DNA of 64,000 nt from a virus (lineage: Duplodnaviria > Caudoviricetes), in the IMG/VR virus record IMGVR_UViG_3300048998_000149, positions 1 to 64,000 of that record. One strand, written 5' to 3'. A model generated the notes under the pieces. The model was not told where the DNA came from and did not search any database. It saw only the letters and a list, made by a program, of their open reading frames with translations. Positions 1 to 64,000 of this stretch are shown here, piece by piece. The position numbers and the translations under genes were made by a program. How positions within the stretch are numbered: the first letter of the stretch is position 1; every line of letters begins with the position of its first letter.

Positions 1-33
1 ACCGGCCGGTCTTCGGGTCCTGGACCAGGCGGC

Positions 34-273
34 TCACCGCTCCTCCTCTCCCCGCCGCGCACGGCAAGCAGCCGGGGTGTGCACGGTCATGTGCATCAGG
101 AACGGATCATCCCGATCCGGGGACACCTCGTAGAGCCTGGGCCCCTCCGGCCGGGTGCCCTCCACTGCGATCATGACAACGGGGGTACCGCAGTTTTCGC
201 ATGGCTCGACGCTGTCTAGAACTGTGCCGAGGCGGTCGGCTGGGATCCTGGGCTGCTCGGGGTCGCCAGTCAT
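34..273 (-). CDS. hypothetical protein (CxxC...H..C zinc motif)
   Basis: ORF in a tightly coupled leftward operon. Confidence 0.6.
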   Translation of the reverse strand: MTGDPEQPRIPADRLGTVLDSVEPCENCGTPVVMIAVEGTRPEGPRLYEVSPDRDDPFLMHMTVHTPAACRARRGEEER

Positions 274-557
274 GGGTGCACCGGGTCGCTGGGCTCGAAC
301 CGGACCTCGACGTGGCCGTTAGAGAGGGCCGAATGGTCATCGACGCTCGCCCAGTTGACGCTCTGCATGTAGTTGCTGACATCGAGCGGGGACAGCCAGC
401 CGCCGTCGATGCTGACGACCGTGTGGCTGTTCGCCTGGATGTGCTTCGACACCCACGCGTCCCGCTCCGCTGGAGCATCGAACGGGATCGCCATCACGTA
501 CCCGACAAAGCCTTCGTCGGAGCACTCCCGACAGATTGCCATGCATCGCTCGCTCAC
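270..557 (-). CDS. hypothetical protein
   Basis: 4-nt overlaps with both neighbours. Confidence 0.65.
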   Translation of the reverse strand: MSERCMAICRECSDEGFVGYVMAIPFDAPAERDAWVSKHIQANSHTVVSIDGGWLSPLDVSNYMQSVNWASVDDHSALSNGHVEVRFEPSDPVHP

Positions 558-679
558 TGTTCCTCCACCGCGCCAGACAGCTTCAACTGCCGCACCGCCT
601 CCGCAGACAGGCCGATCAGCAGTAGGAGCACTTCAGGACTGGTGAACTGACTCAGGATCCAGATCGACAGGGGGATCAC
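554..679 (-). CDS. small hydrophobic protein (41 aa)
   Basis: fills the gap exactly, with GTGA overlaps at both ends. Confidence 0.5.
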   Translation of the reverse strand: MIPLSIWILSQFTSPEVLLLLIGLSAEAVRQLKLSGAVEEQ

Positions 680-831
680 GGGGTGTCATCCGTCTTGGGT
701 GGGAACTCCCGGAACGAGGACTGTGGGTAGTGCACGTCGATCGCGCCGTCCTCGCGCACCTCGATCTCAGCGTGCTCGAACTCCGCCAGTTCCTCGGGCG
801 TCTCATCTGGCGCTTCCCCGTAGCTAGGCAT
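676..831 (-). CDS. small acidic protein
   Basis: ATG just after the upstream stop; GGAGG RBS. Confidence 0.55.
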   Translation of the reverse strand: MPSYGEAPDETPEELAEFEHAEIEVREDGAIDVHYPQSSFREFPPKTDDTP

Positions 832-832
832 G

Positions 833-1315
833 TCAGATCCTCCCGTTCTCGTCCAGCCGCCGTGCCGCCCGCTCGATCGCACCCCGGTTGGCGCGCACCT
901 CGCTACGGGCGATCTCCCGAGCCTGCTCCACGGTGATGCCCGCCTTCCGGCACGCGTCGGGAAGGATGCTCCCGTCACCTCGGGTGATGCCCATGTCCCG
1001 ACCGAAGTAGATCAGGTTAGCCGCGGCCGACCCGGCCGCCAGGATCACCGCGTCGTCCATGGCGTTGGACGGACTCACGCAAGTCCAGCCGTCCCCGTTG
1101 GGTTTCACCCGGGAGCTGGCCCCGTACCCGCGCCGCCGGCTGACCACATAATGCCCGGCCTCGTGGACGCAGTTCTCGGCGCGCAACTCCGTACGGTTCT
1201 TGGCGTAGGGCGTGACGTTGCCGCTGTAGGACGAACCGCCGCCGCTACGGGAACAGAGCGCGCCGAAGATCAGCAGGAAGGCGATGAACGTTGCGCCGCA
1301 GATCAGGCTGGTCAC
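833..1315 (-). CDS. membrane-anchored zinc metallopeptidase-like protein (M41/M50-like)
   Basis: N-terminal TM helix; HEAGH motif; AAGSAA; downstream GD. Confidence 0.7.
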   Translation of the reverse strand: MTSLICGATFIAFLLIFGALCSRSGGGSSYSGNVTPYAKNRTELRAENCVHEAGHYVVSRRRGYGASSRVKPNGDGWTCVSPSNAMDDAVILAAGSAAANLIYFGRDMGITRGDGSILPDACRKAGITVEQAREIARSEVRANRGAIERAARRLDENGRI

Positions 1316-1515
1316 CGCTCACGCTCCTCGACGTGGCCCAGCCCCCGGCACATGCCCGCCGCGTATGCCTCGTTCACCTGCTCCCGCACTTTCAGGGCGC
1401 GGTCGATGCGCCGCTGCGTCCACCAGTTGGGTTCCCATCGGCGCGGATGGCCTGCCCAAACGCCGATATACTCCAGGTCGGCCCACTCGTGCTGGGCGCA
1501 CTCACGACAGGTCAT
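1312..1515 (-). CDS. hypothetical protein
   Basis: ATGA/GTGA coupling. Confidence 0.55.
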   Translation of the reverse strand: MTCRECAQHEWADLEYIGVWAGHPRRWEPNWWTQRRIDRALKVREQVNEAYAAGMCRGLGHVEERER

Positions 1516-1841
1516 GGCTGCTCTCGCTCCTCGACAGCGGCGGCTTCGTCTAGCGGTGGTGTCCACGACAGGCGCACATTGCTCTCGGTGAACGCTTTGA
1601 TCTCGGGCTGCGACAACGGTCGGACCGTCAGCTCTGGGCCGTCCCATTTCGGCGGCGGCGTGCCCTTGCGCAGGAGCCTGATCCACTCCGGCGATACCGT
1701 GGCCGAGACGATGACAGGGTTCCCGGCATCGTTGATGTAGCTGCGGCTCAGCCGAACCAAGTCCAGTTCGATCGCGTCGACACGCCATTCGGTCACGTCA
1801 TTGCCGACCTGGACGATGTCCCACATCTCGAAATCACTCAC
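1512..1841 (-). CDS. hypothetical protein
   Basis: GTGA coupling. Confidence 0.6.
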   Translation of the reverse strand: MSDFEMWDIVQVGNDVTEWRVDAIELDLVRLSRSYINDAGNPVIVSATVSPEWIRLLRKGTPPPKWDGPELTVRPLSQPEIKAFTESNVRLSWTPPLDEAAAVEEREQP

Positions 1842-2062
1842 TGGGTCTTCCTCTCGACAGCGGCGGCCAGGGCGCCCACACAGCGAGCGATGTCTTCCTG
1901 CGTGCCCCGCTCCCACGCCCTTTTTAGCGCGGTCGCGGCCTCGACGATGGGGCGCATCCACAGGTGCTCGTCGCGCCACGCGTTGCCATCCGGGCCGTAC
2001 CACTGCTTCATCTGCGCGCACGACGGACAGTCCCGTGACTCGGACAGTTCGGCATCGCTCAC
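1838..2062 (-). CDS. hypothetical protein (EAATA...AAVE C-terminal module)
   Basis: coupled ORF; tail paralogous to 2264-2713 and 11277-11591. Confidence 0.6.
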   Translation of the reverse strand: MSDAELSESRDCPSCAQMKQWYGPDGNAWRDEHLWMRPIVEAATALKRAWERGTQEDIARCVGALAAAVERKTQ

Positions 2063-2271
2063 GTTCCTTCTCCTGCCCTGATCAGCGCGTCTAGCTCGGC
2101 GTACCGGGACATCATTCGCGGATCGTCCGGCCGGCCGTACAAGCACTCCTTGGCCACCCTTTCCACCTCACGGAGTCGTCTGAACTCGGCCATGAGCCAT
2201 GCCAGCTTCGGGGAGCTCTCGGCCAAGGCTCGATCGGCGATAGCTCGGAACTCCCGCTCGGTCTCACCCAT
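2059..2271 (-). CDS. hypothetical protein
   Basis: coupled ORF. Confidence 0.55.
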   Translation of the reverse strand: MGETEREFRAIADRALAESSPKLAWLMAEFRRLREVERVAKECLYGRPDDPRMMSRYAELDALIRAGEGT

Positions 2272-2713
2272 CGGTCTTCTCCTCGACAGCGGCGACCACC
2301 ACGTCCAGGGCCTCGGCCAGTTGCGGGCTCGCCTCGTGCACGCGTTGTCGCACCGACGGCCGCCAGTGGGGCGCCAGCGCGGTCGCGGCGGCGACGACGG
2401 ATCGGTTTTTCTCCAGCCCGGCACGGAAACCGGCGTCGAACACGGAGGGCTCGAACTCGCGGGCGTACTGCTCCTCCATCACGAAGTCGATGCTGCCTGA
2501 CGCGGTTCCGGAAGAGATGCGTTCGTTCTCGTTCGCCTTCGCGTCGATCTGCTGCGCAATGTGCACCGTCATGGCGTTGAACATCACCGGGTCGCTCACG
2601 ATCAAAAACGAGCAGATCCGACACAGCATGATCGTCGGCAAATCCATGTCGAACGACACCGGCGCCACGTCCTCGGTGCCGCCACAGTTCGAGCACTCCG
2701 GCTCACTCGTCAT
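2264..2713 (-). CDS. hypothetical zinc-finger protein
   Basis: CSNC...CRIC; coupled ORF. Confidence 0.65.
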   Translation of the reverse strand: MTSEPECSNCGGTEDVAPVSFDMDLPTIMLCRICSFLIVSDPVMFNAMTVHIAQQIDAKANENERISSGTASGSIDFVMEEQYAREFEPSVFDAGFRAGLEKNRSVVAAATALAPHWRPSVRQRVHEASPQLAEALDVVVAAVEEKTDG

Positions 2714-3044
2714 CGCCCTGGACCTCCGCCCCCGTCTGGCCCCCGCCGCTCTCCAGCTCGGCCACCTTCGCGTCGATCACCTGCGCAATGTGCAGCGCGA
2801 TGCTCCGTGCAACCACAGCGCCGGCCTCGTCCCGGCTCGTCCACGAGGACTGTCTGATCTTCTCGGCCGTCTCCCGCAGGATCCGCACCTGCGCCGCCCG
2901 GGCAATGTCCCCAGTGAACTCGTCCCACTCGCCCGCGGCGAACTTCAGTCCGCCGCTGTTGGGCGTCGCCGTCGATACGTGCACCGTCCCGTTGGCTTCG
3001 TTCACGTAAACGCGGACGGCTGCCGTTCCTTTCACCTCAGGCAT
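2703..3044 (-). CDS. hypothetical protein
   Basis: coupled ORF. Confidence 0.6.
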   Translation of the reverse strand: MPEVKGTAAVRVYVNEANGTVHVSTATPNSGGLKFAAGEWDEFTGDIARAAQVRILRETAEKIRQSSWTSRDEAGAVVARSIALHIAQVIDAKVAELESGGGQTGAEVQGDDE

Positions 3045-3238
3045 CAGTTGTTCCCTGCCCTCTTCGGGTCGTAGTGGGAGTTCTCCCGGCTAGTGCCGGC
3101 GCTGTACAGCTCCGTCAGATGCTCGGCGCTGTGCTGGCGCGCGACCTTCCGCATGCCAGCCAGATCTTGCGCTGGGATCGTGTTGACCGGCTCACCCCGA
3201 CCGGAGGCGCCGTCACTGTTGCGGGTACCGAAGCCCAT
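3044..3238 (-). CDS. hypothetical protein
   Basis: TGATG overlap with the next gene. Confidence 0.5.
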   Translation of the reverse strand: MGFGTRNSDGASGRGEPVNTIPAQDLAGMRKVARQHSAEHLTELYSAGTSRENSHYDPKRAGNN

Positions 3239-3239
3239 G

Positions 3240-3401
3240 TCAGTGCGCCCTCTTCCAGTTGTCGTAACGCTCGATCATCAGCGCGAGGAAGATGACGACG
3301 GCCGCTCCGATCGCCCACTTGGAATCCCCGACCCAGCCGTAGATCAGCAGGGACCAGGCGACGGTCGAGCCGATCAGCCAGTTCCGTGTCAATGCGCTCA
3401 T
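3240..3401 (-). CDS. small two-TM membrane protein
   Basis: two hydrophobic helices; GGAG RBS; first gene after the promoter. Confidence 0.65.
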   Translation of the reverse strand: MSALTRNWLIGSTVAWSLLIYGWVGDSKWAIGAAVVIFLALMIERYDNWKRAH

Positions 3402-3438
3402 CGCTGACTCCAGGGGTGGGGGGTTGCTGTCTAAACTC

Positions 3439-3468
3439 ATCATACAGCGAGCCGCTCGGTTCTGGCAA
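3439..3468 (-). promoter_or_regulatory. sigmaA-type early promoter TTGCCA-N18-TATGAT
   Basis: member of a 5-copy family GTATTGC..CTGTATGATG. Confidence 0.75.
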
Positions 3469-3482
3469 TACCCAAGGTCTGG

Positions 3483-3662
3483 CTATGCGGCGTCAGTCGC
3501 CGCCTCAGGCACACACTGCGCGACCTTGGGGTGATGCACGTACGCGTACGAAAACTCGGGGGTACCGTCAGAGTGAGTGTCGATCACATGGGCGTATTGC
3601 ACGTGAGGTTCGCTCGAACCGATTTTCGAGCAGCAGCGCTCACATAGCCGGATGTCATCCAT
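3483..3662 (-). CDS. small zinc-binding hypothetical protein
   Basis: CERC...H..C. Confidence 0.55.
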   Translation of the reverse strand: MDDIRLCERCCSKIGSSEPHVQYAHVIDTHSDGTPEFSYAYVHHPKVAQCVPEAATDAA

Positions 3663-3900
3663 GACCAGACCCCGCAGGTGGCGCGAGGAACGCTGGGCTA
3701 CGGGGCTCGCCGACCGGGCCCTGCGCCAAGCCGTGTTCCTCCACATATTCGGCCGCCGCGATCAACAGGTCGGCGGCCTCCAAGAGGTCCTCGTGCACGT
3801 CCACAAGTCGATCTGGGGGAGTAGCGGCGATCACGGCCGCGTTGTAGGCGAGCAGCCGGGCCAGCTCGGACAGGGGGACGTGCGCATAGGCGTGGGTCAC
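3655..3900 (-). CDS. hypothetical protein
   Basis: preceded by the GAGGCACCAC start motif. Confidence 0.65.
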   Translation of the reverse strand: MTHAYAHVPLSELARLLAYNAAVIAATPPDRLVDVHEDLLEAADLLIAAAEYVEEHGLAQGPVGEPRSPAFLAPPAGSGHG

Positions 3901-3933
3901 GGGTGGTGCCTCTCGTTCGGGCCGCAGGGGTGG

Positions 3934-4509
3934 TTAGCGGCCTTGCTGGTCGAGCCACTTGCGGTACGCCGGGATGGCGATAGCCCACAGCCGCCGGCAC
4001 ATCTCGTTGCGCTTCACACCAGCCCGGTCCGCCAACGCCTCGATCTCCTCGCGCTGCGCCGGGACTGATCTACTACCTACTCGATGCCACGCGGCAGCCT
4101 GAAACGGGGGCATCTCGGCGACGTACTTGATCACCTCGCCGTCCAGCAGTTCCACCGCAGGATGTTCTTGGGCTTGGGCGGGGAGCTTGGGTTCACCGAG
4201 CGCGCCCGTCAGGATTTCGTCAGTGGTGACCCCGAAGATCCGGGACAGCGTCAACAGTTCGTCGAGGTGGACGCTGCGGTTCCGTCCCGTTTGGACGGCG
4301 GAGACGGTGTCGGCGGTCCAGGTGGTGTGGTTGGCGGCGCGCATCTTCTCGGCCAGCTTGTCCTGCGTCAGCCCGCTCTGCATGCGCAGTTCCCGTATCG
4401 CATCTCCGACACGGCGTTTCATGCCGGCAAGATCCAGGTCGGGTTTGGTTTTGCCGTAGCGGGCGCCGCGTCGGCGCAGCTCGTCGGGGTCGCGTCGTTC
4501 CTGACTCAC
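3934..4509 (-). CDS. XRE-family HTH transcriptional regulator
   Basis: VGDAIRELRMQSGLTQDKLAEKM...VSAVQTG..SVHLDELLTLSRIFGV. Confidence 0.85.
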   Translation of the reverse strand: MSQERRDPDELRRRGARYGKTKPDLDLAGMKRRVGDAIRELRMQSGLTQDKLAEKMRAANHTTWTADTVSAVQTGRNRSVHLDELLTLSRIFGVTTDEILTGALGEPKLPAQAQEHPAVELLDGEVIKYVAEMPPFQAAAWHRVGSRSVPAQREEIEALADRAGVKRNEMCRRLWAIAIPAYRKWLDQQGR

Positions 4510-4889
4510 GGCGCGTCCTGCCAGTCCCTGGCCAGCACGTATGTGTCGCACGGGAAGCTGATCCCGTAGTCGTCGCTGCACTCCTTGCAGTTCGGCTCGT
4601 ACGGGTCATCACGGACTGGGCGATGCAGTTCGAAAATCGCCCGACGAAGCCCCGAAGCTGCCTCGACTGCCGCCTCGTGAGCGGCCACGATCCCGTCGTT
4701 GTGCAGGCGCTTTATGTCCAGCTCGGCTTGGCGCTGCGCCTTCTCGGCAGCCCACAGCGCTTTTTGCGCCTCCTCCACGCGCCATTCGCGCTCAGCCATG
4801 AGCCAGTGAAGGAGGCGCGTCTCCTCGGGCGTGCACATGCGGGCCGTCTTCGGGCCATCCTCAGATGCTGGGAAAACCATGGGGCTCAC
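4506..4889 (-). CDS. hypothetical protein
   Basis: LHRP...CKEC...FPCDT motif typical of actinophage ORFs. Confidence 0.65.
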   Translation of the reverse strand: MSPMVFPASEDGPKTARMCTPEETRLLHWLMAEREWRVEEAQKALWAAEKAQRQAELDIKRLHNDGIVAAHEAAVEAASGLRRAIFELHRPVRDDPYEPNCKECSDDYGISFPCDTYVLARDWQDAP

Positions 4890-6004
4890 GCTGCTCCTGG
4901 GAGGCTGACCGGCATGACCAGGTGCCGGTAGGTGTCAGGGTCATCACCTACAACGAGCACGGGGCGCCGGTTGGTGGCGCCGAAGTGCGCGGTGACCCGC
5001 TCCGACCCTGCCGCCTCCAGGGCGTCCTTCAGGTAGGCGGAGTTGAAGGCGATTTCGATGGGTTCGCCTTCGCAGTCGGCGCCGAACTCGACCACAGCCG
5101 ACCGGTCATCACCCGCGACTGACACGGCCACGGTGTTGTCGCTGGTAGTGAGGGTGAGCTGGCCGGTTTTGTCGGTCGAGGTTGGCGAGGCTTGGGTGAT
5201 GGCCCGAAGTAGGTCGGCGGTGTCCAGGTTGACGTGCCTGCCTGCGGGAACGGGCATGAGGGTGCGCCAGCGGGGGAACTCGGCGTCCAACACTCGGCCG
5301 GTGGTCAAATACCCGTCGGCGGCGAATCCGAGGAGACCACCGACGGCAGTCAACGTCATCGGTTCGCCGTCCGACCCAGCCGCCCTCGCCGCGACGTTCA
5401 ACAGCTCGGCGGGCACCAGCATGGCGAACGGGCTGGCAGGGTCGGCGGGGGTCCACGGGATCACGGCGGCGCCCAGCTGATACCGGTTTGTCGCGGCAAG
5501 CGTCAACGTGTCGCCGTTGCCCTCCAGTTTGATGCCGGTCAGCATCGGCAGGGTTGGGTCGGTGGATGCCGCGCGGATGACTCTGCGGACCGCTTGGCGC
5601 AGGTCGCCGGTGTTCACGACACCCACCTCGGAGCCCTGGTCGGGCAGCTTCGGATAGTCGTCGTGGGGGAGTAGCGGCAGCGTCCACCGGGCCCGCCCCG
5701 CGGTGACTACGACCGAACCGGCCGAGCTGTCGATGCGCAGCGTCTCGTTCTTCCCGGCCACTTTCGCCACATCGACCAGCAGCCGGGCTGGGACCAGCAT
5801 GCGGCCCGGCGTGGCGACAGTGACCTCGAGTGTGGCGGTGGCGCGGCGCTCGTAGTCGAACCCCGACATGGTCAGCCGGTGATCCTCCCCGGCGTCGATG
5901 AGGAGGCCCATCAGCATCGGCAGCGGCGACTTGGCGGGCGTAGCCCTCGCCGCCCACTCGGCTGCGGTGTACAACTCCCCAGCGGGCACGGTGAATGCGG
6001 TCAT
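4886..6004 (-). CDS. dnaN: DNA polymerase III beta sliding clamp
   Basis: 372 aa; DYPKLP, LPMLTGI, AATNRYQL, EFPRWR, IAFNSAYLKDAL, LVMPV motifs. Confidence 0.93.
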   Translation of the reverse strand: MTAFTVPAGELYTAAEWAARATPAKSPLPMLMGLLIDAGEDHRLTMSGFDYERRATATLEVTVATPGRMLVPARLLVDVAKVAGKNETLRIDSSAGSVVVTAGRARWTLPLLPHDDYPKLPDQGSEVGVVNTGDLRQAVRRVIRAASTDPTLPMLTGIKLEGNGDTLTLAATNRYQLGAAVIPWTPADPASPFAMLVPAELLNVAARAAGSDGEPMTLTAVGGLLGFAADGYLTTGRVLDAEFPRWRTLMPVPAGRHVNLDTADLLRAITQASPTSTDKTGQLTLTTSDNTVAVSVAGDDRSAVVEFGADCEGEPIEIAFNSAYLKDALEAAGSERVTAHFGATNRRPVLVVGDDPDTYRHLVMPVSLPGAA

Positions 6005-6462
6005 GACTCAGTCACTAGTCCGCCGGTGGCGCTTCCCAGGGGCACGACGTAGATGTCGAACCCGTACGCGTAGTAGAACGGGTTGCCGCACGACCACCCG
6101 ACCGTGAGTTCGAGGACATCCCCCATGTCGGCGTAGATGTGCCAGCGGGTAAAGCCGCCCGTGGTCCCCACTCCGGTGATGATGTGGTCGACGCGCTCCG
6201 GGTGCAGGAGGAATGACTTCAGTTCGGTGTAGGCACAGCAGTCGTCGGCGTCGGCGAGTCCGACCTGAGTGCCGTCATCCAGGGTCAGGACGAACTGCTC
6301 CATGGTGTCGACGTCCTCCGAGAAGGACCACCGCTTCACCGGGAGAGTCTTCCTCTCGGCCGACACGATGCGGCGGCCGACAACCGTGCTGGCCAGGTCG
6401 GCGACGTTCTGCGGCATCGTGCCGTCGTCGTCCTCACCGAGTAGCTCCACTGCGTAGCTCAT
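6001..6462 (-). CDS. conserved actinophage hypothetical protein
   Basis: DCCA...SCGNPFYYAYGFDI motif. Confidence 0.75.
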   Translation of the reverse strand: MSYAVELLGEDDDGTMPQNVADLASTVVGRRIVSAERKTLPVKRWSFSEDVDTMEQFVLTLDDGTQVGLADADDCCAYTELKSFLLHPERVDHIITGVGTTGGFTRWHIYADMGDVLELTVGWSCGNPFYYAYGFDIYVVPLGSATGGLVTES

Positions 6463-6764
6463 GCCACCGCCTCCGGGGACTTAGCCTCGGCGCGGCCGTC
6501 CGTGAGGCCCTTGTCGTAGCCCTCGACGTGGCCTTCCTCGTGGCCCCGGTCATACCCGTCGTCGAATCCTTCGGCACGGCCCTCGTCGTGGCCACGCTCG
6601 TAGTCCTCGGTGTCGCCGCCGTCGGAGTCCCACACTGGGGCTTTCGCCACCGGTACGTAGTACTGGACGGTCACAGTGCCGTCGTCGCGGAGCACGCTCA
6701 GCGGGGCGCGCGCATGCCACTCCACCGAGACGGTGCCCCTCTCGTCGTCCACAAAAATCCTCAT
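6459..6764 (-). CDS. hypothetical protein with (G-Y/H/F-x-E/D) repeats
   Basis: YERGHDEGRAEGFDDGYDRG repeats. Confidence 0.65.
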   Translation of the reverse strand: MRIFVDDERGTVSVEWHARAPLSVLRDDGTVTVQYYVPVAKAPVWDSDGGDTEDYERGHDEGRAEGFDDGYDRGHEEGHVEGYDKGLTDGRAEAKSPEAVA

Positions 6765-6878
6765 CGGGCTGCCTTTCAGGTGGGCGGGAATCCCGCGGGT
6801 TCCCGTTCGGGATTCCTCCGGGACACATCCGGGAGGGGCCGGGTTCCTGCCGCACGGGAAACGGCGGGAACCCGCAGG

Positions 6879-7205
6879 TCAGGCGGCTATCTTGGCTTGC
6901 GCCCAGCCGCGTGCCACGGCCTCCCGGGCCTTCGGGAGGCTGCCGTACATGCCCACGACGCGGTCGGTCGGGACGTGGATCAGGAGCCACGGGGTGCCGG
7001 GGGACTCCTCGCGTTCGAACTTCCATTCGCCGTCGGCGCTGACCGCCGCCCAGGTCTCCATGCGGGTAGGCCCGTCGGGTTGGTTGACGCGGCGGAACGT
7101 TGGGCGTTGGAGGGTGAGCTTCGGGTCCAGGTCGACCATGGGCCGACGGGGACGTTTACGCGGGGTGGGGGTCCAGCCAGCGGGCGGGGTGGTGGAGAAC
7201 TGCAT
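6879..7205 (-). CDS. hypothetical early protein
   Basis: follows promoter 7250-7278; AGGAG RBS. Confidence 0.7.
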   Translation of the reverse strand: MQFSTTPPAGWTPTPRKRPRRPMVDLDPKLTLQRPTFRRVNQPDGPTRMETWAAVSADGEWKFEREESPGTPWLLIHVPTDRVVGMYGSLPKAREAVARGWAQAKIAA

Positions 7206-7249
7206 GGGGGCGCTCCTGGGGTGGAAGGTCGCGCTGTGCGTCTAGTTGC

Positions 7250-7278
7250 ATCATACAGCAGTGCGTGCGGTATAGCAA
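7250..7278 (-). promoter_or_regulatory. sigmaA-type early promoter TTGCTA-N17-TATGAT
   Basis: 5-copy promoter family. Confidence 0.8.
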
Positions 7279-7280
7279 TA

Positions 7281-7784
7281 CTACGCAGCGAGGGGGTCAG
7301 ACGCCGGATGCCACACGCCGTCGCCCGGGATGACCAAGTGCAGACCGTGTCGCAGGATCGGCACGTCCTCTGGTCGGCGAGCCTCGCCTCGGATGGCGAA
7401 CCCCAGGTCGTAGGCCATCTGGCGGTCCTTGGTGTTCTCGGCGCGATCGTGACAACCGCCGGGGGATGTGGCACTTCCACACAGGACGATCACGTTCGCC
7501 GGGGTGTGCAACTCGGCGCCCTGCCTGCCGCCCATGCCATGAGCACGACGGTGCTGTCTGCTGAACGGCTGGCCGTCGATCGAGCGGGCACACCAGTCGC
7601 AACACCACTCGGCGCGGACCAGCACCATCGCGGCGAGTGCAACCGGCATCGGCACCCGACCGGTGCGGGCCTTCGGCTTTTTCGTCGCTGGCTCGACCGG
7701 CTGCCGGGGCGAGGGAATCTTGCGCTCGATCGGCTTGTCCCGGTTCATCGGAGCCTTCCTCGGCCCTAGCGGCGATCTCTTCAT
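7281..7784 (-). CDS. HNH-like endonuclease
   Basis: CDWC...QHRR..GMGG...NVIVLCG...CH. Confidence 0.7.
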   Translation of the reverse strand: MKRSPLGPRKAPMNRDKPIERKIPSPRQPVEPATKKPKARTGRVPMPVALAAMVLVRAEWCCDWCARSIDGQPFSRQHRRAHGMGGRQGAELHTPANVIVLCGSATSPGGCHDRAENTKDRQMAYDLGFAIRGEARRPEDVPILRHGLHLVIPGDGVWHPASDPLAA

Positions 7785-9058
7785 GCCGCGCCGTCCTCGT
7801 CGAACAGGTCGCCCTGGCCGGTGATCTGCGGCTTGATCGCCGACACCACATCTGGGTCAAGGCCGGCCGCGCGAGCGCGTTCCTTCGGATCGCTGGCGCG
7901 CCACTGGGCGAGCCGTAGGTAGTCGGCCGACAACTCCACGCCTATGCCGCGCCGGCCGAGCATGGCGGCCACCAGTGCGGTCGTGCCGGTCCCGGAGAAC
8001 GGGTCGAGCACCACGCCGAGCGTGGAGGGTGACGTGGTGTCGGGGCAGTCGCAGGCCCAGCCGGTCAGGGTGCGCTCTGTGTGCTCGATATGCCGCCGGC
8101 CGGTAGCGGTGTCGAACCGACCAGCATCCCCGTACAGCGCACCCGTGACCGATTCGGTGCCGCGCATCCGCCGGGTGTCCACTACCGGTCGGCGGCCTTC
8201 GCCGCACGCGGTGCACACCTCGCGTGGTGACCAGCCCTGGATGATCCGACGCGGCCACGCCATCGGGAACGCCGCGAAGTGATCCACACCCAGCGCCGCG
8301 GGCACGGTCAGCGGCTGCGTGGGGATCGTCCACACGCTGCCGGGCAGCTTCCCCAGCGGGTTCGTCGCGCGTACCGTGCCGCGCCGGTTTTCCGTGCCGT
8401 CGTTGCCGCTCGGATCGCCGGGTGTCGTGCGGGTGTAGCCCAGGCCGCGCGCCGTATCGGACAGGCCGGCGCCCGTGTGCTGCTCGCGGATTTCGTCGAC
8501 CGCCGAGAAATACCGGGGCGCCTTCGTCAGGTGCACCCAGTCTTCGTGTGAGCGCCGCACCCGATCCGTCACGCTCTCCGGCAACCCGTTCGGCTTCGAC
8601 CAGATCAACACCGCGCGGGCGATCAGGTCGAGCTCGTCGACACACCTGATCCGGTACCGCTCGGGCAACAGCATCAGCGACTTCGGGCGACCGGGCAGAA
8701 TTCGGCCCGCCGCACGACCTGCGCCCATTTGCTGTTTGGGGCCGCCACCGACGTGCCCGTTGCCGCGTAGCGTGCTGCTCGCGCTCGGGGCGCCACCGCC
8801 CGTGCTTCCGGCGTACTTGTCGCCCAGGTTGATCCACAGGCTCCCCGACGGTTTGAGCACTCGCACCATCTCGGCAGTGCAGGCGATCAGCGCATCCAGG
8901 AACTCCTTCGGGGTCGGCTCCGAGCCGATCTGCCCGTCATAGCCGTAGTCCCGCAAACCGAAGTAGGGCGGTGAAGTGCAGATCAAATCCACCGAGCTGT
9001 CGGGCAGCGGCAGGTTGCGGGCGTCGCCGCGCAGCAGCAACGGCATCGGAACCCTCAT
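7781..9058 (-). CDS. DNA methyltransferase, N4-C/N6-A beta class
   Basis: TSPPY catalytic motif precedes DPFSGTGTT SAM motif; HFAAFP. Confidence 0.9.
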   Translation of the reverse strand: MRVPMPLLLRGDARNLPLPDSSVDLICTSPPYFGLRDYGYDGQIGSEPTPKEFLDALIACTAEMVRVLKPSGSLWINLGDKYAGSTGGGAPSASSTLRGNGHVGGGPKQQMGAGRAAGRILPGRPKSLMLLPERYRIRCVDELDLIARAVLIWSKPNGLPESVTDRVRRSHEDWVHLTKAPRYFSAVDEIREQHTGAGLSDTARGLGYTRTTPGDPSGNDGTENRRGTVRATNPLGKLPGSVWTIPTQPLTVPAALGVDHFAAFPMAWPRRIIQGWSPREVCTACGEGRRPVVDTRRMRGTESVTGALYGDAGRFDTATGRRHIEHTERTLTGWACDCPDTTSPSTLGVVLDPFSGTGTTALVAAMLGRRGIGVELSADYLRLAQWRASDPKERARAAGLDPDVVSAIKPQITGQGDLFDEDGAA

Positions 9059-9531
9059 GCCGCCACCGGCTCCCTGGCGTAGTTCGCCCGCACCAGCAGC
9101 GGCATCACGTGTTGGAGTTCCATCCGCACCGGGGCATCCGCAGTCTCGAAAGCAGGACCGAGCCCGTCGCAAAGCTCCAGCAGCTGATGGAGCCTGAACC
9201 AACACCACCACTCGCCGGGGCTGGCGTGACCCTTGCGGCGCACCACCAGCAGCCCGAGCCGGCCGGCGCCCTTGTCGTCCATCTCGGCCATCCACTTGGC
9301 GATCGCTTCGACCTGGACGTACTTGGCTGACCAGAACAGGCCAGGGGAGGTTTTGTCGATGTCTCCTGGGTCGGCAGAGCTGCGGTATGCGGTGCGCCAG
9401 CCGTTCTTCTCGGCGCGCTCCGCCTCCGGGAACCAGGGCAACATCCAGTTAGCGAGCTTCCGCTCGGTATCGGCGCCCTTGTTGCGATTGGACTTCCCGC
9501 GGGCCGAGGCGTCAGCGTTGGCGCCCATCAC
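9055..9531 (-). CDS. Holliday junction resolvase-like nuclease
   Basis: KG..TERKLA...D.GDI...K...LVVRRKG. Confidence 0.65.
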   Translation of the reverse strand: MMGANADASARGKSNRNKGADTERKLANWMLPWFPEAERAEKNGWRTAYRSSADPGDIDKTSPGLFWSAKYVQVEAIAKWMAEMDDKGAGRLGLLVVRRKGHASPGEWWCWFRLHQLLELCDGLGPAFETADAPVRMELQHVMPLLVRANYAREPVAA

Positions 9532-9974
9532 GAGCCGTGCCCGTAACCGATGTTGCGGTGTTCCGACCTGACGGTGGCCGCATTCGTCTGCCCCACCCGA
9601 ATGCGGTCTTGGAGCTCCTCAAAGTCGTTTTGCAGCCGCTGCACCTCAGACTTGGCGACATCCAATTCGAGGCCGAGGGCGTAAACCTTCGGGTCGACCC
9701 GGGCCATTGCCTTAGCGACCGTGACCATGACCGGCTCGCCCTCCGGCGGGTTGGTCAGCGGGATCAGAACCAGGTCGAACGCGCGCTGATAATCCCTAGT
9801 CAGCCGTCGGACGTCCTTCTGGGCGGCGGTCACCTCTTTGTTGACCCGGCCGAGTTCGCGGGAGAGATGGCCCAGCGCGGCGCCGATCTGTGTGGCGGTG
9901 GCTGGGATCAACCCGGACACCACGTCTTTGATGATCGCCTGATACTGCTCTTCGGTAAGTTCGACGTCGCTCAT
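9528..9974 (-). CDS. coiled-coil hypothetical protein
   Basis: coupled ORF. Confidence 0.7.
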   Translation of the reverse strand: MSDVELTEEQYQAIIKDVVSGLIPATATQIGAALGHLSRELGRVNKEVTAAQKDVRRLTRDYQRAFDLVLIPLTNPPEGEPVMVTVAKAMARVDPKVYALGLELDVAKSEVQRLQNDFEELQDRIRVGQTNAATVRSEHRNIGYGHGS

Positions 9975-10111
9975 GCCGCTTCTCCCTCGGGTGGTGTTTG
10001 GAGGCGGGCGCGTTCCTCAAGCTCGGCGGCCTGGGCCTCGTGGAGTAGCCGGCGATAGGAGTCGAAGTCCTTCTCGGCGTGGGCTTGCTGCCACAGTTCT
10101 GCGGCGGTCAC
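9971..10111 (-). CDS. small hypothetical protein (46 aa)
   Basis: fills the gap with 4-nt overlaps. Confidence 0.55.
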   Translation of the reverse strand: MTAAELWQQAHAEKDFDSYRRLLHEAQAAELEERARLQTPPEGEAA

Positions 10112-10845
10112 GCGGCTGCCACCTGCTCCGGGGACAGGGCATCCATCAGCTCGAGCCCGACGTATTCGGTGTACTGGACTGGGATGGCCTCGCTCACTTC
10201 GGCGATGCCGGCTTTGAGGGCTTCAGGTCCGGGGCGGGCGATCATCCACGGGGCGCCCATCACCTCGCAGGCCTTCCGCTGCCAGGCCCGGCTGTGCTTG
10301 CCGCCGTGAATGGACATGAACGGCCGCTCAGCTGTGGGCAGGTAGCCGTTGCGGATGCACTTCGGGTGATCGGCGGGGGGAAGATGCGGCGGTTGGGTGA
10401 TGGTGAAGCCGTGGGCCTCGAAGTGGCGGTGTCGCCAAACCTTCAAGTCGGGGAACATCGTCCCGCACAGCAACACTGGATTGATCAGTGGCGCTTGTGG
10501 CACGTTCTCGATTACGAATGGGATTCCGAGCCGCGCCTGGACGGCCAGTAGCATCTCCCGGCCCGGGCCGATCAGGTCGGGATACTTGTCGTCGATCAGT
10601 TCGGGCTGGTAGTAGGCCAGCCGCGACCACTTCTGGCAGGGTGGGCTGAAGTGGACTGCGACCGCACCGCTGACCTCGATGATCTCAGCGATCGGGGCGT
10701 TCGTGATGTCCGCCTGCATGAACGGGCCGGGGTAGTTCAGCTGCGGTGCGATGTCGATACCGAGGACGCGGAAGCCGGCCCGCATGTAGCCGCCCGCTGC
10801 GGCGCCGGCACCTCCGCAAAGGTCCACGATGAGCGGGTCGCTCAT
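10108..10845 (-). CDS. C5 cytosine methyltransferase-like protein (short phage type)
   Basis: DLCGGAG, SPPCQ, IENV, RHRHFE motifs. Confidence 0.8.
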   Translation of the reverse strand: MSDPLIVDLCGGAGAAAGGYMRAGFRVLGIDIAPQLNYPGPFMQADITNAPIAEIIEVSGAVAVHFSPPCQKWSRLAYYQPELIDDKYPDLIGPGREMLLAVQARLGIPFVIENVPQAPLINPVLLCGTMFPDLKVWRHRHFEAHGFTITQPPHLPPADHPKCIRNGYLPTAERPFMSIHGGKHSRAWQRKACEVMGAPWMIARPGPEALKAGIAEVSEAIPVQYTEYVGLELMDALSPEQVAAA

Positions 10846-11105
10846 GCGACGGCGTCCATGCCCCGCGTCCGGCGCAGCGCCTTCCGCTGGATTTCGGTGT
10901 GGCCGCCCCAAACGCCGACTCGAATCTCCCGATCCAGCGCGAAGAGGAGGCAAGGCTGCCTAGACGGGCAGCCGCGGCAAAGCCTCAGAGCGGCGGCAGT
11001 GTCGGCGGCCTGGTCCGAGAAGAAGAGTTCTGGGTCTGTCTCCTGGCAGAGGGCGGCCTCTTGCCAGGTCAGATCGTCGCGACGGTTCCGGGTAGGTGCG
11101 GTCAT
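10842..11105 (-). CDS. whiB: WhiB family transcriptional regulator
   Basis: W...A.C...DPELFF...C..C.....C...GVWGG. Confidence 0.92.
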   Translation of the reverse strand: MTAPTRNRRDDLTWQEAALCQETDPELFFSDQAADTAAALRLCRGCPSRQPCLLFALDREIRVGVWGGHTEIQRKALRRTRGMDAVA

Positions 11106-11276
11106 GGCGGTGGTGCCTCTCTGGTGGGGTGGGGCGGGACAGGGGTGGAGTCCCGGTGGCGCGGGCTTACAACTTGTCGGGCTGGCCTGGCGGTATCGGG
11201 ATTACTTCCCAGGAGCCGACGAGGGGGTGGAGGATCTCGTCGGCCTCCTCGGGGAGGACTGTCACTATCCAGCGCA

Positions 11277-11591
11277 TCACTCGCGCCCCTCGACAGCGGC
11301 GACCAGAGCGTCAAGCAAGGCGAACAGCTGCTCCTGCGTAGCCTCGTGTGGAACCTTTGGCCACAACGTGGCCACTGCGGTCGCAGCCTCGACGATGGGG
11401 GCCTGCTGCCTGTACGCGCGATTGCAGTTCTCCAGAGCGCCTTCAGCTTCAATCAGTAGGCGACCCCGCCGGTTGTACTCGGTCAGTACTGCCTCGACCG
11501 CCAACTGGTAGCGGTCACGCTCACCGCGCCCCGAGCCAGTCGCCCAGACGCGAGCCAACCGCTGGGCTTCGGCTAGTTCGTCAGCCGTCAT
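11277..11591 (-). CDS. hypothetical protein (EAATA...AAVE module)
   Basis: ORF with a paralogous C-terminal module. Confidence 0.65.
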   Translation of the reverse strand: MTADELAEAQRLARVWATGSGRGERDRYQLAVEAVLTEYNRRGRLLIEAEGALENCNRAYRQQAPIVEAATAVATLWPKVPHEATQEQLFALLDALVAAVEGRE

Positions 11592-11928
11592 CGCCCTGGA
11601 CCTCCTCCAGCGTCTTTAACCACTCCATCCGCACGTGCATGGCCTTGGCAATCTGCTCCGGCGTCTCGTAGCGCCGCAGGTTGATGTCCAGGATCCACTC
11701 GCGCAGGATCGCGATCTGCGCCACTCGGGTTTCCTGCGCCACAACGTCCACGATCTGCTCGATCGTTGGCGACGTCTTCCCTGACTGTAGGTCGCTGACC
11801 AGGTCGCCGAGGTCATCGCGCAGGCACGGGTAGTGGGTGCCCCAGTTGAAATCGGCGGCCTCGGACAGCCGGTCGATTAGGCCGGCCGCCTTGCGCCGCG
11901 CCTCGTCGGGGATTTCTGTGCCAGTCAC
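11581..11928 (-). CDS. hypothetical protein
   Basis: GTGA coupling. Confidence 0.6.
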   Translation of the reverse strand: MTGTEIPDEARRKAAGLIDRLSEAADFNWGTHYPCLRDDLGDLVSDLQSGKTSPTIEQIVDVVAQETRVAQIAILREWILDINLRRYETPEQIAKAMHVRMEWLKTLEEVQGDDG

Positions 11929-12221
11929 TCCGCGCTCCCGATCCTGTAGGTCACCGAATGCGCTCCGATGCCGAGGGGCCAGCGGACGGTGTCGCTGTCG
12001 ACCCACACCAGGTCGGCGCGTTCCGGCAGCATGATCGTCACCGCGCCTTCGCCGCGTGGAGGCCGGACACCTTCGGTCAGGCGTTGGCAGCCGACCTGCT
12101 GCTTGTGCAAGCCCGTGACGAAATGTTGGGTGCCGTCTCGATATGGCAGGTACGTATTGCGTACGCAGGTCAACAAGGTGCCGGGGGTGAGCCGGTCCTT
12201 CAGCTTCTGCAAGCCGCTCAT
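11925..12221 (-). CDS. hypothetical protein
   Basis: coupled ORF. Confidence 0.6.
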   Translation of the reverse strand: MSGLQKLKDRLTPGTLLTCVRNTYLPYRDGTQHFVTGLHKQQVGCQRLTEGVRPPRGEGAVTIMLPERADLVWVDSDTVRWPLGIGAHSVTYRIGSAE

Positions 12222-12373
12222 CGCCGGCTCCGCTCAGCCCAGGTGATCCCCACCAGCGTGAGACCCCCAACCGCCCACAGCGCCACGTCCTGCCACGATG
12301 TGGGTGTGTCGGGACCGTCGCCGCACGCGCTGAGCAGCAGCAACAGCGGCACTAAAAACCAGATCCGGCTCAT
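12218..12373 (-). CDS. small lipoprotein with a C-terminal TM helix
   Basis: MSRIWFLVPLLLLLSAC lipobox; ATGA overlaps. Confidence 0.55.
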   Translation of the reverse strand: MSRIWFLVPLLLLLSACGDGPDTPTSWQDVALWAVGGLTLVGITWAERSRR

Positions 12374-12597
12374 ACGATTACCTCGCGCCACGCCTCGCTC
12401 GCCTGGTGGCCGCTCTTGTTGCCCCCGCGAAAGTCGAGGTGCGGTAGCGCGGTTGCGGCGGCCAGCGCCAACGTGGCGTGCACCTGGGCCGCCTGAAGCA
12501 CCTGATCCGGTTCAGAAATGGGGTCGCTGCGAGTCGATGACATGAACAGCGCGAGGAGTTCCTCGGCTTCTTTGTAATGCGACGAACCGTCCATCAC
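12370..12597 (-). CDS. hypothetical protein
   Basis: HY.EAE.LL...AQVHATLALAAA actinophage family motif. Confidence 0.7.
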   Translation of the reverse strand: MMDGSSHYKEAEELLALFMSSTRSDPISEPDQVLQAAQVHATLALAAATALPHLDFRGGNKSGHQASEAWREVIV

Positions 12598-12728
12598 GTG
12601 CTTCCGATCCGGTCGGCGTAGACCTCAATGAGGGCTTGGACGGTGGGGCAGGGCCACTTTTCGTTGACCCACTCTTCGGAGCCGTCGGCCTTTGCGCCTA
12701 CTTGCCGCCGCTTAGATAGCCAGCTCAT
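12594..12728 (-). CDS. small hypothetical protein
   Basis: coupled ORF; WPCPT motif. Confidence 0.5.
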   Translation of the reverse strand: MSWLSKRRQVGAKADGSEEWVNEKWPCPTVQALIEVYADRIGST

Positions 12729-12880
12729 CGTTCGTCCTTCTCTCGGAATGCCCAGCGGCGGATGGCTGCGGCGAGGCCCCACGCCGCGAGTAGGCAGGCC
12801 GCGAGGATGGGCAGCTTCAGCCACAGCGGAGCCGCCCACACGACCAAGCCGGGTACCGCACTGGCGACCACGTCGCTCAT
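12725..12880 (-). CDS. small membrane protein
   Basis: hydrophobic; ATGA overlaps. Confidence 0.5.
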   Translation of the reverse strand: MSDVVASAVPGLVVWAAPLWLKLPILAACLLAAWGLAAAIRRWAFREKDER

Positions 12881-13977
12881 GCCGCTGACCCTTCGCTCGG
12901 TAGTTCCCCATCCAGGGCTGCCTGGACCGAATAGCCGTGGACGTTGATGTAGTCGGCGACCAGCTGGCCGAAGTGCGACAGCATGATTTTATCCCCTGAG
13001 AAGATGCCCAGCACTTCCTGGACGTCCGGCTTCTGGTTGATCCACGACGACACGTCCACGCTGGGAGCCTCACGGATCAGACGCTCGGCCTCATCGAAGT
13101 CGGCGGTGGCGAGCAGCTGGTCGAACACCTCGGATGCTGTGCGGCCCTTCTCGGCCTTGCTCGGACGCTGGTAGGGGGGCTTACGGGTCGGTGCGGGTTC
13201 CTCAACCAGTTCCGCATCCACCACCACCGGCACGTCGACGGGCTTGGCAGCCTTCGCGGCGGCCTCGATCTTTGCGCGCACGTTGGCGGGGGCGCGCTTC
13301 CACACCTGCACGAGCTCGGCCCGGTCGCCGTTGCACTTGGCGATCTCGGCGTCCCAGTCCACCTCAGGGGCGGGCATCTGCTCAACGAGGGTCGTGGGGA
13401 TGCCGTCCTCGCCCACGTTCTCGCCCAACTCCTCGGGCGTGTAGTGCACTCCAGAGAGGGCTTCCTCGCAGGCGTCGCGGGCAGCCTCGGAGATCGCACG
13501 GGCCTTGAGCATCGCCGCTGGGTACTGCTTCCACACAGCCTTGCCGGTCAACCCCGCCTGCTTTGCCCGCTCGATCGTCCAGATCGACTCGAACACAAAG
13601 TCCGGGTCGTCCTTGCGGATGATCTGCGCGGTGGCCTTGGTGTCGTTGCCGGTGACGCGCAGCCGGTGGCCAGCGCGGCGGACCAGTGCGCCAATCAGTG
13701 CGGCCGAAGCGGAAGGCTTGCCCTCGATGATGTGGATGCCGGTGATCGCGGCCATCGGCGCCAACCCGAGCATCTCGCCGTATTCCACGGCGTAGAGCAC
13801 GTTCGCGGGCTGCTTCTTGTACGCGGCCGGCAGCAGCCCGGACTGGGCCAGCTTCTCCGCGTAGTGGACCTTGGAGTTGAGGGAGTTGCGGGACCGGAAC
13901 TGCACGATCTCTGCGCCCGGCGAAGACGCCTCGATGGTCTCGGTCTGCTCGACAAGCGGGACTGATGGCTCAGTCAT
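12877..13977 (-). CDS. RecT/Red-beta-like single-strand annealing protein
   Basis: LAQSGLLP..Y..QPANVL..VEYG..LGL.PM.A...IHIIEGKP...W.QYP..ML.ARA. Confidence 0.8.
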   Translation of the reverse strand: MTEPSVPLVEQTETIEASSPGAEIVQFRSRNSLNSKVHYAEKLAQSGLLPAAYKKQPANVLYAVEYGEMLGLAPMAAITGIHIIEGKPSASAALIGALVRRAGHRLRVTGNDTKATAQIIRKDDPDFVFESIWTIERAKQAGLTGKAVWKQYPAAMLKARAISEAARDACEEALSGVHYTPEELGENVGEDGIPTTLVEQMPAPEVDWDAEIAKCNGDRAELVQVWKRAPANVRAKIEAAAKAAKPVDVPVVVDAELVEEPAPTRKPPYQRPSKAEKGRTASEVFDQLLATADFDEAERLIREAPSVDVSSWINQKPDVQEVLGIFSGDKIMLSHFGQLVADYINVHGYSVQAALDGELPSEGSAA

Positions 13978-14151
13978 GACGGTGGTGCCTTCCAGTGGGG
14001 TGGTAACGCCCGGGGTGGTGGGCGCGTATTCAGTTAGGGCCCTCGGCGGCGATACTCGTTTGGGTGTCGCTTCATCGATAGCCGCCGAGGGAGTTCTTAG
14101 GCCCCGCAGCGGCGGCGGAGACCCTCATCTTCGCCCGCCGCTGCGGGAGTC

Positions 14152-14871
14152 TCAGGCGGCGGACTTTCTCTCCACCGTAATGCCGTCATAGATCACGTTC
14201 TTGCGGACCGCGTCGTTGACGATGCCAGCCAGCTTGTCCTCGCCAGCTGCGGCGAGATCGTGGGCCAGCTCCCGAACCTTCGTCACCTTCGGCTTCGCAG
14301 CGCCGAGGAACGCGAGGGCCCGCTGCGCAACGGCGCAGGCGAACTGCTCCGGGTCCGAGTGCGGGGTAATGTCGGTGGCCTTCGCATCGAGCGCGGCAGC
14401 CCACTCGGCGGACACCAGCGCAGACAGTGCGGCGATGACCTGCGGCAGATCCACGTAGTACTCGTTATGGGTCTTCCGGCCGATCTTGATGTCGCCACCG
14501 GACTGCGGCACGACCAAGCCCGACATGGGGATGCCGTCCTGTTCGCCGACTGCCTCGAACAGTTCCTCTTCCAGGATTTCCTTGCCGGTCTCCGCCACAG
14601 TCTTGAACGCGTTGCCGTAGTCGGCGATCAGTTCGCGTACGCCCTGGACGGCGCGGATCAGGGCGAAGGTGTCCTCGCGGCTGCGGACGGTGCGCTCGGC
14701 GCGGACCTTCGCCACGGCCTCGTTCAGGCGCGTGGTCAGCAGTAGGCGGGTGTCGTGGGGGGTGGGCAGCCCTGGGAGCTGCCGTTCCGGGAACGGAACG
14801 AGGGACTGTGAAAACACGCCGGTGTCCGAGGGGGTGGAGTCGGACCCGGCACCTGGGGTGGTCGGTGCCAT
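14152..14871 (-). CDS. hypothetical protein, first gene of the leftward operon (start uncertain)
   Basis: long ORF right after promoter 14879-14908; the first ~50 nt form two hairpins. Confidence 0.65.
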   Translation of the reverse strand: MAPTTPGAGSDSTPSDTGVFSQSLVPFPERQLPGLPTPHDTRLLLTTRLNEAVAKVRAERTVRSREDTFALIRAVQGVRELIADYGNAFKTVAETGKEILEEELFEAVGEQDGIPMSGLVVPQSGGDIKIGRKTHNEYYVDLPQVIAALSALVSAEWAAALDAKATDITPHSDPEQFACAVAQRALAFLGAAKPKVTKVRELAHDLAAAGEDKLAGIVNDAVRKNVIYDGITVERKSAA

Positions 14872-14878
14872 ACCTCAG

Positions 14879-14908
14879 ATAATAGACCTAGACCTAAGGT
14901 CTATACAA
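14879..14908 (-). promoter_or_regulatory. leftward promoter TTGTAT-N18-TATTAT with palindromic operator TAGACCTAAGGTCTA (14889-14903)
   Basis: sequence match; palindrome lies in the spacer. Confidence 0.75.
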
Positions 14909-14916
14909 GACCCTAT

Positions 14917-15297
14917 TTAGGCGGCCTTGGAGATGGCTCTTTTAGCTGGCCAGGCCATCATCACCGCGTCGTTCCCCGCGGCCAGGTAGGCCTCTGCCGC
15001 CTCGCGGAGCACCGCCGGGACGGACGATCCTGCGGCGACTATCAGGTCGCGGCACTCGTGGAATCGGTCCGCGCTCTGTTTCCAGCGGACTGTGCGGACT
15101 GGTCCGACACTGCCTCGCGGCGCGCGGCGCTGTTGGGGGAGGAGGTGCCCACGGCCGGCTTGGGCGAGCCGCGCCGCCGTGATGATCCAGTGAAAGCACA
15201 GCTCGCCTACCGACTCGCCACTAGCCTCGGCCGCGTCATGGAGACGGCTGGCCAGGGACTCTGGGAGCGGCACCTGCGGACGGTACTGACGGGGCAT
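14917..15297 (-). CDS. tandem ribbon-helix-helix regulator (candidate repressor)
   Basis: two RHH-like units; leaderless ATG 7 nt after TACCCT. Confidence 0.6.
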   Translation of the reverse strand: MPRQYRPQVPLPESLASRLHDAAEASGESVGELCFHWIITAARLAQAGRGHLLPQQRRAPRGSVGPVRTVRWKQSADRFHECRDLIVAAGSSVPAVLREAAEAYLAAGNDAVMMAWPAKRAISKAA

Positions 15298-15466
15298 ATC
15301 CCAAGGGTATGGCACAGGGGTGGCTTTCCACCTCGCCGATAGTGATGATCGGCGTGTCGGAACAGGGGAGACAACCTACGGCGTGTCGCGGTGGTCTTTC
15401 GCGGATCGAGGGTTACGCTCCGCCCAGACCTGCACATAAAAAAAGCGCCACCCCCACGTCAAAGCT

Positions 15467-15829
15467 TTGGCCGGCTTGAAGGGGGCGGCGCCATCCATCG
15501 AAAGGATTGTCGTGAGCCTAGACGCTGTGGCGTCGCGAGTCCATCCGGACACGCCGAAACGCCCCCCGGCCGCGCTCCGCCTGCTGGCGGAACTGTACAG
15601 GCGAGCCACCCCCGACTCTGTCACTGTGAGCCGCGCCGAGCTGGCGCAGAGCCTCGCCGTCTCGGAGCGCACGATCCAGCGCGCCAGTCGCGCCCTGGTC
15701 GTCGCCGATCTGATCGCCGTCACCGGTGACCCGAATGACAGGTACGCACCGAACACGTACCGAGTGCGGCTGCAACCGCCGCACCGGGGCGGTATGTGTG
15801 CGTTTTCCTCTGTGTGGAACAGGTTCTAG
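15467..15829 (+). CDS. winged HTH DNA-binding protein
   Basis: VSRAELAQSLAVSERTIQRASRAL...LI...N.Y. Confidence 0.75.
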   Translation: MAGLKGAAPSIERIVVSLDAVASRVHPDTPKRPPAALRLLAELYRRATPDSVTVSRAELAQSLAVSERTIQRASRALVVADLIAVTGDPNDRYAPNTYRVRLQPPHRGGMCAFSSVWNRF

Positions 15830-16205
15830 GCACGGTCTGCCACCAGTCGGGCACGGGCTGTGAGATCCAGGTGTAGTGGATCTACCGCTTGGCGCAGTCT
15901 GGTGACAGTGATGTTTAACCGTGGGCTATCGGTGGCACCGCGAGCGTCACGAACGCGCTAACGTCACCCACCAGCGTTACCCCGAAAGTCGCCCGCCACC
16001 CCTGCCTCACAGGCAACTGGGCCACCCGGGGGTAGCTGCCGTTGAACCCGTTTCGCATTGAGGGGCGCACCAGCCACCCCGTCAAAGGGTGCCCCCTCAA
16101 TGCGGCGCGGCTTCATGACAAAAGGAGAACCGCCGGCAGGGCTTCGGGAGGGAGGCACCACACCTCTACCACTGCGCCCTGCCGGCGGTCTGAAAGGACC
16201 AGCAG

Positions 16206-17312
16206 ATGTCTAGATCATCGACTAGCCCTTACCGTACCGATCTCACGACCACAGCCCCCACCCCTGGGTTTTGCGGTGCTGGCATCGATACGGGCACCCA
16301 GGGATCTCACGATAGGCCATCGCCACGACAGGATCGGGGTGGTGGCCGTCGTGGAACCCAGGGGTGCACGGACAGGATCGCACATACAAACGCGCCTGTC
16401 TTGTCTCAACGTCCACTTTCTGAGGTAAGGCGACCTTTTGCCTCTGCGAACGGTCAGCCAGGGACTCTTGGGACTTCCTTAGAGGTCGACCGGTCCTCTT
16501 GCCCGGCACGCCCCGACGCCAAGGGCGTCGTGCGCCACGGGAACCGCAACTCCTACAGCAACTTCTACTGCCGCTGCCCCGACGCCCGCGAGGACCACCG
16601 CCTCTACGCGAAACGGCAACGCGAAGGGCGCCTCCGTCCCCGAATGGTGGACTCGACCGGCTCGGCGCGGCGCCTGCAAGCCCTCGCGGTCATGGGCTAC
16701 GGCTCCCCCTTCCTGGCCGAGCGGCTCGGGGTCACTGACACCCGGGTACGGAAGCTCCGACAGCCGTTCTATCCGGTCATCCGCACAGTTCAGGCGCAGG
16801 CTATCGACGCGCTGTACCGATCGCTGAGCATGACACCAGCAGTCGGACTGGCCGCCGACATGGTCCGCGCCAGGGCTGCCGCAGGCTGGGCGCCCGCGCT
16901 GGCGTGGGACGAGGGCGCCATCGACGACCCGTCCGCTGTTCCTGACTATGGCCCCTCTGTCGACCCTGCGGTGAAGGAATGGGAAGCCGTCCTGGACGGC
17001 CAGTTCCCCCAGGAGTCTTCGCGGGGGAGAGGACCCGGACCTCGCGGTAAGCGGCTCCGCGAGGCCGCAGTGGTGTTCCTGACCGAGTCTGGCTGGTCTG
17101 CCTTAGCCATCGCCGAGATGCTCCACAGCACCGCCCGCACTGTGACCCGCGACCGTGAAGCAGCTCGCCAGGCTGGCTGGCGGTTCACGCACGACGAGGG
17201 TGTCGCACCTTCGAGTCATGATGAACGTGCCGCTCACCTAGCGGTGATCACCACCCCACCCCATGCCGAGGCACCCCACTCGGCAACTCAAGAGAGGCAC
17301 CACGCCGCATGA
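16206..17312 (+). CDS. HTH/zinc-finger DNA-binding protein
   Basis: HG..Y...CRC; RRLQAL...G....LAERLGV; C-terminal IAEMLHSTARTVTRD. Confidence 0.7.
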   Translation: MSRSSTSPYRTDLTTTAPTPGFCGAGIDTGTQGSHDRPSPRQDRGGGRRGTQGCTDRIAHTNAPVLSQRPLSEVRRPFASANGQPGTLGTSLEVDRSSCPARPDAKGVVRHGNRNSYSNFYCRCPDAREDHRLYAKRQREGRLRPRMVDSTGSARRLQALAVMGYGSPFLAERLGVTDTRVRKLRQPFYPVIRTVQAQAIDALYRSLSMTPAVGLAADMVRARAAAGWAPALAWDEGAIDDPSAVPDYGPSVDPAVKEWEAVLDGQFPQESSRGRGPGPRGKRLREAAVVFLTESGWSALAIAEMLHSTARTVTRDREAARQAGWRFTHDEGVAPSSHDERAAHLAVITTPPHAEAPHSATQERHHAA

Positions 17313-17713
17313 GATCAATTCCGGTGCGTCGAGGAGGAGTGACCGGCAACAACAAGTTGCCAGTGATCCCCCCGTTGTCCCAGCTCGCCCGAACACCTAG
17401 CAACCCAGACGGCACCTGGTCCGGTCAGTGGCCACTACTGCCCGGTGCCGCAGTTCCCCCCAATCGCATCCACGTGGTCTACACGCTGTTCGACGAGTCC
17501 GAGGCCGTCCAGTACGTCGGATGCACATCCCGCTTCCGGGTGCGCATGAAAGACAACCAGCGCGGCAAGAGCTTCGCAGCCTGGACGGCCACGCCGTACC
17601 CGACGCGGGCGGAAGCCGACGAAGCCGAGACGGCCCTGATCTGGCTCCTCCGCCCACCGCTTAACCGCCTGTTCCTGATTCCAGGCACGAGTCCGGCGGG
17701 GTGTGTTCGATGA
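17309..17713 (+). CDS. GIY-YIG nuclease-like protein
   Basis: VVYTLFD....YVGCT...R...E..LI....P.LN. Confidence 0.7.
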   Translation: MRSIPVRRGGVTGNNKLPVIPPLSQLARTPSNPDGTWSGQWPLLPGAAVPPNRIHVVYTLFDESEAVQYVGCTSRFRVRMKDNQRGKSFAAWTATPYPTRAEADEAETALIWLLRPPLNRLFLIPGTSPAGCVR

Positions 17714-18816
17714 GCACTTCTGAGCCCTTCGCTGTGGAAGCGGACGAAGATGAGACCCCTTTTGCATTGGTGGGGGACTGGGTGCTACTTGCCCCGATTC
17801 CCGACCGAGCAGTCCGCGTGTACGCGCTGCTCCGAGCGCACGTGAACCACGCCAGGAAGGACAACGAGGCGTGGCCATCACAGGAGAAGCTGGCTGCGGC
17901 CCTCGGCTTAAGCAAGCCTGACGACATCGGCAAGTCGATCAAGATCCTGGAGGGGATCGGCGCCGTCCGCAAGAAGTACCGCACGGGCCGCAAGGGTCGG
18001 TACGCCGTGTACGTCGTTCGCCTCCACGCGCCCGCTGGCTACACCGGACTACGCAGCGCGGCGGATGACCTGCACCGTCCAGGCGCGATCGAGCAGCTCG
18101 TCGAGGAACGAGTGAAGCGGCTCCCGCACCGAACCCACGCTGCAATCGCAGCTGCCTCAACGGGGAACACCCCTGATTTGGGGTCACCCGTTAGGACCAC
18201 CCCAGATTTGGGGGCAACCCCAGATCGAGGGGTTGGGAACACCCCCAATCAGGGGTGGGAACCATATAAAGGGGAACCAGACGAAGGAGCTTTCAAGACA
18301 CACACCGCGCTGCCGCGCGGCGAGGTGTGTGACCCCGAACCTCCAGTCATCGAGTTCCCCGACGAGATAGCGGCCACCGACCCCGACGACGCCGCAGCAG
18401 AGTGGGGAACCCGACCGCGTGCCGCGCGTCGAAGTGCAACGCGGTGGAATGCCACCACTCACAGCCCGGCCGCTCGCCAGCTGATGGACGTCTACGTCAA
18501 GGACCACCGTGTCCCCGCCGACACCATGAAACGGCTGCTGCCGGTCGTGACGAAGCTGCTCAAGGAGGACATCCCCGGCGATGTCATTCTCCAGGCCATC
18601 CCGAAGTGCTTCGCCGAAAACTGTGGACCGGTGCTGCTCCCAGACTTCGTGGCCAAAGTGATGCACCAGAGAGACAGCTCCCTGGAACCCGAGCTGGGCA
18701 CCACCGGCCGCCGGCTCCAGGCAGCTGAACGACTCCGCGAGGAGATGCGCGCGGCCGACGCTGCCGAAGCGGCCGGTCGAATCAAGAACACCACCCCACG
18801 AGCAATCACAGGATGA
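17710..18816 (+). CDS. replication initiator protein (N-terminal wHTH, lambda O-like layout)
   Basis: AVRVYALL...AWPSQEKLAAALG; internal iterons. Confidence 0.8.
   Translation: MSTSEPFAVEADEDETPFALVGDWVLLAPIPDRAVRVYALLRAHVNHARKDNEAWPSQEKLAAALGLSKPDDIGKSIKILEGIGAVRKKYRTGRKGRYAVYVVRLHAPAGYTGLRSAADDLHRPGAIEQLVEERVKRLPHRTHAAIAAASTGNTPDLGSPVRTTPDLGATPDRGVGNTPNQGWEPYKGEPDEGAFKTHTALPRGEVCDPEPPVIEFPDEIAATDPDDAAAEWGTRPRAARRSATRWNATTHSPAARQLMDVYVKDHRVPADTMKRLLPVVTKLLKEDIPGDVILQAIPKCFAENCGPVLLPDFVAKVMHQRDSSLEPELGTTGRRLQAAERLREEMRAADAAEAAGRIKNTTPRAITG
18169..18270. repeat. four iteron-like 16-mers ACCCC-N6-GGGG followed by an AT-rich CATATAAA: probable origin of replication
   Basis: copies at 18169, 18199, 18217 and 18241 inside the initiator gene. 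Confidence 0.75.
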
Positions 18817-18825
18817 GGCACCACG

Positions 18826-19530
18826 ATGATCACGAATGAGGAAGCACTCACCCTTCTAGAACTGGCGCTGTGCGGTGACAACCGCACGATTGACAAGGCG
18901 AACGTGATGCTCTGGCGCGAAGTCGCCAAGCAGGGCGGCTGGAACCTCGAGCAGGGCATGCGCGCGGTGATCGAGCACCGCACCTACAAGCCCGGCGTGT
19001 ATCTCGAGCCTGGGCATGTCACTCAGCGGGTCGCCGAGGTCCGCAAGGACATCCGCACCCGCTGGTATGCACCGACGCCACCACTGGAACTGGCCGATGA
19101 TCCGTCGGCGGAGATCGCCTGGCGGCGCCGGGTTATCGCCGAGTTCGTCGAGCGCAACTTGTCCTTGTGGGCCCAGGGCGAACCGCTTGAGGATGCCCCG
19201 TTGCCGACCATTGAGAACGAGAAGCGCGGCGAGCTACCCACGGCTGGCCCGGGTGACTCGCAGGCCAAGCGGGAGGCGCTCGCTCAGCTCCGGCGGTTCA
19301 CTTGGCAAACCTCAATGCCGGAACGGGCGCGCACCGCCACGGAGCACGCCCTCGCAATCGCTGCTCGGGTAGGTCGATGGGAGGCCGTGGATGCGTGCGA
19401 GCTGTGCGACGAGGAAGGCGTTCGCCGCGGCGGCGAGGGCCAACTGATCACGTGCACGCATCCTTCTCTCCCGACCCCTCGCAGGGTCGCCTCTTCGGAG
19501 TCGGCGGAGGCGGTGGGCGGCGGTGGCTGA
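18826..19530 (+). CDS. putative helicase loader/inhibitor-like protein
   Basis: directly after the initiator; EA..LL....D.R.......W. Confidence 0.55.
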   Translation: MITNEEALTLLELALCGDNRTIDKANVMLWREVAKQGGWNLEQGMRAVIEHRTYKPGVYLEPGHVTQRVAEVRKDIRTRWYAPTPPLELADDPSAEIAWRRRVIAEFVERNLSLWAQGEPLEDAPLPTIENEKRGELPTAGPGDSQAKREALAQLRRFTWQTSMPERARTATEHALAIAARVGRWEAVDACELCDEEGVRRGGEGQLITCTHPSLPTPRRVASSESAEAVGGGG

Positions 19531-19777
19531 CTCGATCCCCTTCTCTCAGCGCGGCGAACGCGTCCTCTATCGCCAGGCTCGCGACGGGTTTATGCCAGCC
19601 GAGGCGCTGCCGCGGTATCTCAGGCATCGCCTCGTCAGGGAGCTGCACGCACTGGGGTGGACCGACAGTGAGGTCGCGGAGTGGACGGCGATGACTACCT
19701 ACACGGCGGCGCGTATCCGCTGGGACATTCTCACGCTGCCTCCGAACCGGCTCTGCGCGACGGAGTTGGCGGCCTGA
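19523..19777 (+). CDS. hypothetical protein (HTH-like)
   Basis: LH..GWTDSEVA. Confidence 0.65.
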   Translation: MADSIPFSQRGERVLYRQARDGFMPAEALPRYLRHRLVRELHALGWTDSEVAEWTAMTTYTAARIRWDILTLPPNRLCATELAA

Positions 19778-19896
19778 CACATTCATGATCGTTACGTTTC
19801 CCAGAGTTGAGCGTTCTAGGCTCAGGGATCTTGCGCTGTCTGGCTCAATCATGCGATCATTAAGGCGGCCCAGCGATACTGCCGGAGGAGGCAGAC

Positions 19897-20217
19897 GTGA
19901 CGAAAGCCGCCGAGAAGGACCTGACCGACCTCGGGTTATCCCCAGAGTTGTCCACAGAGGAACTGGCCGAGCTACGAGAACGAGCTCGGCAACGGCGTGC
20001 AGTGGTCGACGAGCCGTCAGGTCCGCCAGCGTTGCCGCAGCAGCGCAGCGCAGCCATGGAATGGGTGCGCCGCGAGTGCGGCTGGACAAGCCCCTCACGG
20101 TCACCGTTGTTGGCGAAGCCGTGCTCGCGGTGCGGCGCTGGGGTGTCGAGGTGGTGTCGAATTCGGGGCCGCGAATCTTCGGGGAAGGTTTGCGCCGAAC
20201 GGAGCCAAAACGACTAG
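19897..20217 (+). CDS. zinc-finger hypothetical protein
   Basis: GGAGG RBS; PCSRCGA....WC. Confidence 0.6.
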   Translation: MTKAAEKDLTDLGLSPELSTEELAELRERARQRRAVVDEPSGPPALPQQRSAAMEWVRRECGWTSPSRSPLLAKPCSRCGAGVSRWCRIRGRESSGKVCAERSQND

Positions 20218-20218
20218 A

Positions 20219-20235
20219 CCATACCTTGGGTATGG
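20219..20235. promoter_or_regulatory. palindromic operator CCATACC-TTG-GGTATGG
   Basis: perfect 7-3-7 inverted repeat, related to 14889-14903. Confidence 0.65.
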
Positions 20236-20341
20236 AGTATGGTGGGGCTCACAACAAATTAATCGGAGCCAACGTCGGGGGGACACCCCACCCCTGGCGA
20301 CCCAAAGGTCTCCGCCCCCACCCCGAGAGAGGCACCACCCT

Positions 20342-20920
20342 GTGTCAAGGCCGGCAGCACAGCCTACTCCGTCGCGACATGATCAAGAGCCGTTTCCTTC
20401 GTACGCCCACGGCAGGTCGCGCTACTACTACGACCAAGGCTGCCGCTGCTCGCTGTGCAGAAGGAAAGCCGCCAACTGCCAGGCCGGCGCCCGCACCAAA
20501 CGCCGCGCCGAACGTGTCCTCATCGACGGACGCATGATCCACCCCCGCCTCGCCCCAGTCGACACGGACGTACCGGCACGCCACGGCACCGTCTACGCCC
20601 GCTACGGCTACGGCTGCGAATGCGCCGACTGCCTACCCTGCGGGCGCTCACGTCCCGTGGCCAGCTTCGGCGGACTGCTCACCAGCGCCACATGGCACAT
20701 CAACAACCACCTCCTCGGACTCCTCGTCGTAGCCGCGATCATGTGGCTGCTGTTTCGCGCCTACTACGAACAGTGGGCCGCCCACCCAGCGGCGCGGCGG
20801 GCGATCCTGCTGCTGCTGGACGCCAGCGCAGCCGTCGTCATCTTCACGGCCATCTCCTTGGCCGTCGCATCCCTGGTCGCACAGCTGCGACCCCGCATTG
20901 AAAGGAGCACCACCGCGTGA
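20342..20920 (+). CDS. zinc-finger protein (two HG..Y..GC.C..C units) with C-terminal TM helices
   Basis: GTG after GAGGCACCAC. Confidence 0.65.
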   Translation: MSRPAAQPTPSRHDQEPFPSYAHGRSRYYYDQGCRCSLCRRKAANCQAGARTKRRAERVLIDGRMIHPRLAPVDTDVPARHGTVYARYGYGCECADCLPCGRSRPVASFGGLLTSATWHINNHLLGLLVVAAIMWLLFRAYYEQWAAHPAARRAILLLLDASAAVVIFTAISLAVASLVAQLRPRIERSTTA

Positions 20921-21132
20921 CGATCACGCCGATAGTCCTTCAGCCCCGCCTCTACGAGGCCGGCTACTGGCCCTGCGACCGCTGCGGCGAATCCCCTTGG
21001 CCGCAGCAAGTCAAACTGACCGAAGACGGCTACCGCTGCGAACCGTGCAGGGGAATCGTCCGGAACACCCTCGCAAGGCTCGCCCCCAAGGCAACCCCAC
21101 CAGTTCCCGCACATCGCCGCCCCGCTGCCTAA
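20917..21132 (+). CDS. small zinc-finger protein
   Basis: CDRC...CEPC. Confidence 0.6.
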   Translation: MTITPIVLQPRLYEAGYWPCDRCGESPWPQQVKLTEDGYRCEPCRGIVRNTLARLAPKATPPVPAHRRPAA

Positions 21133-21181
21133 CCACCCCACTGGCAGCACCAACTCCACCCCAACTCGAGAGGCACCACGC

Positions 21182-21526
21182 GTGAACGCCGAACACGTAG
21201 CCCTGCCGTTGCCAGCCGCGCTGGCTCGGCTCGCCGAAACATTCAGCCAAGCCGACGGTCTCCCGCCGATCGACCTGACCGTCACCACCAACGCCGCCGG
21301 TGAACCCCTCGTCATCGTCGAAACCCTCGACGCGTATGAGTGGGCCAACTTCTTGCGGCTGTACCCGCTGCCCAACACTGTCACTGGTGAAGTGCAGTTC
21401 CGGGGTGTGATCAACGGCGTCCAGTGGGCGGTCATGTACCTGCCGCAGCGGCCCGTCCCGTACACGCTGGTCGACTGGAACAGCCCCGCCCAGGCCACCC
21501 AGATGGTTCCAGTGGTGACCCAGTGA
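21182..21526 (+). CDS. hypothetical protein
   Basis: GAGGCACCAC start motif. Confidence 0.7.
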   Translation: MNAEHVALPLPAALARLAETFSQADGLPPIDLTVTTNAAGEPLVIVETLDAYEWANFLRLYPLPNTVTGEVQFRGVINGVQWAVMYLPQRPVPYTLVDWNSPAQATQMVPVVTQ

Positions 21527-22083
21527 CCGGCCGCCACCGCCCCGTCACTAGGGGCCGCCACCGCGCCTGCCGCCGACCCGTGTCCGCCTGGCCTCGCCTC
21601 GGATTCATCGGCGTCCTGGCCGCCTCCGCCGCTGTCGGACCGGCGCTGCTCGTCACCATCTACGCAGGCCCGACAGCTGACGCGTCGCCACCTGCGCTCA
21701 GCTCAGCCCTGACCGAGTCCGCCCCTGTGCAGGCCGCGCCGATCGACCTGTCGCAGCTGCCGGTCAACCCGCACGCCGTCTACACCAACCCGCCCCGCGT
21801 GGATCTGGCCGACATGGTCCAGCAGGTGCGCGAAGAGCTCGACCCCCAACACGACAGCAGCGACGGGGGAGGGAAGGGCGACTCTGGCGGGTCGAGCCAC
21901 GACACCACCAGTAGCAGCCACGACACGGACAGCCACGAAAGCAAGTACACCGACTCGGGCGACAGCACCACCAGCCCGAGCCACGGCCACCACGACCACA
22001 CCGGCACTGGTTCTGGTTCCAGTACTGGCACTGGTTCAGGCGATAACGGCAACGGTGGCAGCCCGCCACCTTCCTGCCACTAG
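21523..22083 (+). CDS. exported/membrane protein with GRHR N-terminus and S/D/G/H-rich tail
   Basis: GRHR..RGRHR, TM helix, low-complexity tail ending PSCH. Confidence 0.7.
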   Translation: MTGRHRPVTRGRHRACRRPVSAWPRLGFIGVLAASAAVGPALLVTIYAGPTADASPPALSSALTESAPVQAAPIDLSQLPVNPHAVYTNPPRVDLADMVQQVREELDPQHDSSDGGGKGDSGGSSHDTTSSSHDTDSHESKYTDSGDSTTSPSHGHHDHTGTGSGSSTGTGSGDNGNGGSPPPSCH

Positions 22084-22130
22084 TAGCACCACTACGGCGT
22101 CCACCCCCGCCAACCGATCAGAGGCACCAC

Positions 22131-22346
22131 ATGACCATTCCGACCGAACCCACCGCCGCGGCCACCGTCAACGAGCTCGTCAGCATGGCCGATCGACTGC
22201 GGCCCCTCTCCGACCCGTTCGCCGTCAAGGCTGCCCGCGACTGCTGGAACTGCGTCTCCGACCTCTGGCTCGGCTGCCACTGCGAAGAGGCCGCCCACAC
22301 CCTCGTGCTGTCCGCCGAGCACTGGCTGGAGAGGACAGCGGCATGA
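22131..22346 (+). CDS. hypothetical protein
   Basis: GAGGCACCAC-ATG. Confidence 0.65.
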   Translation: MTIPTEPTAAATVNELVSMADRLRPLSDPFAVKAARDCWNCVSDLWLGCHCEEAAHTLVLSAEHWLERTAA

Positions 22347-22606
22347 TCACAACCCTGGGCATCGGCATTGCCCTGCTACTCAGCGGCGCCGCCATCGTCT
22401 CCATCATCGTCATCGGGGCGTTCCTGCTGCTGGTGGTGATGCCACGCCTCCACAACCTGCCGGCACCCTTCGTGCCCGTGGCACGGGCGACCTACCTCGC
22501 CGAATGCGGCTGCACCGTCGAAGCCCTCACCCCCATTGATCTGGTCGAGGTCGCCGACGAGCACATCCACGAGTGCGGCATGGCCGCCCAGGAGAAGACG
22601 CCATGA
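22343..22606 (+). CDS. small membrane protein
   Basis: N-terminal TM helix; coupled. Confidence 0.55.
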   Translation: MITTLGIGIALLLSGAAIVSIIVIGAFLLLVVMPRLHNLPAPFVPVARATYLAECGCTVEALTPIDLVEVADEHIHECGMAAQEKTP

Positions 22607-22821
22607 GCCAGTCCGTCTCCCACATCGGCCACGACGCCGCCGACCAAACCCTCTACCTCGTCCAATACGAGGACGAGGAGCGGCGCCCCGCGACCCGCAT
22701 CGAAATCAGCACCGACAGCGCCGTCTACCTTCCCGGCGATGTCGACCCGGCGGCAGTCAAGGATCTGGTCAGGGCGATCCGCCGCTGCTTGGGATACGAA
22801 GTTGGACTGGCAGCAGCATGA
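22603..22821 (+). CDS. hypothetical protein
   Basis: ATGA coupling. Confidence 0.55.
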   Translation: MSQSVSHIGHDAADQTLYLVQYEDEERRPATRIEISTDSAVYLPGDVDPAAVKDLVRAIRRCLGYEVGLAAA

Positions 22822-22964
22822 TCAACCCAGCGTTCTCGGTGGCCCTGGTGGTCGTGCTCTGGGGGGCTGGCGCTCTAGGGGCGGCCACCATCGTCCGATG
22901 CGTGCTGCCCAGCATCCGTCAGCGCCCCAGGCCGGCACGTCGCCGCGAAACGGGACGTCGATGA
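22818..22964 (+). CDS. small membrane protein
   Basis: ATGA coupling; TM helix. Confidence 0.5.
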   Translation: MINPAFSVALVVVLWGAGALGAATIVRCVLPSIRQRPRPARRRETGRR

Positions 22965-23110
22965 ACACCCAGTCCCCCGAAGCGTGCGCCCTGGATTGCT
23001 GGTGCACCGACAAGACCTATGTGGTTGACCCCCGGTTCAAGGCGATGCGCTGGTCGCCAACGGATCCGGGCGAAGAGTTCCCCCGCTTCCTGCCAGAGGA
23101 AGCGGCATGA
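22961..23110 (+). CDS. small hypothetical protein
   Basis: ATGA coupling. Confidence 0.5.
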   Translation: MNTQSPEACALDCWCTDKTYVVDPRFKAMRWSPTDPGEEFPRFLPEEAA

Positions 23111-23295
23111 TCCCCCGCCCGCGACCCCGCCTGGACATCGGCGACGTCGTCACAATGGACGACGACTTCGGCAACCACTGGACCGCCGGACAGGTCACCG
23201 CGATCCGCCCCGAAGGGGTCTACGTCAGGTGGCCGGATGCCGTCATTGGAACCTTCGCCCACCGCCACGCCCATCGCTTGAAGAGGGCCGCCTGA
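23107..23295 (+). CDS. small SH3/KOW-like protein
   Basis: IGDVV...GQV......VYVRW. Confidence 0.55.
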   Translation: MIPRPRPRLDIGDVVTMDDDFGNHWTAGQVTAIRPEGVYVRWPDAVIGTFAHRHAHRLKRAA

Positions 23296-23525
23296 TGCCT
23301 GATGCCGTCGACCCGTTCGCCCCAGGCAACGGCCGCCCACTGGACGTGGTCGAGTGGGCCACCCCCCACGACCACGTCGCCACCCTCAACGTCGTCGCCC
23401 GCCACGCCAAGGACGCCGACGACCTGCGCGAGCTGGCCGAGATGCTCGGCTACGACACAAAGGCAATGCGGGAGCGATACCAGCAGGGACTAGAGCGGCG
23501 ACGCACATTCAGCAGCGCAACATGA
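23295..23525 (+). CDS. hypothetical protein
   Basis: A.DADDLREL.EMLG motif; TGATG coupling. Confidence 0.6.
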   Translation: MPDAVDPFAPGNGRPLDVVEWATPHDHVATLNVVARHAKDADDLRELAEMLGYDTKAMRERYQQGLERRRTFSSAT

Positions 23526-23535
23526 AGGACATGGG

Positions 23536-24009
23536 ATGAACTGGCCAGACTACGGAGATCCACGCCTCCCAGGGCGCTACTGGGACAAGGTGCATCTCGA
23601 CCTTGACACCGGCTGCTGGATATGGACCGGAAGCAGCTGCCGCAAGGGATACGGCCAGTGCAAGATCCAAGGGAAGACGCATGCGGCCCACAGGGTCGCC
23701 TTCCAGGCCCTGGTGGGAGATCCGATATCCAGCCGGCTACCTGGGGGCTGCAACGCACGCCTCTGTGTTAACCCAGCTCATCGACGCCTCCCGCATGGAG
23801 CGAAGCTCCGCGAACCCAGCAGCCCCTTCGAGTTCCCTGCCGAACCTCAGCCGCTCGCCGAGAGGCGCCGACTGAGCAGGGCATCGACCCGGTCCCGCAC
23901 ATTTGTGGCGTGCATGGTGTTAGCGGCGGTTCAGGCACAGGAGGCGCGGGTTGAGGCTGAGCGGCTGCGGATCTTGAAGGGCGCGAACCCTGCACTGATC
24001 GCAGCCTGA
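23536..24009 (+). CDS. HNH endonuclease (possibly degenerate)
   Basis: YWDKV...GCWIWTG...GYG...AHRVA...CVNPAH. Confidence 0.75.
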   Translation: MNWPDYGDPRLPGRYWDKVHLDLDTGCWIWTGSSCRKGYGQCKIQGKTHAAHRVAFQALVGDPISSRLPGGCNARLCVNPAHRRLPHGAKLREPSSPFEFPAEPQPLAERRRLSRASTRSRTFVACMVLAAVQAQEARVEAERLRILKGANPALIAA

Positions 24010-24012
24010 GTA

Positions 24013-24041
24013 TTGTGCTGCATCAGAGATAGGCGTATGAT
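24013..24041 (+). promoter_or_regulatory. sigmaA-type early promoter TTGTGC-N17-TATGAT
   Basis: 5-copy promoter family. Confidence 0.75.
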
Positions 24042-24108
24042 GTAACTCGACAGGCCAGGGAGACCACCCCCTCCTTGGGCCCGTACAACCCGTGAGAGGC
24101 ACCGTCTC

Positions 24109-24450
24109 ATGTCAGCCCTACCGCACCCGTACCTCACCTTCGACTTAGCGCATCTTGTCGCTGAGCACCTCCATCGCGAGGAGCATGTCGAACGCGAGTC
24201 CTACGAAGTTGACGCCCGCCACGAGTTCGCCCTGTGCGACTACTGCGAGGACGACCAGCACCCGGCAGTGTTGGGCTGGTGGTGGAACCGGCCTGGCGCC
24301 ACCACCGACGGCAGTGCCGAGACCTGCGCCAGCCACGACTGTGTCCAGGCCGTTCTCGCCGAGGCCCTGCAAGACTCCCAGCCCGAAGGCATCACCGTCG
24401 AACACCCCGTCCTCGCCGCGCCAGTGCACGAGGCGAGGCGAGCAGCGTGA
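24109..24450 (+). CDS. zinc-binding hypothetical protein
   Basis: CDYC...C...C; first gene after the promoter. Confidence 0.65.
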   Translation: MSALPHPYLTFDLAHLVAEHLHREEHVERESYEVDARHEFALCDYCEDDQHPAVLGWWWNRPGATTDGSAETCASHDCVQAVLAEALQDSQPEGITVEHPVLAAPVHEARRAA

Positions 24451-24788
24451 ACCTGCCGAACAAGACATTGCTCCTGGTCACCCGAGACGAAGACCTCCTC
24501 AGCGTCGTCCCCTGGATAAACGGGTCGGTCTATGCGGCAAGGGACTTCACCGAGGCTCGCCAGCTTTTGGATGAGCTCCGAGGATGGGCCGTATTGGCAA
24601 TCGGCCCCGACCAGCTTCTGCCCGCAGCCGTGTCGCCGTTCAACTACCCGTTTTGTGTCGCGTACACGGATCGGGCATTTCTGAACATGGCCCTGCTGGC
24701 CCACCTGCATCCGCAGGGGATCTACGAGCTGCCAGCCGAAATCGACTGGCTGCATGATCGGCTCGGGGTTTACGCGGCCCCGAGATGA
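24447..24788 (+). CDS. stand-alone Ssd (Rv3660c-like) N-terminal receiver-like domain
   Basis: LLLVTRDEDLL...W.VL.IG.D...LP...WL.DRL pattern. Confidence 0.5.
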   Translation: MNLPNKTLLLVTRDEDLLSVVPWINGSVYAARDFTEARQLLDELRGWAVLAIGPDQLLPAAVSPFNYPFCVAYTDRAFLNMALLAHLHPQGIYELPAEIDWLHDRLGVYAAPR

Positions 24789-24955
24789 GACCCCGGTGGC
24801 CGCCTCTGTGGTGGGAGGCGCCCACCGGTCCTGCGGGGCTCGAGCGCAGCTGGGGAGCGGCGCTCGCCTCACGGGAGCGGGCGCGATTTTTCATGGGGGG
24901 TCGCGCCCGCTCCCAACTCTCCCAACCCCCACACCCCGCCGAGGAAGGCACGGAA

Positions 24956-25213
24956 GTGACCACTCGCAACATCGCAGTCAGCGTCGACTCGCTACACACC
25001 AGCGACCTGGCGGCCCGCGACGACGACCCCCGCTGGACCGAAATCCACCGTGTCCTCAGCTGGAACCGCCTATCCAAATCTCGCGTCAACTGCCACGTGG
25101 CGTGCGGCGACGACTTCGAATCTCTGGACGTCCCGGTGACCTTGTCCTCCGGGGAGATCACGGGGGCTCTCTGCCCTCGATGCTTCGGATACCTGCCATG
25201 GGCGGCGGTCTGA
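24956..25213 (+). CDS. zinc-finger hypothetical protein
   Basis: H...ACG...CPRC. Confidence 0.55.
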   Translation: MTTRNIAVSVDSLHTSDLAARDDDPRWTEIHRVLSWNRLSKSRVNCHVACGDDFESLDVPVTLSSGEITGALCPRCFGYLPWAAV

Positions 25214-25257
25214 CCGCCTGAACTGCCCCGCCTACCACCACCCCGAGAGGCACCGCG

Positions 25258-25413
25258 ATGGAAATCCCCGAACCTGTGCACCTGTGCATCCCCCCAGCCC
25301 GAGCCGACCTCACCGACTTCTGGCGCTGCGACTGCGGCGCCGAGTGGCTGTACGTGCACTACCTCCAGGCGCGCATACCGGACTGGGTGCGAATCAACGG
25401 TCGTGCCGCATGA
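25258..25413 (+). CDS. small zinc-finger protein (51 aa)
   Basis: GAGGCACCG-ATG; H.C...WRCDCG.EW. Confidence 0.6.
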   Translation: MEIPEPVHLCIPPARADLTDFWRCDCGAEWLYVHYLQARIPDWVRINGRAA

Positions 25414-25649
25414 ACCAGTACGCGGAGATCGCGAAGCTGCGGGCGACGATCGCCCAGCTGCGCGGCCAGCTCCGCCAGGAACGGCGACTCCTAGTGCGAC
25501 TCGTCCGCCTCCTGAAGATCGTCAGCATCGGGCTTTCGGAGCCCGACCACCTCGCCGAATTCGACATCCTCCTCGCCCACGCGACCGACGTGCTCGAACT
25601 GGGCCGTGAACAGGAACGTGCCGCCATAAACGGAAGGTGCCCGCGATGA
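25410..25649 (+). CDS. hypothetical protein
   Basis: ATGA coupling. Confidence 0.55.
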   Translation: MNQYAEIAKLRATIAQLRGQLRQERRLLVRLVRLLKIVSIGLSEPDHLAEFDILLAHATDVLELGREQERAAINGRCPR

Positions 25650-25801
25650 ACCTCTGGATGTGGATCGCCCTGATCGGGGCGGCTTGGATCGTCCTGTCTT
25701 TCCCCGTGGCGTTCCTGTGCGCCGCAGTACTCGCCTATCGCAACAGGCAGCGGCCGTCCGTGTCGCCGCAGCTCACTCTCATCGGAGGGGGCCGGCGATG
25801 A
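25646..25801 (+). CDS. small membrane protein
   Basis: ATGA overlaps at both ends; TM helix. Confidence 0.5.
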   Translation: MNLWMWIALIGAAWIVLSFPVAFLCAAVLAYRNRQRPSVSPQLTLIGGGRR

Positions 25802-26241
25802 GCGACGCCGCACGAATGATCGAGGAATTCCACCGCGCTGTCGGCCTAGAACCTGGCCACGCCCTCGACGGCTCCAAGAACCTGTTCCGCTCAAAACTCC
25901 ACCAGGAGGAGAACCGGGAACTGCTCGTCGAGCTGTACGCCCACAACCTGGCCGGCATCGCTAAAGAATTGGCCGACGTGCTCTACATCGCCTACGGCAC
26001 CGCCTACTTCCTCGGCATCGACATCGACGCGGTCCTCGACGCCGTCCACCAGTCAAATATGACCAAGGCCGATCCGGCGACCGGCAAGTTCCGGCAGGAC
26101 GAGTTCGGGAAGGTGATGAAGGGCCCGAACTACGCGGAGCCGGACATCGCCGCTGTCCTGGCAGCCGAGCCTGGCTGGTCCAGCCCTGACACGGTGTGCG
26201 GCGTGCGCCTCTCACCCACACCACGAGGAGGCCGCAAGTGA
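25798..26241 (+). CDS. MazG-like nucleoside triphosphate pyrophosphohydrolase
   Basis: EE..EL...ELADVLY..YG...VHQSNMTK...GKV.KGP.Y..PDI. Confidence 0.88.
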   Translation: MSDAARMIEEFHRAVGLEPGHALDGSKNLFRSKLHQEENRELLVELYAHNLAGIAKELADVLYIAYGTAYFLGIDIDAVLDAVHQSNMTKADPATGKFRQDEFGKVMKGPNYAEPDIAAVLAAEPGWSSPDTVCGVRLSPTPRGGRK

Positions 26242-26381
26242 GCGAGCAGCAGCCGGTGCGGCCAGTCGAAAACGGCGAGCGGGTTATCGGGTCGCTGAAC
26301 ATCGACGGCTTTTTCGAGCGTATCGCCACCATGGTGGAGAACGCCGAGACGATCGAGCAGGCCGGAGAGCCCCGTGATTGA
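26238..26381 (+). CDS. small hypothetical protein
   Basis: GTGA coupling. Confidence 0.5.
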   Translation: MSEQQPVRPVENGERVIGSLNIDGFFERIATMVENAETIEQAGEPRD

Positions 26382-26613
26382 GATCGTCGTTCGGGATGAC
26401 CGCGACATCGAGCGGCGCCGTTTCTACCCTGTCGTGGCCTTTTGCCTCGCCCTGCTCGTATGCGTGGCCATCGCGGTCGGGTGGATCGCGCTGGCCGGTG
26501 CCGTGGTGCTGGTTCCGTACCTGCTGTTGGAGGTGGTCCGGATTGAGCGGATCGGGCCGCCGCCGTTGGTCACCCCGGAGGACTGCGGGCTAGTCGCTGG
26601 TGGTGCCGAGTGA
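26374..26613 (+). CDS. small membrane protein
   Basis: long hydrophobic stretch. Confidence 0.55.
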   Translation: MIEIVVRDDRDIERRRFYPVVAFCLALLVCVAIAVGWIALAGAVVLVPYLLLEVVRIERIGPPPLVTPEDCGLVAGGAE

Positions 26614-26807
26614 AGACGGAGCACGCCACGGAAACCAACCCGGCGATGGTCGTCTACCAGGCCATCACGTCCGTCCTGTTGGAGGTGGAACGCATCCGCG
26701 CGACATCGCTGTGCGCGGCGCTGCTCGCCGACGAACTACTTGAACGCGGCTGCGAGATCGCAGGTGTACGCCGCATCGACATCGAACCAGACAGGGCAGC
26801 GTCATGA
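26610..26807 (+). CDS. hypothetical protein
   Basis: coupled ORF. Confidence 0.55.
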   Translation: MKTEHATETNPAMVVYQAITSVLLEVERIRATSLCAALLADELLERGCEIAGVRRIDIEPDRAAS

Positions 26808-26992
26808 GCGCATTCCGCAAGTCCAGCTACAGCGGAAACGGTGGCTGCGTAGAGGTCGCTATCAGCAAGTCCGAGGTGCGGGTTCGGGACTCGAAAGATC
26901 CCGACGGCCCTGGTCTGCGGTTCAACCACCGTGAGTGGGCTGCGTTCTTGTCAGGCGTCCGCCGCGGCGAGTTCGGCGAGGTGGCGCGGTGA
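26804..26992 (+). CDS. DUF397 (BldB-like) protein
   Basis: FRKSSYS....CVEVA....VRVRDSKDP.GP.L.F...EW.AFL.GVR.GEF. Confidence 0.92.
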   Translation: MSAFRKSSYSGNGGCVEVAISKSEVRVRDSKDPDGPGLRFNHREWAAFLSGVRRGEFGEVAR

Positions 26993-27843
26993 GCGTGCCG
27001 AAGGTGTGGTGGTCGGAGCGCCTCGGCGAGCTGGTCGAGCAGTTGGCGGACGGCGGCTTTTGGGAGATCGGCCCGACTGATCCGAAGCACTTCGCCACGC
27101 TGCCGGCTGACGCGGTGGAGCTGCGCCCGGTCGCAGACAACGAGCTGCACTCGTGCGTCGACTGCGGCGTATCTATCCAGACGTGCGGCCAATCGCCCGC
27201 CCTGTGCTGCTTCACCTGCGACCACGGCCCCGTAGCTGCGGCTATCGGTCAGGCTCGGTTAGAGCGCGAGGACGCGCTGGCGGAGGTTGAGCGGCTCCGG
27301 GCGGCGCTGACCGAGTTCCTGGCGATTCCGTCATTCCAGGTAGCTGATGGGCACACCGAAGCTGCCGATCTGCTGAACGCCTTCGGGAAGCGTGTTCAGG
27401 CTGTGTTGGCTGGACAGGGCGACACCCCACCCGCCGAGCACGCACCCTTCGACGAGGGCTGGGGTGGCCCGTGCGCCGAGTGCGGTGTCCAGGCTGGGCA
27501 GCCGTGTCGTCCGGGGTGCCGGGCGTGTTTCCACGGTGAGCCCCCACCCGCCGAGTCCGCGTGGTGCTGGCCGTGCAAGCAATCGCACCCTGACGAGCCC
27601 GTTCACGAGGAGGCGGAATGCCCCCGCAGGTCAGATGGGTCACCCGCCGAGCCCGCTCCGGTACAGCCAGACGCCGAGACGATCGACCGGGCCGCCAAAG
27701 CGTTGCGCCGACAGAGCGGTTATGAGTCGGCATGGGAAGACCTGCCTGACGAGACCAAGCCGCTATGGCGGGACATGGTCCGCGTGGTGGCCGCTGAGCT
27801 GGGTCTACCGGCGGGGGAGACCCGGGGCGGTGAGCGGCGATGA
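26989..27843 (+). CDS. mosaic Cys-rich hypothetical protein
   Basis: several CxxC units; coupled. Confidence 0.6.
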   Translation: MSVPKVWWSERLGELVEQLADGGFWEIGPTDPKHFATLPADAVELRPVADNELHSCVDCGVSIQTCGQSPALCCFTCDHGPVAAAIGQARLEREDALAEVERLRAALTEFLAIPSFQVADGHTEAADLLNAFGKRVQAVLAGQGDTPPAEHAPFDEGWGGPCAECGVQAGQPCRPGCRACFHGEPPPAESAWCWPCKQSHPDEPVHEEAECPRRSDGSPAEPAPVQPDAETIDRAAKALRRQSGYESAWEDLPDETKPLWRDMVRVVAAELGLPAGETRGGERR

Positions 27844-28058
27844 CTACTCGAGTGCGCGGAAACCGGGACGGGTGGGACATCCCGACTGGCAGCGGCCCAT
27901 TCGCTCTGATGCATCTGTGCCCCACGGTCTGCGATGACGACTGCGAGACGTGGTGCCATGAATCTCATCAAGTTCGGGCGAAGCGGCACCACAATCCCGA
28001 TTTCTGCCCTTGGGTGTTCGCCTTCGCTACCACCTCGAACTTAAGCGGCACCCAGTGA
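27840..28058 (+). CDS. Cys/His-rich hypothetical protein
   Basis: coupled ORF. Confidence 0.5.
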   Translation: MTTRVRGNRDGWDIPTGSGPFALMHLCPTVCDDDCETWCHESHQVRAKRHHNPDFCPWVFAFATTSNLSGTQ

Positions 28059-28231
28059 AGACCGCGGCCGAGGTCGTGTGCGCCGCCTGGCTGTTCGGGG
28101 CGTACATGGCCTTCCAGGCTGTCCGTGTCGCCGTCTTCGGCCCTACAGAGCGACGGCGCGTCGTGCAGCCACGGTGTGGATCAACTGCTGATGCGGGCCG
28201 TGATTTGGACGTGATAACAGCTGCGGCGTAG
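28055..28231 (+). CDS. small membrane protein
   Basis: GTGA coupling. Confidence 0.5.
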   Translation: MKTAAEVVCAAWLFGAYMAFQAVRVAVFGPTERRRVVQPRCGSTADAGRDLDVITAAA

Positions 28232-28552
28232 CTACTACGCGGTAGCTCGAACGTGTGATTCAATACGTGTAGCCCGAACAGATGGTCGAAGCGATTCCAC
28301 CCCAGCGCTCGCCCGCCCGTCCGGCAGCCACCCCCCGAACGGTTGCGAGGCGCCAGCTCCGTGTTTCGGTACGTCGATCACCTACGCCTGGATGTAGTTC
28401 GGGACGCCCCCATGTGCCTCTCTGGGGGGAGCGTGTAAACGCCGCTCCCCCGAAGTCGGTTGAGGCTCGGCGCCCCGCACCACCCCACAGAGCTGGGCGC
28501 CGAGCCTCCCGCAAGCACATCGCTCCCACCCCGGCGAGAGGCACCAACACAC

Positions 28553-29530
28553 ATGGCCGATGTTGATGTGACGCGTTGCTTAGCTGGGCGACGCTGTGTT
28601 GACGGCGAGAACGTCTACGACCCCGACACCCAGGAACGCATCGACCGCCTCGGCGCCGTTATCGACAAAGGCCCCCTGTGCGAGATGTGTGTCCGCGCCA
28701 TCGACCAGGCCTTGCGTGAACTGAAAACCGACATCATCGACCTGGGGAAGCTGCTACAGCCGTCGTCGATGCGGCAACACTTTCAGGACCCGGACATGCC
28801 GTCGCAGCCCCGCACCAAAAAAGCGGCGCCGCTGCCGTTCAACGAGAACGTGTTCACACTGCAAGAGTTGATCGACTATGAGACGACGATTTGGGCCGAA
28901 TCGGTCGCAGACCACGACGGCGTCGAGTGGGACTCCTACAGTGCCGAACACTCCCGCCAGCCAGACCGTGTCGGCCGGGCCAGCGCCCTGCTAGGCCACC
29001 GTTTGGCCACCCTCATCAGCCTGCCGGCCCAGCAACACCGCGCCCACTCCCTCACCACCGACCCAGCCGACGGGCACGACCCCGACACCACCACCCGCTA
29101 CCGCGGCGACTACTGGGCCAACCGTGAAGGCTGGGAAGGCGCCATGCGGTTCGTCGAGCTGCACGAACGCGCCGCCCGCTACATCGGCAAGAGGGCGCTG
29201 GACCACATTGAAGTCCCCTGCCCTCGCTGCGCAGCCCGACGGCTGTACCGCGAACACCACAACGGGCGTGTCATTTGCCGGGCATGCGAAGTCCCCATGA
29301 GCGACGACGACTACGACGCCTTCCTCGAACACGCCTTAGAGGCCCACGGCTCCCCCAGCGATGTTGTTAGCCGCAAAGAAGCCGCCCGCATCGCCGGCGT
29401 CAAACCCGGCACCATCCGCAAATGGGTCCAACGCGGATACCTCCGACCACTCCCCTCAGGTGGCTATCGGCGGGTGGCTGTTGAAGACTTCGCAGCCACC
29501 CGCGACATCTCGACGGAGGAGGCATCCTAG
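28553..29530 (+). CDS. zinc-ribbon + C-terminal HTH regulator (candidate late activator)
   Basis: LCEMC; CPRC...CRAC; SRKEAARIAGVKPGTIRKWVQRG. Confidence 0.75.
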   Translation: MADVDVTRCLAGRRCVDGENVYDPDTQERIDRLGAVIDKGPLCEMCVRAIDQALRELKTDIIDLGKLLQPSSMRQHFQDPDMPSQPRTKKAAPLPFNENVFTLQELIDYETTIWAESVADHDGVEWDSYSAEHSRQPDRVGRASALLGHRLATLISLPAQQHRAHSLTTDPADGHDPDTTTRYRGDYWANREGWEGAMRFVELHERAARYIGKRALDHIEVPCPRCAARRLYREHHNGRVICRACEVPMSDDDYDAFLEHALEAHGSPSDVVSRKEAARIAGVKPGTIRKWVQRGYLRPLPSGGYRRVAVEDFAATRDISTEEAS

Positions 29531-30088
29531 ATGAGCAGGCAGTTCAAGCAGGCAGTCGCGTGGTGGCTCCGCGCCAAAGACCTCTCAGTGAAGGAAGTCC
29601 TCGACCTCAAGGTTGAGGACAGCCGAGGTTCGAGTGAACTCACCGGCGAGTGGGGCAGCGAGGACATCGTCGTCACCTACATCGACGAGCGCGGCAAAGA
29701 GCAGCGCTATACGGAGGAGCTCGACTTCGCCTCGTTCGTCAGCGTCCTAGCGGACACAGATTGGGAAGGCAGCACCGCCGAACTGCTCGCAGAGAAGGCC
29801 GAGAAGGAACGGCTAGACCTTGAGCTGCGCGCGGAGCACGAAAAGTTCCAGCGGGAACTCCAGGTCGCGCTGTTCGACGGCGACACCCAAATCTCCGGCT
29901 GGGTGTCCTTCGCCGAAGGAAAAATCCCCGTACCTAACGAGTGGGCCAAGCAGCGGAAGTTCTCGGCGAACACTGGCCCGAGGCTGCAACTACGCACCAA
30001 AGACGGTGCAGGGGTGTCCGCCGCTGGGGCTCACGTGCAAGAACACATCACGAAGACGTACTCGATCACATGGCGGACAATGTGGTGA
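29531..30088 (+). CDS. hypothetical protein
   Basis: GGAGG RBS; clean ORF. Confidence 0.65.
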   Translation: MSRQFKQAVAWWLRAKDLSVKEVLDLKVEDSRGSSELTGEWGSEDIVVTYIDERGKEQRYTEELDFASFVSVLADTDWEGSTAELLAEKAEKERLDLELRAEHEKFQRELQVALFDGDTQISGWVSFAEGKIPVPNEWAKQRKFSANTGPRLQLRTKDGAGVSAAGAHVQEHITKTYSITWRTMW

Positions 30089-30261
30089 CCTTCTCGTTCG
30101 ATGTCGCATTCTCCACCCACGACCTACTGAAGGCGGGAGTGACGGAGGCCGACTGGCATCGGGTCGTGGTCGCAGCCGACGATCGGGACGAGGCTGCGCT
30201 ACTCGCCTGCCAAATGGTGTGTTGCCACGACATGGCGACCGCGGTCTACGACCGTATTTAA
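30082..30261 (+). CDS. hypothetical protein (start uncertain)
   Basis: ORF in operon. Confidence 0.5.
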   Translation: MVTFSFDVAFSTHDLLKAGVTEADWHRVVVAADDRDEAALLACQMVCCHDMATAVYDRI

Positions 30262-30347
30262 CTTTTTCGAACACGCCGACAGAGAAGGCTCGTAAATGGA
30301 GTGGATCTCCTGTATCGTCCCCCCTAGGGCAGTAGAAACACGCCCTC

Positions 30348-31028
30348 ATGCTGTCTGACGTCGACCTCGTAATCGCGTTGGCTTCCGGCGAACTGGTCAT
30401 AGACCCGATGACGCCGACACAAATCCAACCGGCGTCGATCGACCTGCGCCTCGACAGCGAGTTCGCCGCACTCCCGCGACATAACCCGCTGTTCCCCAGC
30501 TACATAGACCCGCTTTCCGCGCCATTGCAGCCGCTGGAGCACCGCACCGTCGAACCGGGTCTCTGCTACCCGCTCCCGCCGCACGGCTTCGCCCTGGCCT
30601 GCACCGTGGAGACCGTCACCATGGGCCCCGCGCTCGTCGGACTGCTGGCTGGCAAGTCGTCGCTGGCCCGACATGGCCTCGTGGTCGAAGCGGCGGGGGT
30701 AGTTGACCCTGGATTCTCTGGGCAGTTGACGTGCGAATGCTTCAACATGACTGATCGAACGATCATGCTGACGCCTGGGATGCTGATCGCGCAACTGATG
30801 GTGCAACGCCTCTCCTCCCCTGTCGAGCACCCATACGGATCTAGCCGCGCCTCGTCCAGATATCAGGGACAGCGCGGCCCCACGCCGTCTCGGTCGCACC
30901 TCAAGGGGGGTCAGCCATGCCAAGAGCACACCCGCAGCAGCCCCTCGTCGTCGTCTGCGAACTCTGCGACGACCGCATCCCCACCAGCAGGGCTAAGGCC
31001 TGGTACGCAGCGATGGACCACGCCCTAG
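30348..31028 (+). CDS. dcd: dCTP deaminase
   Basis: IQPASIDLRL, GKSSLAR.GL, AG.VDPGFSGQLT.E, YQGQRGPTPSR. Confidence 0.92.
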   Translation: MLSDVDLVIALASGELVIDPMTPTQIQPASIDLRLDSEFAALPRHNPLFPSYIDPLSAPLQPLEHRTVEPGLCYPLPPHGFALACTVETVTMGPALVGLLAGKSSLARHGLVVEAAGVVDPGFSGQLTCECFNMTDRTIMLTPGMLIAQLMVQRLSSPVEHPYGSSRASSRYQGQRGPTPSRSHLKGGQPCQEHTRSSPSSSSANSATTASPPAGLRPGTQRWTTP

Positions 31029-31141
31029 ACCGCCACCGGGCCACCGTCCTCGCCACACCCCAGTACGTCCGGCGGTATTTCCGGATCACGAATCCGGCCA
31101 CCGGCCGCCCCGCACGGCTAGCCCACACACCTCCCCGCTAG
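30917..31141 (+). CDS. hypothetical protein
   Basis: RBS AAGGGGG; CELC; overlaps the low-complexity dcd tail. Confidence 0.55.
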   Translation: MPRAHPQQPLVVVCELCDDRIPTSRAKAWYAAMDHALDRHRATVLATPQYVRRYFRITNPATGRPARLAHTPPR

Positions 31142-31152
31142 GACCTCGCCGA

Positions 31153-31335
31153 ATGTCTGTACGTTTCACCGCCTACCTCTCGACCGGCCGCACCAGAACG
31201 ATCTACGCGGACACGGTGATGAGCGACGAATTGACCCTCAAGTTCTGCGAGGGCATCTCATCCAGCGTCGTCGAGTCTGTCCCCGCACCTTTGGTGCGCA
31301 TGCTGTTCAGAGATGCCGACGATAGGGTCGGCTAG
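31153..31335 (+). CDS. hypothetical protein
   Basis: ORF. Confidence 0.5.
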   Translation: MSVRFTAYLSTGRTRTIYADTVMSDELTLKFCEGISSSVVESVPAPLVRMLFRDADDRVG

Positions 31336-31554
31336 TTTTACTCCCGATCTATCCCCCCGCACCGACGGCTTGCCGGGTGCGGGGTCGCGGGGTTGGTGCC
31401 GGCCGGCACGGTTCGGCGTCCGGCGTTGGCCGGCACCATCCCTGCCCAAACTTCTCGTCACCGCTGGGGAGCGGGTGGCGGGAACCGAACCGGCCCGTGA
31501 CTGTGAACATCCCGGTCGCGGGCCGGTTCCCCTTCCCGAGAAAGAAACGCCGCC

Positions 31555-31731
31555 GTGGAGCATCCGATGCCAGCTGACCAGAACGACGACCGCGACCGAC
31601 TCATCGCCCACGACTTGGCCTTCGCGCTGGGCTTTGCGGAGGCGAAGCAGTTCCTGTCCTCGATCACGCGGTCGGAGTGGCTGGAGTGGAAGCGGCAGTG
31701 GGAGGCGAAGCGCGCCGAGGGCGCAGCGTGA
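31555..31731 (+). CDS. hypothetical protein
   Basis: follows a hairpin array; coupled to the next gene. Confidence 0.5.
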   Translation: MEHPMPADQNDDRDRLIAHDLAFALGFAEAKQFLSSITRSEWLEWKRQWEAKRAEGAA

Positions 31732-32131
31732 CACTCCGCTTCGCCATCCTCGGCCTGGAGTTGTTCACCGTGACCATCGAGCTGGACAACGACAAGTCGC
31801 AGACGCCTCAGCCGTCGCTGCGTTCGAAGCTGCGTCAAGCCGTCGCCCACTCGGTCATCCGATGAGCGACTGGGTCGAGCTCGAAGAGTTTTACGGCGAC
31901 ACACTCACCGGCGACCAACGCCGCGCCCTAAACCGAACGGCGGACCCCAACCCGCTGCTCGACGCCGAGGTCACCTGATGGTGCAGTACCGCCACATCGA
32001 GGTGACCTGCCCAAGCTGCAAAGAGCCGGTCCCGCTCGAGGTCGTGCTTGAAGACCCCGCCCCGGACGGTCCCCTGTACATCACGGTGCGGACCGAAGAC
32101 GGCATCCGACACGTCGGCAAGGTGACCTGAC

Positions 32132-32422
32132 ATGTACCCGTTCATGCCGTCGGCGTCCAGCCTCGACGCGCTAGCCCCGATCAACCCGGCCCCCTCGGTG
32201 AAGCTGGAGTCGATGAACCCGGCCGACCGGCAGCGTTTCCGCAACGCCGCCTTCCGCGCCATCCGCGTCTACCCCGGTCCCGTCGGCGCCCTCATCTCTG
32301 ACGAGTTGCTCTCTTGGACCGAGTTCGGCTACAGATTCGGATCAACGAACCGGACCATGGCGTTGGTCGAGCACATCGAGAAGCTCGACCTCCCCACCCT
32401 CGCCGCCCAACCGGCGGCCTAA
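32132..32422 (+). CDS. conserved actinomycete hypothetical protein
   Basis: R.R.AAFRA..VYPGPVG.LI..EL..W.EFGYR.G. Confidence 0.7.
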   Translation: MYPFMPSASSLDALAPINPAPSVKLESMNPADRQRFRNAAFRAIRVYPGPVGALISDELLSWTEFGYRFGSTNRTMALVEHIEKLDLPTLAAQPAA

Positions 32423-32425
32423 AAC

Positions 32426-32571
32426 TCCCGGGCGCAGACCAGCGCACCGACTGTCGACGCAACCTGCACCAGGTCGCCGAACCCACCACCTAAACGGTGG
32501 CTCCTGAGGTTCGACTTGGCAGACCTTGGACCGCGTCCAGTCAGGTGTGCAAAGCTGTCGCGCGCCCGGGG
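32426..32571 (+). ncRNA. candidate rod-shaped structured RNA (~145 nt)
   Basis: nested helices CCCGGGCGC/GCGCCCGGG, GCGCACC/GGTGTGC, GACTG/CAGTC, GACGC/GCGTC, CCAGGTC/GACCTTGG, CGAACC/GGTTCG, CCACC/GGTGG. Confidence 0.5.
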
Positions 32572-32616
32572 ACCTACTCAGTAGCACGGCGTGTCGTAAC
32601 GGCGTTATCTCCACGA

Positions 32617-32644
32617 CTCCGGCATAATTTGTGTTATGGGAAAT
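32617..32644 (+). other. dif-like Xer recombination site CTCCGGCATAA-TTTGTG-TTATGGGAAAT
   Basis: 11-6-11 layout with CATAA/TTATG cores, like E. coli dif; 15 bp upstream of the recombinase gene. Confidence 0.8.
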
Positions 32645-32659
32645 ACCCACGAGGCTCCG

Positions 32660-33598
32660 ATGGAGATCATCATGGCGCCTCGTGAAAACAAGACTGTTGC
32701 CGTTAGAGCGACAGCTACTCGGGATCACATTGCTTCCGCGTGGGTCCTTGCCCAAGGGCGCCCTAACACCGAAGAGGCGTACCGGCGCGACATAGCCGTG
32801 TACTTCGAGTGGTGCGACGAGTTCGAGATCGACGCTCTCACCGCGCGCCGGATCCACCTCGACGGGTATCGCCGACACCTGGAGTCCGGCGGAGCGGGCC
32901 GCACCTACGCCGCCGCCACGGTCTACCGCCGGCTGTCGTCGGTGTCTTCGTTCTACCGGTACGCCACCCGAGAGCACGACCACTTCGTCGCCGCGAACCC
33001 TGCCGAGAACATCCGGCGCCCCAAGGTGAGCACCGAGTCCGCCACGTCCGGTCTGGACCGCGACGAGCTGTTGCGGCTCCTCGCTACGGCTGACGCGTCG
33101 AGTCCACGGGACTCCGCACTGATCCGCATGCTGGCCTACACTGCCGCGCGGATCACCGAGCTGTGCCTGGCCCGAACCTCGGACCTCACGGCCGATCGCG
33201 GCCACCGAATCCTGTGCATCACCCGCAAGGCCGGTGCCCGTGACCGGGTGGTACTGCCACCTCCCGCCGCAGTTGCGCTGGATCGGCACCTAAACGACCG
33301 GCGCGGCTACCTGTTCGTCTGCGAGAACGGCCGCGACCCGATGACCCGGCGGGCTGCGGCCTACCACGTACAGAAGCTCGCCGCGCTGGCAGGCATCGGC
33401 AAGCGGATCACCCCGCACAGCTTCCGGCACACTGCCGCGACGTTGGCCCTTGACGCTGGCGTGGACCTGCGCGACGTTCAGCGCATGCTCGGCCACAAGC
33501 GCGTCGAGACGACGATGAGGTACGACCGATCCCGGACCAGCGTCGACAAGTCGCCGGCGCACACGCTCGCCCGTGTCCTCGAAGGGGACGCGGAATGA
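32660..33598 (+). CDS. XerC/D-like tyrosine recombinase
   Basis: T..AY..D, RRLSSVSSFY, ARITEL, RKAG, PHSFRH, LGH...TT..Y; no arm-binding domain. Confidence 0.92.
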   Translation: MEIIMAPRENKTVAVRATATRDHIASAWVLAQGRPNTEEAYRRDIAVYFEWCDEFEIDALTARRIHLDGYRRHLESGGAGRTYAAATVYRRLSSVSSFYRYATREHDHFVAANPAENIRRPKVSTESATSGLDRDELLRLLATADASSPRDSALIRMLAYTAARITELCLARTSDLTADRGHRILCITRKAGARDRVVLPPPAAVALDRHLNDRRGYLFVCENGRDPMTRRAAAYHVQKLAALAGIGKRITPHSFRHTAATLALDAGVDLRDVQRMLGHKRVETTMRYDRSRTSVDKSPAHTLARVLEGDAE

Positions 33599-33858
33599 CG
33601 ACCCCTGAACCGGCACGCTCGCCTACGGGGTGCCCTGGTCCGGGTCCCCGCAGGAGTCCCGTCCAGGCCGCTATTCGCGCAGCTGTCCCAGCCGACGGAA
33701 GCCCCATCACGCGCCGCGAGTTGATGGCTGTGGTCCGCGCGGTGTGCCCTCAAGCCGCCGATGGCACCATCAGTACCGCGATCCACGACATGAGCCTGGG
33801 CTGCTACGGATTCTTGGAGCGCACGGGTTACGGCGTCTACCGTCGGAGCCTGCGATGA
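33595..33858 (+). CDS. small wHTH-like protein
   Basis: ITRREL...TISTAI...LER.GYGVYR. Confidence 0.55.
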   Translation: MTTPEPARSPTGCPGPGPRRSPVQAAIRAAVPADGSPITRRELMAVVRAVCPQAADGTISTAIHDMSLGCYGFLERTGYGVYRRSLR

Positions 33859-33955
33859 CTCCCGAACCGGCAGACGCCCTCTCAGCGCGCCCTGAGGGCC
33901 ACGCAGAGGCCACTGACTCGCCTACCCCGGTAGATACGGACCCTGGTGGGACGGC

Positions 33956-34318
33956 ATGAGCGGCCCCGAGCGCCCAAGGAAGGCGCGCACCTTCGTCCTC
34001 ACCTACGAGCAACGTATCCGTGACGGGCTGGAGACCTGCCGGGTGTGTGGCAGGCGTGACGGGCTCACGGTGGCGCGGATCGAACTGGACAAGCCGTGGG
34101 CGATGTTCAATGCCGCTATCTTGTGCGCACATCACGCTGGCCAGTACCGCAATCCGAGGTCGCTGCGCGTTGTCCGCTGGCGCTTTCGCGTGCCCTCATT
34201 GGAGGAGGAGGAGCTGTCGCGACCCGCCGAGGAGCGGTGGGGTTTCGCTGCGATCGAGGCGCAGCGCAGGCGTTACGAGGCCAGCCGTGCAGCGCAGCAG
34301 CGGGACGGTTCAGGATGA
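33956..34318 (+). CDS. HNH-like protein
   Basis: CRVCG....LT...N...LCAHH. Confidence 0.5.
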   Translation: MSGPERPRKARTFVLTYEQRIRDGLETCRVCGRRDGLTVARIELDKPWAMFNAAILCAHHAGQYRNPRSLRVVRWRFRVPSLEEEELSRPAEERWGFAAIEAQRRRYEASRAAQQRDGSG

Positions 34319-34557
34319 ACATCCTCGCCGCCGCACTTACCGTGTTTACTCTGATCTCCATCGGCTTCTGGTACCGGGAGTTCGACCGGCGCACCGAGGA
34401 CGGCTCGGCGTACCAACTGTTTCTCGGTGCGCCCAGGCTCGCTCGGCTCAGCCCTCGGGGCCGTCGGATAGCCGCGCATGTTGGGATTGCGGCCCCGGCG
34501 GCGCTGCTGATCACGGTGAGCATCGTGCTCGTAGCTGTCTCTGGTGGGATGGCATAG
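34315..34557 (+). CDS. two-TM membrane protein
   Basis: hydrophobic helices; coupled. Confidence 0.55.
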   Translation: MNILAAALTVFTLISIGFWYREFDRRTEDGSAYQLFLGAPRLARLSPRGRRIAAHVGIAAPAALLITVSIVLVAVSGGMA

Positions 34558-34723
34558 CCGTGAAGCCGACGCTCGTTCTCTCCTGGGAGCAGCACGACGC
34601 CCAGCACCCGCCGAACCGGTGGTCGACGAGCGAGGGCCGCACCTACGTCCTGGACGAGTCGGACCAGCCGCCGCTGTTGTGGTGTCACAGGTGCCGCCGC
34701 TACGTCACCCCGAAGAGCGCCCG

Positions 34724-35011
34724 ATGAGCTCGCACCTGCGGCGCACCCGCCGGGGCTGGGCGGAGACCCGGCCGACGGCGTGCCCGAGCTGCGGTAGGGC
34801 GTGGCCAGCTGGTGTGGCGGGCAACCTGGTGGTTGGTACGCACAAGTGCCGCTGTACTGAGGTTGGCAGTCACCGCACCTACGAATGCTTGGCGTGCCAC
34901 GCCGTCACCTATCGGCCGCCGCTCGCGGCCGGCTGCACTGAGGGGCCGCCGCAGATGATGGCCCCGACCGGACAGCACACTCCTCCCGAGACCCGAGAGC
35001 AGCGCCGATGA
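34724..35011 (+). CDS. zinc-finger hypothetical protein
   Basis: CPSC...C.C....H....CLAC. Confidence 0.6.
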   Translation: MSSHLRRTRRGWAETRPTACPSCGRAWPAGVAGNLVVGTHKCRCTEVGSHRTYECLACHAVTYRPPLAAGCTEGPPQMMAPTGQHTPPETREQRR

Positions 35012-35235
35012 TTGACGTAGTGGCTGCCGTGATCCTCAGGCTTGCGCATCGTGGCCAGCTGGTGAAGCGCACCGAGGTTGAACTGTGGTTCGCTTTGGCG
35101 CAGGCCCGCGAGGATCTGTCCGCCCGGGCGGGCGGCGCGGAGTGGATCGAACTGTCCGACGAGCAGCGCATCGACAGTGTCCTTCAGGCACGCGGCTGGT
35201 TCCAGGCCGCACGTGACGCAGGCCTGGTCGCCTAG
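35008..35235 (+). CDS. hypothetical protein
   Basis: coupled ORF. Confidence 0.55.
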   Translation: MIDVVAAVILRLAHRGQLVKRTEVELWFALAQAREDLSARAGGAEWIELSDEQRIDSVLQARGWFQAARDAGLVA

Positions 35236-35432
35236 CGCAGCGGCAGCTTCTTCTGGATGCCCGTCAAGGTGCGTTTGAAGTAGCGGCACAGTTCGGCGCT
35301 CTCCCCGCCGAACAGCTCTGGGTATTGGATGCCCGCAGTCAACAGGCAGTTCAACATTTCCCGTTCGTCTCGGGTGAGGTCGAGTGTGCGGCCTCGCTGG
35401 TGGGGTGGACGGACGCGGGCGGGTGCGGACAT
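35232..35432 (-). CDS. hypothetical protein
   Basis: AAGGCACCGC start motif on the minus strand. Confidence 0.6.
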   Translation of the reverse strand: MSAPARVRPPHQRGRTLDLTRDEREMLNCLLTAGIQYPELFGGESAELCRYFKRTLTGIQKKLPLR

Positions 35433-35634
35433 GGCGGTGCCTTCCGAAGGGCCAAGCTGCTTTGGGGTGGTAATAACCACCGTAGGGGAACCCCCGCGCC
35501 TTAGAACAAGTTCCTGTAACCCGTTTGCGCGCGTCGATCGGTGAACGGTCGACCCAGCGCGCCACGCCTGCCGCACTGGCGCTCAGTACTGCTCCCCTGT
35601 CCCAGCCTTCTTCTCCCCACCTGAGGAGAGCCTC

Positions 35635-36006
35635 ATGAGCGAGCATCACGAACACGAACACCACGAGCACCACGAGCATTGCGGGCGGGAGCGCCACGAG
35701 CGCCGACTGTCCAACACCCTGTGCGCGGTGCTCGCGCTGCTAGCCGTTGTTGCGCTGGTGCTGGTGTGCTGTCACGGCCCGGAGCGCTGCCCCGTACCCA
35801 CTGGGCTGTCCACCCCGCCGCCGGTGATTGTGGTTGTGCCGCCGGCTCCGCCGATCGTCGCTCCGCCCGTCGTGGCCCCGCCGCCGCACGTGGTGGCAGC
35901 TCCTCGGCCCGTTAAGCACCGGGTGCGCGTGGTTAGGCACATCCGCCACGTTGTGCACCGCCACGCGGTGCGCCACCACCACCGCCACCACCACCGCTGC
36001 CACTGA
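35635..36006 (+). CDS. His-rich, Pro-rich single-pass membrane protein
   Basis: MSEHHEHEHHEHHEH; TM helix; PPV linker; RHHHRHHHRCH. Confidence 0.7.
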   Translation: MSEHHEHEHHEHHEHCGRERHERRLSNTLCAVLALLAVVALVLVCCHGPERCPVPTGLSTPPPVIVVVPPAPPIVAPPVVAPPPHVVAAPRPVKHRVRVVRHIRHVVHRHAVRHHHRHHHRCH

Positions 36007-36022
36007 CCCGGAGAGGCTCTCC

Positions 36023-36331
36023 ATGTTCAAGCTCAGCGCGTTTGTCGCTGCCGTGGCGCTGGCCACCCTCACCGCATGCGGCACCGCGGCCACCGGCTCG
36101 GCCGTGTCCGCCACAGGCACCGTCTCGGCGAACTCGGCGACCGGCGACCAGCTGGTTGCCGCGTTCACCGCGCACGGCGTGCCTGACCCGATGCGCTGGG
36201 CGGCCGAGGTGGACGAGTACCGGCCGTATCCGACGGACGATCCGGCGATGGCGAAGCTGCGCGCCGCGCTGATCAAGGAGCACGCCGACGACGCCACCCT
36301 CACGGCCATCTTCGCGTCGATCACCCCGTAG
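36023..36331 (+). CDS. lipoprotein
   Basis: signal peptide with LTAC lipobox. Confidence 0.7.
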   Translation: MFKLSAFVAAVALATLTACGTAATGSAVSATGTVSANSATGDQLVAAFTAHGVPDPMRWAAEVDEYRPYPTDDPAMAKLRAALIKEHADDATLTAIFASITP

Positions 36332-36336
36332 CGGCC

Positions 36337-36561
36337 GTGAACGGCTGGCACATCTACTGGGCAGCCTGGGCAGGCGCAAGCTTCCTCGCATTCGGCATCC
36401 CAGAGATGTGGGCCGTGTTCAGCGGACATCCCCAATGGAAGCTGTCAAGCGCCGTTTGGCAGCTTGAAGATCAGATGCCGTATCCGCTGGCCTGGCGCGT
36501 CGTCATCGCAGTCACGCTGATCTTCGTCGTCTATCACCTGGTGTACGGCTCTAGACACTGA
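36337..36561 (+). CDS. two-TM membrane protein (holin-like size)
   Basis: two hydrophobic helices. Confidence 0.6.
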   Translation: MNGWHIYWAAWAGASFLAFGIPEMWAVFSGHPQWKLSSAVWQLEDQMPYPLAWRVVIAVTLIFVVYHLVYGSRH

Positions 36562-36574
36562 CCTTGGGGGTCTG

Positions 36575-36946
36575 ATGCCTGAACCGGTCTACCGCTACCC
36601 CACCCCCGACGAATGGCTCGAACACACCCTCCGAGGCTTCGATCGACGCATCAAGGCCGCCGAGCACAAACTCTCTCAGATAGGGGCCACCATCGTGTCC
36701 GTCCAAGATCAGGTCGACGCCGCCGCCGCTGCCCTCGCCGACCTCAACGCCAAGGTGACCTCCGAGGACTCCGCCCTCAAGGCCGCTGTTGTGGCCATCC
36801 AGGAGTGGATTGCCGCGCAGCCGCCCGCCGTGGACGTCACCGGGCTCGAAGCTGCCGTGAGCACTCTGACCGCCGCGAATGACGAGCTGGCCGCAGATGT
36901 GACCGCAGCCGCCGCACTCGTCCCCGCTGCCCCGCCCGTCGCCTGA
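36575..36946 (+). CDS. Ala-rich coiled-coil protein
   Basis: heptad pattern. Confidence 0.7.
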   Translation: MPEPVYRYPTPDEWLEHTLRGFDRRIKAAEHKLSQIGATIVSVQDQVDAAAAALADLNAKVTSEDSALKAAVVAIQEWIAAQPPAVDVTGLEAAVSTLTAANDELAADVTAAAALVPAAPPVA

Positions 36947-36962
36947 CCCTGTACGACAGCGA

Positions 36963-36993
36963 GAGAGGCCCCCGGCGCTGCTGGGGGCCTCTC
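36963..36993. terminator. bidirectional stem-loop between convergent genes
   Basis: GAGAGGCCCCCGGC...CTGGGGGCCTCTC. Confidence 0.7.
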
Positions 36994-37016
36994 GTGCCTG
37001 CGTTCCAGGAGTTAAG

Positions 37017-37244
37017 TCATCGAGCTCCCCACAGTTCGTTGAAGTAGCGGCGATGAGTGCGCTTCATCGCTTCCCGCGACTCCGCGCTCAGCACAACGAT
37101 CTCCAACGGATCACCGCGCGCATCCAGCGCCCGCTGCCGTTCCAGTTCGAACCTGCGCTGAAGCGCCAGCCGCCCGTCGTCGAATGGCTCCTCGGCGATC
37201 GTTTTGGATTGCGCCCGGTCGTACACAAACAGGATGCGGATCAA
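37017..37244 (-). CDS. hypothetical protein, monocistronic moron-like unit
   Basis: AAGGAGG RBS + TTG; own promoter; RTH.RYF motif. Confidence 0.7.
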   Translation of the reverse strand: MIRILFVYDRAQSKTIAEEPFDDGRLALQRRFELERQRALDARGDPLEIVVLSAESREAMKRTHRRYFNELWGAR

Positions 37245-37267
37245 CTGCCCCTCCTTTGTCTGACGTC

Positions 37268-37296
37268 ATCATACAGCGGAACGCTCCTGTAAGCAA
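37268..37296 (-). promoter_or_regulatory. sigmaA-type promoter TTGCTT-N17-TATGAT
   Basis: 5-copy promoter family. Confidence 0.8.
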
Positions 37297-37321
37297 TACT
37301 TCAAGCCTAGGGAGACCTCGC

Positions 37322-38947
37322 GTGTCTAGCCCGCAGACCCACCTCCCCGTCCCCGGTTCGACCCGCAGCGCCCCGTTCGCCGCGTTCCGTCTGCGCGACG
37401 CCGAACCTGAGGCGCACGTCGAAACTACCCTGATCTTGCGGCGACCGGACGACGGGCAGATGGACGCCGACCCGGGCGACATTGCCGCCGTCCAGGCGTT
37501 CGCCGCCGAGCACGGCTTGGGCACGGTGGCGACCCACCCGCCGGCCCGCGCAATCACCCTCGCGGGCACCGTCGCCCAGATGAACGACGCCTTCCACGTC
37601 GACCTGGGCGAGTACATCCACGCCGACCGCTCCTACCGGGGCCGTGAGGGCGACGTACACGTGCCCTTCGACATCGCCGGCAGGGTTGTGGCGGTGCTGG
37701 GCCTGGACGAGCGGGCAGCGGCGTTCACCCCTGCGCGCATCTCCCCGCGTGCCAGCAACTCGTTCTCGCCGCAGCAAGTAGCTGCGCACTACAACTTTCC
37801 GACCAACGCGGACGGCACCGGCCAGACGGTCGCGGTGATCGAGCTGGGCGGCGGCTATCGCACGAGCGATCTACAGGCGTATTTCAGCGGCATGGGCCTC
37901 CGGGTTCCGGCGGTGAGTGCCGTATCGGTTGGCGGGGCGACGAACTCGCCTGGCGGCTCCAATGCCGATGTTGAGGTTGCTCTCGATGTTGAGGTGATCG
38001 GTGCGGTTGCCCAAGGTGCAGCGCAGGCTGTCTACTTTGGACCGAACACGGACGCCGGTTTTTATCAGGCGATCGCCACCGCCGTGCATGATCAGGTCCG
38101 CAAGCCCTCGGTGATTTCGATCAGCTGGGGCGGCCCGGAGTCGAGTTGGACCGCGCAGGCACTGGATTCCTACGACGCCCTGTTCGCCGATGCTGGCGCA
38201 CTCGGCATCACCGTGCTCGCGGCGGCTGGCGACAACGGCAGCACCGACGGAACTACTACTAACACAGTTGACTTTCCTGCCTCATCTCCGCACGTCATAG
38301 CATGTGGAGGCACCACACTCACCTCAAGTGGCGAGTGGTCATGGGATGAGTCGTCACGGGGTCAGGGTGCGACTGGCGGCGGGGTCAGCCAGCATTTCGG
38401 GCTGCCGTCGTACCAGGCAAACGTCCGCGTACCGGCGAACCCGAAGGGTCTGCCCGGTCGTGGCGTGCCGGATGTTGCGGGCAATGCGGATCCGATCACC
38501 GGTTACCAGATTTACGTCGGCGGCCAGTCCGGCATCGTCGGCGGTACGAGCGCCGTCGCGCCGTTGTGGGCTGGCTTGCTGGCCATCGCCAACCAGCTCA
38601 ATAACAGCCGTGCAGGCTCGATCCATGCGGCGCTATACGCAAACCCGACCGCATTCACGGACATTACGCTGGGTAACAACGGCGGATACCAGGCCGGCCC
38701 GGGATGGGACCCAGTAACAGGCCTCGGGGTACCGATCGGCTCGCGGATTGTGCAGGCCGTAGCCCCTGCGCCTGCCCCCACACCCGTGCCGGTCCCTGTC
38801 CCGACGCCTGTACCGACCCCTACGCCCACACCGGTGCCCGTGCCCACGCCAGCACCCACGGACGTTCCGGCGCTACTGACGTTCCTCACAGCCGTACAGG
38901 CGGCCTGTACGCAGGCCATCACCGCGCTGAACGCTCTACCGAAGTAG
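37322..38947 (+). CDS. S53 family (kumamolisin/sedolisin-like) protease with prodomain and Pro/Thr tail
   Basis: IELGGG, EVALDVE, SISWG, AAGDNG, GRGVPDVA, GGTSAVAP, GWDPVTGLG. Confidence 0.93.
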   Translation: MSSPQTHLPVPGSTRSAPFAAFRLRDAEPEAHVETTLILRRPDDGQMDADPGDIAAVQAFAAEHGLGTVATHPPARAITLAGTVAQMNDAFHVDLGEYIHADRSYRGREGDVHVPFDIAGRVVAVLGLDERAAAFTPARISPRASNSFSPQQVAAHYNFPTNADGTGQTVAVIELGGGYRTSDLQAYFSGMGLRVPAVSAVSVGGATNSPGGSNADVEVALDVEVIGAVAQGAAQAVYFGPNTDAGFYQAIATAVHDQVRKPSVISISWGGPESSWTAQALDSYDALFADAGALGITVLAAAGDNGSTDGTTTNTVDFPASSPHVIACGGTTLTSSGEWSWDESSRGQGATGGGVSQHFGLPSYQANVRVPANPKGLPGRGVPDVAGNADPITGYQIYVGGQSGIVGGTSAVAPLWAGLLAIANQLNNSRAGSIHAALYANPTAFTDITLGNNGGYQAGPGWDPVTGLGVPIGSRIVQAVAPAPAPTPVPVPVPTPVPTPTPTPVPVPTPAPTDVPALLTFLTAVQAACTQAITALNALPK

Positions 38948-38983
38948 CCCCAACACCGGGGATGGCTGAGGGGACGGTTCGCA

Positions 38984-39232
38984 ATGAGCGATAGGGACAC
39001 CTCGCAGCCTTTCGCGCCGATCGTCGAGCAGTTGGGTATGCGTGCCGAGCTCGGCGACAGCGACCAAGTCACCGCGATGATCATAATCGTCAAGACAGTC
39101 GAATTCGGAACCGGCGAAGTCGGCCTCGGCTACTACCGGTCGCCTGGTCTCGACTGGATCGACGCGCGGGGCATGATCGCCACCGCCCAGGACATCCTGA
39201 CGACCGCCGACCGCGCCGATGACGACGACTGA
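38984..39232 (+). CDS. hypothetical protein
   Basis: ORF. Confidence 0.6.
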   Translation: MSDRDTSQPFAPIVEQLGMRAELGDSDQVTAMIIIVKTVEFGTGEVGLGYYRSPGLDWIDARGMIATAQDILTTADRADDDD

Positions 39233-39238
39233 TGCGGC

Positions 39239-39469
39239 ATGGACCTCGATGAGGTAGTTGCCCGCGCCCGCCACGACATCGACATCCTCACCGCGTCGTT
39301 TGATCGCCTCACCAAGACCGACATCGGCACCCTGGTCCTGGCTGCGCACCTGGACGGCCAGTGCGACGCACTCGAGGACGAGGACCTGGTGGCGGCCACA
39401 CCGGCTGAGCGTGCCGCACACGTTCAGGCACTCCGGGCTGTCGCCAACCGGCTGATGGACATGCCTTGA
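39239..39469 (+). CDS. hypothetical protein
   Basis: ORF. Confidence 0.55.
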   Translation: MDLDEVVARARHDIDILTASFDRLTKTDIGTLVLAAHLDGQCDALEDEDLVAATPAERAAHVQALRAVANRLMDMP

Positions 39470-39709
39470 CTGTCACGCCGGGTATCGACCAGCTGGTCAT
39501 GGCGCTCGGCCTGACCTGCTTGGGTCTGGCGGCCCTCGAGAAGAGCTGGCGGATCGCCCTGTTTGGGCTGCTGCTCATCGCAGCAGTGTTCGTCTTTCCC
39601 GACTGGCTCTAACTATCTCCCACAGTCCGGCCCCCACCCCAAGGACCGACGTCCCCTGCTGCTCCCCACCACCACGCGGGGGGCGTCGGTCCGGCCAACG
39701 GAGACCAAC

Positions 39710-39928
39710 ATGCGCCGCTTCGTACTTCGCCGCACCCACGACGCGACCGGCGTATCGGGCACGGGGGACGTCGCTGAGGGCTGTCAGTTCACGGACGGCA
39801 CTGTCACGATCCGCTGGACGACAGGCGAGCACCGCTCCACGGTCGTCTGGGCGAGCATCGCCGCCGCCTTCCACGTTCATGGGCACAACGGCGCAACGGT
39901 CATAAAATGGTGCGACAATGAGGAGTAG
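39710..39928 (+). CDS. conserved actinophage hypothetical protein
   Basis: F.L.R..D.TGVSGTG.VAEG..F.DG....RW...VHGH.G.T. Confidence 0.75.
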   Translation: MRRFVLRRTHDATGVSGTGDVAEGCQFTDGTVTIRWTTGEHRSTVVWASIAAAFHVHGHNGATVIKWCDNEE

Positions 39929-39995
39929 AAGCGGCCCCCAGGTGCGCTAACACCTGAGGGCCTTACCGACCCACCTGTCTGAGAGGTGAATCGGC

Positions 39996-40514
39996 GTGGC
40001 CGATCGTATCTGCTCCGTGCCGGAATGTCCCCGTAAGCACTACGCCCTCGGCTACTGCTACCTGCACTGGGGCCGCTGCCGTGCCCACGGCGAGCCCGGC
40101 TCCGCCCAGGGGAGGCAGTACAGGGTCGCCGGGTGCACGGTCGCGGACTGCGCGGCGCCGCACAAGGCCGGCGGGTACTGCAATAAGCACTACCTCCGGT
40201 TCCGGTTGCACGGCGACGCCCTCACGCTGCCAGAACCGACCGTTTACTTTGGCGCTGAGCATCCGGCCTGGAAGGGCGACGGCGTCTGCTATGGCCGGGC
40301 CCACACTCGCGTCGTTGATCTAAATGGGTCCGCCTCTCACCACAGCTGCATCCAGTGCAGTACCCAGGCCGAGGACTGGGCGTATCTGTACGGTGCGCCC
40401 GACGAGCGACGGGATGAGCGTGGACGGCCATACAGCACGAACCCCAGTTCCTACGCTCCGATGTGTCGCTCCTGCCACAAGACGTTCGACAACGCCCACC
40501 GTCGATCCGAATAA
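39996..40514 (+). CDS. HNH-type homing endonuclease
   Basis: two CSV..C...H...GYC..H repeats; PMCRSCH; hairpin-containing leader. Confidence 0.75.
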   Translation: MADRICSVPECPRKHYALGYCYLHWGRCRAHGEPGSAQGRQYRVAGCTVADCAAPHKAGGYCNKHYLRFRLHGDALTLPEPTVYFGAEHPAWKGDGVCYGRAHTRVVDLNGSASHHSCIQCSTQAEDWAYLYGAPDERRDERGRPYSTNPSSYAPMCRSCHKTFDNAHRRSE

Positions 40515-40625
40515 GCCGACGCGCCTCGACGTGCGGCGTGCGCACAAGCCCTGTCACGCAAACTGCCGCGACCAGTGCTCCGACAGCTGCGACGACGACT
40601 GCTGCGACAACGGGCCGAGCGCGGC

Positions 40626-41045
40626 ATGACGGACGAGGAACGCGCCAGCGTCGAGGGGCGCAAGAGCACCGAGCGGCTGTTCCTGGCTCGCGGCCCGTCC
40701 GAGGCCACCGTGACGGCTACCTATGAACGCGACGCGAACCGCATCCGATTGGACATCACGGCCGACGCCGATACTGCCTACGTCAACGCGTCTGTCACCA
40801 GAGGCAACGGCCTATGCCGGGACGCGCTCTGGCCCGCCGCAGGGCTTCTCGCCGACTGGCCCCCGAAGGGGGTAGCCCCAGTCGGCGGTTCGGCGGTGAT
40901 CTACGACTACTTGGCGCCGCTGAACATGCCCAGCGAGTATCTGGTGACCTTCTACCAGGGGCCTCGGCGGATCCTGAAGTTTGCCCGTACCGCCGCGGTC
41001 ACCCCGCGCGATGACCGGCACTGGTTGAAGCGCCCAGCGACGTGA
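40626..41045 (+). CDS. hypothetical protein resembling a minor tail protein N-terminus
   Basis: YDYLAPL..P..Y...WLK.P. Confidence 0.5.
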   Translation: MTDEERASVEGRKSTERLFLARGPSEATVTATYERDANRIRLDITADADTAYVNASVTRGNGLCRDALWPAAGLLADWPPKGVAPVGGSAVIYDYLAPLNMPSEYLVTFYQGPRRILKFARTAAVTPRDDRHWLKRPAT

Positions 41046-41300
41046 AGCTTCACCGCCGCTGCAAGCCAGGTACCTGCGAAGGCTGTGATCTTCGCCGAGA
41101 CGCACTCAAAACGCCCACGCCGAAACCACGCCGAGGTACCCGATGAAGCTCCGCGAGGCACTTCTCCTGGCCCTGCTCACCCGCAACCCGCTGGGTTTGG
41201 CCGTGCTGGACCGCGAAGTCGCCAAGACGGTCGACCAGCGGATCGCGGCCAACAACACAGCTCTAGCCGACGCCCTCGCACGCCAGAAGGGCTGAGGCGG

Positions 41301-41522
41301 ATGAAGCTCCGCGTAGCCCTCATCAAGGCACTGTTCAGCCGCAACCCTGTGGCCAAGTTTGAGCGCTGGCAGACCGAACAGTTCCGCCAGCAGGTCAACC
41401 GCGCCGCAGGTGTCGACGTGCACATCCACCTGGACGGCCAGGAACTGTCGACGGCGTTCAAGGCGTACACCGACAAGAGCCTCGAGGCCTTCGCGGCATC
41501 CATCGCACGCCAAAGGCGGTGA
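41301..41522 (+). CDS. hypothetical protein
   Basis: VHIHLDGQEL motif. Confidence 0.5.
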   Translation: MKLRVALIKALFSRNPVAKFERWQTEQFRQQVNRAAGVDVHIHLDGQELSTAFKAYTDKSLEAFAASIARQRR

Positions 41523-41776
41523 CCGCCATGTACCGGCTCCCCGCCAATGTGCTGTCCGACGCCGACCAGTCGAAAGCCCACACCGACCAGGTCATCGCAG
41601 GCATGGTCGCCAGCCTCCGCAGCGACCTCGCCGAAGGCATCGACCTGACCACCTTGTGGTGGACGCTGTCCCGAGGGTTCAACCGCGATCCGGAAACCAC
41701 CAAAGCGCACCTGGCGGTAGGTCTGGCGGCTGCGATTTTGCAGCTGGCCACCCGGGATGCGGCACCCGATGCCTAG
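41519..41776 (+). CDS. hypothetical protein
   Basis: coupled ORF. Confidence 0.55.
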   Translation: MTAMYRLPANVLSDADQSKAHTDQVIAGMVASLRSDLAEGIDLTTLWWTLSRGFNRDPETTKAHLAVGLAAAILQLATRDAAPDA

Positions 41777-42545
41777 CCCAGGTAGAACGCGGATCAAAAC
41801 CCCCAACGCGGCCAAGATCCTGATCATGGACATCGAGCGCCTACCTGGGCTGGCGCGTGTGTGGGAGCCGAGGACGAAGTACATCGGCCCCCGCAACTTT
41901 GTGGAGTGGCCGAGCCTGCTCTGCTGGGCGGCGCGTTGGTACGGCGAGAAAGAACAGATGTTCGCGGCCGAGTGGATAAGCCACGACGACATGATTTCCG
42001 AAATGTGGGCACTTTACGATCAAGCTGACATCCTCGTCAGCTTCAACGGGATCGGGTTCGATTCTAGGCATCTCAAGAGTGAGTGGCTGATGGCAGGCCT
42101 ACAGCCGCCGAGGCCATGGAAAGACGTTGACCTGTACAAAGTGGTCAAGCAGTTCGGTTTCGAAAGCAAGAGTTTGGATTCGGTCTCGAGACGCCTTGGT
42201 CGTCCGGGCAAGGCTCTTTCTTATAATATGGATCTTGCGTACGCAGCCCAGGGCGGCAGTGTGCGCGCCCAGAACACGCTGCGCCGCTACAACGCCGGCG
42301 ACGTCGAGCTGACCGAGTGGCTGTATGACCGGCTGCGCGGCTGGATCCCCACCCATCCGATCATCGGCGCCACCGATGGTGAAGATAAACGCTGCAACCA
42401 GTGCGGCTCGGACAAGCTGCGCAACCAGCCGTCCAAGTACCGCGCGGTGGTCATCGACTACAACCTCCTCAGATGTGCCCACTGCGGCGGCCTGAGCCGT
42501 GCGGGTTGGCACAGCAGGGTCTCATCCACCCGTGGTGTCGCATGA
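41769..42545 (+). CDS. RNase H-like (DnaQ/YprB-type) 3'-5' exonuclease with C-terminal zinc ribbon
   Basis: IMDIE, FNG..FD, SLD, YN.GDV.LTE.LY. Confidence 0.85.
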   Translation: MPSPGRTRIKTPNAAKILIMDIERLPGLARVWEPRTKYIGPRNFVEWPSLLCWAARWYGEKEQMFAAEWISHDDMISEMWALYDQADILVSFNGIGFDSRHLKSEWLMAGLQPPRPWKDVDLYKVVKQFGFESKSLDSVSRRLGRPGKALSYNMDLAYAAQGGSVRAQNTLRRYNAGDVELTEWLYDRLRGWIPTHPIIGATDGEDKRCNQCGSDKLRNQPSKYRAVVIDYNLLRCAHCGGLSRAGWHSRVSSTRGVA

Positions 42546-42772
42546 TCGACGGCGGCCGACCGGTGGCGGAAGCCGCCGTGAGCACGCTGAAAATCTACTG
42601 CTCTCGCTGCGGCGGACCCGCCGTCTGCCCGCTGGCCACCGACCACGTGCGCGTCGATGGTCTCGGCACGCTGATGTCGTGGACGTTGCATCCGCCGGTC
42701 GATGATGAGTATTGCTGTTGGCCCGACAGGCCGGTGTGGCAACTGAAAAAGCCCACACGCGGAGTCGCCTGA
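42542..42772 (+). CDS. zinc-finger hypothetical protein
   Basis: CSRC; coupled. Confidence 0.5.
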   Translation: MIDGGRPVAEAAVSTLKIYCSRCGGPAVCPLATDHVRVDGLGTLMSWTLHPPVDDEYCCWPDRPVWQLKKPTRGVA

Positions 42773-42927
42773 TGAACGACGACGACGCAGCCCCAGGTCA
42801 GCACTGCACCGAATGCGGCGGCCCTGGCCACGTGTGGTGCCTCGACATTCCCGACCCGTTCGTCGAACCTCTCGCAGCTGTACTAGCCAACCCACACTGC
42901 GACTGACCGCCACACGCACCCGAACGT

Positions 42928-43005
42928 GGTGAGCGATGCCGAAGCGGACGAGGCCCAAGGTTGTGAACCTTGGTTTAGCGGGTTCGAGTCCCGTCGCTCA
43001 CCCCA
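42928..43005 (+). tRNA. tRNA-His (GTG)
   Basis: G-1 with GTGAGCG/CGCTCAC-C acceptor, CAAGG-TTGTGAA-CCTTG anticodon arm, GCGGG-TTCGAGT-CCCGT T arm, encoded CCA. Confidence 0.88.
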
Positions 43006-43033
43006 ACCACGCCGACCACCGAAGGGAGCCACC

Positions 43034-43621
43034 ATGGCCACCAACACCCCTGACACCCCCAAGGACGACGCAGCGGCCAACGGTGCTCCCGCAGGGCAGC
43101 CCGAAGCCGCCACGCCCGCAGCGGCCCCCACAGCGTCGAAGCGGCGTGGCCGGCCGAACATGCGCATGAACTCGAAAACCAGCCCCGCTGCGATCGAACG
43201 CCTCGAACGCGACCTAGCCAACGTCAACCTGCGCCGCTCCGGTGTCGCCTGGGATGCCATCGCCACCCAGCTCGGCTACGCCGACGCAGGCCACGCCCAT
43301 CGCCGCTTCATGGCCGTCATGGCCGCATACCCGCGTGAGGACGTCGACCAGGCCCGCCAGGTCGAACTAGACCGCCTCGACCAAATCCAGCACGCCATCT
43401 GGGCGCAGTGTTTGGACACCGAAAGCAAAAATCAGCATTGGGCGATCGACCGCATGCTGAAACTCTCTGACCAGCGCGCCAGGTTGCTCGGCTTGAACGC
43501 CCCTGTCAGGCAGGAGATCTCCGTGCTGTCCGAGTCGGTTGTCGATAAGGCGATCCGCGAGTTGCAGGCACAGATGCAGGCTCAGGCCAGCGAGGCTGGC
43601 GTAGAACTACCCGCCGAGTAG
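43034..43621 (+). CDS. terminase small subunit (putative)
   Basis: LRR.G..W..IA.QLGY; EL.RLD; AIDR.LK..DQRARLLGL.AP.RQEI. Confidence 0.7.
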   Translation: MATNTPDTPKDDAAANGAPAGQPEAATPAAAPTASKRRGRPNMRMNSKTSPAAIERLERDLANVNLRRSGVAWDAIATQLGYADAGHAHRRFMAVMAAYPREDVDQARQVELDRLDQIQHAIWAQCLDTESKNQHWAIDRMLKLSDQRARLLGLNAPVRQEISVLSESVVDKAIRELQAQMQAQASEAGVELPAE

Positions 43622-43873
43622 GTGTAGCCCGCGCACTCGGCAGCCCAGGCAGTAGCCGTCCGCTAGGGCCACGCGCAGGCTCTCGTGGCCTTCCACGGTG
43701 GTCCGGCCGCATCCCACGCATGGCACTTCCGGCCCTGATTCGAGCGGGTCGACAGGTTCGGCCGTCGCCTCGGGGAGCACTGTGCGGCCCAGGCGGCAGC
43801 GTTCGCACACGTCGCGCCCTTCGCCGAGCAGGAACAGTTTCTGTCCGCAGCGCCTGCACTCAGTCGGGATCAC
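43607..43873 (-). CDS. double zinc-finger protein
   Basis: four CxxC pairs. Confidence 0.55.
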   Translation of the reverse strand: MIPTECRRCGQKLFLLGEGRDVCERCRLGRTVLPEATAEPVDPLESGPEVPCVGCGRTTVEGHESLRVALADGYCLGCRVRGLHLLGG

Positions 43874-44279
43874 GACCGCTGCCCTTGGCCTGGAGATACT
43901 TAGATCGAGCCGCCTGGAACGCGTCCCGGTCTCCGCCCCTGTCTGGATGGGCGTCGGCCATTGCACGCCGCAGCTCCGACACGGATCGCGGTCCCGGTCG
44001 GCGGCTGATGATCTCCGGTGGTTCGACATAGACGGGGAAGTCCTTCTCCCACCATCGGCCTGACCGCCGGTACACCTTGCCTTCGGTCTCAAGCTTGATC
44101 CGGTCAACGAACCCGATCTCGGGGCCGCGGTAGGTTTCTTCCCGGACGTAGTAGATCCGCTTAGCTGTCTTCTTCGTGATCCGGAATCGAACGACGACCG
44201 AAACGAAGTCGGTGTGTTCGCCGTAGTCCTTCCCGTAGAGGTACTCGACGGGAGCGGCGTCCTGTGGTGGCTCGGTCAC
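43860..44279 (-). CDS. protein with C-terminal J-domain
   Basis: LRRAMADAHPDRGGDRDAFQ....Y. Confidence 0.7.
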   Translation of the reverse strand: MTEPPQDAAPVEYLYGKDYGEHTDFVSVVVRFRITKKTAKRIYYVREETYRGPEIGFVDRIKLETEGKVYRRSGRWWEKDFPVYVEPPEIISRRPGPRSVSELRRAMADAHPDRGGDRDAFQAARSKYLQAKGSGRDPD

Positions 44280-44641
44280 TGTTGCGGCTCGGGTGACAGC
44301 AGGGACCGTTTCGCTTCGATCTCCGCGTCTCGTTGGCGGTCGATGCCGTTCGCACAGTGAGGTAGTCCTCGCGCGAACGCTGCCTCACCGATGGGATGCA
44401 GTCCCTGGTAGTTGTAGCGGGGCCGCTCGGTCCTGATGGCCAGCAGCTCAGCGTCGTGCGTGGCTTCCCTGCTTGGCAGGAAGTCGAGGGTGATGCGCTC
44501 GATTTCCGCAGCCCAGTGCTTCGCCCTGGCATAGGCGATGCGGTCGGCTATCTGCGCTAGGTGCGTTCGGCCGACGTACAGCAGCGTGGCGTCTAGCGCC
44601 CAGATGCGGTACACGATGTGGATTTTGATGGCGGGGGCCAT
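44276..44641 (-). CDS. GIY-YIG-like protein
   Basis: VYR.W....LLYVG.T...AE..AI..ERP.YN. Confidence 0.7.
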   Translation of the reverse strand: MAPAIKIHIVYRIWALDATLLYVGRTHLAQIADRIAYARAKHWAAEIERITLDFLPSREATHDAELLAIRTERPRYNYQGLHPIGEAAFARGLPHCANGIDRQRDAEIEAKRSLLSPEPQQ

Positions 44642-44818
44642 TTAGCGGGTCCTCTTCGGGGTGGTGCGAGCCGTCATGGCCTCGCTGAGGAGCTTTCGAA
44701 TCATCTGGGACACGTTGCCCTCGGTTTCAAGGTCGGCGAGGCGACGCACTTCGGCGAGTGCGGTTGGCGCCAGCCGGACCGGGAAAACCTCCCGAGGAGC
44801 CCGTTTCGTATCTGTCAC
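44642..44818 (-). CDS. ribbon-helix-helix protein (leaderless)
   Basis: VFPVRL......VRRLA.....NVSQMIRKLL; TGG-TAGAAT 7 nt upstream. Confidence 0.7.
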   Translation of the reverse strand: MTDTKRAPREVFPVRLAPTALAEVRRLADLETEGNVSQMIRKLLSEAMTARTTPKRTR

Positions 44819-44899
44819 GATTACGATTCTACCACATTTAAGGGTGGCGTAGTCGGATGGATTACGCGTCTGACCTGCGCTTATGGTAAACTGGGTGTC

Positions 44900-45094
44900 A
44901 TGGAGCCACCGTCCAGTCAGGCTGTCAGCATCAACCGGGCAGTCGAGCTCATGTTCGACGCGTTCGACCTCGCCGAGGAAGGCGAACACAGCCTCGGCTA
45001 CTACAACCGCCCGAGCGGTGTCGTCGATGCGCAGGCCGCCGAGATCGTCAGGGCACTCCTAGCGGCCGGCTGGCAGGTGCCGTCCGATGACTGA
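44900..45094 (+). CDS. hypothetical protein (leaderless)
   Basis: TGG-TAAACT just upstream. Confidence 0.55.
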   Translation: MEPPSSQAVSINRAVELMFDAFDLAEEGEHSLGYYNRPSGVVDAQAAEIVRALLAAGWQVPSDD

Positions 45095-45329
45095 CCCGCA
45101 GCGCTGCTCAACGTGCGACAAGCTCCCACCGCTGGCATTCCTCGCGCCCACCGTGCACTGCCGCGTCGCGGAGTTCGTCCTCGAAGCTGACGACCACGGC
45201 AACCACATCACCGTGCACGCCGCCCAGACCTACAGCCGTAAAGGGCTGACAGACAACCCGGCAGCCCTCAACGTCGAGCAAGCCCAACGGCTCCGCGACT
45301 GGCTCACCACCTGGCTAGACCGCCAATGA
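45087..45329 (+). CDS. hypothetical protein
   Basis: coupled ORF. Confidence 0.55.
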   Translation: MTDPQRCSTCDKLPPLAFLAPTVHCRVAEFVLEADDHGNHITVHAAQTYSRKGLTDNPAALNVEQAQRLRDWLTTWLDRQ

Positions 45330-45553
45330 GCGAGCTGCGTCCGTGCCTCGTCGCCACCGCAGGCGTGCCCCTGAAGATCTACCACCACTGCCCCAACGGG
45401 GAGGCTTGCAGCTGCACCGTCGTAGTCGACCCGCCCGAACTGGCCGACCGCCTCCAGCTCATCCACATCCCGGCAGACCCGCAGCAGCCCACAACGATGC
45501 GCGTCAACATCCGACACTCCGACGAGTGGACCAACCTAGAGGTCATCGAGTGA
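45326..45553 (+). CDS. hypothetical protein
   Basis: coupled ORF. Confidence 0.5.
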   Translation: MSELRPCLVATAGVPLKIYHHCPNGEACSCTVVVDPPELADRLQLIHIPADPQQPTTMRVNIRHSDEWTNLEVIE

Positions 45554-45735
45554 CCGACCGAGTCGGTAAGCGTCGCACCCTGAAGTACCGCATGACAGGC
45601 GCCGTGCTGATCGCCACGGCATCCCTCGTCGCCATGGCAGCCCTACTGCAAGCACAGATGACCTGGCAGGCATACGGCGTCCACGCCCTCGGCCTACTCG
45701 CCATCATCCTCCGGCTCAACATCGGCTGGCGATGA
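45550..45735 (+). CDS. two-TM membrane protein
   Basis: hydrophobic; coupled. Confidence 0.5.
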   Translation: MTDRVGKRRTLKYRMTGAVLIATASLVAMAALLQAQMTWQAYGVHALGLLAIILRLNIGWR

Positions 45736-45801
45736 CGAATAACGGGCCATCCCGTCCAATCGTGCGAGACCAAACGCGCGCGGGTATACGGCGTGCGCCT
45801 G

Positions 45802-46167
45802 CTATTGGCTGCAGTGGTGCCGCTTCCCGTGCTTGTGGTGCTTGCCGTGCCGATGCTTGCCGTGGTGCTTGTGCACCCGGTGATGCCCGGCGGCCCGTGT
45901 CACGCGATGCGGCGTCTTCGCTGTCGTGGCGTGTTTGGCCACAGGCTTGGCGGCATGTGCAGCGGGCGCCGTGACGACCGGTGTGGCCTCAACAGGGGCG
46001 GGGTGCACTGCGGGTGGGGTCGGGGCGGATAGCTCGGCTGGCTGCTGCTGAGCGGCCGGCGCAGGCGTGTCGTCGAGGTTGATCGAGCTGCCCAACAGCA
46101 CGCCGAGCACGCCGGCGGCTGCGAGCAGCATCGGTAATCGACTTCGGGGCTTGCGGTGACGGTTCAC
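45802..46167 (-). CDS. exported Pro/Ala-rich protein with His/Lys-rich tail
   Basis: NRHRKP N-terminus; TM/signal; HKHHGKHRHGKHHKHGKRHHCSQ. Confidence 0.65.
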   Translation of the reverse strand: MNRHRKPRSRLPMLLAAAGVLGVLLGSSINLDDTPAPAAQQQPAELSAPTPPAVHPAPVEATPVVTAPAAHAAKPVAKHATTAKTPHRVTRAAGHHRVHKHHGKHRHGKHHKHGKRHHCSQ

Positions 46168-46168
46168 G

Positions 46169-46369
46169 TCAGGCGAAGCGAGCGAACGGAACGTCGACCA
46201 CGGGCTTGCCGTCTTCGTCCTCGATGCGCCCACAGGTGGCGCACTCGGCCCAGTCGCTATTCGGGGCGGCCAGCTTGCCGTCGCGGTAGATCGGCGAGAA
46301 CCAGCTGTGCGCGTGCCCGAACTTGCAGGTGTTCTGCGACTTCGGGTTGCTCTGGCACTTCGTGGCCAT
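46169..46369 (-). CDS. zinc-binding hypothetical protein
   Basis: AGGAG RBS; C...H.W...CATCG. Confidence 0.6.
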   Translation of the reverse strand: MATKCQSNPKSQNTCKFGHAHSWFSPIYRDGKLAAPNSDWAECATCGRIEDEDGKPVVDVPFARFA

Positions 46370-46454
46370 CGGGTTCTCCTGGCGTGGTGGTGGTGTGGCC
46401 GGGCGGTCGCCGAGTGGGCTCAGGCTGGCTGAGCCCCTCGGGTGTTACGTCCGG

Positions 46455-46679
46455 TCAGAACTGGGTGCGGTAGAACTTGCCGCCGCGGCTGACAGCGTCA
46501 GCGGCGTGCGTCCACGTCACGTCGATGCAGCGCCCATTCCGATCGACAACTCGCGCGTAGCCCCAAACCGGGCTGCTGATCTGGGCCGGCTGGCCGTCCA
46601 GGGTGACGCCCTTCGCACGGCACAGCTCGGAGCGCTTGTCGGCGGTGAGTACGTCGCTGGTGGTGGTCGTGGTGGTCAT
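46455..46679 (-). CDS. hypothetical early protein
   Basis: GGAGGCACCAC-ATG after a promoter. Confidence 0.7.
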   Translation of the reverse strand: MTTTTTTSDVLTADKRSELCRAKGVTLDGQPAQISSPVWGYARVVDRNGRCIDVTWTHAADAVSRGGKFYRTQF

Positions 46680-46726
46680 GTGGTGCCTCCTGTGAGATGG
46701 GGTGGGAGCTCAACCTGTCTGACGTA

Positions 46727-46755
46727 ATCATACACCGGATCTGCCGGATGTGCCA
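46727..46755 (-). promoter_or_regulatory. sigmaA-type promoter TGGCAC-N17-TATGAT
   Basis: 5-copy family; near-identical to 37258-37280. Confidence 0.7.
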
Positions 46756-46885
46756 TACCTAAGGTGGGGAAACGGGCCGCGCCGCCCTAAAGGGGTGGGG
46801 GGCGACGCGGCCCCGCTGGGGAGCTGGCCTAGTGGGAGAAAACAAAGCGGCGACCGCTTAACAAAGCGACGACCGTTCGGCGCAG

Positions 46886-47968
46886 CTAGCGCCAGGCGTT
46901 CAGGATCGGCGGCACCGACAGATCCAACGGCGGGTACGAGTCGCGGGTAGTGGACCGGCCACTACGGCGCAACGCCAACCGGCCCGACTGGATCAGGAAC
47001 GGCTCCACATCGGCCGACAGCTCCCTCGGGTTCATCCCCAATGCGGTAGCTAGCGGGTTGATGCCGATCGGACCGCCCTTGAACGTCGTCGCCAACGTTT
47101 GCAGCACACGCCGGTCACGTCCGTCTAGGCCGTACTGGTCGACGCCGGCGTACTCCATGCCCTGCAACGCGGTCTCAGCGTCCAGCACAGCGGCCGGATC
47201 GCCGGTCAGGTCATCGGAGTACACCTGCACCGCACCCAACAGTTCCAGGGCCTTACGGGGCGTCGAGCGGGATGCGCCCGCAATGACCAGGGCAGCATCG
47301 ACGTCGAGGTGGATGCCAGCCTCTTCGCAGTGCGACAGCAGCAGCATCGCCAAGTCGTCCACCGCATACGGCTCGATGTGCGCGTGGAACTTGAACCTGT
47401 TCCGCAGCGGGGCCAACACCGAACCCGGCTCGGTCGTCGCGGCGATCAGAGTGAACGGCGCCAGCTGCACAGTCTGCGGGCCATCCTCGCTGGGCATGAT
47501 GGCAAACCCGTCCTGCATCGCGTTGTACAGGCCTTCCTGGACGCTGTGGTGCACGCTGTGCACTTCATCCAGGAACAGCACATCGTTGGGCCGCAGCATC
47601 GACAGGGTTATGGCCAGCGACCGCGCATCGGGCAGCGCGTTCGGCATCACCTGGTGGAACGTCGATGCCACACCCTCAGCGACCAGCTCGCCGTGAACAG
47701 CCTGCGCAATGAGCGTCTTCCCGAACCCGGGCGCACCATCCAGAAACACATGGCCGGCGGCCTGCCCGCGCAGCTTCGCCGAACGGATCAGCGACCCGAG
47801 CCGCATCGTCAACTCGGGCTGGCCGATCACATCGGACAGCCGCTTAGACGGAGGCTCGGGCACTACCTCAGGTTCGGGTTCGTCGGACACCACACGCAAG
47901 GCCCGCGGCTTGGGGGCCACGATGCCGTGCTTCGCGGCGAGCCGCTCGAACGGGCTGGGGCTGGTCAT
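46886..47968 (-). CDS. ruvB: RuvB-like Holliday junction branch migration ATPase
   Basis: VIGQ, GAPGFGKT, LFLDEVH, FTLIAATT, PLRNRF, SRSTPR, GLD..DR..L...FKGGP.G, EPFLIQ. Confidence 0.88.
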   Translation of the reverse strand: MTSPSPFERLAAKHGIVAPKPRALRVVSDEPEPEVVPEPPSKRLSDVIGQPELTMRLGSLIRSAKLRGQAAGHVFLDGAPGFGKTLIAQAVHGELVAEGVASTFHQVMPNALPDARSLAITLSMLRPNDVLFLDEVHSVHHSVQEGLYNAMQDGFAIMPSEDGPQTVQLAPFTLIAATTEPGSVLAPLRNRFKFHAHIEPYAVDDLAMLLLSHCEEAGIHLDVDAALVIAGASRSTPRKALELLGAVQVYSDDLTGDPAAVLDAETALQGMEYAGVDQYGLDGRDRRVLQTLATTFKGGPIGINPLATALGMNPRELSADVEPFLIQSGRLALRRSGRSTTRDSYPPLDLSVPPILNAWR

Positions 47969-48048
47969 TGCTTGGCTCCTCGGGAGCTGGGTAGTGCAGG
48001 TCTGGCAACCAGGAACGGCCCTGTCGCATGCAGGGCCGAAGCTGGTGG

Positions 48049-48192
48049 TCAGAGCAGGTCGAACATGGCGGCTGTAGCTGCCCTGTGGGCAGCCTCAACC
48101 TGGGTGCGCACGTCGGTAGGGGTGTCGTCCGTGAGGGCGTCCAGTGCAGCCTGAGCGGCATCCAGCGCGGCGAACACATCGACGATGGCCAT
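48049..48192 (-). CDS. small helical protein (47 aa)
   Basis: GAGGAG RBS; followed by hairpin 48016-48038. Confidence 0.55.
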   Translation of the reverse strand: MAIVDVFAALDAAQAALDALTDDTPTDVRTQVEAAHRAATAAMFDLL

Positions 48193-48203
48193 GGCGTGTC
48201 TCC

Positions 48204-48377
48204 TCAGAGCTCGGGGTAGGCAGACGCGGCGAACACAGCGGCAACCTTCGCCGCCATGCGGGCAGCCTCACGGCCCTGACCCGACAGGGCAGCCACAAAC
48301 AGCGGGCCAATCGTCGGCTCGTCCACCACGGGGCGGTCGTGGTCCCAGTCGCTGTGCGGGTTGTATGGAGCGGACAT
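48204..48377 (-). CDS. small hypothetical protein (57 aa)
   Basis: GGAGGCACCAG-ATG. Confidence 0.6.
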   Translation of the reverse strand: MSAPYNPHSDWDHDRPVVDEPTIGPLFVAALSGQGREAARMAAKVAAVFAASAYPEL

Positions 48378-48458
48378 CTGGTGCCTCCGTGGGGTGGGGT
48401 CGGAGCAGGTCTGGCGACCAACGCGACGCCCTGGGGGTGCAGGGCGCCGCGCAAGCGG

Positions 48459-48662
48459 TCAGGCCTGGTACATGCGGTAGATGCCAATCGGGCGGATCGC
48501 GTGGGTGGTGACGGCGGTACGCAGCACCTGGGCGTTGCGACCCTTGACGCCGGCGGCGTAGGCGTCGGCGTGGGCTTCGGTGTCGAACAGGAACGGCACG
48601 GTGTGGGTGCGGTGGGCGTTGCCGCTCAGGTCTGCGGCGGTGATCGCGACGGTGGTGGTCAT
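48459..48662 (-). CDS. small hypothetical protein
   Basis: GGAGGCACCAC-ATG. Confidence 0.65.
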   Translation of the reverse strand: MTTTVAITAADLSGNAHRTHTVPFLFDTEAHADAYAAGVKGRNAQVLRTAVTTHAIRPIGIYRMYQA

Positions 48663-48751
48663 GTGGTGCCTCCGTGAAGCTGGGAGCCCGGGGTGGGGAG
48701 CTCTTGGTGTATGACCTGAGTCTACTCCCAATGCAGTGAGGTGGGGGGTTT

Positions 48752-48783
48752 GTGACCATCCTGTGACATCACAGGATGGTCAC
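48752..48783. repeat. 32-bp inverted repeat GTGACCATCCTGTGA-CA-TCACAGGATGGTCAC
   Basis: perfect 15-bp arms. Confidence 0.9.
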
Positions 48784-48949
48784 GGGTAGGGCACAAGGTG
48801 GTGACGGTGATCAAGTCACGGTCAGGTCACAACTCGGTAACCCCCCCCCTGTTGATCAACACCCGGGGCCCCAGGGCAAGGGTTTAATTTCGTCCGTATT
48901 TTTGCGGGATTTTTTGCGGAGACATTTCTTGATCATCTGAGGGGGTCTG

Positions 48950-50356
48950 ATGCCTGATCCGCAGGTGGTTGAGGCTCCTCTGGCGAAGCTGGAGCTTCTG
49001 GCGCGGTTGCAGGCGCAGCAGGCGGAGTTGCAGCGGCGGATCGCCAAGATGGCGCCACCGAGGCCCCGTGCGTGGCATGAGCAGGCTCGGACGGCGCAGT
49101 TGCCTCCGCCGGGTGATTGGGCGATCTGGTTGGTGTTGGCGGGCCGTGGGTTTGGGAAGACGAGGCTGGCGGCTGAGTGGATCGCCGAGCAGGCGGCTAC
49201 GCATCCGGATACGGAGTGGGCGATTGTGGCCCCGACGTGGAGGGATTGCCGCAAGACGTGCATTGAGGGGCCGTCGGGTTTGGTGCGGGCGTTGCTGCCT
49301 GGCGAGCTTGAGTCGATGAACGCGAGTGATTTGCAGATCCGGTTGAGCAACGGCTCCCGGATCTACGGGTACAGCGCGGATCGGCCTGACCGGCTGCGTG
49401 GCGCGAACTTGTCGGGCGCCTGGGTGGATGAGGCGGCGGCGATGGTGCACGCCGACGAGTTGTTCGGCGAGGCGTTGATGCCGGCGCTGCGGATCGGCGA
49501 AAACCCCAGGGTGTTGATCACGACGACGCCTCGGCCGGTGAAGTTGCTGCGCGACTTGTTGGCGCGCGACGACGGCACGGTGGCGGTCGTTCGGGGTTCG
49601 ACGTGGGACAACGCGAAGAACTTGTCGCGGACGGCGCTAGCGGAGTTGCGGGCCCGGTATGAGGGCACCCGACTGGGCCGCCAGGAGCTCGAGGGTGAGC
49701 TGCTGGAGGACATTGAGGGTGCGCTGTGGTCGCGGGAGATTCTCGACGGCACCAGGGTTGATCGGGCTCCGACGTTGGCGCGGATCGTGGTGGGTGTCGA
49801 CCCCGCTGTGACGTCCGGCGAGAAGTCCGACTACACGGGCATTGTGGTTGCCGGCCGGTCCCCCGATGGGCATCTGTACATCCTTGAGGACGCCACGATG
49901 AAGGGGACGCCGCACAACTGCATGTCGGCTGCTGTGTCGGCCTATCACCGTTGGCATGCCGACAGGATTGTCGGCGAGGTCAACAACGGTGGGGACTACA
50001 TCGGCACCGTGTTGAAGACGATCGACGCGAACGCCGCGTACAGCACGGTTCGCGCGACCCGAGGGAAAGTTGTTCGGGCCGAACCGATTTCGGCGCTGTG
50101 GGAGCAGGGTCGCGGTCATATTGTCGGCGCGCTGCCGACGCTGGAAGACCAGATGTGCTCCTTCACGCCGGACACGAAAGAGTCGCCGGACAACATGGAC
50201 GCCATGGTGTGGGCGGCCCACGAGTTGAATGTGGGCACGTCGGCGCTGGTGTACCTGTCGGCGATCTCCACGATGTGCGAGAAGTGCGAGATGCCCAACT
50301 CGAAGAAGTCGACGGCGTGTCGTGGTTGTGGCACTGCTCTGTCGTCGGCGGCTTAG
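48950..50356 (+). CDS. terminase large subunit
   Basis: AGRGFGKT, LRG, WVDEAA, ITTTP, GVDPA, D.TGI, SPDNMDA. Confidence 0.95.
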   Translation: MPDPQVVEAPLAKLELLARLQAQQAELQRRIAKMAPPRPRAWHEQARTAQLPPPGDWAIWLVLAGRGFGKTRLAAEWIAEQAATHPDTEWAIVAPTWRDCRKTCIEGPSGLVRALLPGELESMNASDLQIRLSNGSRIYGYSADRPDRLRGANLSGAWVDEAAAMVHADELFGEALMPALRIGENPRVLITTTPRPVKLLRDLLARDDGTVAVVRGSTWDNAKNLSRTALAELRARYEGTRLGRQELEGELLEDIEGALWSREILDGTRVDRAPTLARIVVGVDPAVTSGEKSDYTGIVVAGRSPDGHLYILEDATMKGTPHNCMSAAVSAYHRWHADRIVGEVNNGGDYIGTVLKTIDANAAYSTVRATRGKVVRAEPISALWEQGRGHIVGALPTLEDQMCSFTPDTKESPDNMDAMVWAAHELNVGTSALVYLSAISTMCEKCEMPNSKKSTACRGCGTALSSAA

Positions 50357-50826
50357 CGGCGGTTGGAGTACCAGGCTTGGCCGTGGGGCGGCTCGGGTGG
50401 CCTTTGGGTGGGACATGTGGTGGCGTGTGGTGTGCCGACGGGTAGACGGCAGCAGGTGTAGAAGTCGGGTACCCGGGTTTTCGCGGGCGCCATTCTGGAT
50501 CCGAGTAGGGCTAGGCCGCCGAGGATCGCAACGGTGACCCCGATGGTGATGAGCACCCCGACCATGTTCGGGGTCGCTGCCGCTACGGGCGCGGCCGGGA
50601 CGTGTACGGGTGGTGGCGCTGGGTGGCCTGTGATCGGGACGAACACGCCGTCGGGGCCTTGGGTCCAGCCAGGTGGGGCGGCGGCTTGAGGTGGGGTGCT
50701 GGTGCCGGCGATGCCGCCGATGGCGGCTACGGCTAGGAGCACGAGGAGACAGCCCGCGCCGCCACCGGATGAGTTTCGGGGCGTGCACGATCTGATGGTG
50801 CGTCGTGCCATCCAGAACAACATCAC
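50353..50826 (-). CDS. two-TM Pro-rich membrane protein
   Basis: GTGA coupled to 50823-51224. Confidence 0.55.
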   Translation of the reverse strand: MMLFWMARRTIRSCTPRNSSGGGAGCLLVLLAVAAIGGIAGTSTPPQAAAPPGWTQGPDGVFVPITGHPAPPPVHVPAAPVAAATPNMVGVLITIGVTVAILGGLALLGSRMAPAKTRVPDFYTCCRLPVGTPHATTCPTQRPPEPPHGQAWYSNRR

Positions 50827-51224
50827 GCGCCACCCACCTGCGACTTCTGTCGCCGTAGCCGTTGACCACAGATGCGGCTGCACGTTGTGGGTGTGTGCTT
50901 GTACTTGTTCTGCGAGAACTCGATGCCGCAGATCGGGCAGTTGACCCAGACGTTGTAGGCGCCTTGGGCTTCTCTGACCGCCCGGGAGCAGTTCCCGGAG
51001 CAGAACCGTGAGCGATCCGGGAACGGCGTCGCATATTCAGTCCCGCAGCGATCGCAGTTGCGGGTGACGAAGTCGCGGTCTTGGAATTCGCTCCAGTCGC
51101 GGCGGCCATGTTCGCGATGCCACGCGAGCCCTTCGGGGCTGCTGTGCCACGCCGCCGCGAGTGGCCGTATCCGCTCTAGGTGAGCGCGCCGGGCTTCGCT
51201 GTGGGCGCTCACGTCGCTTGTCAT
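50823..51224 (-). CDS. zinc-finger protein resembling the DNA-binding half of HNH homing endonucleases
   Basis: WH.S.EG..WH..HG; CxxC..F....FCS..C repeats; no HNH core. Confidence 0.65.
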   Translation of the reverse strand: MTSDVSAHSEARRAHLERIRPLAAAWHSSPEGLAWHREHGRRDWSEFQDRDFVTRNCDRCGTEYATPFPDRSRFCSGNCSRAVREAQGAYNVWVNCPICGIEFSQNKYKHTPTTCSRICGQRLRRQKSQVGGA

Positions 51225-51230
51225 AGCAGC

Positions 51231-51259
51231 AAGATAACACCCCCACGGTAATGCGTCAA
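51231..51259 (-). promoter_or_regulatory. promoter TTGACG-N17-TATCTT (extended -10), leaderless
   Basis: near-consensus, 6 nt before the ATG. Confidence 0.75.
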
Positions 51260-51309
51260 GGATGACCAGGCGTTTTGCCTAACTAAAACGAGGAAGAAGG
51301 GGTGAGTCC

Positions 51310-53232
51310 GTGTCGCGTCGTCGCCGCCGCCCCGCCCAGCAGGACAGGCCGCAGAGCAACGGGCCGGATGTTCGGCAGATTATCCAGGAGGAGCTGACCA
51401 AAGCCCTCGCGTTGCCCGCCGGCGCCACCGCCACAAACGTGACCGCCGGCTACCTTCAGCAGTTGCAGCAGGCCGGTAGCCCCCGCATCTCTGGGACGGC
51501 CGCGCTGAGCCGCGACCCGTACAACAACGTCTCCTTCGGGCCGGGCGTGCCGCTGTTCCCAGCGCCGATCGACCCGCTACTGCCCTCCGGTAGGCCAGCG
51601 CCGCGCCGCTCGGAATTCGACGTCTCATGGAACCTGCAAACCACCACCACCCGCAACGTGCCGTGGTCGGTGCTGCGGGACGCCGCCGACCAGGTGTCGG
51701 TGATGCGGTCCTGCATCGAAGTCAACAAGTCAGCGATCACCGGCCTGCAATGGTCGTTCGAGATTGACTCCGGACGGGCGCAGCACCTCGCTAAGCGCGC
51801 CGGAACCTCCAGCCATGCGGTCACGTCGGACTTGCAAGACAAATACGCCGACGACATGGACAGGCTGCACCAGTGGTGGCAGACGCCGGACCGCATCAAC
51901 AACTGGACGTTCTCTGAGTGGCTCGGCGCGCTCCTCGAGGACCAGCTCGTGTTGGATGCGGTCGCGCTGTACCCGCACATGCAGATGAACGGCGACCTGC
52001 ACTCGCTGGAGCTGCTGGACGCGACCACCATCAAGCCGCTGCTGGACCACCGTGGGGCCACCCCACAGCCGCCGTATGCCGCGTTCCAGCAGATCCTGTG
52101 GGGTTTCCCGCGCGGGGAGTACGCGCAGTCCCCTCCGGAGCAGGTCGACGCTTCCTTCGTCTCCGCGATCTACGGCCGCACCACAGGTATTGAGGCCGGC
52201 ACCGACGCGCTGATCTACAAAGTGCGGAACCGGCGCACCCGCAGCCCCTACGGGTTCTCCAACGTCGAACAGGCGTTGGTGGATGTTGACCTGTGGTTGA
52301 AGCGGTTCGACTGGTTGCGCTCCGAATACACCGCCGGTGTCACCCCAGAAATGATCGTCGGGGTTGACGCGAACATGACCCCCGAGCAGTTGAGAAGCTA
52401 CGAGGCCGTCTTCAACGACGACCTGTCCGGCAGGACAGCCGAGAGGCACCGCGCCCGCTTCCTGCCGGCCGGGTTCACCACCAGCTACCCGCAGTCGCAC
52501 GACGCGAAGTTCAACTCCGATTTCGACCTGCACCTGATCCGGCTGATCTGCGCGGCGTTCGATGTGCTGCCCACCAGCATCGGATTTAGCCCGAACCACG
52601 GCATGGGCGGCATGGGCGGCCAAGGCCACCAGCAGGGCGAACAGGACAGCCAGCTGCAACGCGGCACCAAACCCACCGCCACATGGATCACAGACCTGGT
52701 CAACAAGGTTTGCGTCCACTACCTGGGGATGCCGCCCGAGGTGACGTTCCGCTTCCACGGGCTCGACCAAGAGGACGAGCAGAAGGAAGCGACCCTCCTC
52801 GGCGGCTACGTCAACGGCGGCCTGAAAACCCTCAACGAAGGCCGGGACCAGCTCAGCCTGCCCCGCTACGACTTCGAAGAGGCCAACCAGCCGTTCCTGT
52901 CCACCCCCACCGGGCCTGCGTTTCTGAACGTTGAGGTGCAGCCCGTTGGGATGCCAGGGAACTTGCCGTCGGCGGCACAAAACCAGCCGCAAAGCCAGCC
53001 CGCCAAGGAACCGGCGTCCACGCCGGAACCGCAGGGCGAGCAGGCGCAGGACGCCAAGCGCACCGAGCAGAAAGCGTTCATGACGTTCCTGCGGAAACGC
53101 GCTGGCGGGGCGTGGCGGGACTTCACCTTCACCGCCCACCCGCAGTCGGTCGCGGAAGCCGCAAACCGGCTGGCCGCCGCCGGCGATGTGGACGCCGTCA
53201 AGGCGCTGTTCGCCATGAACGAGGGGGATTGA
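51310..53232 (+). CDS. portal protein
   Basis: follows TerL; LD..TI.P..D..G, YG.S.VE, IC..F...P..IG, T.NE.R. Confidence 0.9.
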   Translation: MSRRRRRPAQQDRPQSNGPDVRQIIQEELTKALALPAGATATNVTAGYLQQLQQAGSPRISGTAALSRDPYNNVSFGPGVPLFPAPIDPLLPSGRPAPRRSEFDVSWNLQTTTTRNVPWSVLRDAADQVSVMRSCIEVNKSAITGLQWSFEIDSGRAQHLAKRAGTSSHAVTSDLQDKYADDMDRLHQWWQTPDRINNWTFSEWLGALLEDQLVLDAVALYPHMQMNGDLHSLELLDATTIKPLLDHRGATPQPPYAAFQQILWGFPRGEYAQSPPEQVDASFVSAIYGRTTGIEAGTDALIYKVRNRRTRSPYGFSNVEQALVDVDLWLKRFDWLRSEYTAGVTPEMIVGVDANMTPEQLRSYEAVFNDDLSGRTAERHRARFLPAGFTTSYPQSHDAKFNSDFDLHLIRLICAAFDVLPTSIGFSPNHGMGGMGGQGHQQGEQDSQLQRGTKPTATWITDLVNKVCVHYLGMPPEVTFRFHGLDQEDEQKEATLLGGYVNGGLKTLNEGRDQLSLPRYDFEEANQPFLSTPTGPAFLNVEVQPVGMPGNLPSAAQNQPQSQPAKEPASTPEPQGEQAQDAKRTEQKAFMTFLRKRAGGAWRDFTFTAHPQSVAEAANRLAAAGDVDAVKALFAMNEGD

Positions 53233-53672
53233 TGCTGGGCAGACGTAAGGCGGCCAAGTCGGTCGCTGCGCATGACCAGCAGATCACCCACCACTACGTG
53301 ATCGCGTACCCCGAACACGCACCTCGGGAGGGCGACCCGCACTACCGGGATTTCGAGGCGTACCGCCGCCGCACCGCTGGGCTCGCTCAGTGCCAGTTCG
53401 CGCTGGACACCGGGGACAAGTCCGAGTGCAAGGGCGGCTTCGAGCTCCACCACGCCCACATCGAGTTTTCGATGCAGAACGGCGTCGACCTGAAGCGGCT
53501 CGAGCGCGCCTACCCGGGCGTGTCCGACCCGGACGAGGTCGGCGCGTGGGTCGAGTCAGCAGACAACCTGATCTATCTGTGCGCTTGGCATCACCGCGGT
53601 CACGGCGGCGTCCATTCCGCCGCTGCGGCTGACTACGAGGCGTCGAAATTCGTCAAAAAGCTGATCACGTAG
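53232..53672 (+). CDS. HNH-like protein
   Basis: ELHH...NL..LC..HHRG..GVH. Confidence 0.65.
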   Translation: MLGRRKAAKSVAAHDQQITHHYVIAYPEHAPREGDPHYRDFEAYRRRTAGLAQCQFALDTGDKSECKGGFELHHAHIEFSMQNGVDLKRLERAYPGVSDPDEVGAWVESADNLIYLCAWHHRGHGGVHSAAAADYEASKFVKKLIT

Positions 53673-53786
53673 CCCTCGCTGAGCAGTGACCAACGCCGAA
53701 CACCAGGCCGTTTTCGCAGGTCAACGCACCCATGCGGCCGTCCTAGTGGGACAAAGCCCACGCGTACTTAAGGAGCACGGACCCAC

Positions 53787-55520
53787 ATGGACCTGACCAC
53801 CGCATTCTCCGAGATCGTCAAGACCGCGCCCCAGGAAGACGGTTCCCTGCTGGTCTACGGCAAGGCAACTGGCTCCGATCTAGACATGGACGAGCAGCGT
53901 TGCGACCCGGCGTGGTTGAGCACGGCTATGCCTGAGTGGTTCCGCACCGCGGGGAATGTCAGAGAACAGCACGATGCGAAGCGTGCCGTGGGTAAGGCCA
54001 TCGAGCACGAGACCATCGAAGACGGTTCCCACATGATTCGGGCGCGGGTCGTTGATCCCGTAGCGAAGGCGAAGGTCGAAGCCGGCATCCTCACGGGGTT
54101 CTCAATCGGCATCAAATCCCCCCGAATTGCCAAGAGCGCCGACGCGAAGAACGGTCTGATCGTCGGCGGCCAGATCGTCGAAATTAGCCTCGTCGACCGC
54201 CCCTGCCTCCCGACCGCGACCCTCACCATGTGCAAGGCCGCCGCCGCAGGCTGGGAAGGCTCCCCCGCCGACCTGGACGAAGACCTCGGCCTGGTCAAGT
54301 GCGAAGAGCTGAGCATCGAGAAGGCCGCTGACGTTGTCGAAGACGCCGCGCCCGTTGAGGACGCCGACAAGGCCGCTGACGCTGACGACAAGCCCGAAGA
54401 GGCTGTCGAGGTCGTCGAGGTCGAGAAGTCGGCCGAGACTGAGGCGCCGACCGACGTCGAAGGGGTAACGCCGGCCGACGTCGAGAAGGCTAGCGACCCC
54501 GACATCTCGGAGCCAAAGTTCGACCGTGAGGCCGCGAAGGCACTGGTCGCCGACACCCTCGCCAAGGCCGTCGACGACGGGCTGGGTCAGGACGAGTCCG
54601 GTGACATCGGCGGCGCCGAACAGGCCATCGCCATCATCGCCCAGTTGGTCATCTCCGAGGCGCAGGATCTCGCCAAGATGCCCGCCCAAGGCTGCGACAT
54701 CCACCTTTTGATGAGCGCCGTGGACGCGCTGCGGTGCTTCTCCCGCCGCGAGCAGGCCGAACAGTCCGGCGTCGACCCCGACCAGGCGATCTACCTGGGC
54801 GCCGACGCGGACGCCACAAAGGCCGAGGTCACAAAGGCCAAGTACTCCGCCGAAGAGCTGCGCCAGATGCTCAAGGACGGCCACGCCATGAAGGGCCCCG
54901 ACGGCGAGCCGGACTACCCCATCGGCGACGAAGAGGATCTCAAGAACGCCATCCACGCTGTGGGGCGCGGCAAGGGCGATCACGCCGACATTCGGGCGTA
55001 CATCGTGCGGCGCGCCAAGATGATGGGCAAAATCAGCGAGGTCCCCAGCTACTGGACCGAAGCCGGACTTTCCTTCGCGGCCGACGCCGACATGGCCAAA
55101 ACCGCCGAGCCCGATGCTGTCGAGGCCGACACCACCAAGACTGCGGAGCCGGAAGCCGTCAAGGCCACCGACGTTTCCGCTGATCCAGACGCCCTCGTCA
55201 AGGCCCTCACCGCGGCTTTGGAGAAGGCAGACAACCCGCTACGCAAGCTTTTTGTGGGCATCGTTGAGGCATCGACAGAGGCCACCGCAAAGTCGCTCGG
55301 GGAACTGGGCGAGCGGTTGGTGAAGGTCGAGGGCATGGCGACCCCCGGAGGCCCGGCGCTGCGGCGCACCGAGATTGAACGAGTCAGTGCCCGCAAGAAC
55401 GACCTGGTCATGCAGCACGCCCGCTACAAGGCGCTGGCAATGCACGCCACTGACCCGATCGACGCCAAGGGATACGGCACTAAGGCCGCCCAGCTTGAGG
55501 CCGAAATCAAGGCCCTGTAA
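53787..55520 (+). CDS. prohead protease fused to scaffold-like acidic region
   Basis: VREQH, GFSIG, EISLVDRP; acidic linker; internal YPI....DL.NAI...GR domain. Confidence 0.85.
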   Translation: MDLTTAFSEIVKTAPQEDGSLLVYGKATGSDLDMDEQRCDPAWLSTAMPEWFRTAGNVREQHDAKRAVGKAIEHETIEDGSHMIRARVVDPVAKAKVEAGILTGFSIGIKSPRIAKSADAKNGLIVGGQIVEISLVDRPCLPTATLTMCKAAAAGWEGSPADLDEDLGLVKCEELSIEKAADVVEDAAPVEDADKAADADDKPEEAVEVVEVEKSAETEAPTDVEGVTPADVEKASDPDISEPKFDREAAKALVADTLAKAVDDGLGQDESGDIGGAEQAIAIIAQLVISEAQDLAKMPAQGCDIHLLMSAVDALRCFSRREQAEQSGVDPDQAIYLGADADATKAEVTKAKYSAEELRQMLKDGHAMKGPDGEPDYPIGDEEDLKNAIHAVGRGKGDHADIRAYIVRRAKMMGKISEVPSYWTEAGLSFAADADMAKTAEPDAVEADTTKTAEPEAVKATDVSADPDALVKALTAALEKADNPLRKLFVGIVEASTEATAKSLGELGERLVKVEGMATPGGPALRRTEIERVSARKNDLVMQHARYKALAMHATDPIDAKGYGTKAAQLEAEIKAL

Positions 55521-55592
55521 CACGCGCCCCGATCCACACACCCAACCCCCGAGCCGCATGTGCGCCGGGGGTTCTTCTGTGAAGAGGACACA

Positions 55593-57281
55593 ATGCCCCA
55601 GCCCCGTACCGCCGATCTGTTCGGCGATGCCGCAAGCCCAGTCGAGATGGTCGAGCGTTTCGAAGAGTACAAGGAAGCTCTCAACAAGTCCGCCCGTAAC
55701 CCAGTGGCGCCAGCCGGCGGCGGCCAAGCCGCCCCGGAAAGTGAGTCTGCGCAGCTCCAGAAGGCACTTGGGTCGGACCTGCTCTCCAAGGCTCTGTCCC
55801 CAGAGCTGCTGGCGTCTGTCCGCGAGTCCCTCGCCCAGACCGACCTGGGCAAGGACCTGCTCGTGGCTGGCCCCGGCTCTACCGGCGGCCTGGTCGCGTA
55901 CGACCTTGAGGCCCCGGCGAAGCTGCTGGCCCCGCGTCCCACGCCGCTGCGTAACCGCATTGCGCGGCGACGCGGCGTGGGCACGGCCCACCAGTTCAAG
56001 CGGATCACCGGCTTCAGTGGTTCGGGCACCGGCGGCGTTGCCACTCCGCGTCCGGGCATCACTGAGACTGGCCAGACCACCTGGGGTGGCCAGACCCTGC
56101 GTCGGCCCCCGGCCATCAGCTACTCCGGTGACCAGTCCTCGGTTCCGTACCTCGAGTTCGGTGCGTCGGACTCCGTGTCGTGGCGTGCCCAGTTCGCCGG
56201 CCAGGGCTACCAGGACATCCGCCAGCTGTCCCAGAGCAGCGTGCTGTACTCCAGCATGCTGCAGGAGGAGCGTCTCCTCCTCGGTGGACGCGGCACTGTC
56301 GGCAGCTTCTCCGGTGCGCTGGCCGCGCCGACCGCGCCGACCAGCACGCCCATCGCGGCTGTCGCTGCGACCGGCTACGCCCCCATCACCGGCTACACCA
56401 CCAACATCTACGTCCGGGTCACCTCGGAGTCGGTGTTTGGCGACTCCGTCCCCTGCGCCGTGGCCACGGTGGTCGCCGCATCGGGCAGCTACATTGCGGT
56501 GACCGGCGTCACGCTGCCCGCGAACGCGACCGGCATGAAGGTCTACGCCGGCACCGGCGCCTCGGACCCCGGTATTGCTGGCAGCTACTACGTGGGCCGC
56601 CAGTCGAGCGGCAGCACCCCGTTCATCATCCAGGGTGCACTGCCGGTCGCCAACGGCAGCCCCGCCACGAATAACATCCCCGCTGCGGACACCTCCGCGT
56701 CGGCGCTGGACTACGACGGCATCCTGACCTACTGCACCAGTGCGCAGTCGGGCTACCTCAAGAACATCAGCGCCGTCACTGGAGCTGGCAGCGTCGTCGG
56801 CGCACTGAGCGCCAACCCCGGCAACGAGTTCAACGTCGCCTTCGCGTCGCTGTACGACAGCGTGAAGGCCTCGCCGGACGAGATCCTGGCCAACGGCAAC
56901 GACCGCAAGCAGCTGTCCGACCTGCTGAAGACCTCGTCTTCGTCCAACTACCGCATCAACCTGACAAACGAAGGCGATGCTCACGGCGCGCAGCTCGGCG
57001 CCATGGTCACCTCGATCCAAAACGAAGTGACCGGCGACATTGTGAACATCACCGTCCACCCGTGGCTGCCCCAGGGCAACATGCCCATCATCAGTTGGAC
57101 CCTGCCACTGCCCGACAGCAACGTCTCCGACGTATTCAGCGTCTACGATGTGCAACCGATTCAAATGATCGAATGGCCGGTCAACCAGCTGTCATACGAT
57201 GTCAGCTCGTACTGGTTCGGCACATTTGTCTGTTACGCACCGGCCTGGTGCGGTGCCATTACTGGCATCACCAAGGTCTGA
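55593..57281 (+). CDS. major capsid protein with inserted beta-rich domain
   Basis: YDLEAPAKLL.P..TPLRN.I.R; V.I.VHPW.PQG; position. Confidence 0.85.
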   Translation: MPQPRTADLFGDAASPVEMVERFEEYKEALNKSARNPVAPAGGGQAAPESESAQLQKALGSDLLSKALSPELLASVRESLAQTDLGKDLLVAGPGSTGGLVAYDLEAPAKLLAPRPTPLRNRIARRRGVGTAHQFKRITGFSGSGTGGVATPRPGITETGQTTWGGQTLRRPPAISYSGDQSSVPYLEFGASDSVSWRAQFAGQGYQDIRQLSQSSVLYSSMLQEERLLLGGRGTVGSFSGALAAPTAPTSTPIAAVAATGYAPITGYTTNIYVRVTSESVFGDSVPCAVATVVAASGSYIAVTGVTLPANATGMKVYAGTGASDPGIAGSYYVGRQSSGSTPFIIQGALPVANGSPATNNIPAADTSASALDYDGILTYCTSAQSGYLKNISAVTGAGSVVGALSANPGNEFNVAFASLYDSVKASPDEILANGNDRKQLSDLLKTSSSSNYRINLTNEGDAHGAQLGAMVTSIQNEVTGDIVNITVHPWLPQGNMPIISWTLPLPDSNVSDVFSVYDVQPIQMIEWPVNQLSYDVSSYWFGTFVCYAPAWCGAITGITKV

Positions 57282-57300
57282 TCGTATTTTTCTGATCGGA

Positions 57301-57335
57301 GGGAGAGCGGGCGTCGAAGTGGCGCCCGCTTTCCC
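57301..57335 (+). terminator. stem-loop after the capsid gene
   Basis: GGGAGAGCGGGCG...CGCCCGCTTTCCC. Confidence 0.6.
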
Positions 57336-57460
57336 TTCGGTTTCTGTCGGGGTTTCTTGATAGAATCACGATAGAAGGGCCCGGCGACGGCGGTAACCGT
57401 CCCGGGCTGTGGCCGACTGACTGGAGTCGACATGTCTGAGACTACCCGCATGCTGGCGGA

Positions 57461-58558
57461 GTGCCAATGTCTGCGCGGCTGAACCCTGACGATGCGGTCG
57501 CCGTGATGCGGGCGTCTGGGGTCGAGCCCCTTGGTCCGTATCCAGGTGCCAGGGCTAAGTGGCCGTGCCGGTGCATATCGTGTGGCCGTTGTGTTGAACC
57601 CCTCTACACGAACGTGCAGAAGGGATGTTTGGGCTGCAAGTGGTGTGGCCGAGAGTTGGGCGCCGCCAAGTACCGCCTGAACTCGGCTGAAGCTGCCGCC
57701 GCCTTGGCGGTGGAGCGCGATCTTGAGCCGCTGGAGCCGTACCCGGGGGCGACGTTCCCCTGGCGCTGCCGCTGTCTGCGGTGCGGCGCGGAGGCTGCTC
57801 CGACTTATCACAGCCTGAAGGTGGCCGGCGGTTGCCGCAATTGCGGGCACGTCGTCAGGGCCGCTAAGCAGCGTGGCCCCGCAGGCGTTGCGGTCGCGGA
57901 TCTGCAGGCCGCGGGGTTTGATCCGCTGGACGAGTTTCCGGGGGTAATGAACCCGTGGCGCTGCCAGTGCCGTTCCTGCGGAAAGACGGTCCTGAAGAGC
58001 CTAAACGACATCAGAAGTGGTGTCACTGGGTGCCGGTGGTGCCTACGTCTCGTCGTCGACCCGGCGGTCGCGGTGAAGGTGATGCAGGATGCGGGGCTGG
58101 AACCTCTGGTCGACTACCCGGGCAGTGGCACTCCGTGGAGTTGCCGCTGTCTCCGCTGCTTGCGGACCGTTAGCCCTCGGTACAGCTCGGTGGCTGGCGC
58201 CCAGGGTGGCTGTCGGTGGTGTGCCAAGTACGGCTTCAAAGCCTCCGAAGAGGCCATCGTCTACCTGATTGAGCATCGTGAGCATGGCGCCGTGAAGGTT
58301 GGCATTGCCGACACCAAGGGCTCGCGCCTGAGGAAACACGGACAGCGCGGCTGGCAGGTACTGGCTGTCGTCCAGGTTCCCGGTGAGCGCGCGATGGCTA
58401 TAGAGAAGAACATCTTGGGCTGGTGGCGCCTTGATCTGTGCCTTCCGCCGTTTCTGAGCAAGACCGAGATGTCGCAGCTTGGTTGGACCGAGACGGTCGA
58501 CGCGGACGCGATCGACGTTCTGGCCACGATCGAACGCATCAGGCTTCTCGCCGCTTAG
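57461..58558 (+). CDS. homing endonuclease-like: four zinc-ribbon repeats + GIY-YIG-like C-terminus
   Basis: EPL..YPG...W.C.C..CG...GC.WC x4; VYLI....VKVGI. Confidence 0.75.
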   Translation: MPMSARLNPDDAVAVMRASGVEPLGPYPGARAKWPCRCISCGRCVEPLYTNVQKGCLGCKWCGRELGAAKYRLNSAEAAAALAVERDLEPLEPYPGATFPWRCRCLRCGAEAAPTYHSLKVAGGCRNCGHVVRAAKQRGPAGVAVADLQAAGFDPLDEFPGVMNPWRCQCRSCGKTVLKSLNDIRSGVTGCRWCLRLVVDPAVAVKVMQDAGLEPLVDYPGSGTPWSCRCLRCLRTVSPRYSSVAGAQGGCRWCAKYGFKASEEAIVYLIEHREHGAVKVGIADTKGSRLRKHGQRGWQVLAVVQVPGERAMAIEKNILGWWRLDLCLPPFLSKTEMSQLGWTETVDADAIDVLATIERIRLLAA

Positions 58559-58634
58559 CGGGCCCATCAAATTCTCACAAGGGGCATCCGGTTCATCGGG
58601 TGCCCTTTCTTCATGCCCATCGAAAGGTTCATCC

Positions 58635-58877
58635 ATGCCTGAGGACGCCGAGTCCCAGCCCGTGAAGCGCGGTCCGGGACGGCCGCGCAAGGTGGCGGCC
58701 CCGAAGGTTGACGTGTCGCCGCCCGATGAGTGGAAGACCAGCGAGCCGGAGCCGGTAGCGAAGTCAGCGGATCCGCGTATCGGCCAGTCATGTCCCTCCA
58801 GCTGGAGCAGCGTCGGCTATGGCGACGGTTCCACCTACCGCTGCGAGAACGGCAAAATTGTGGAAAGGGTCATCTGA
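58635..58877 (+). CDS. small protein with AT-hook-like KRGPGRPRK
   Basis: motif; RBS. Confidence 0.65.
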   Translation: MPEDAESQPVKRGPGRPRKVAAPKVDVSPPDEWKTSEPEPVAKSADPRIGQSCPSSWSSVGYGDGSTYRCENGKIVERVI

Positions 58878-59266
58878 TGGCGCTCACGGCGAGCTACACC
58901 AATCTTGGCGCTACCACAGCCGTTGCGGGGGTTCAGGTCCAAGCAGTCGCGCAAGTTGATGGCCTCGGCAACGTTGCCACCCCCGGCGGCACGACGACTG
59001 CGACGATCGTCGCCGGAACCGGCACGACTGTGCAGGTTGTCAAAGCCTCCGCCGGCCGGCTTTACCGCGTCCTCGTCACGGGGGCAACTTCCACTGCGGC
59101 GCTGACTTTCTACGACAACGCATCCGCCGCAAGCGGCACGGTCATCGGCATCGTCCCCAGTGGCGCCACCACGGGGCAGTCCTTCGACATTCAGATGCCC
59201 GCCAACAACGGCATTACCGCTGGACTGCTCAGCGGCTCCGCATCCGTCACCGTCAGCTACTACTAA
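58877..59266 (+). CDS. virion structural protein (decoration-like)
   Basis: beta-rich; GRL..V.VT....LTFYDNA..ASG. Confidence 0.7.
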   Translation: MALTASYTNLGATTAVAGVQVQAVAQVDGLGNVATPGGTTTATIVAGTGTTVQVVKASAGRLYRVLVTGATSTAALTFYDNASAASGTVIGIVPSGATTGQSFDIQMPANNGITAGLLSGSASVTVSYY

Positions 59267-59278
59267 GAGGGGGACCTG

Positions 59279-59539
59279 ATGCCCAGACTTCTCTCCCCCG
59301 ATGACGCCTGCATCGGGGTTGATGTGCCGACGTACGGCGGCAAGGCCAGCTATAACGGCCGCACGATCGACGTCTCGGACCCTTCGCACGTGAAGGCTCT
59401 GCGGGCTGTCGGTTATGTCCCAGCGGCCGTTGCTGGCGCCCCAATCCGTTCTGGCGGTTACCGCTGCACTGGATGCGGGTTCAACGCCTACTTCCGTACC
59501 TGCTCGAGGTGCGGCGCCACCTGCGAACGCCCCGAATAG
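59279..59539 (+). CDS. small zinc-ribbon protein
   Basis: C..CGF..YF..CSRCG. Confidence 0.7.
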   Translation: MPRLLSPDDACIGVDVPTYGGKASYNGRTIDVSDPSHVKALRAVGYVPAAVAGAPIRSGGYRCTGCGFNAYFRTCSRCGATCERPE

Positions 59540-59549
59540 GAGCAGCACC

Positions 59550-59849
59550 ATGGCCACCTCTGAGTATTTGGCGACTCTAGACATCAAACGGTATTTCTTC
59601 TCAACCTATTCGCAGGCGTCGGTGTCCCTGTTCGCCACCCAGTTCAACGCCGACTGGGCGTCTGTGCTGGGCGGGACGGTGGCGGTGACGGCTACCACTG
59701 CCGCCCCGCTTGTGGCGCTGATCATCATCAACGCCAACCTGGTACTCACCGTGAACCCGGGTGATTTCGTCGGGTTCAACTACGGCAACTGGCAGGTTGT
59801 GCAGGCCTCGAAGATGTCGGGCCTGTCGTTCACCGCCTCGACTGTCTGA
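59550..59849 (+). CDS. hypothetical virion protein
   Basis: RBS; position. Confidence 0.6.
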   Translation: MATSEYLATLDIKRYFFSTYSQASVSLFATQFNADWASVLGGTVAVTATTAAPLVALIIINANLVLTVNPGDFVGFNYGNWQVVQASKMSGLSFTASTV

Positions 59850-59893
59850 CCTGCACGTTTCCGCTTTGAGTTGCCTGTGGAGGGTTGGCCGGT

Positions 59894-60751
59894 ATGCCTA
59901 GCTTGACTACTTCGGTGCCGAGCACTCCGTATTTGACGGTGGCCGAGTTGAAGCGGTCGCCGATTTACACGCAGCTGCAAAAGTTGGTGCCGGGCGGTTC
60001 GACTGCCGATAACGATGCGGAGTTGGGTCGGATCATCATGCGGGTCTCCGCGATGATCAACGGGGAGACCCGCCAGAATTTGGCGGCCTCCGTGGACACC
60101 GAGGCGGATTGGGCGACGTTTTCGGATCGCGGGGAGCTGCGGATTCACACCCGAGGCAATCCGATCATTTCGGTGGTGTCGGTGCTGATCGGTCCGGATC
60201 CGTACAACTTGACTGCGGTCAGCGATTTGACGCATGTCGAGTTGGATCCGTGGCAGATCACCATCCCAGCTTTCGCGCTGGGCGGGTTTGGCGGTTTCGG
60301 TGGCTGCAGGTCGAGGCGACGAGTGTGGGCGCAGTGGACGTACGTCACCGGCTACCCGGTGACGACGTTGGCTTCGGCCGTTTCGGCTGGCGCCACGTCG
60401 CTGACTGTGGCTGACGCTACCGGCGTTGTGGTCGGTCAGACCGTCCTCACGATCGAGGATGGTAAGTGGCTGGAGATGCTTCACCCGACTGCCGTTGCCG
60501 GCAATGTGCTGACTGTGGCGCCGCTGGCGTTCGCCCATCAGGTGGGGGTTGGGGTGTCTGCGCTGCCCGGCGATATCACGGAGGCGGCGCTGCTGCTGAT
60601 TTCGCGGCTGCACGACAGCTGGAGTCTGTCGATGGGTGCTATCACCCACGACGGGACTGGCGCTCGGAAGCCGAAGGGCGGCGCCGGTACTGGCGCCCGG
60701 GCACTGTGTGACGCCGGCGTGATCCTGGCCCCATATAAGCGGGTCTGGTGA
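59894..60751 (+). CDS. head-to-tail adaptor
   Basis: PY.TV.E.K; Y..GYP; LP.DI.EA; L.PY.R. Confidence 0.75.
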   Translation: MPSLTTSVPSTPYLTVAELKRSPIYTQLQKLVPGGSTADNDAELGRIIMRVSAMINGETRQNLAASVDTEADWATFSDRGELRIHTRGNPIISVVSVLIGPDPYNLTAVSDLTHVELDPWQITIPAFALGGFGGFGGCRSRRRVWAQWTYVTGYPVTTLASAVSAGATSLTVADATGVVVGQTVLTIEDGKWLEMLHPTAVAGNVLTVAPLAFAHQVGVGVSALPGDITEAALLLISRLHDSWSLSMGAITHDGTGARKPKGGAGTGARALCDAGVILAPYKRVW

Positions 60752-61152
60752 GCAACTACAACGATGTGCGCACCGCACTGGGTACTGCTATTCAGCGGTA
60801 TCAGCCGGGTTTGAACGTCTACTACTACGTGCCGCAGTCGTTGGTGCCGCCAGCGGCGATTATTAAGCCGCAGTCGCAGAATGTGCGGACGATTGAGTAT
60901 GCGCAGGCGCACGGTGACAGTTCGCTCGCTAAGTGGCATTTCCAGGTTTTGCTGGTTATCGGCCAGTTGGATGAGCAGGCCGCGCAGGAGCAGGCCGGCG
61001 AGTTGATTTCTCCGGGTTCGACGCTGGTGCGGTCGTTGTCCGGTCGGCTGTCTACCGGGTTTTCGCAGGTCACCGAGGGTGGCATCAGCTCGATGATGTT
61101 TGACCAGGGCCTTTACACGTACGCCCAGCTGACGGTGGCCGTTCTCGCATAG
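60748..61152 (+). CDS. tail terminator/completion protein
   Basis: position; P....PPAA. Confidence 0.6.
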   Translation: MSNYNDVRTALGTAIQRYQPGLNVYYYVPQSLVPPAAIIKPQSQNVRTIEYAQAHGDSSLAKWHFQVLLVIGQLDEQAAQEQAGELISPGSTLVRSLSGRLSTGFSQVTEGGISSMMFDQGLYTYAQLTVAVLA

Positions 61153-61249
61153 CCGTTCTCCCCTCTCTGCCCCCGCTATGGGGGCTTTTTGTTTGTCCGT
61201 CCCCCTTCATGGGGGTTTTTTTGTTGCCCCCATTCTAGGAAGGCATGCC

Positions 61250-61459
61250 GTGGCAGGAAAGCAGTACGAGGCCATTCGGGTGTGGAGACGAACCGACCCG
61301 CGAACGGGCGCCGACACCAACTATGTGCCGGGTGACCCGTATACGGCGCCTGTCGAGCCAAACATGGTCAGTCCGGAAGGCCCTGACGGTAAAGGGCCTG
61401 TGATCGCCGAGAAGTCCACCCCCGCCATCTCTGGCGACTCCAGCAGCAAGGAGAAGTGA
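61250..61459 (+). CDS. small hypothetical protein
   Basis: coupled to the major tail gene. Confidence 0.6.
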   Translation: MAGKQYEAIRVWRRTDPRTGADTNYVPGDPYTAPVEPNMVSPEGPDGKGPVIAEKSTPAISGDSSSKEK

Positions 61460-61461
61460 CC

Positions 61462-62241
61462 ATGGCTATTGACCTGAACCCGGTGACCATCGCATACCCG
61501 GGCTACAAGACTCAGTGGGGCATCGAGGGACTGTTGTTCAGCGCTCAGGGTAACGACCTGGAGCACAGCCGTAAGGCCGACAAGGTTGACGGTTCGGGGT
61601 TCGGCACTCGCGTCCGCAACTCGCTGCCGGGCATGCAGGAAGGCTCCTTGAAGATCAAGGGCCTGGCCGCCATGGAAAAGGGCGCGCTGAACTGGCAGAT
61701 CAACCAGTGGTTCGGCCGCAAGTCGGCTGTGAACGCCTGGTTCGCGCTGGAGGGCCTGACCACGGGGTCGCCGATCACCATGCAGCCCTCTTCGATCATT
61801 GACGCGTCGATCACCGCGAAGCTGAAGGACGCCATCGACTTCTCCATGGAGCTGGATGCGCGGGGCGCCTACGACGACGGCTTCATTCTGCTGTCCCCGC
61901 AGAACCTGCTGACCGGCGCGTCCGGCACGGGCCCGCAGGATCTGAACGCCCTCTTCGGGGGTGCCACCACTTCCGGTGCGACCGCGCAGCTGCACGTGTG
62001 GGCGTTTGACGGCGGCACCACCCCAGCGGTGACTGTGACCGTCCAGCACAGCCCAGATGGCACCTCCTGGACCCCGCTGATGACCTTCGCGGCGCAGTCG
62101 ACGGTGGGTTCGCAGCGGATCGTGCTGCCGTCCACCACCTCGGTGAACGCGTTTGTGCAGGCCACTTGGACTGTGTCGGGTGCGCCGACTGACGTGCAGG
62201 TGCTGCTCGGGTTCTCCCGCGGCATCAACCTCAACATCTGA
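61462..62241 (+). CDS. major tail protein
   Basis: D...FG...R..LPG...G.L.I.G; C-terminal V.VQHS.DG..W domain. Confidence 0.8.
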   Translation: MAIDLNPVTIAYPGYKTQWGIEGLLFSAQGNDLEHSRKADKVDGSGFGTRVRNSLPGMQEGSLKIKGLAAMEKGALNWQINQWFGRKSAVNAWFALEGLTTGSPITMQPSSIIDASITAKLKDAIDFSMELDARGAYDDGFILLSPQNLLTGASGTGPQDLNALFGGATTSGATAQLHVWAFDGGTTPAVTVTVQHSPDGTSWTPLMTFAAQSTVGSQRIVLPSTTSVNAFVQATWTVSGAPTDVQVLLGFSRGINLNI

Positions 62242-62251
62242 TCCCACGCCG

Positions 62252-62470
62252 ATGGCCCACGATCCGATATGCGAGTTCTTCACAAGGGTTTCTGGGGCTG
62301 ACGATCTCAAGAAGACGCTCGATCCGGACAAGCTTCTGAAAACGGCTTGCCGGGTGATTAAGCACCCGGATTGTTGCGTGTTGTGTGCGGCCAACAACGA
62401 CTGTGCGCGAATACCACTTCACTACAACTGCCGCTGTAAGCCGGAAGGCTATCTCGAACTCGCGCCGTAG
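62252..62470 (+). CDS. small Cys-rich protein with MuF-like motif
   Basis: C..C...PLHYNCRC. Confidence 0.6.
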   Translation: MAHDPICEFFTRVSGADDLKKTLDPDKLLKTACRVIKHPDCCVLCAANNDCARIPLHYNCRCKPEGYLELAP

Positions 62471-62521
62471 GCGTGTTTCGACGAGCGCAGATTCCCCACA
62501 ATCTAGGAGGAGCAATTCCCC

Positions 62522-62965
62522 ATGTCCGACGCCGACGATGACCTGGACTTTGAGCTTGTCACGAGCGCCAAGCAGCTGGCCGCTGCCCCCCCGTTGCGTC
62601 ACGAGAAGGTGACCGTAGCGGACTGGAAGACCACCTCCGGTAAAGCGGCCAGGTTCCTGGTGTGGGAGCTGACCGCCGCAGTCTATGCCGAGTTCTTGGA
62701 GTCGGGTCGGATCTACAAGGACGGGGCGCTCAAGCGCTACGACGTGAAGGACGAGGATGTCCGCCTCCTGGCGTTCACCGTGTGCGACCAGCACGGGAAC
62801 CGCCTGTGGAGCACCGTCGAGGCAGCTAAAACCCAGCTTGGGGGTCTGGGTAAGGCCAGTTTGAACCTGCTGTTGAACGCGGCCAACGAGGTTAACAGCG
62901 CGAAGCCCACGGACACTGAGGGAAACTCCGGCGGGACCCCGAGCGACTCTTCGCCTACGACCTAG
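62522..62965 (+). CDS. tail assembly chaperone (G)
   Basis: between major tail and tape measure; slippery site near the 3' end. Confidence 0.85.
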   Translation: MSDADDDLDFELVTSAKQLAAAPPLRHEKVTVADWKTTSGKAARFLVWELTAAVYAEFLESGRIYKDGALKRYDVKDEDVRLLAFTVCDQHGNRLWSTVEAAKTQLGGLGKASLNLLLNAANEVNSAKPTDTEGNSGGTPSDSSPTT

Positions 62966-63198
62966 CCTTCGAGCTGGGTTTTCCATCCCCTGACCATCTG
63001 ATGACTGTCATTTCTAGGCCTCAGTTGTTGGGTTGGATGGTTTGGGCGGCGATTCGGGGTCCGATCGGGGGTCCGCGTCGGGACTTCTATGCGTCGTTTT
63101 TGGCGATGCATGCGGGTAAGCCGCATGACACCGAGGTTTCGCAGTCGGATTTCATGCCGCCGTGGGTGAAGTCCGAGGAAGACGACGACGAGGACTGA
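62522..63198 (+). CDS. tail assembly chaperone GT, -1 frameshift at G GGA AAC (62920-62926)
   Basis: X XXY YYZ heptamer in frame; -1 frame open to 63198 (KLRRDPERLFAYDLAFELG...). Confidence 0.85.
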
Positions 63199-63213
63199 GA
63201 GCGGAGCGCGGTC

Positions 63214-64000
63214 GTGGCTGAACTGCATATCTCTATCACCGGCGATTGTATCGGCGCCACCTCCGCGATTGACAACACCAAGTCGGCTATTGATTCGCTC
63301 AACGGCAAGACCGCAGGTGTTGCTGTCGCGTTGAGCGGTTCCGACAGCGCTATCAGCGACCTGGGCAAGGTAGGAGCGGCCAGGCAGGCTGCGGGCGGCA
63401 CCGTCACGCTCGGCGTGGACGGCTCGGGCATCAGCGCGGGGCGCGACGCCCTGTCCGGCCTGCGGTCGGATGTGCGGGCGGCTGGCCGGGAACTCGACAC
63501 TATTAGCGGTAGCCGGGCGTTGGGCTTCTCCGACAACGGCTCGATCAGGCAGATGACCTCCGATCTGTCTGGGGCGAGCCGCGAGATGCGGGGCATCGGC
63601 GCCTCGGCGCAGGCGTTGGGGCGGGTCGATTCGGCTGCGCAGAGCGTCTCCCGGTCCACGTCGGGGATGGAAGCCAACATGTCGTCCGCTAACCGGACGG
63701 CGAGTGCCCTCAACGCCACTATCAGTGGTGGGGGCGATGCGGCGGCGTCCTCTACGGCTCAGATGCGGCAGTTGTCGATGGCGATGGCTGGTGGCGGCTC
63801 CGGCAGTGCACTCGCCGAATCCGCCGCCGACGGCAGCACCGCGGTGCGCACCCTCGAGGCCGATATGTCCTCGGCCAGCCGGTCGGCCGGCAAGTTATCC
63901 GACCAAGCCATCGCGGTCGGCCGAGCCCTCAACACGGGGGGGCTGCCTTCGGGGTTCAACACCTTCGGCGGTAGCGACGCCAGCGTCGGTATTCCCGGCA
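63214..64000 (+). CDS. tape measure protein (5' part, runs off the window)
   Basis: GTG after GGAG; Ala/Ser-rich helical ORF after the chaperones. Confidence 0.8.
   Translation, partial: MAELHISITGDCIGATSAIDNTKSAIDSLNGKTAGVAVALSGSDSAISDLGKVGAARQAAGGTVTLGVDGSGISAGRDALSGLRSDVRAAGRELDTISGSRALGFSDNGSIRQMTSDLSGASREMRGIGASAQALGRVDSAAQSVSRSTSGMEANMSSANRTASALNATISGGGDAAASSTAQMRQLSMAMAGGGSGSALAESAADGSTAVRTLEADMSSASRSAGKLSDQAIAVGRALNTGGLPSGFNTFGGSDASVGIPG

Follow-up and report, generated by a model that had tools for sequence, protein, structure and literature searches.

The closest known kind of element to the one reported here is the start-associated sequences (SAS/ESAS) of Cluster K mycobacteriophages (PMC3203893, 2011; PMC12699233, a 2025 survey), with the architecture inverted. 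SAS are asymmetric conserved boxes, in which a Shine-Dalgarno core is joined to conserved bases unable to pair with 16S rRNA. Their distance to the start codon, in most cases an ATG, is a few nucleotides; they have a single orientation and are restricted to non-structural genes, and about half of the SAS/ESAS sites have a second upstream element of dyad symmetry. All of these properties recur in the leaders described below.

The DNA analysed is a stretch of 64 kb (the window) of a 100-kb uncultured phage (100.5 kb in total), whose host is probably Mycobacterium. The original prediction described CCACCCC in the loops of dispersed RNA hairpins and proposed a nut/boxB-like or 6C-like system. CCACCCC is a real and conserved signal: a single RNA word, placed 5' of an unusual ribosome-binding box, marks the starts of approximately 30 early and middle genes. 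That the word forms the first of two parts of an RNA leader, and a shared RNA operator co-regulating translation or stability of early messages, is an explanation which, taken as a whole, is given about an even chance of being correct.

Enrichment and orientation of CCACCCC

The window contains 56 copies of CCACCCC, compared to 19.3 ± 4.7 expected from dinucleotide shuffles. Among the 73 copies in the whole genome, 41 are intergenic, 25 to 26 coding-sense and 7 to 8 coding-antisense, based on gene starts and a gene map from our own crude caller. In co-directional intergenic sequence (10.5 kb), 29 copies are found in sense and 2 in antisense orientation, while a first-order Markov null gave 3.6 ± 1.9 sense copies (maximum 10 in 1000), which bears out the predicted enrichment over background. 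CCACCCC is the top over-represented 7-mer of the intergenic sense strand (z = 13), where its one-letter and same-composition variants reach only 2 to 13 copies. The enrichment was replicated in a related MAG phage (17 copies versus 3.3 expected). The orientation of the word tracks transcription at fine scale, and the signal is present only at non-virion genes, on both strands; late genes have ordinary Shine-Dalgarno sequences.

The word could lack any function and simply result from C-rich sense strands and Thr-Pro codons. The mRNA strand is C-rich, and 20 coding-sense copies are in the frame NCC-ACC-CCN, made up of preferred codons. However, coding-sense copies also exceed codon shuffles (26 versus 15.2 ± 3.6), the intergenic excess is eight-fold over the Markov null and same-composition words, and conservation of the word greatly exceeds the neutral expectation. 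For the intergenic copies this explanation is refuted by the enrichment, its replication in the MAG phage, the conservation and the variant counts; its remaining probability is negligible.

Sites of the proposed two-part leader

The sites are given in window coordinates; box denotes the ribosome-binding box.

Plus strand
16054-16189, plus: twin hairpins in a conserved non-coding stretch; 16054-16104 with CCACCCC in the loop, 16129-16189 with GGAGGCACCAC in the loop and without attached start codon
17251-17315, plus: leader; overlapping CCACCCC copies at 17251 and 17256, hairpin 17266-17287 (loop GCACCCCA), box 17292-17303, ATG 17313
18791-18828, plus: leader; CCACCCC in the final codons of the upstream gene, box 18813-18824, ATG 18826
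20288-20345, plus: linear copies followed by box; CCACCCC at 20288 and 20318, box 20327-20338, GTG
21124-21184, plus: leader; hairpin 21124-21148 (6-bp stem, 13-nt loop), linear copy 21156-21162, box 21168-21179, GTG 21182
22096-22133, plus: leader; hairpin 22096-22111 (GGCG/CGCC, loop UCCACCCC), box 22119-22130, ATG immediately after at 22131
24036-24111, plus: promoter-proximal leader; -10 box TATGAT 24036-24041, hairpin 24055-24078 (8-bp stem, loop ACCACCCC), box 24094-24103, ATG 24109
25238-25260, plus: leader; linear CCACCCC (probability unpaired 0.92) abutting box 25245-25254, ATG 25258
28462-28555, plus: leader; 14-bp hairpin 28462-28508 with CCACCCC in a 19-nt loop, weak hairpin 28520-28537 (loop CCCACCCC), box 28536-28545, ATG 28553
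39625-39646, plus: weak 4-bp hairpin (-3.3 kcal/mol), CCACCCC in a 14-nt loop (probability unpaired 0.91), no box after it

Minus strand
3399-3444, minus: promoter-proximal leader without hairpin; -10 box TATGAT 3439-3444, linear CCACCCC 3413-3419 immediately 5' of a GGAG Shine-Dalgarno
3898-3942, minus: intercistronic leader; hairpin 3920-3942 (6-bp stem, -11.3 kcal/mol, probability unpaired 0.997) with the stop codon of the upstream gene and CCACCCC in the loop, box 3903-3914, GTG 3898-3900
7162-7255, minus: promoter-proximal leader; -10 box TATGAT 7250-7255, weak hairpin 7210-7234 with CCACCCC and an AGGAG Shine-Dalgarno in the loop, ATG 7203-7205, two additional in-frame CCACCCC copies at 7186 and 7162
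11103-11155, minus: leader of a WhiB-like gene; hairpin 11135-11155 (loop UCCACCCCU), linear copy 11126-11132, box GAGAGGCACCAC 11110-11121, ATG 11103-11105
11214-11245, minus: 10-bp hairpin in a doubtful 37-codon ORF; CCACCCC in a 12-nt loop, -17 kcal/mol (reached by 0 of 200 shuffles)
13975-14025, minus: leader of a RecT-like gene; hairpin 14006-14025 (loop ACCACCCC), linear CCACCCC 13997-14003, box GAAGGCACCAC 13982-13992, ATG 13975-13977
14824-14884, minus: leaderless start of the leftward operon; -10 box TATTAT 14879-14884, ATG 14869-14871, hairpins 14847-14870 (7-bp stem) and 14824-14845 (6-bp stem), each with CCACCCC in a 10-nt loop
35432-35470, minus: leader; CCACCCC 35464-35470, with an upstream GGTGG as its predicted pairing partner, box 35434-35444, ATG 35430-35432
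44642-44664, minus: leader of gene 44276-44641; linear CCACCCC 16 nt 5' of the ATG, GAAGAGGA-type Shine-Dalgarno
46677-46859, minus, in 5' to 3' order: terminator 46845-46859, 14-bp hairpin 46774-46813 with CCACCCC in the loop, promoter with -10 box 46727-46732, linear CCACCCC 46699-46705, box 46680-46691, ATG 46677-46679
48375-48405, minus: leader; hairpin 48385-48405 (CTCCG/CGGAG) with CCACCCC in the loop and the Shine-Dalgarno as 3' arm, box 48378-48389, ATG 48375-48377
48660-48725, minus: leader; -10-like TAGACT box, hairpin 48684-48703 (6-bp stem including a U-G pair, loop CCCACCCC), box 48663-48674, ATG 48660-48662

Each of the 18 confident gene starts carrying the AGGCACC box (GAGAGGCACCAC) has CCACCCC within 45 nt upstream, and 15 of them use ATG; two doubtful box sites (42842 and 83555) are without the word. 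The first base of the word peaks at -18 to -30 relative to the start codon. Within genes, 9 of the 26 coding-sense copies fall into the first 60 nt (p = 0.003). Most of the approximately 30 sites correspond to one per non-coupled cistron among the early and middle genes, rather than to one for each early promoter. Eleven loci have two copies 15 to 62 nt apart, commonly with the distal one in a hairpin and the proximal one beside the Shine-Dalgarno, a spacing that, by analogy, would correspond to the geometry of dual-site RNA-binding regulators. As both words of the 16054-16189 stretch lie in loops without a start codon, the box, like the word, is displayed as a loop there. The link between the word and GAGAGGCACCAC is not contained in the earlier description of CCACCCC hairpins.

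A position right after promoters had been claimed for the hairpins; at five of the six sigma-70-like promoters found, the word indeed begins 17 to 25 nt after the -10 box. Both hairpins of the tandem pair claimed for the start of the leftward operon are clearly real, but are located inside the first 16 codons of ORF 14152-14871.

Display of the word as single-stranded RNA

An enclosing stem of -6 kcal/mol or below was found for 12 of 39 intergenic copies, compared to 3.4 ± 1.6 with shuffled flanks (maximum 8 in 200), and 10 of 29 sense intergenic copies are stem-enclosed versus 13.7% of arbitrary 7-nt windows of the same sequence. Folding of each site thus confirmed the loop-position bias, with stems differing in sequence. 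The mean probability that all seven bases are unpaired is 0.51, compared to 0.25 in controls (Wilcoxon p = 2.7e-4), and 12 of the 39 intergenic copies are predicted to be paired. The claim that the word sits in hairpin loops is correct with respect to this excess over shuffles, but only about one third to one half of the copies are held in hairpins; the remainder lie in G-poor linear leader sequence beside the Shine-Dalgarno. An 8-nt loop, NCCACCCC, is common to 13 sites selected for having a stem, among which all six stem pairs vary and 89% are paired. In five Mycobacterium genomes, the same hairpin gave 4 to 9 weak matches per 6 Mb, versus six strong ones in the 100-kb phage.

Most hairpins of the original prediction are clearly real, namely 14847-14870, 14824-14845, 14006-14025, 11135-11155, 11214-11245, 46774-46813 and 48684-48703 on the minus strand and 24055-24078, 16054-16104 and 28462-28508 on the plus strand. 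Those at 7210-7234, 28520-28537 and 39625-39646 are weak. At 16253-16270 the word lies half within the stem, and the site at 3413 has no hairpin, so that these two did not hold.

Conservation and covariation

Two related phages with approximately 70 to 79% DNA identity were compared, so that conservation covers three phage genomes and covariation is derived from these two relatives only. Of 21 intergenic comparisons that could be aligned, with flanks 79% identical, 15 retain the word unchanged (neutral expectation 0.19), and in eleven site sets loops are kept while stems are changed across orthologues. In the leaderless gene, synonymous third-codon positions covary as A-U, G-C and C-G. The first loop of the leftward operon is kept in the relatives L142 and L155, with the stems CGCCA/TGGCG and CCCCT/AGGGG, and the -10 box is located 6 nt from the ATG in both. 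The leader of the RecT-like gene is conserved in the same two, with the stem extended to 7 bp in L155, where the WhiB-like gene leader has an identical loop and a different stem (CCGAGGT/ACCTCGG), followed by box and ATG. In the MAG phage, the counterpart of 24036-24111 (L201 12700) shares promoter, loop and box and has the stem GGGAG/CTCCC, and at L201 5129, the counterpart of 28462-28555, the word is still in the loop while the stem, of 5 bp, differs. The stem register of 46774-46813 is moved by 4 nt in L205 5429 of the MAG phage, where the word remains in the loop, and the GCGC...GCGC arrangement of the 7162-7255 leader is also found there (L202 12907). The orthologue of 48684-48703 (L205 4147) has U-A at the position of the U-G pair. 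At the place of the 17251-17315 hairpin, L206 1491 and L142 117 show a clean one, GCCGGG/CTCGGC with loop ACCACCCC. Orthologues were also found for 22096-22133 (L204 2308), 21124-21184 (L204 3275, stem shifted by one pair), 20288-20345 (L204 4137) and 35432-35470 (L207 1817). The consensus fold of 16054-16189 with L142 and L206 keeps seven pairs through two-sided changes, and substitutions in the region 15830-16700 are without codon periodicity.

It is very improbable that the word acts at the DNA level, as a directional target of a DNA-binding regulator in the manner of Cluster A stoperators or of the function suggested for the ESAS of Cluster K. Actinophages are known to have DNA operators in the form of asymmetric repeats with one orientation close to gene starts, and a WhiB and several HTH proteins are among the products of this phage. 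However, compensating variable stems around a fixed loop suit a single-stranded nucleic acid rather than duplex DNA, for whose operators 7 nt is short, and the G-U pairs of four strong hairpins are valid only on the sense strand, being A-C mismatches on the opposite one. The orthologue covariation and these sense-only G-U pairs support the predicted RNA element of fixed loop and variable stems and, together with the orientation following transcription, an RNA-level signal throughout the non-structural transcripts.

Function of the leader

In the proposed leader, single-stranded CCACCCC would be followed after 0 to 30 nt by an extended Shine-Dalgarno box, (G)AGAGGCACCAC, and after a further 0 to 5 nt by the start codon. 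It would precede early and middle non-virion cistrons, or lie just inside the cistron in a leaderless message, and the word would be kept single-stranded either by a hairpin loop, typically of 8 nt on an arbitrary stem, or by a G-poor linear stretch. Our inference is that the word serves as an operator which a single trans-acting factor recognises, sequence-specifically, in single-stranded RNA; a phage- or host-encoded protein is the likelier reader, an RNA the less likely one. Positioned beside the ribosome-binding site, this factor may co-ordinately set translation initiation, and thereby stability, of the early and middle gene set, either privileging early messages or shutting them off once late genes take over. 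No RNA-binding Pfam domain could be recognised in any of 105 non-structural proteins, and ten promoter-proximal proteins turned out to be PHROGs orphans. Antitermination, processing and translation had been proposed as functions; translation control fits the anatomy best, and the RNA signal as such stands, unlike the nut/boxB analogy.

Processive antitermination by a nut/put-like signal, in which the nascent hairpin, alone or together with a phage factor, modifies RNA polymerase, is quite improbable. The lambda nut (boxA-boxB, N protein) and HK022 put sites are likewise small RNA hairpins soon after early promoters, and lambda boxB is recognised via its loop. The promoter distance described above, found also past several promoters of the related phage, and the tandem hairpin pair at the very start of the leftward operon would agree with such a role. 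The signal nevertheless does not look nut/boxB-like, because there are approximately 30 sites at single cistrons and no terminator excess, and the site distribution already disfavours antitermination. Nut and put occur as two sites per genome and act on polymerase upstream of terminators, while most phage sites are internal and tied to individual start codons, and terminator-like sites in early operons are at shuffle level (8 versus 8.6, 12 versus 8.2 and 4 versus 5.1). Unlike a GNRA-like pentaloop, the phage loop is C-rich with 8 nt; a second boxA-like word is not enriched apart from the ribosome-binding box, and linear non-hairpin copies are common. An N-, Q- or NusG-like protein was not recognised among the non-structural proteins.

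A signal for the processing or stability of mRNA is unlikely. In that case the loop word would be the target of a sequence-specific endoribonuclease, through T4 RegB-like cutting of early messages or through host RNase E, or 5'-proximal hairpins would shield early transcripts from 5'-end-dependent decay. Mycobacterial RNase E cuts before C. Promoter-proximal hairpins begin approximately 2 to 9 nt from the inferred 5' end, many sites are at junctions within long polycistronic operons, and the word is limited to early and middle transcripts. The strong hairpin 46774-46813 follows a terminator and precedes the next promoter, a location that is difficult to reconcile with a role in translation and better suited to one at the 3' end or in stability. 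On the other hand, protective hairpins do not need an invariant loop, cutting within the loop would destroy the hairpin, and both the tight distance to the Shine-Dalgarno and the abutting linear copies implicate the region bound by the ribosome. Among the non-structural proteins, no candidate nuclease was seen.

A 6C-like signal, the C-rich loop of which pairs with a GGGGUGG-bearing RNA such as a host or phage small RNA or nucleotides 4 to 10 of the host initiator tRNA, is improbable. The invariant 7-nt word has the size of a seed, and 6C loops work through chaperone-free G-C pairing (PMC6486639). Positions 4 to 10 of the initial 16-nt stretch of Mycobacterium initiator tRNA-Met are the exact complement of the word; no complement occurs in 16S, 23S and 5S rRNA. 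A single 7-mer match is not surprising, because several kilobases of abundant RNAs were searched; moreover, folding of the tRNA hides this segment within the acceptor stem and the core, and complementarity stops at 7 nt, the base 5' of the word being T in 12 copies, C in 12, A in 12 and G in 5. The only conserved sense-strand GGGGUGG in non-coding phage sequence (16336) is base-paired in the consensus fold. Membership in the 6C family itself (Rfam RF01066; PMC6486639) was rejected. The C-rich hairpin loops, the high-GC actinobacterial setting and the tandem pair at 14824-14870 are alike, but the Rfam model does not match the phage. 6C is a free-standing sRNA of approximately 75 nt with 12-13-bp stems and C-run loops that, also in the host, have no invariant A, while the phage elements are parts of mRNA leaders rather than a free-standing sRNA gene.

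Comparison with known systems

Among known systems the leader is closest to SAS/ESAS, with which it shares the properties given at the outset. The box sequences are unrelated (GAGAGGCACCAC here versus the 13-mer GGGATAGGAGCCC). In ESAS, the 17-bp arms are conserved and the spacer varies, and support for RNA pairing was not found by the authors (PMC3203893; PMC12699233). In the phage leader, the arms vary around an invariant loop word and compensating changes support an RNA hairpin; unlike ESAS, the upstream word is also present without any hairpin.

The CsrA/RsmE target leaders serve as a working analogy only. Here, too, a short single-stranded word occurs both in loops of hairpins and next to the Shine-Dalgarno, frequently in pairs with a distance of about 15 to 60 nt. 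The word itself differs, being GGA for CsrA and CCACCCC for the phage, and a CsrA-like protein was not found among the non-structural proteins. The 16054-16189 stretch, a separate structured RNA with words in loops and without a gene start, is reminiscent of the CsrB/RsmZ decoy RNAs. In working terms, the proposed phage factor would resemble T4 RegA and CsrA/RsmE, which read many leaders.

Enrichment and orientation of CCACCCC

The heptamer CCACCCC was found 56 times in the window, compared to 19.3 ± 4.7 times in shuffled sequences. The whole genome has 73 copies, 41 of them intergenic, although intergenic sequence makes up only 15% of it. In the intergenic sense strand between co-directional genes (10.5 kb) 29 sense copies were counted versus 2 in antisense, with 3.6 ± 1.9 expected from a first-order Markov null, so that the recurrence of the word noted in the original prediction was borne out. 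CCACCCC is the most over-represented 7-mer of this sequence (z = 13), and the next-ranked 7-mers are all part of AGGCACC, the core of an extended Shine-Dalgarno box. One-letter variants and words of the same composition reached only 2–13 copies there. The same two words ranked highest in a related phage contained in a Mycobacterium sp. metagenome-assembled genome (MAG), with 17 copies of CCACCCC versus 3.3 expected and 10 of GAGGCAC versus 1.1. Where intergenic sites of the relatives could be aligned, the heptamer was intact in 15 of 21 comparisons at a flank identity of 79%, while the neutral expectation is 0.19. For the intergenic copies, a by-product of base composition is ruled out by the Markov and variant counts, the replication in the MAG phage and the conservation above neutral.

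The orientation of the word follows transcription finely. It lies on the minus strand in the leftward arm (1–15.3 kb), on the plus strand between 15.4 and 43.6 kb, and again on the minus strand in the leftward block at 43.9–48.7 kb and at the far right end; the virion genes (49–84 kb) are essentially devoid of it. Within genes, 26 coding-sense copies were counted compared to 15.2 ± 3.6 in codon shuffles, nine of them within the first 60 nt (p = 0.003).

Genome and related phages

The virus record is a single one of 100,509 bp with 66% G+C, the first 64 kb of which form the window. Because no annotation existed, genes were called with a codon log-odds model trained on long ORFs, and start positions are therefore approximate. 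The gene products include a large terminase, a portal protein, a RuvB-like ATPase, a RecT-like protein, a beta clamp, WhiB, methylases and a tyrosine recombinase. The sole tRNA gene, a tRNA-His (GTG; 42929–43005), is located just 5' of the gene at 43034–43621. Several small leftward genes (1312–2271 and 11167–11591) share the terminal coding motif GCCGCTGTCGAGG (...AAVEE...) just before the next start, two of them with an identical junction before ATGACG, which suggests a tandem paralogue family with coupled translation. The final 127 bp of the record (genome positions 100383–100509) are an exact repeat of 274–400, and the genes adjoining the two copies (34–273 and 100155–100382, both minus) are paralogues. 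This may be a k-mer-length assembly overlap or a true repeat, and the record ends need care.

At least about 70 kb of related phage sequence with 64–80% nucleotide identity is distributed over at least ten contigs of the Mycobacterium MAG (including L155, L201–L207, L184 and L209), and a third related phage is represented by the JGI soil contig L142. The MAG is the only hint at a host (Mycobacterium), which may be an effect of binning. In the phage collection searched no close relative was found, cultured or otherwise; the closest homologues, P0003 and P0011, are located on contigs of 110 and 115 kb. Scanning viral contigs for the two-part pattern yielded just single, chance-like matches per contig, and further protein-anchored scans of viral contigs yielded no close relatives. 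Portal relatives (L119–L124), which cover virion genes, were set aside, as were distant RecT relatives (L125–L141), in which the word is used differently and, in L125, lies within terminator stems.

Display of the word in hairpin loops

For each copy, the best gap-free stem (4 bp or more) around the word was determined, with loops of up to 20 nt allowed. Twelve of 39 intergenic copies were enclosed by a stem at -6 kcal/mol or better, compared to 3.4 ± 1.6 with shuffled flanks (maximum 8 in 200). Enclosure was found for 10 of 29 copies of the word versus 13.7% of arbitrary 7-nt windows from the same intergenic sense sequence, and the mean probability that all seven bases are unpaired was 0.51 compared to 0.25 (p = 2.7e-4). 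Coding-sense copies as a whole showed no hairpin excess in this stem search. A clear preference for the sense strand was seen in only four strong hairpins; a comparison of sense and antisense stem stability over all sites is uninformative, since many G-U stems form on the antisense strand, which is rich in G. Most hairpins listed in the original prediction proved real on folding, those at 7210–7234, 28520–28537 and 39625–39646 being only weak. At 16253–16270 the word is not displayed in the loop, and the site at 3413 has no hairpin.

At 13 sites in the three phages the loop is exactly N+CCACCCC, with the closing pair directly after the last C and otherwise unrelated stems. All six stem pairs are variable, and 89% of the cells pair; as these sites were chosen for having stems, they illustrate the pattern and are no test of it. 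The covariance model R1 is, at 22 positions, too small to add much (sites outside the training set score E = 0.05–4). In 11 sets of orthologous sites the word is kept in the loop with changed stems, as in the following cases.

Orthologous sites in the window and in contigs of the MAG phage
24064 and L201: promoter, GGGAG/CTCCC core stem and box all kept
48690 and L205: U-G pair changed to U-A
46792 and L205: register of the 14-bp stem shifted by 4 nt, word still in the loop
16074 and L206: A-U changed to G-C
11142 and L155: wholly different stems
28480 and L201: wholly different stems

An operator acting as DNA is opposed by the compensating stems and by the G-U pairs, which form in the sense strand only. 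In this clade the upstream element can be shown to be a hairpin of RNA: its loop is fixed, its stems are free, and compensating changes extend even through codons.

A probably leaderless gene with the signal in its codons

The most telling comparative case is the first gene of the leftward operon.

14152–14871, minus strand, first gene of the leftward operon
within codons 1–8, first hairpin of this gene
14824–14845, minus strand, second hairpin of the tandem pair
14871–14920, leftward early promoter

The -10 box is 7 nt from the ATG here and 6 nt from it in the two relatives, and the message is therefore probably leaderless. Without a 5' UTR, an RNA signal close to the start must be written in codons, as is seen for the first hairpin. 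Its peptide, Pro-Thr-Thr-Pro-Gly, is conserved among close homologues only. Among the three phages the stems differ. Covariation is seen at two pairs of synonymous third-codon positions, with A-U, G-C and C-G in one pair and A-U and U-A in the second. The second hairpin is not conserved. Since the relatives carry GGCACCAC in its place, CCACCCC and the box word, which have a CCAC/CACC core in common, may be read by the same factor. Between the -35 and -10 boxes of the promoter lies a perfect 15-bp palindrome (14889–14903) that resembles an operator.

A two-part leader with an extended Shine-Dalgarno box

CCACCCC forms the upstream part of a leader with two parts. AGGCACC, which belongs to the downstream part, was found 30 times; 18 of these occurrences can be assigned with confidence to the core of (G)AGAGGCACCAC, located 0–5 nt before the start and always in sense orientation. 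The start is ATG in 15 of these 18. The word lies at most 45 nt upstream of all 18 confident box starts and of neither of two doubtful ones (42842 and 83555); among the virion genes (49–84 kb) no confident box was found. Measured from the start codon, the word most often has its first base at -18 to -30. Eleven loci have two copies 15–62 nt apart, typically with the distal one in a hairpin and the proximal one linear beside the Shine-Dalgarno sequence. Leader-bearing genes are preceded by an intergenic gap, whereas most early genes without the leader are translationally coupled via ATGA or GTGA overlaps.

Six sigma-70-like promoters belong to one family with a TATTGC-type -35 box, a spacer of 17–18 nt and a TATGAT-type -10 box; three of them were recovered by a generic scan.

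Promoters of the TATTGC/TATGAT family in the window
3439–3468
7250–7278
24010–24041
37268–37297
46727–46756

These promoters often carry AGACAG at about +8, and orthologous places in the MAG phage have the same promoters. The word follows the -10 box by 17–25 nt in five of the six. The predicted position right after promoters thus holds for these, but it accounts for a minority of the sites only.

A conserved non-coding stretch at 15.83–16.7 kb

The following features were found in this stretch.

15830–16700, non-coding, highly structured, 71–88% identity in L142 and L206
16054–16104, plus strand, hairpin with CCACCCC in the loop
16129–16189, hairpin with the box in the loop
16260–16271 with 16359–16370, long-range helix of 12 bp

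Substitutions show no codon periodicity and are spread evenly over the three phases, and the ORF at 16206–17312 is therefore doubtful at its 5' end. In addition to the long-range helix, several hairpins covary. The twin hairpins at 16054–16104 and 16129–16189 are backed by seven compensated pairs and have no start codon attached; the display of the box in such a loop also shows it to be more than a Shine-Dalgarno sequence. This arrangement is compatible with a decoy RNA. A long GC hairpin at 15438–15500 has A7 before it on the plus strand, so that on the minus strand the stem is followed by T7, and it carries CCACCCC in the stem instead of the loop. It resembles an intrinsic terminator that would stop leftward transcription from the 16-kb region, and it is conserved in L142 and L155.

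Antitermination, 6C RNA and base-pairing partners

The original prediction had proposed a system similar to nut/boxB or to 6C RNA. The analogy to nut sites fails on distribution: about 30 sites, mostly internal and tied to start codons, are found here, whereas a single nut site lies after each early promoter and ahead of the terminators to be read through. Terminator-like sites are at shuffle level and many copies lie outside hairpins, which also speaks against it. No linear word resembling boxA was found, the only other enriched intergenic sense words being those of the box AGGCACC. Among 105 non-structural proteins no relevant Pfam family pointed to an N-like protein, small arginine-rich peptides being able to escape such searches. 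A scan for intrinsic terminators (GC-rich stem and U tract) called no hairpin with CCACCCC in the loop.

Membership in the 6C family was not supported, as the Rfam model RF01066 gave no match at the gathering score in the window and none up to E = 5 in 13900–16700; the same model scores about 90 bits for the 6C RNA of five Mycobacterium genomes. Rfam found nothing but a tRNA in the phage. 6C RNA is a free-standing small RNA of two long hairpins with at least six C in the loops, whereas the phage elements lie within mRNA leaders. In the host, the 6C loops read GACCCCCCG and UCCUCCCCCCCU and sit on stems of 12–13 bp; they are C runs without an invariant A. The phage loops have an invariant A on stems of 4–8 bp.

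An rRNA partner would have to be exactly GGGGUGG, because C and A cannot wobble, and this sequence is absent from Mycobacterium 16S, 23S and 5S rRNA. The tail of the box has an 8-nt complement in 16S rRNA near position 1033, presumably inside helix 34, which was given no weight. A phage-encoded anti-word was rejected as well, because the consensus fold places the conserved GGGGUGG at 16336 in a paired region. Nucleotides 4–10 of the Mycobacterium initiator tRNA-Met (loci L217–L219, positions 1501–1577) are an exact complement of CCACCCC. Although the word is associated with starts, this match is probably a coincidence, since these nucleotides are buried once the tRNA is folded and the complementarity does not extend further.

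Proposed mode of action

The best fit, to which we would give even chances, is that CCACCCC is an mRNA operator recognised by a single sequence-specific reader, which would act in the region of translation initiation. This reading is based on the word being invariant, seed-sized and single-stranded, either in a loop or linear by the Shine-Dalgarno sequence, and on copies that often come in pairs, are confined to early and middle genes and occur in the 5' codons of a leaderless gene. The reader may either activate or shut off translation. The main rival, in which the element would be a signal for processing or stability of the message, is rather unlikely. In the search for a reader, 105 non-structural proteins were without an RNA-binding Pfam domain, and the promoter-proximal genes are orphans in PHROGs.

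By analogy, the operator might be part of a Csr-like post-transcriptional regulon of the phage's own, a speculative and improbable extension, with one hypothetical RNA-binding factor, about 30 early and middle messages, a decoy RNA and a role in early-to-late timing. Such a factor would read CCACCCC, and perhaps the CACCAC of the box, in loops and beside Shine-Dalgarno sequences, and the RNA at about 15.83–16.2 kb, where both words stand in covarying loops with no start codon, would be the decoy that times the early-to-late switch.

A dedicated reader, if there is one, would represent a global regulator of translation that is encoded by a phage of Actinobacteria, a group from which such regulators (Hfq, ProQ or CsrA homologues) are not known. 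For mycobacteria, the leaders might also be of use as portable parts for controlling expression.

Comparison with start-associated sequences of Cluster K phages

Start-associated repeats of actinophages have been catalogued since 2011 without a tested function, and for those of Cluster K it is unsettled whether they act as RNA or DNA. The nearest described kind are the SAS and ESAS of Cluster K, where a SAS is defined as a sequence within two mismatches of GGGATAGGAGCCC (PMC3203893, PMC12699233). As in the SAS, the box described here is asymmetric, includes the Shine-Dalgarno core and occurs in one orientation shortly before the start (3–7 nt for SAS, 0–5 nt here), at non-structural genes only and with a preference for ATG; unlike the SAS, its sequence is unrelated to GGGATAGGAGCCC. 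In the ESAS, which are imperfect inverted repeats of 17 bp, the arm sequence is conserved, the spacer varies and RNA covariation is absent. In the phages studied here, by contrast, the loop is constant and the arms of different sites are unrelated, the six stem pairs vary yet pair, and orthologues show compensating changes. With an RNA hairpin coupled nearly one-to-one to an extended ribosome-binding box, at early and middle genes only, this clade offers the cleaner case.

Follow-up and report, generated by a model that had tools for sequence, protein, structure and literature searches.

The locus described here raises the question of what role could be played by a long stretch without a gene near the head of the rightward arm of a phage genome, in which sequence motifs that elsewhere mark start codons are displayed on hairpins. 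The window, that is the whole stretch of DNA that was analysed, corresponds to positions 1–64,000 of an IMG/VR record of a soil virus that is 100.5 kb long and has a GC content of 66%, for which a phage database search found no close relative among deposited phages, either by DNA or by protein. Orientation is leftward for the genes left of ~15315, a RecT-like protein among them, and rightward for the genes from 15512 on. The rightward order is a 105-aa HTH gene, the gap, ORF 16206–17312 (phrog_1590, HTH-like), a GIY-YIG-like endonuclease and an O-like replication initiator, and the gap therefore directly follows the small gene that opens the rightward early arm. This first gene (15512–15829, plus strand) begins with GTG after GAAAGGA, has a coding signal and weak Pfam HTH matches, and reaches with its last ~13 codons into the conserved block described below. 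The earlier note had proposed that 15830–16200 is a structured region presenting two motifs in hairpin loops with no start codon, either as a decoy or sponge RNA that titrates the factor recognising the start motif, or as the rightward loading site for this factor. As a whole this interpretation is partly supported by our analyses, and the second option is close to the reading that we prefer.

GC3 and a codon-usage score trained on the long ORFs of the phage gave no coding signal over ~15760–16450, and in the gap itself (15830–16205) the codon-usage score is negative and stops are present in all six frames. Comparison of the frames with two relatives, L004 and the more distant P0064, found no conserved small ORF or leader peptide in 15830–16205. 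An ORF at 16058–16213 contains frame shifts in both relatives, and the possibility that a conserved leader peptide or upstream ORF ends at ATGTCTAG was rejected because its frame is kept in neither. The protein search with plus-strand ORF 16042–16428 matched only P0067, a near-twin of L004, and the search with minus-strand ORF 15964–16161 gave no match. There is a faint three-base GC periodicity over 15790–16180, one phase having 0.75–0.85 GC and the others 0.53–0.70, despite stops everywhere. Substitutions relative to L004 are distributed 14, 8 and 18 by frame position, a periodicity that is not significant. Searches with Rfam 15 at gathering thresholds left the element without a match, the sole pass in the window being a tRNA at 42931, and a permissive scan of 15600–16700 returned only miRNA-hairpin noise far below threshold; group I or II introns and other large known RNAs were rejected as having no Rfam support. 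A consensus scan found no promoter and no plus-strand terminator at the element. The word GGAACAGGTTCTA was also considered as a repeated promoter word and was rejected, its occurrences being chance matches inside genes.

The only useful nucleotide relative is L004, a 5-kb soil metagenome contig found by scanning metagenomes with the family of the downstream protein, so that nucleotide comparisons are between two sequences and all other comparisons are derived from proteins. Scans of IMG/VR with peptide sets and DNA patterns yielded nothing beyond distant protein relatives (L002, L003) and chance 15-mer matches, a scan of GTDB genomes gave one distant Saccharopolyspora match, and three hits of the protein search (P0061, P0062, P0066) are spurious low-complexity repeats. 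L004 carries a homologue of the small HTH gene at 1889–2158, followed on its minus strand (2172–3383) by a 403-aa IS605-type TnpB with OrfB_IS605 and Cas12f1-like TNB domains. The insertion point of this tnpB, at window position ~15772, falls precisely where the HTH gene gives way to the element, which is thereby split from its upstream gene; co-transcription with the HTH gene is therefore not obligatory.

Over 15774–16642 the window and L004 are 79.5% identical. Regional identities, computed after removal of the tnpB insert, are 82% for 15830–16205 and 84% for 16206–16505, compared with 65–85% for the leftward genes, 70% for the divergent promoter gap, 56–71% for third codon positions of neighbouring genes and only ~45–55% to the right of ~16510. 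The most conserved part of the element is 16190–16260, which includes the Shine-Dalgarno sequence AAAGGA and ATG of ORF 16206–17312 (16193–16208, 92–93% identical to L004). The stretch most conserved with L004 is found elsewhere, at 14881–15030 (90–95%), where it covers the 3' end of a 132-aa regulator gene and contains a palindrome, TAGACC-TAA-GGTCTA, at 14889–14903. Alignment of the 5' half of the element with L004 requires indels of 1, 1, 3, 1, 2, 4 and 1 nt, a pattern that is not one of triplets. Both large stems are unchanged in L004 or altered only to a G-U pair, and the loops vary while keeping the motifs. Substitutions avoid the predicted stems (23 broken pairs versus 33 expected, P = 0.007; P = 0.004 in the reciprocal test). 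From the identity to L004, the indels and the retention of stems we conclude that the element is under constraint at the nucleotide level over about twice the length given in the earlier note, whose limits were too narrow: conservation and pairing span ~15790–16510 on the plus strand. This ~720-nt element consists of an untranslated 5' half and a probably translated, structure-constrained 3' half. Its non-coding leader (15830–16205), without coding signal or Rfam family and with its non-triplet indels, is most likely a conserved RNA structure and not a gene.

The stems named in the earlier note were all recovered at their positions by reading the sequence and with a repeat finder. The first, CTGCCACCAG/CTGGTGACAG (15837–46/15899–908), forms 9 of 10 pairs and encloses a predicted hairpin AGATCCA/TGGATCT (15863–15883, arms 15863–69/15877–83) with the loop GGUGUAG. 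In L004 the 5' arm of this hairpin has C>U and A>G changes, and all 7 pairs are kept on the plus strand only, by G-U wobble. The first of three copies of CCACCCC (15996–16002) lies unpaired between two short helices, 15991–95/16018–22 and 16003–06/16012–15, in the alignment fold. Its unpaired probability is 0.77, and it is identical in L004. Further on is hairpin Hb (16054–16104), with a perfect 12-bp arm, one bulged C and then 5 bp (GCACC/GGTGC), closing a 16-nt loop, AGCCACCCCGUCAAAG, that carries CCACCCC at 16074–80. The stem is as described in the earlier note except that the 3' arm has no bulged C, the bulge being C16066 of the 5' arm only. In L004 the stems of Hb are kept, with a G-U pair created by an A>G change, and the motif is retained in a loop shorter by 3 nt.

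An A-rich linker, ACAAAAGGAGAA (16117–16128), whose AAAGGAGAA part is kept in L004 and whose A-rich run is compatible with P0064, separates Hb from hairpin Hc (16129–16189). Hc has a perfect 14-bp stem (arms 16129–42/16176–89) that is identical in L004, an inner helix GGAGG/CCUCU and the apical loop CACCACA. It holds GGAGGCACCAC at 16151–61, the sole perfect copy without a start codon. The claim that both motifs are in hairpin loops needs refinement here: both are displayed at hairpin apices, but in Hc only CACCACA is in the apical loop, since GGAGG (16151–55) pairs with CCUCU (16163–67). The absence of a start codon likewise applies in a restricted sense. No ATG, GTG or TTG opens an ORF of at least 40 codons within 28 nt of the GAGGCACCAC at 16152, but a conserved ATG, that of ORF 16206, is present 45 nt downstream. 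Beyond this ATG we found a 12-bp complementary pair, CACCCCTGGGTT/AACCCAGGGGTG (16259–70/16355–66), with the third CCACCCC at 16258–64 within it. The alignment fold also contains a hairpin GCCAUCGCCACGA/UCGGGGUGGUGGC (16316–16346) in which G>A and C>U changes in L004 keep pairing on the plus strand only. The 3' arm of this hairpin, GGGGUGGUGGC (16336–46), is complementary to both CCACCCC and CACCAC; read as GGGGTGGTGGC (16336–16346), it is in mRNA sense and inside the ORF. In the rightward arm sense-strand GGGGTGG is rare, with 4 copies versus more than 20 of CCACCCC.

Both motifs belong to a system that extends over the whole genome. GAGGCACCAC or RAGGCACC is found 0–4 nt before about 20 starts (21 counted), always in mRNA sense, and start-motif matches number 17 versus 2.9 expected. 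At those starts CCACCCC is usually present 2–51 nt upstream of RAGGCACC. Each of 21 other copies of GAGGCACCAC precedes the start of an ORF of at least 40 codons, whereas the copy at 16152 does not. CCACCCC occurs 73 times versus ~43 expected, with a strand that depends on the direction of the genes. Shuffling of its flanks makes it less often unpaired inside a closing stem (P = 0.003 and 0.006). The copies in the ~720-nt element, three of CCACCCC and one of GAGGCACCAC, are in the orientation of a rightward mRNA. CCACCCC hairpin loops without the second motif were also seen in tandem near operon heads, at 14837/14861 (minus strand), 28297/28328 (plus strand) and 7168–7224 (minus strand).

Structural conservation in homologues is seen in the stems kept in L004, and P0064 is compatible with different stems carrying the same apical motifs. 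The ORF call of P0064 extends 55 codons upstream into the leader, and degenerate back-translation of these residues, in which third codon positions are left undetermined by the protein sequence, yields two stems. The first has 13 possible pairs, of which 8 are fixed Watson-Crick, and a changed upper stem around GARGGNGGNACNACNCC, with an apical GAGGGNGGNACNACNCC as in Hc; the second has 11 possible pairs, 7 of them fixed, around a loop compatible with CCACCCC. When those residues were shuffled 2000 times, two separate stems of this quality appeared once. These predicted stems support the view that the distant relative keeps the apical display of CCACCCC and GAGG..ACCAC on stems of different sequence.

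The region is structured, but on the plus strand other parts of the genome exceed it. RNAfold gave –183.7 kcal/mol for the plus strand with z = –4.0 against dinucleotide shuffles, and z = –3.7 for the minus strand. When GC-corrected folding energies of 300-nt windows were ranked within the phage's own sequence, the element ranked 25–46 of 669 on the plus strand and, more extreme, 3–8 of 669 on the minus strand. By the same measure windows 18151–18450, 13951–14250 and genome positions 81451–81750 are more structured than the element. Perfect inverted repeats with arms of at least 11 nt number 22 in the genome versus 2.9 in Markov simulations, and the 14-bp (16129–89) and 12-bp (16054–104) repeats of the element, 25 nt apart, are the third and about the eighth longest in the 100.5 kb. 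The longest perfect inverted repeat of the genome, with 15-bp arms, is at 81669–81727.

Motif orientation and the wobble-compatible changes in hairpins 15863–83, Hb and 16316–46 favour the plus strand as the one that acts. Other measures discriminate less: substitutions avoid stems on both strands (P = 0.001–0.01), pairs are kept in 17 of 40 cases on the plus strand versus 8 of 25 on the minus strand, and a strand-symmetric wobble count of 28 versus 16 toward the plus strand is a trend only (p = 0.10). The two-sequence alignment folds alike on both strands, with 6 versus 8 compensatory pairs, and covariation cannot separate the strands because only two nucleotide sequences are available.

The element continues into ORF 16206, whose 5' coding part (16206–16510, plus strand) specifies an N-terminal extension of ~91–100 residues, predicted to be disordered, with atypical codon usage. 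Residues 1–91 have a pLDDT below 50 in the AlphaFold2 model, and the ORF shows no codon-usage signal before ~16450. The IMG gene call for this protein (P0001, 222 aa) starts only at ~16644. Nonetheless the extension is probably translated, since the frame, together with the start, is kept in nine relatives (L004, P0002–P0005, P0060, P0063–P0065), being preserved through many indels among the ten sequences, while distant homologues are without an extension and start ~10 residues before the folded domain. In all relatives its invariant PTPG and QGC blocks are the arms of the 12-bp pair 16259–70/16355–66, and the conserved block PRxxRGG is the hairpin 16316–46. Identity of the extension to L004 is 0.85, 0.90 and 0.78 by codon position, and the third-position value of 0.78 indicates extra constraint there. 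At the other end of the ORF, the codons for the C-terminal EAPHSA (17293–17303) double as the start motif GAGGCACCAC of the next gene, and endings in EAPHS(A/T) or TTPS (CCACCCC) recur in P0003–P0006, P0060 and L004.

A sharp mosaic breakpoint at ~16510, where the disordered extension meets the folded domain, is marked by a drop in identity to L004 from ~80% to ~45–55%. The same breakpoint is found in two independent pairs, the window versus L004 and L004 versus P0002, with the C-terminal domains diverged. Because the leader and the extension stay together across it in both pairs, this suggests that they form a control cassette independent of the folded domain of the protein.

The reading that we favour, with a probability of only about 0.4, is that the element is a cis-acting regulatory leader of the plus strand carrying a start-less copy of the start module of the phage. 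The element would then be the 5' leader and the first ~100 codons of a putative mRNA for the first gene after the HTH gene. Its two long hairpins would hold at their tips both parts of the module, the CCACCCC loop and GAGGCACCAC, with no start behind. Whatever reads this module at the ~20 real starts, perhaps the ribosome or else a phage or host factor, would also dock at the element, and docking there would be non-productive, beside the weaker AAAGGA-ATG start that belongs to the gene itself. The leader may thus serve as a cis operator or as a standby platform that sets the output of the downstream predicted DNA-binding protein, and perhaps of the operon; as a side effect it would soak up some of the factor. 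Autogenous translational operators, as in the ribosomal-protein operons of Escherichia coli and for RegA and gp32 of phage T4, mimic the main target of their regulator. The element resembles them in that a structure in the gene's own leader copies a site recognised elsewhere. Unlike in those operators, no masking is predicted for the ribosome-binding site of ORF 16206. Its occlusion is 0.39 versus 0.36–0.44 at other starts, which is ordinary, and simple masking of the Shine-Dalgarno sequence and AUG was therefore rejected.

The same display of motifs could serve in trans. A discrete ~370-nt plus-strand RNA released from the early transcript would titrate the reader of the module and tune ~20 genes, much as the earlier note had it, and such an RNA could be long-lived given its very stable stems. 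Both motifs are at hairpin apices, their display is conserved, and the only perfect GGAGGCACCAC without a start is the one at 16152. However, CsrB and RsmZ sponges have ~7–22 GGA repeats, are transcribed as discrete RNAs, each having a promoter and a terminator of its own, and act on a known protein partner. The element shares with them the presentation of a binding motif in hairpin loops of non-coding RNA, but its three copies of CCACCCC and one of GAGGCACCAC are few for this type and it has no Rfam match; no promoter was found by the consensus scan, and no plus-strand terminator follows. Conservation is also continuous into the start of the next gene, and because the element runs unbroken into the Shine-Dalgarno sequence, the ATG and the first ~100 codons, a cis leader fits better than a free-standing RNA. 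We consider a sponge unlikely. In Actinobacteria the 6C small RNA has exposed C-rich loops that need no chaperone to base-pair with G-rich stretches of mRNAs (PMC6486639). C-rich hairpin loops in a high-GC Gram-positive setting are a point in common with 6C, but the Rfam model of 6C is not matched, and here the C-rich loops are in mRNA leaders genome-wide and not in one small RNA.

A control of transcription similar to that of phage lambda, in which Hb, Hc or both would be terminators or pause sites without a U tail, placed after an immediate-early HTH gene and ahead of delayed-early replication genes, and the CCACCCC hairpins would be nut- or put-like antitermination signals, seems to us just as doubtful. 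The nutR-tR1 region of lambda lies between cro and cII. Here too hairpins come right after a small HTH gene that opens the rightward early arm, with the replication genes farther on, in the order regulator, divergent gap, small HTH gene, element, DNA-binding protein, endonuclease and O-like initiator, and the tandem CCACCCC hairpins without the second motif near other operon heads are consistent with such a role. In contrast to nutR-tR1, comparison by position and hairpin shape gave no boxA or boxB similarity, and neither hairpin has a U-tract after it on the plus strand, where Hc is followed by CUGAAAGG and not by the U-rich run of an intrinsic terminator. Unlike a nut site, CCACCCC is moreover associated mostly with translation starts, and its 73 occurrences are far too many.

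A bolder reading, which we hold with equally little confidence, is that the phage uses a private translation-start code, a CCACCCC hairpin loop and then GAGGCACCAC, for which the element would be a dedicated RNA regulator. It would act either as a start-less mimic that titrates the reader or by pairing in trans with the ~20 early and middle start modules, through the GGGGUGGUGGC arm or through a minus-strand transcript.

An antisense small RNA of the minus strand, starting in the 5' part of ORF 16206 and ending at Hc as an intrinsic terminator, is improbable. It would cover the Shine-Dalgarno sequence and ATG of the ORF, and with its hairpin tip GUGGUGCCUCC, exactly complementary to the start motif, it could repress many starts. 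On this strand the linker reads as a U-rich run (UUCUCCUUUUGU) after Hc, whose stem-closed loop of 33 nt is beyond the range of the terminator scanner; the run that follows directly, TTCTCCTTTTGT, is kept in L004 and compatible in P0064. Minus-strand windows ranking 3 and 8 of 669 in GC-corrected stability and the position of the most conserved stretch, 16190–16260, also fit such an RNA. But both motif types are elsewhere strictly in mRNA sense, and wobble-type substitutions lean to the plus strand, for example in hairpins 15863–83 and 16316–46. No conserved minus-strand promoter was found, TACGGT at 16236–31 not being kept in P0003, P0004 and P0060, and on the plus strand the A-rich run can equally be read as AAAGGAG, which resembles a Shine-Dalgarno sequence.

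Very unlikely, in our view, is a functionless relic of a lost small gene, that is an orphaned start module in decaying sequence. The complete module without an ORF and the faint periodicity over 15790–16180 could be read in this way, and Cluster K phages too have rare orphan copies of their start-associated motif, SAS (PMC3203893). However, the region is more conserved than the synonymous sites of its neighbours, P0064 keeps stems with changed sequence, the substitution periodicity is not significant and stops occur in all frames. A replication origin or single-strand initiation signal at the DNA level is highly improbable: the O-like initiator gene is ~1.5 kb downstream of the element and conservation of the inverted repeats is seen on either strand, but no iterons, tandem repeats or DnaA boxes were found at the element, there is no AT-rich patch (GC 0.59–0.66), the arms are 27–84 nt apart, which suits single-strand folding and not binding by a dimeric protein, and the motifs belong to a system in mRNA sense.

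Among described systems the closest to the phage motifs is SAS/ESAS of Cluster K mycobacteriophages, in which an asymmetric motif with a Shine-Dalgarno core is located 3–7 bp before many non-structural starts (Pope et al. 2011, PMC3203893). It has one orientation, a second upstream element and rare copies away from gene starts, and a function in translation initiation has been suspected (PMC3203893). The sequence of SAS is 5'-GGGATAGGAGCCC with up to 2 deviations, ESAS is a 17-bp inverted repeat, and there was little support for RNA hairpins (PMC3203893). The phage genome as a whole likewise has a motif with a Shine-Dalgarno core before many starts in one orientation. Its sequences are different, GAGGCACCAC and CCACCCC loops being found here and not GGGATAGGAGCCC or the 17-bp inverted repeat, and its upstream element is a hairpin loop with variable stems. 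Also, the orphan copy here is inside a conserved 14-bp hairpin of a ~720-nt element, which has not been described for Cluster K. The phage motif system is therefore an analogue of SAS/ESAS and not a member.

For annotation these results carry a caution, in that the conserved 'residues' of a disordered extension are the arms of RNA stems. The SAS of Cluster K has been known since 2011, and an analogous two-part start signal is now found in an unrelated high-GC phage lineage. The conserved copy without a start, embedded in highly stable hairpins where an early operon begins, is a compact bait of ~140 nt (16054–16189) with which the putative reader of the module might be found, and the element offers a simple reporter test of whether such start signals act in translation.
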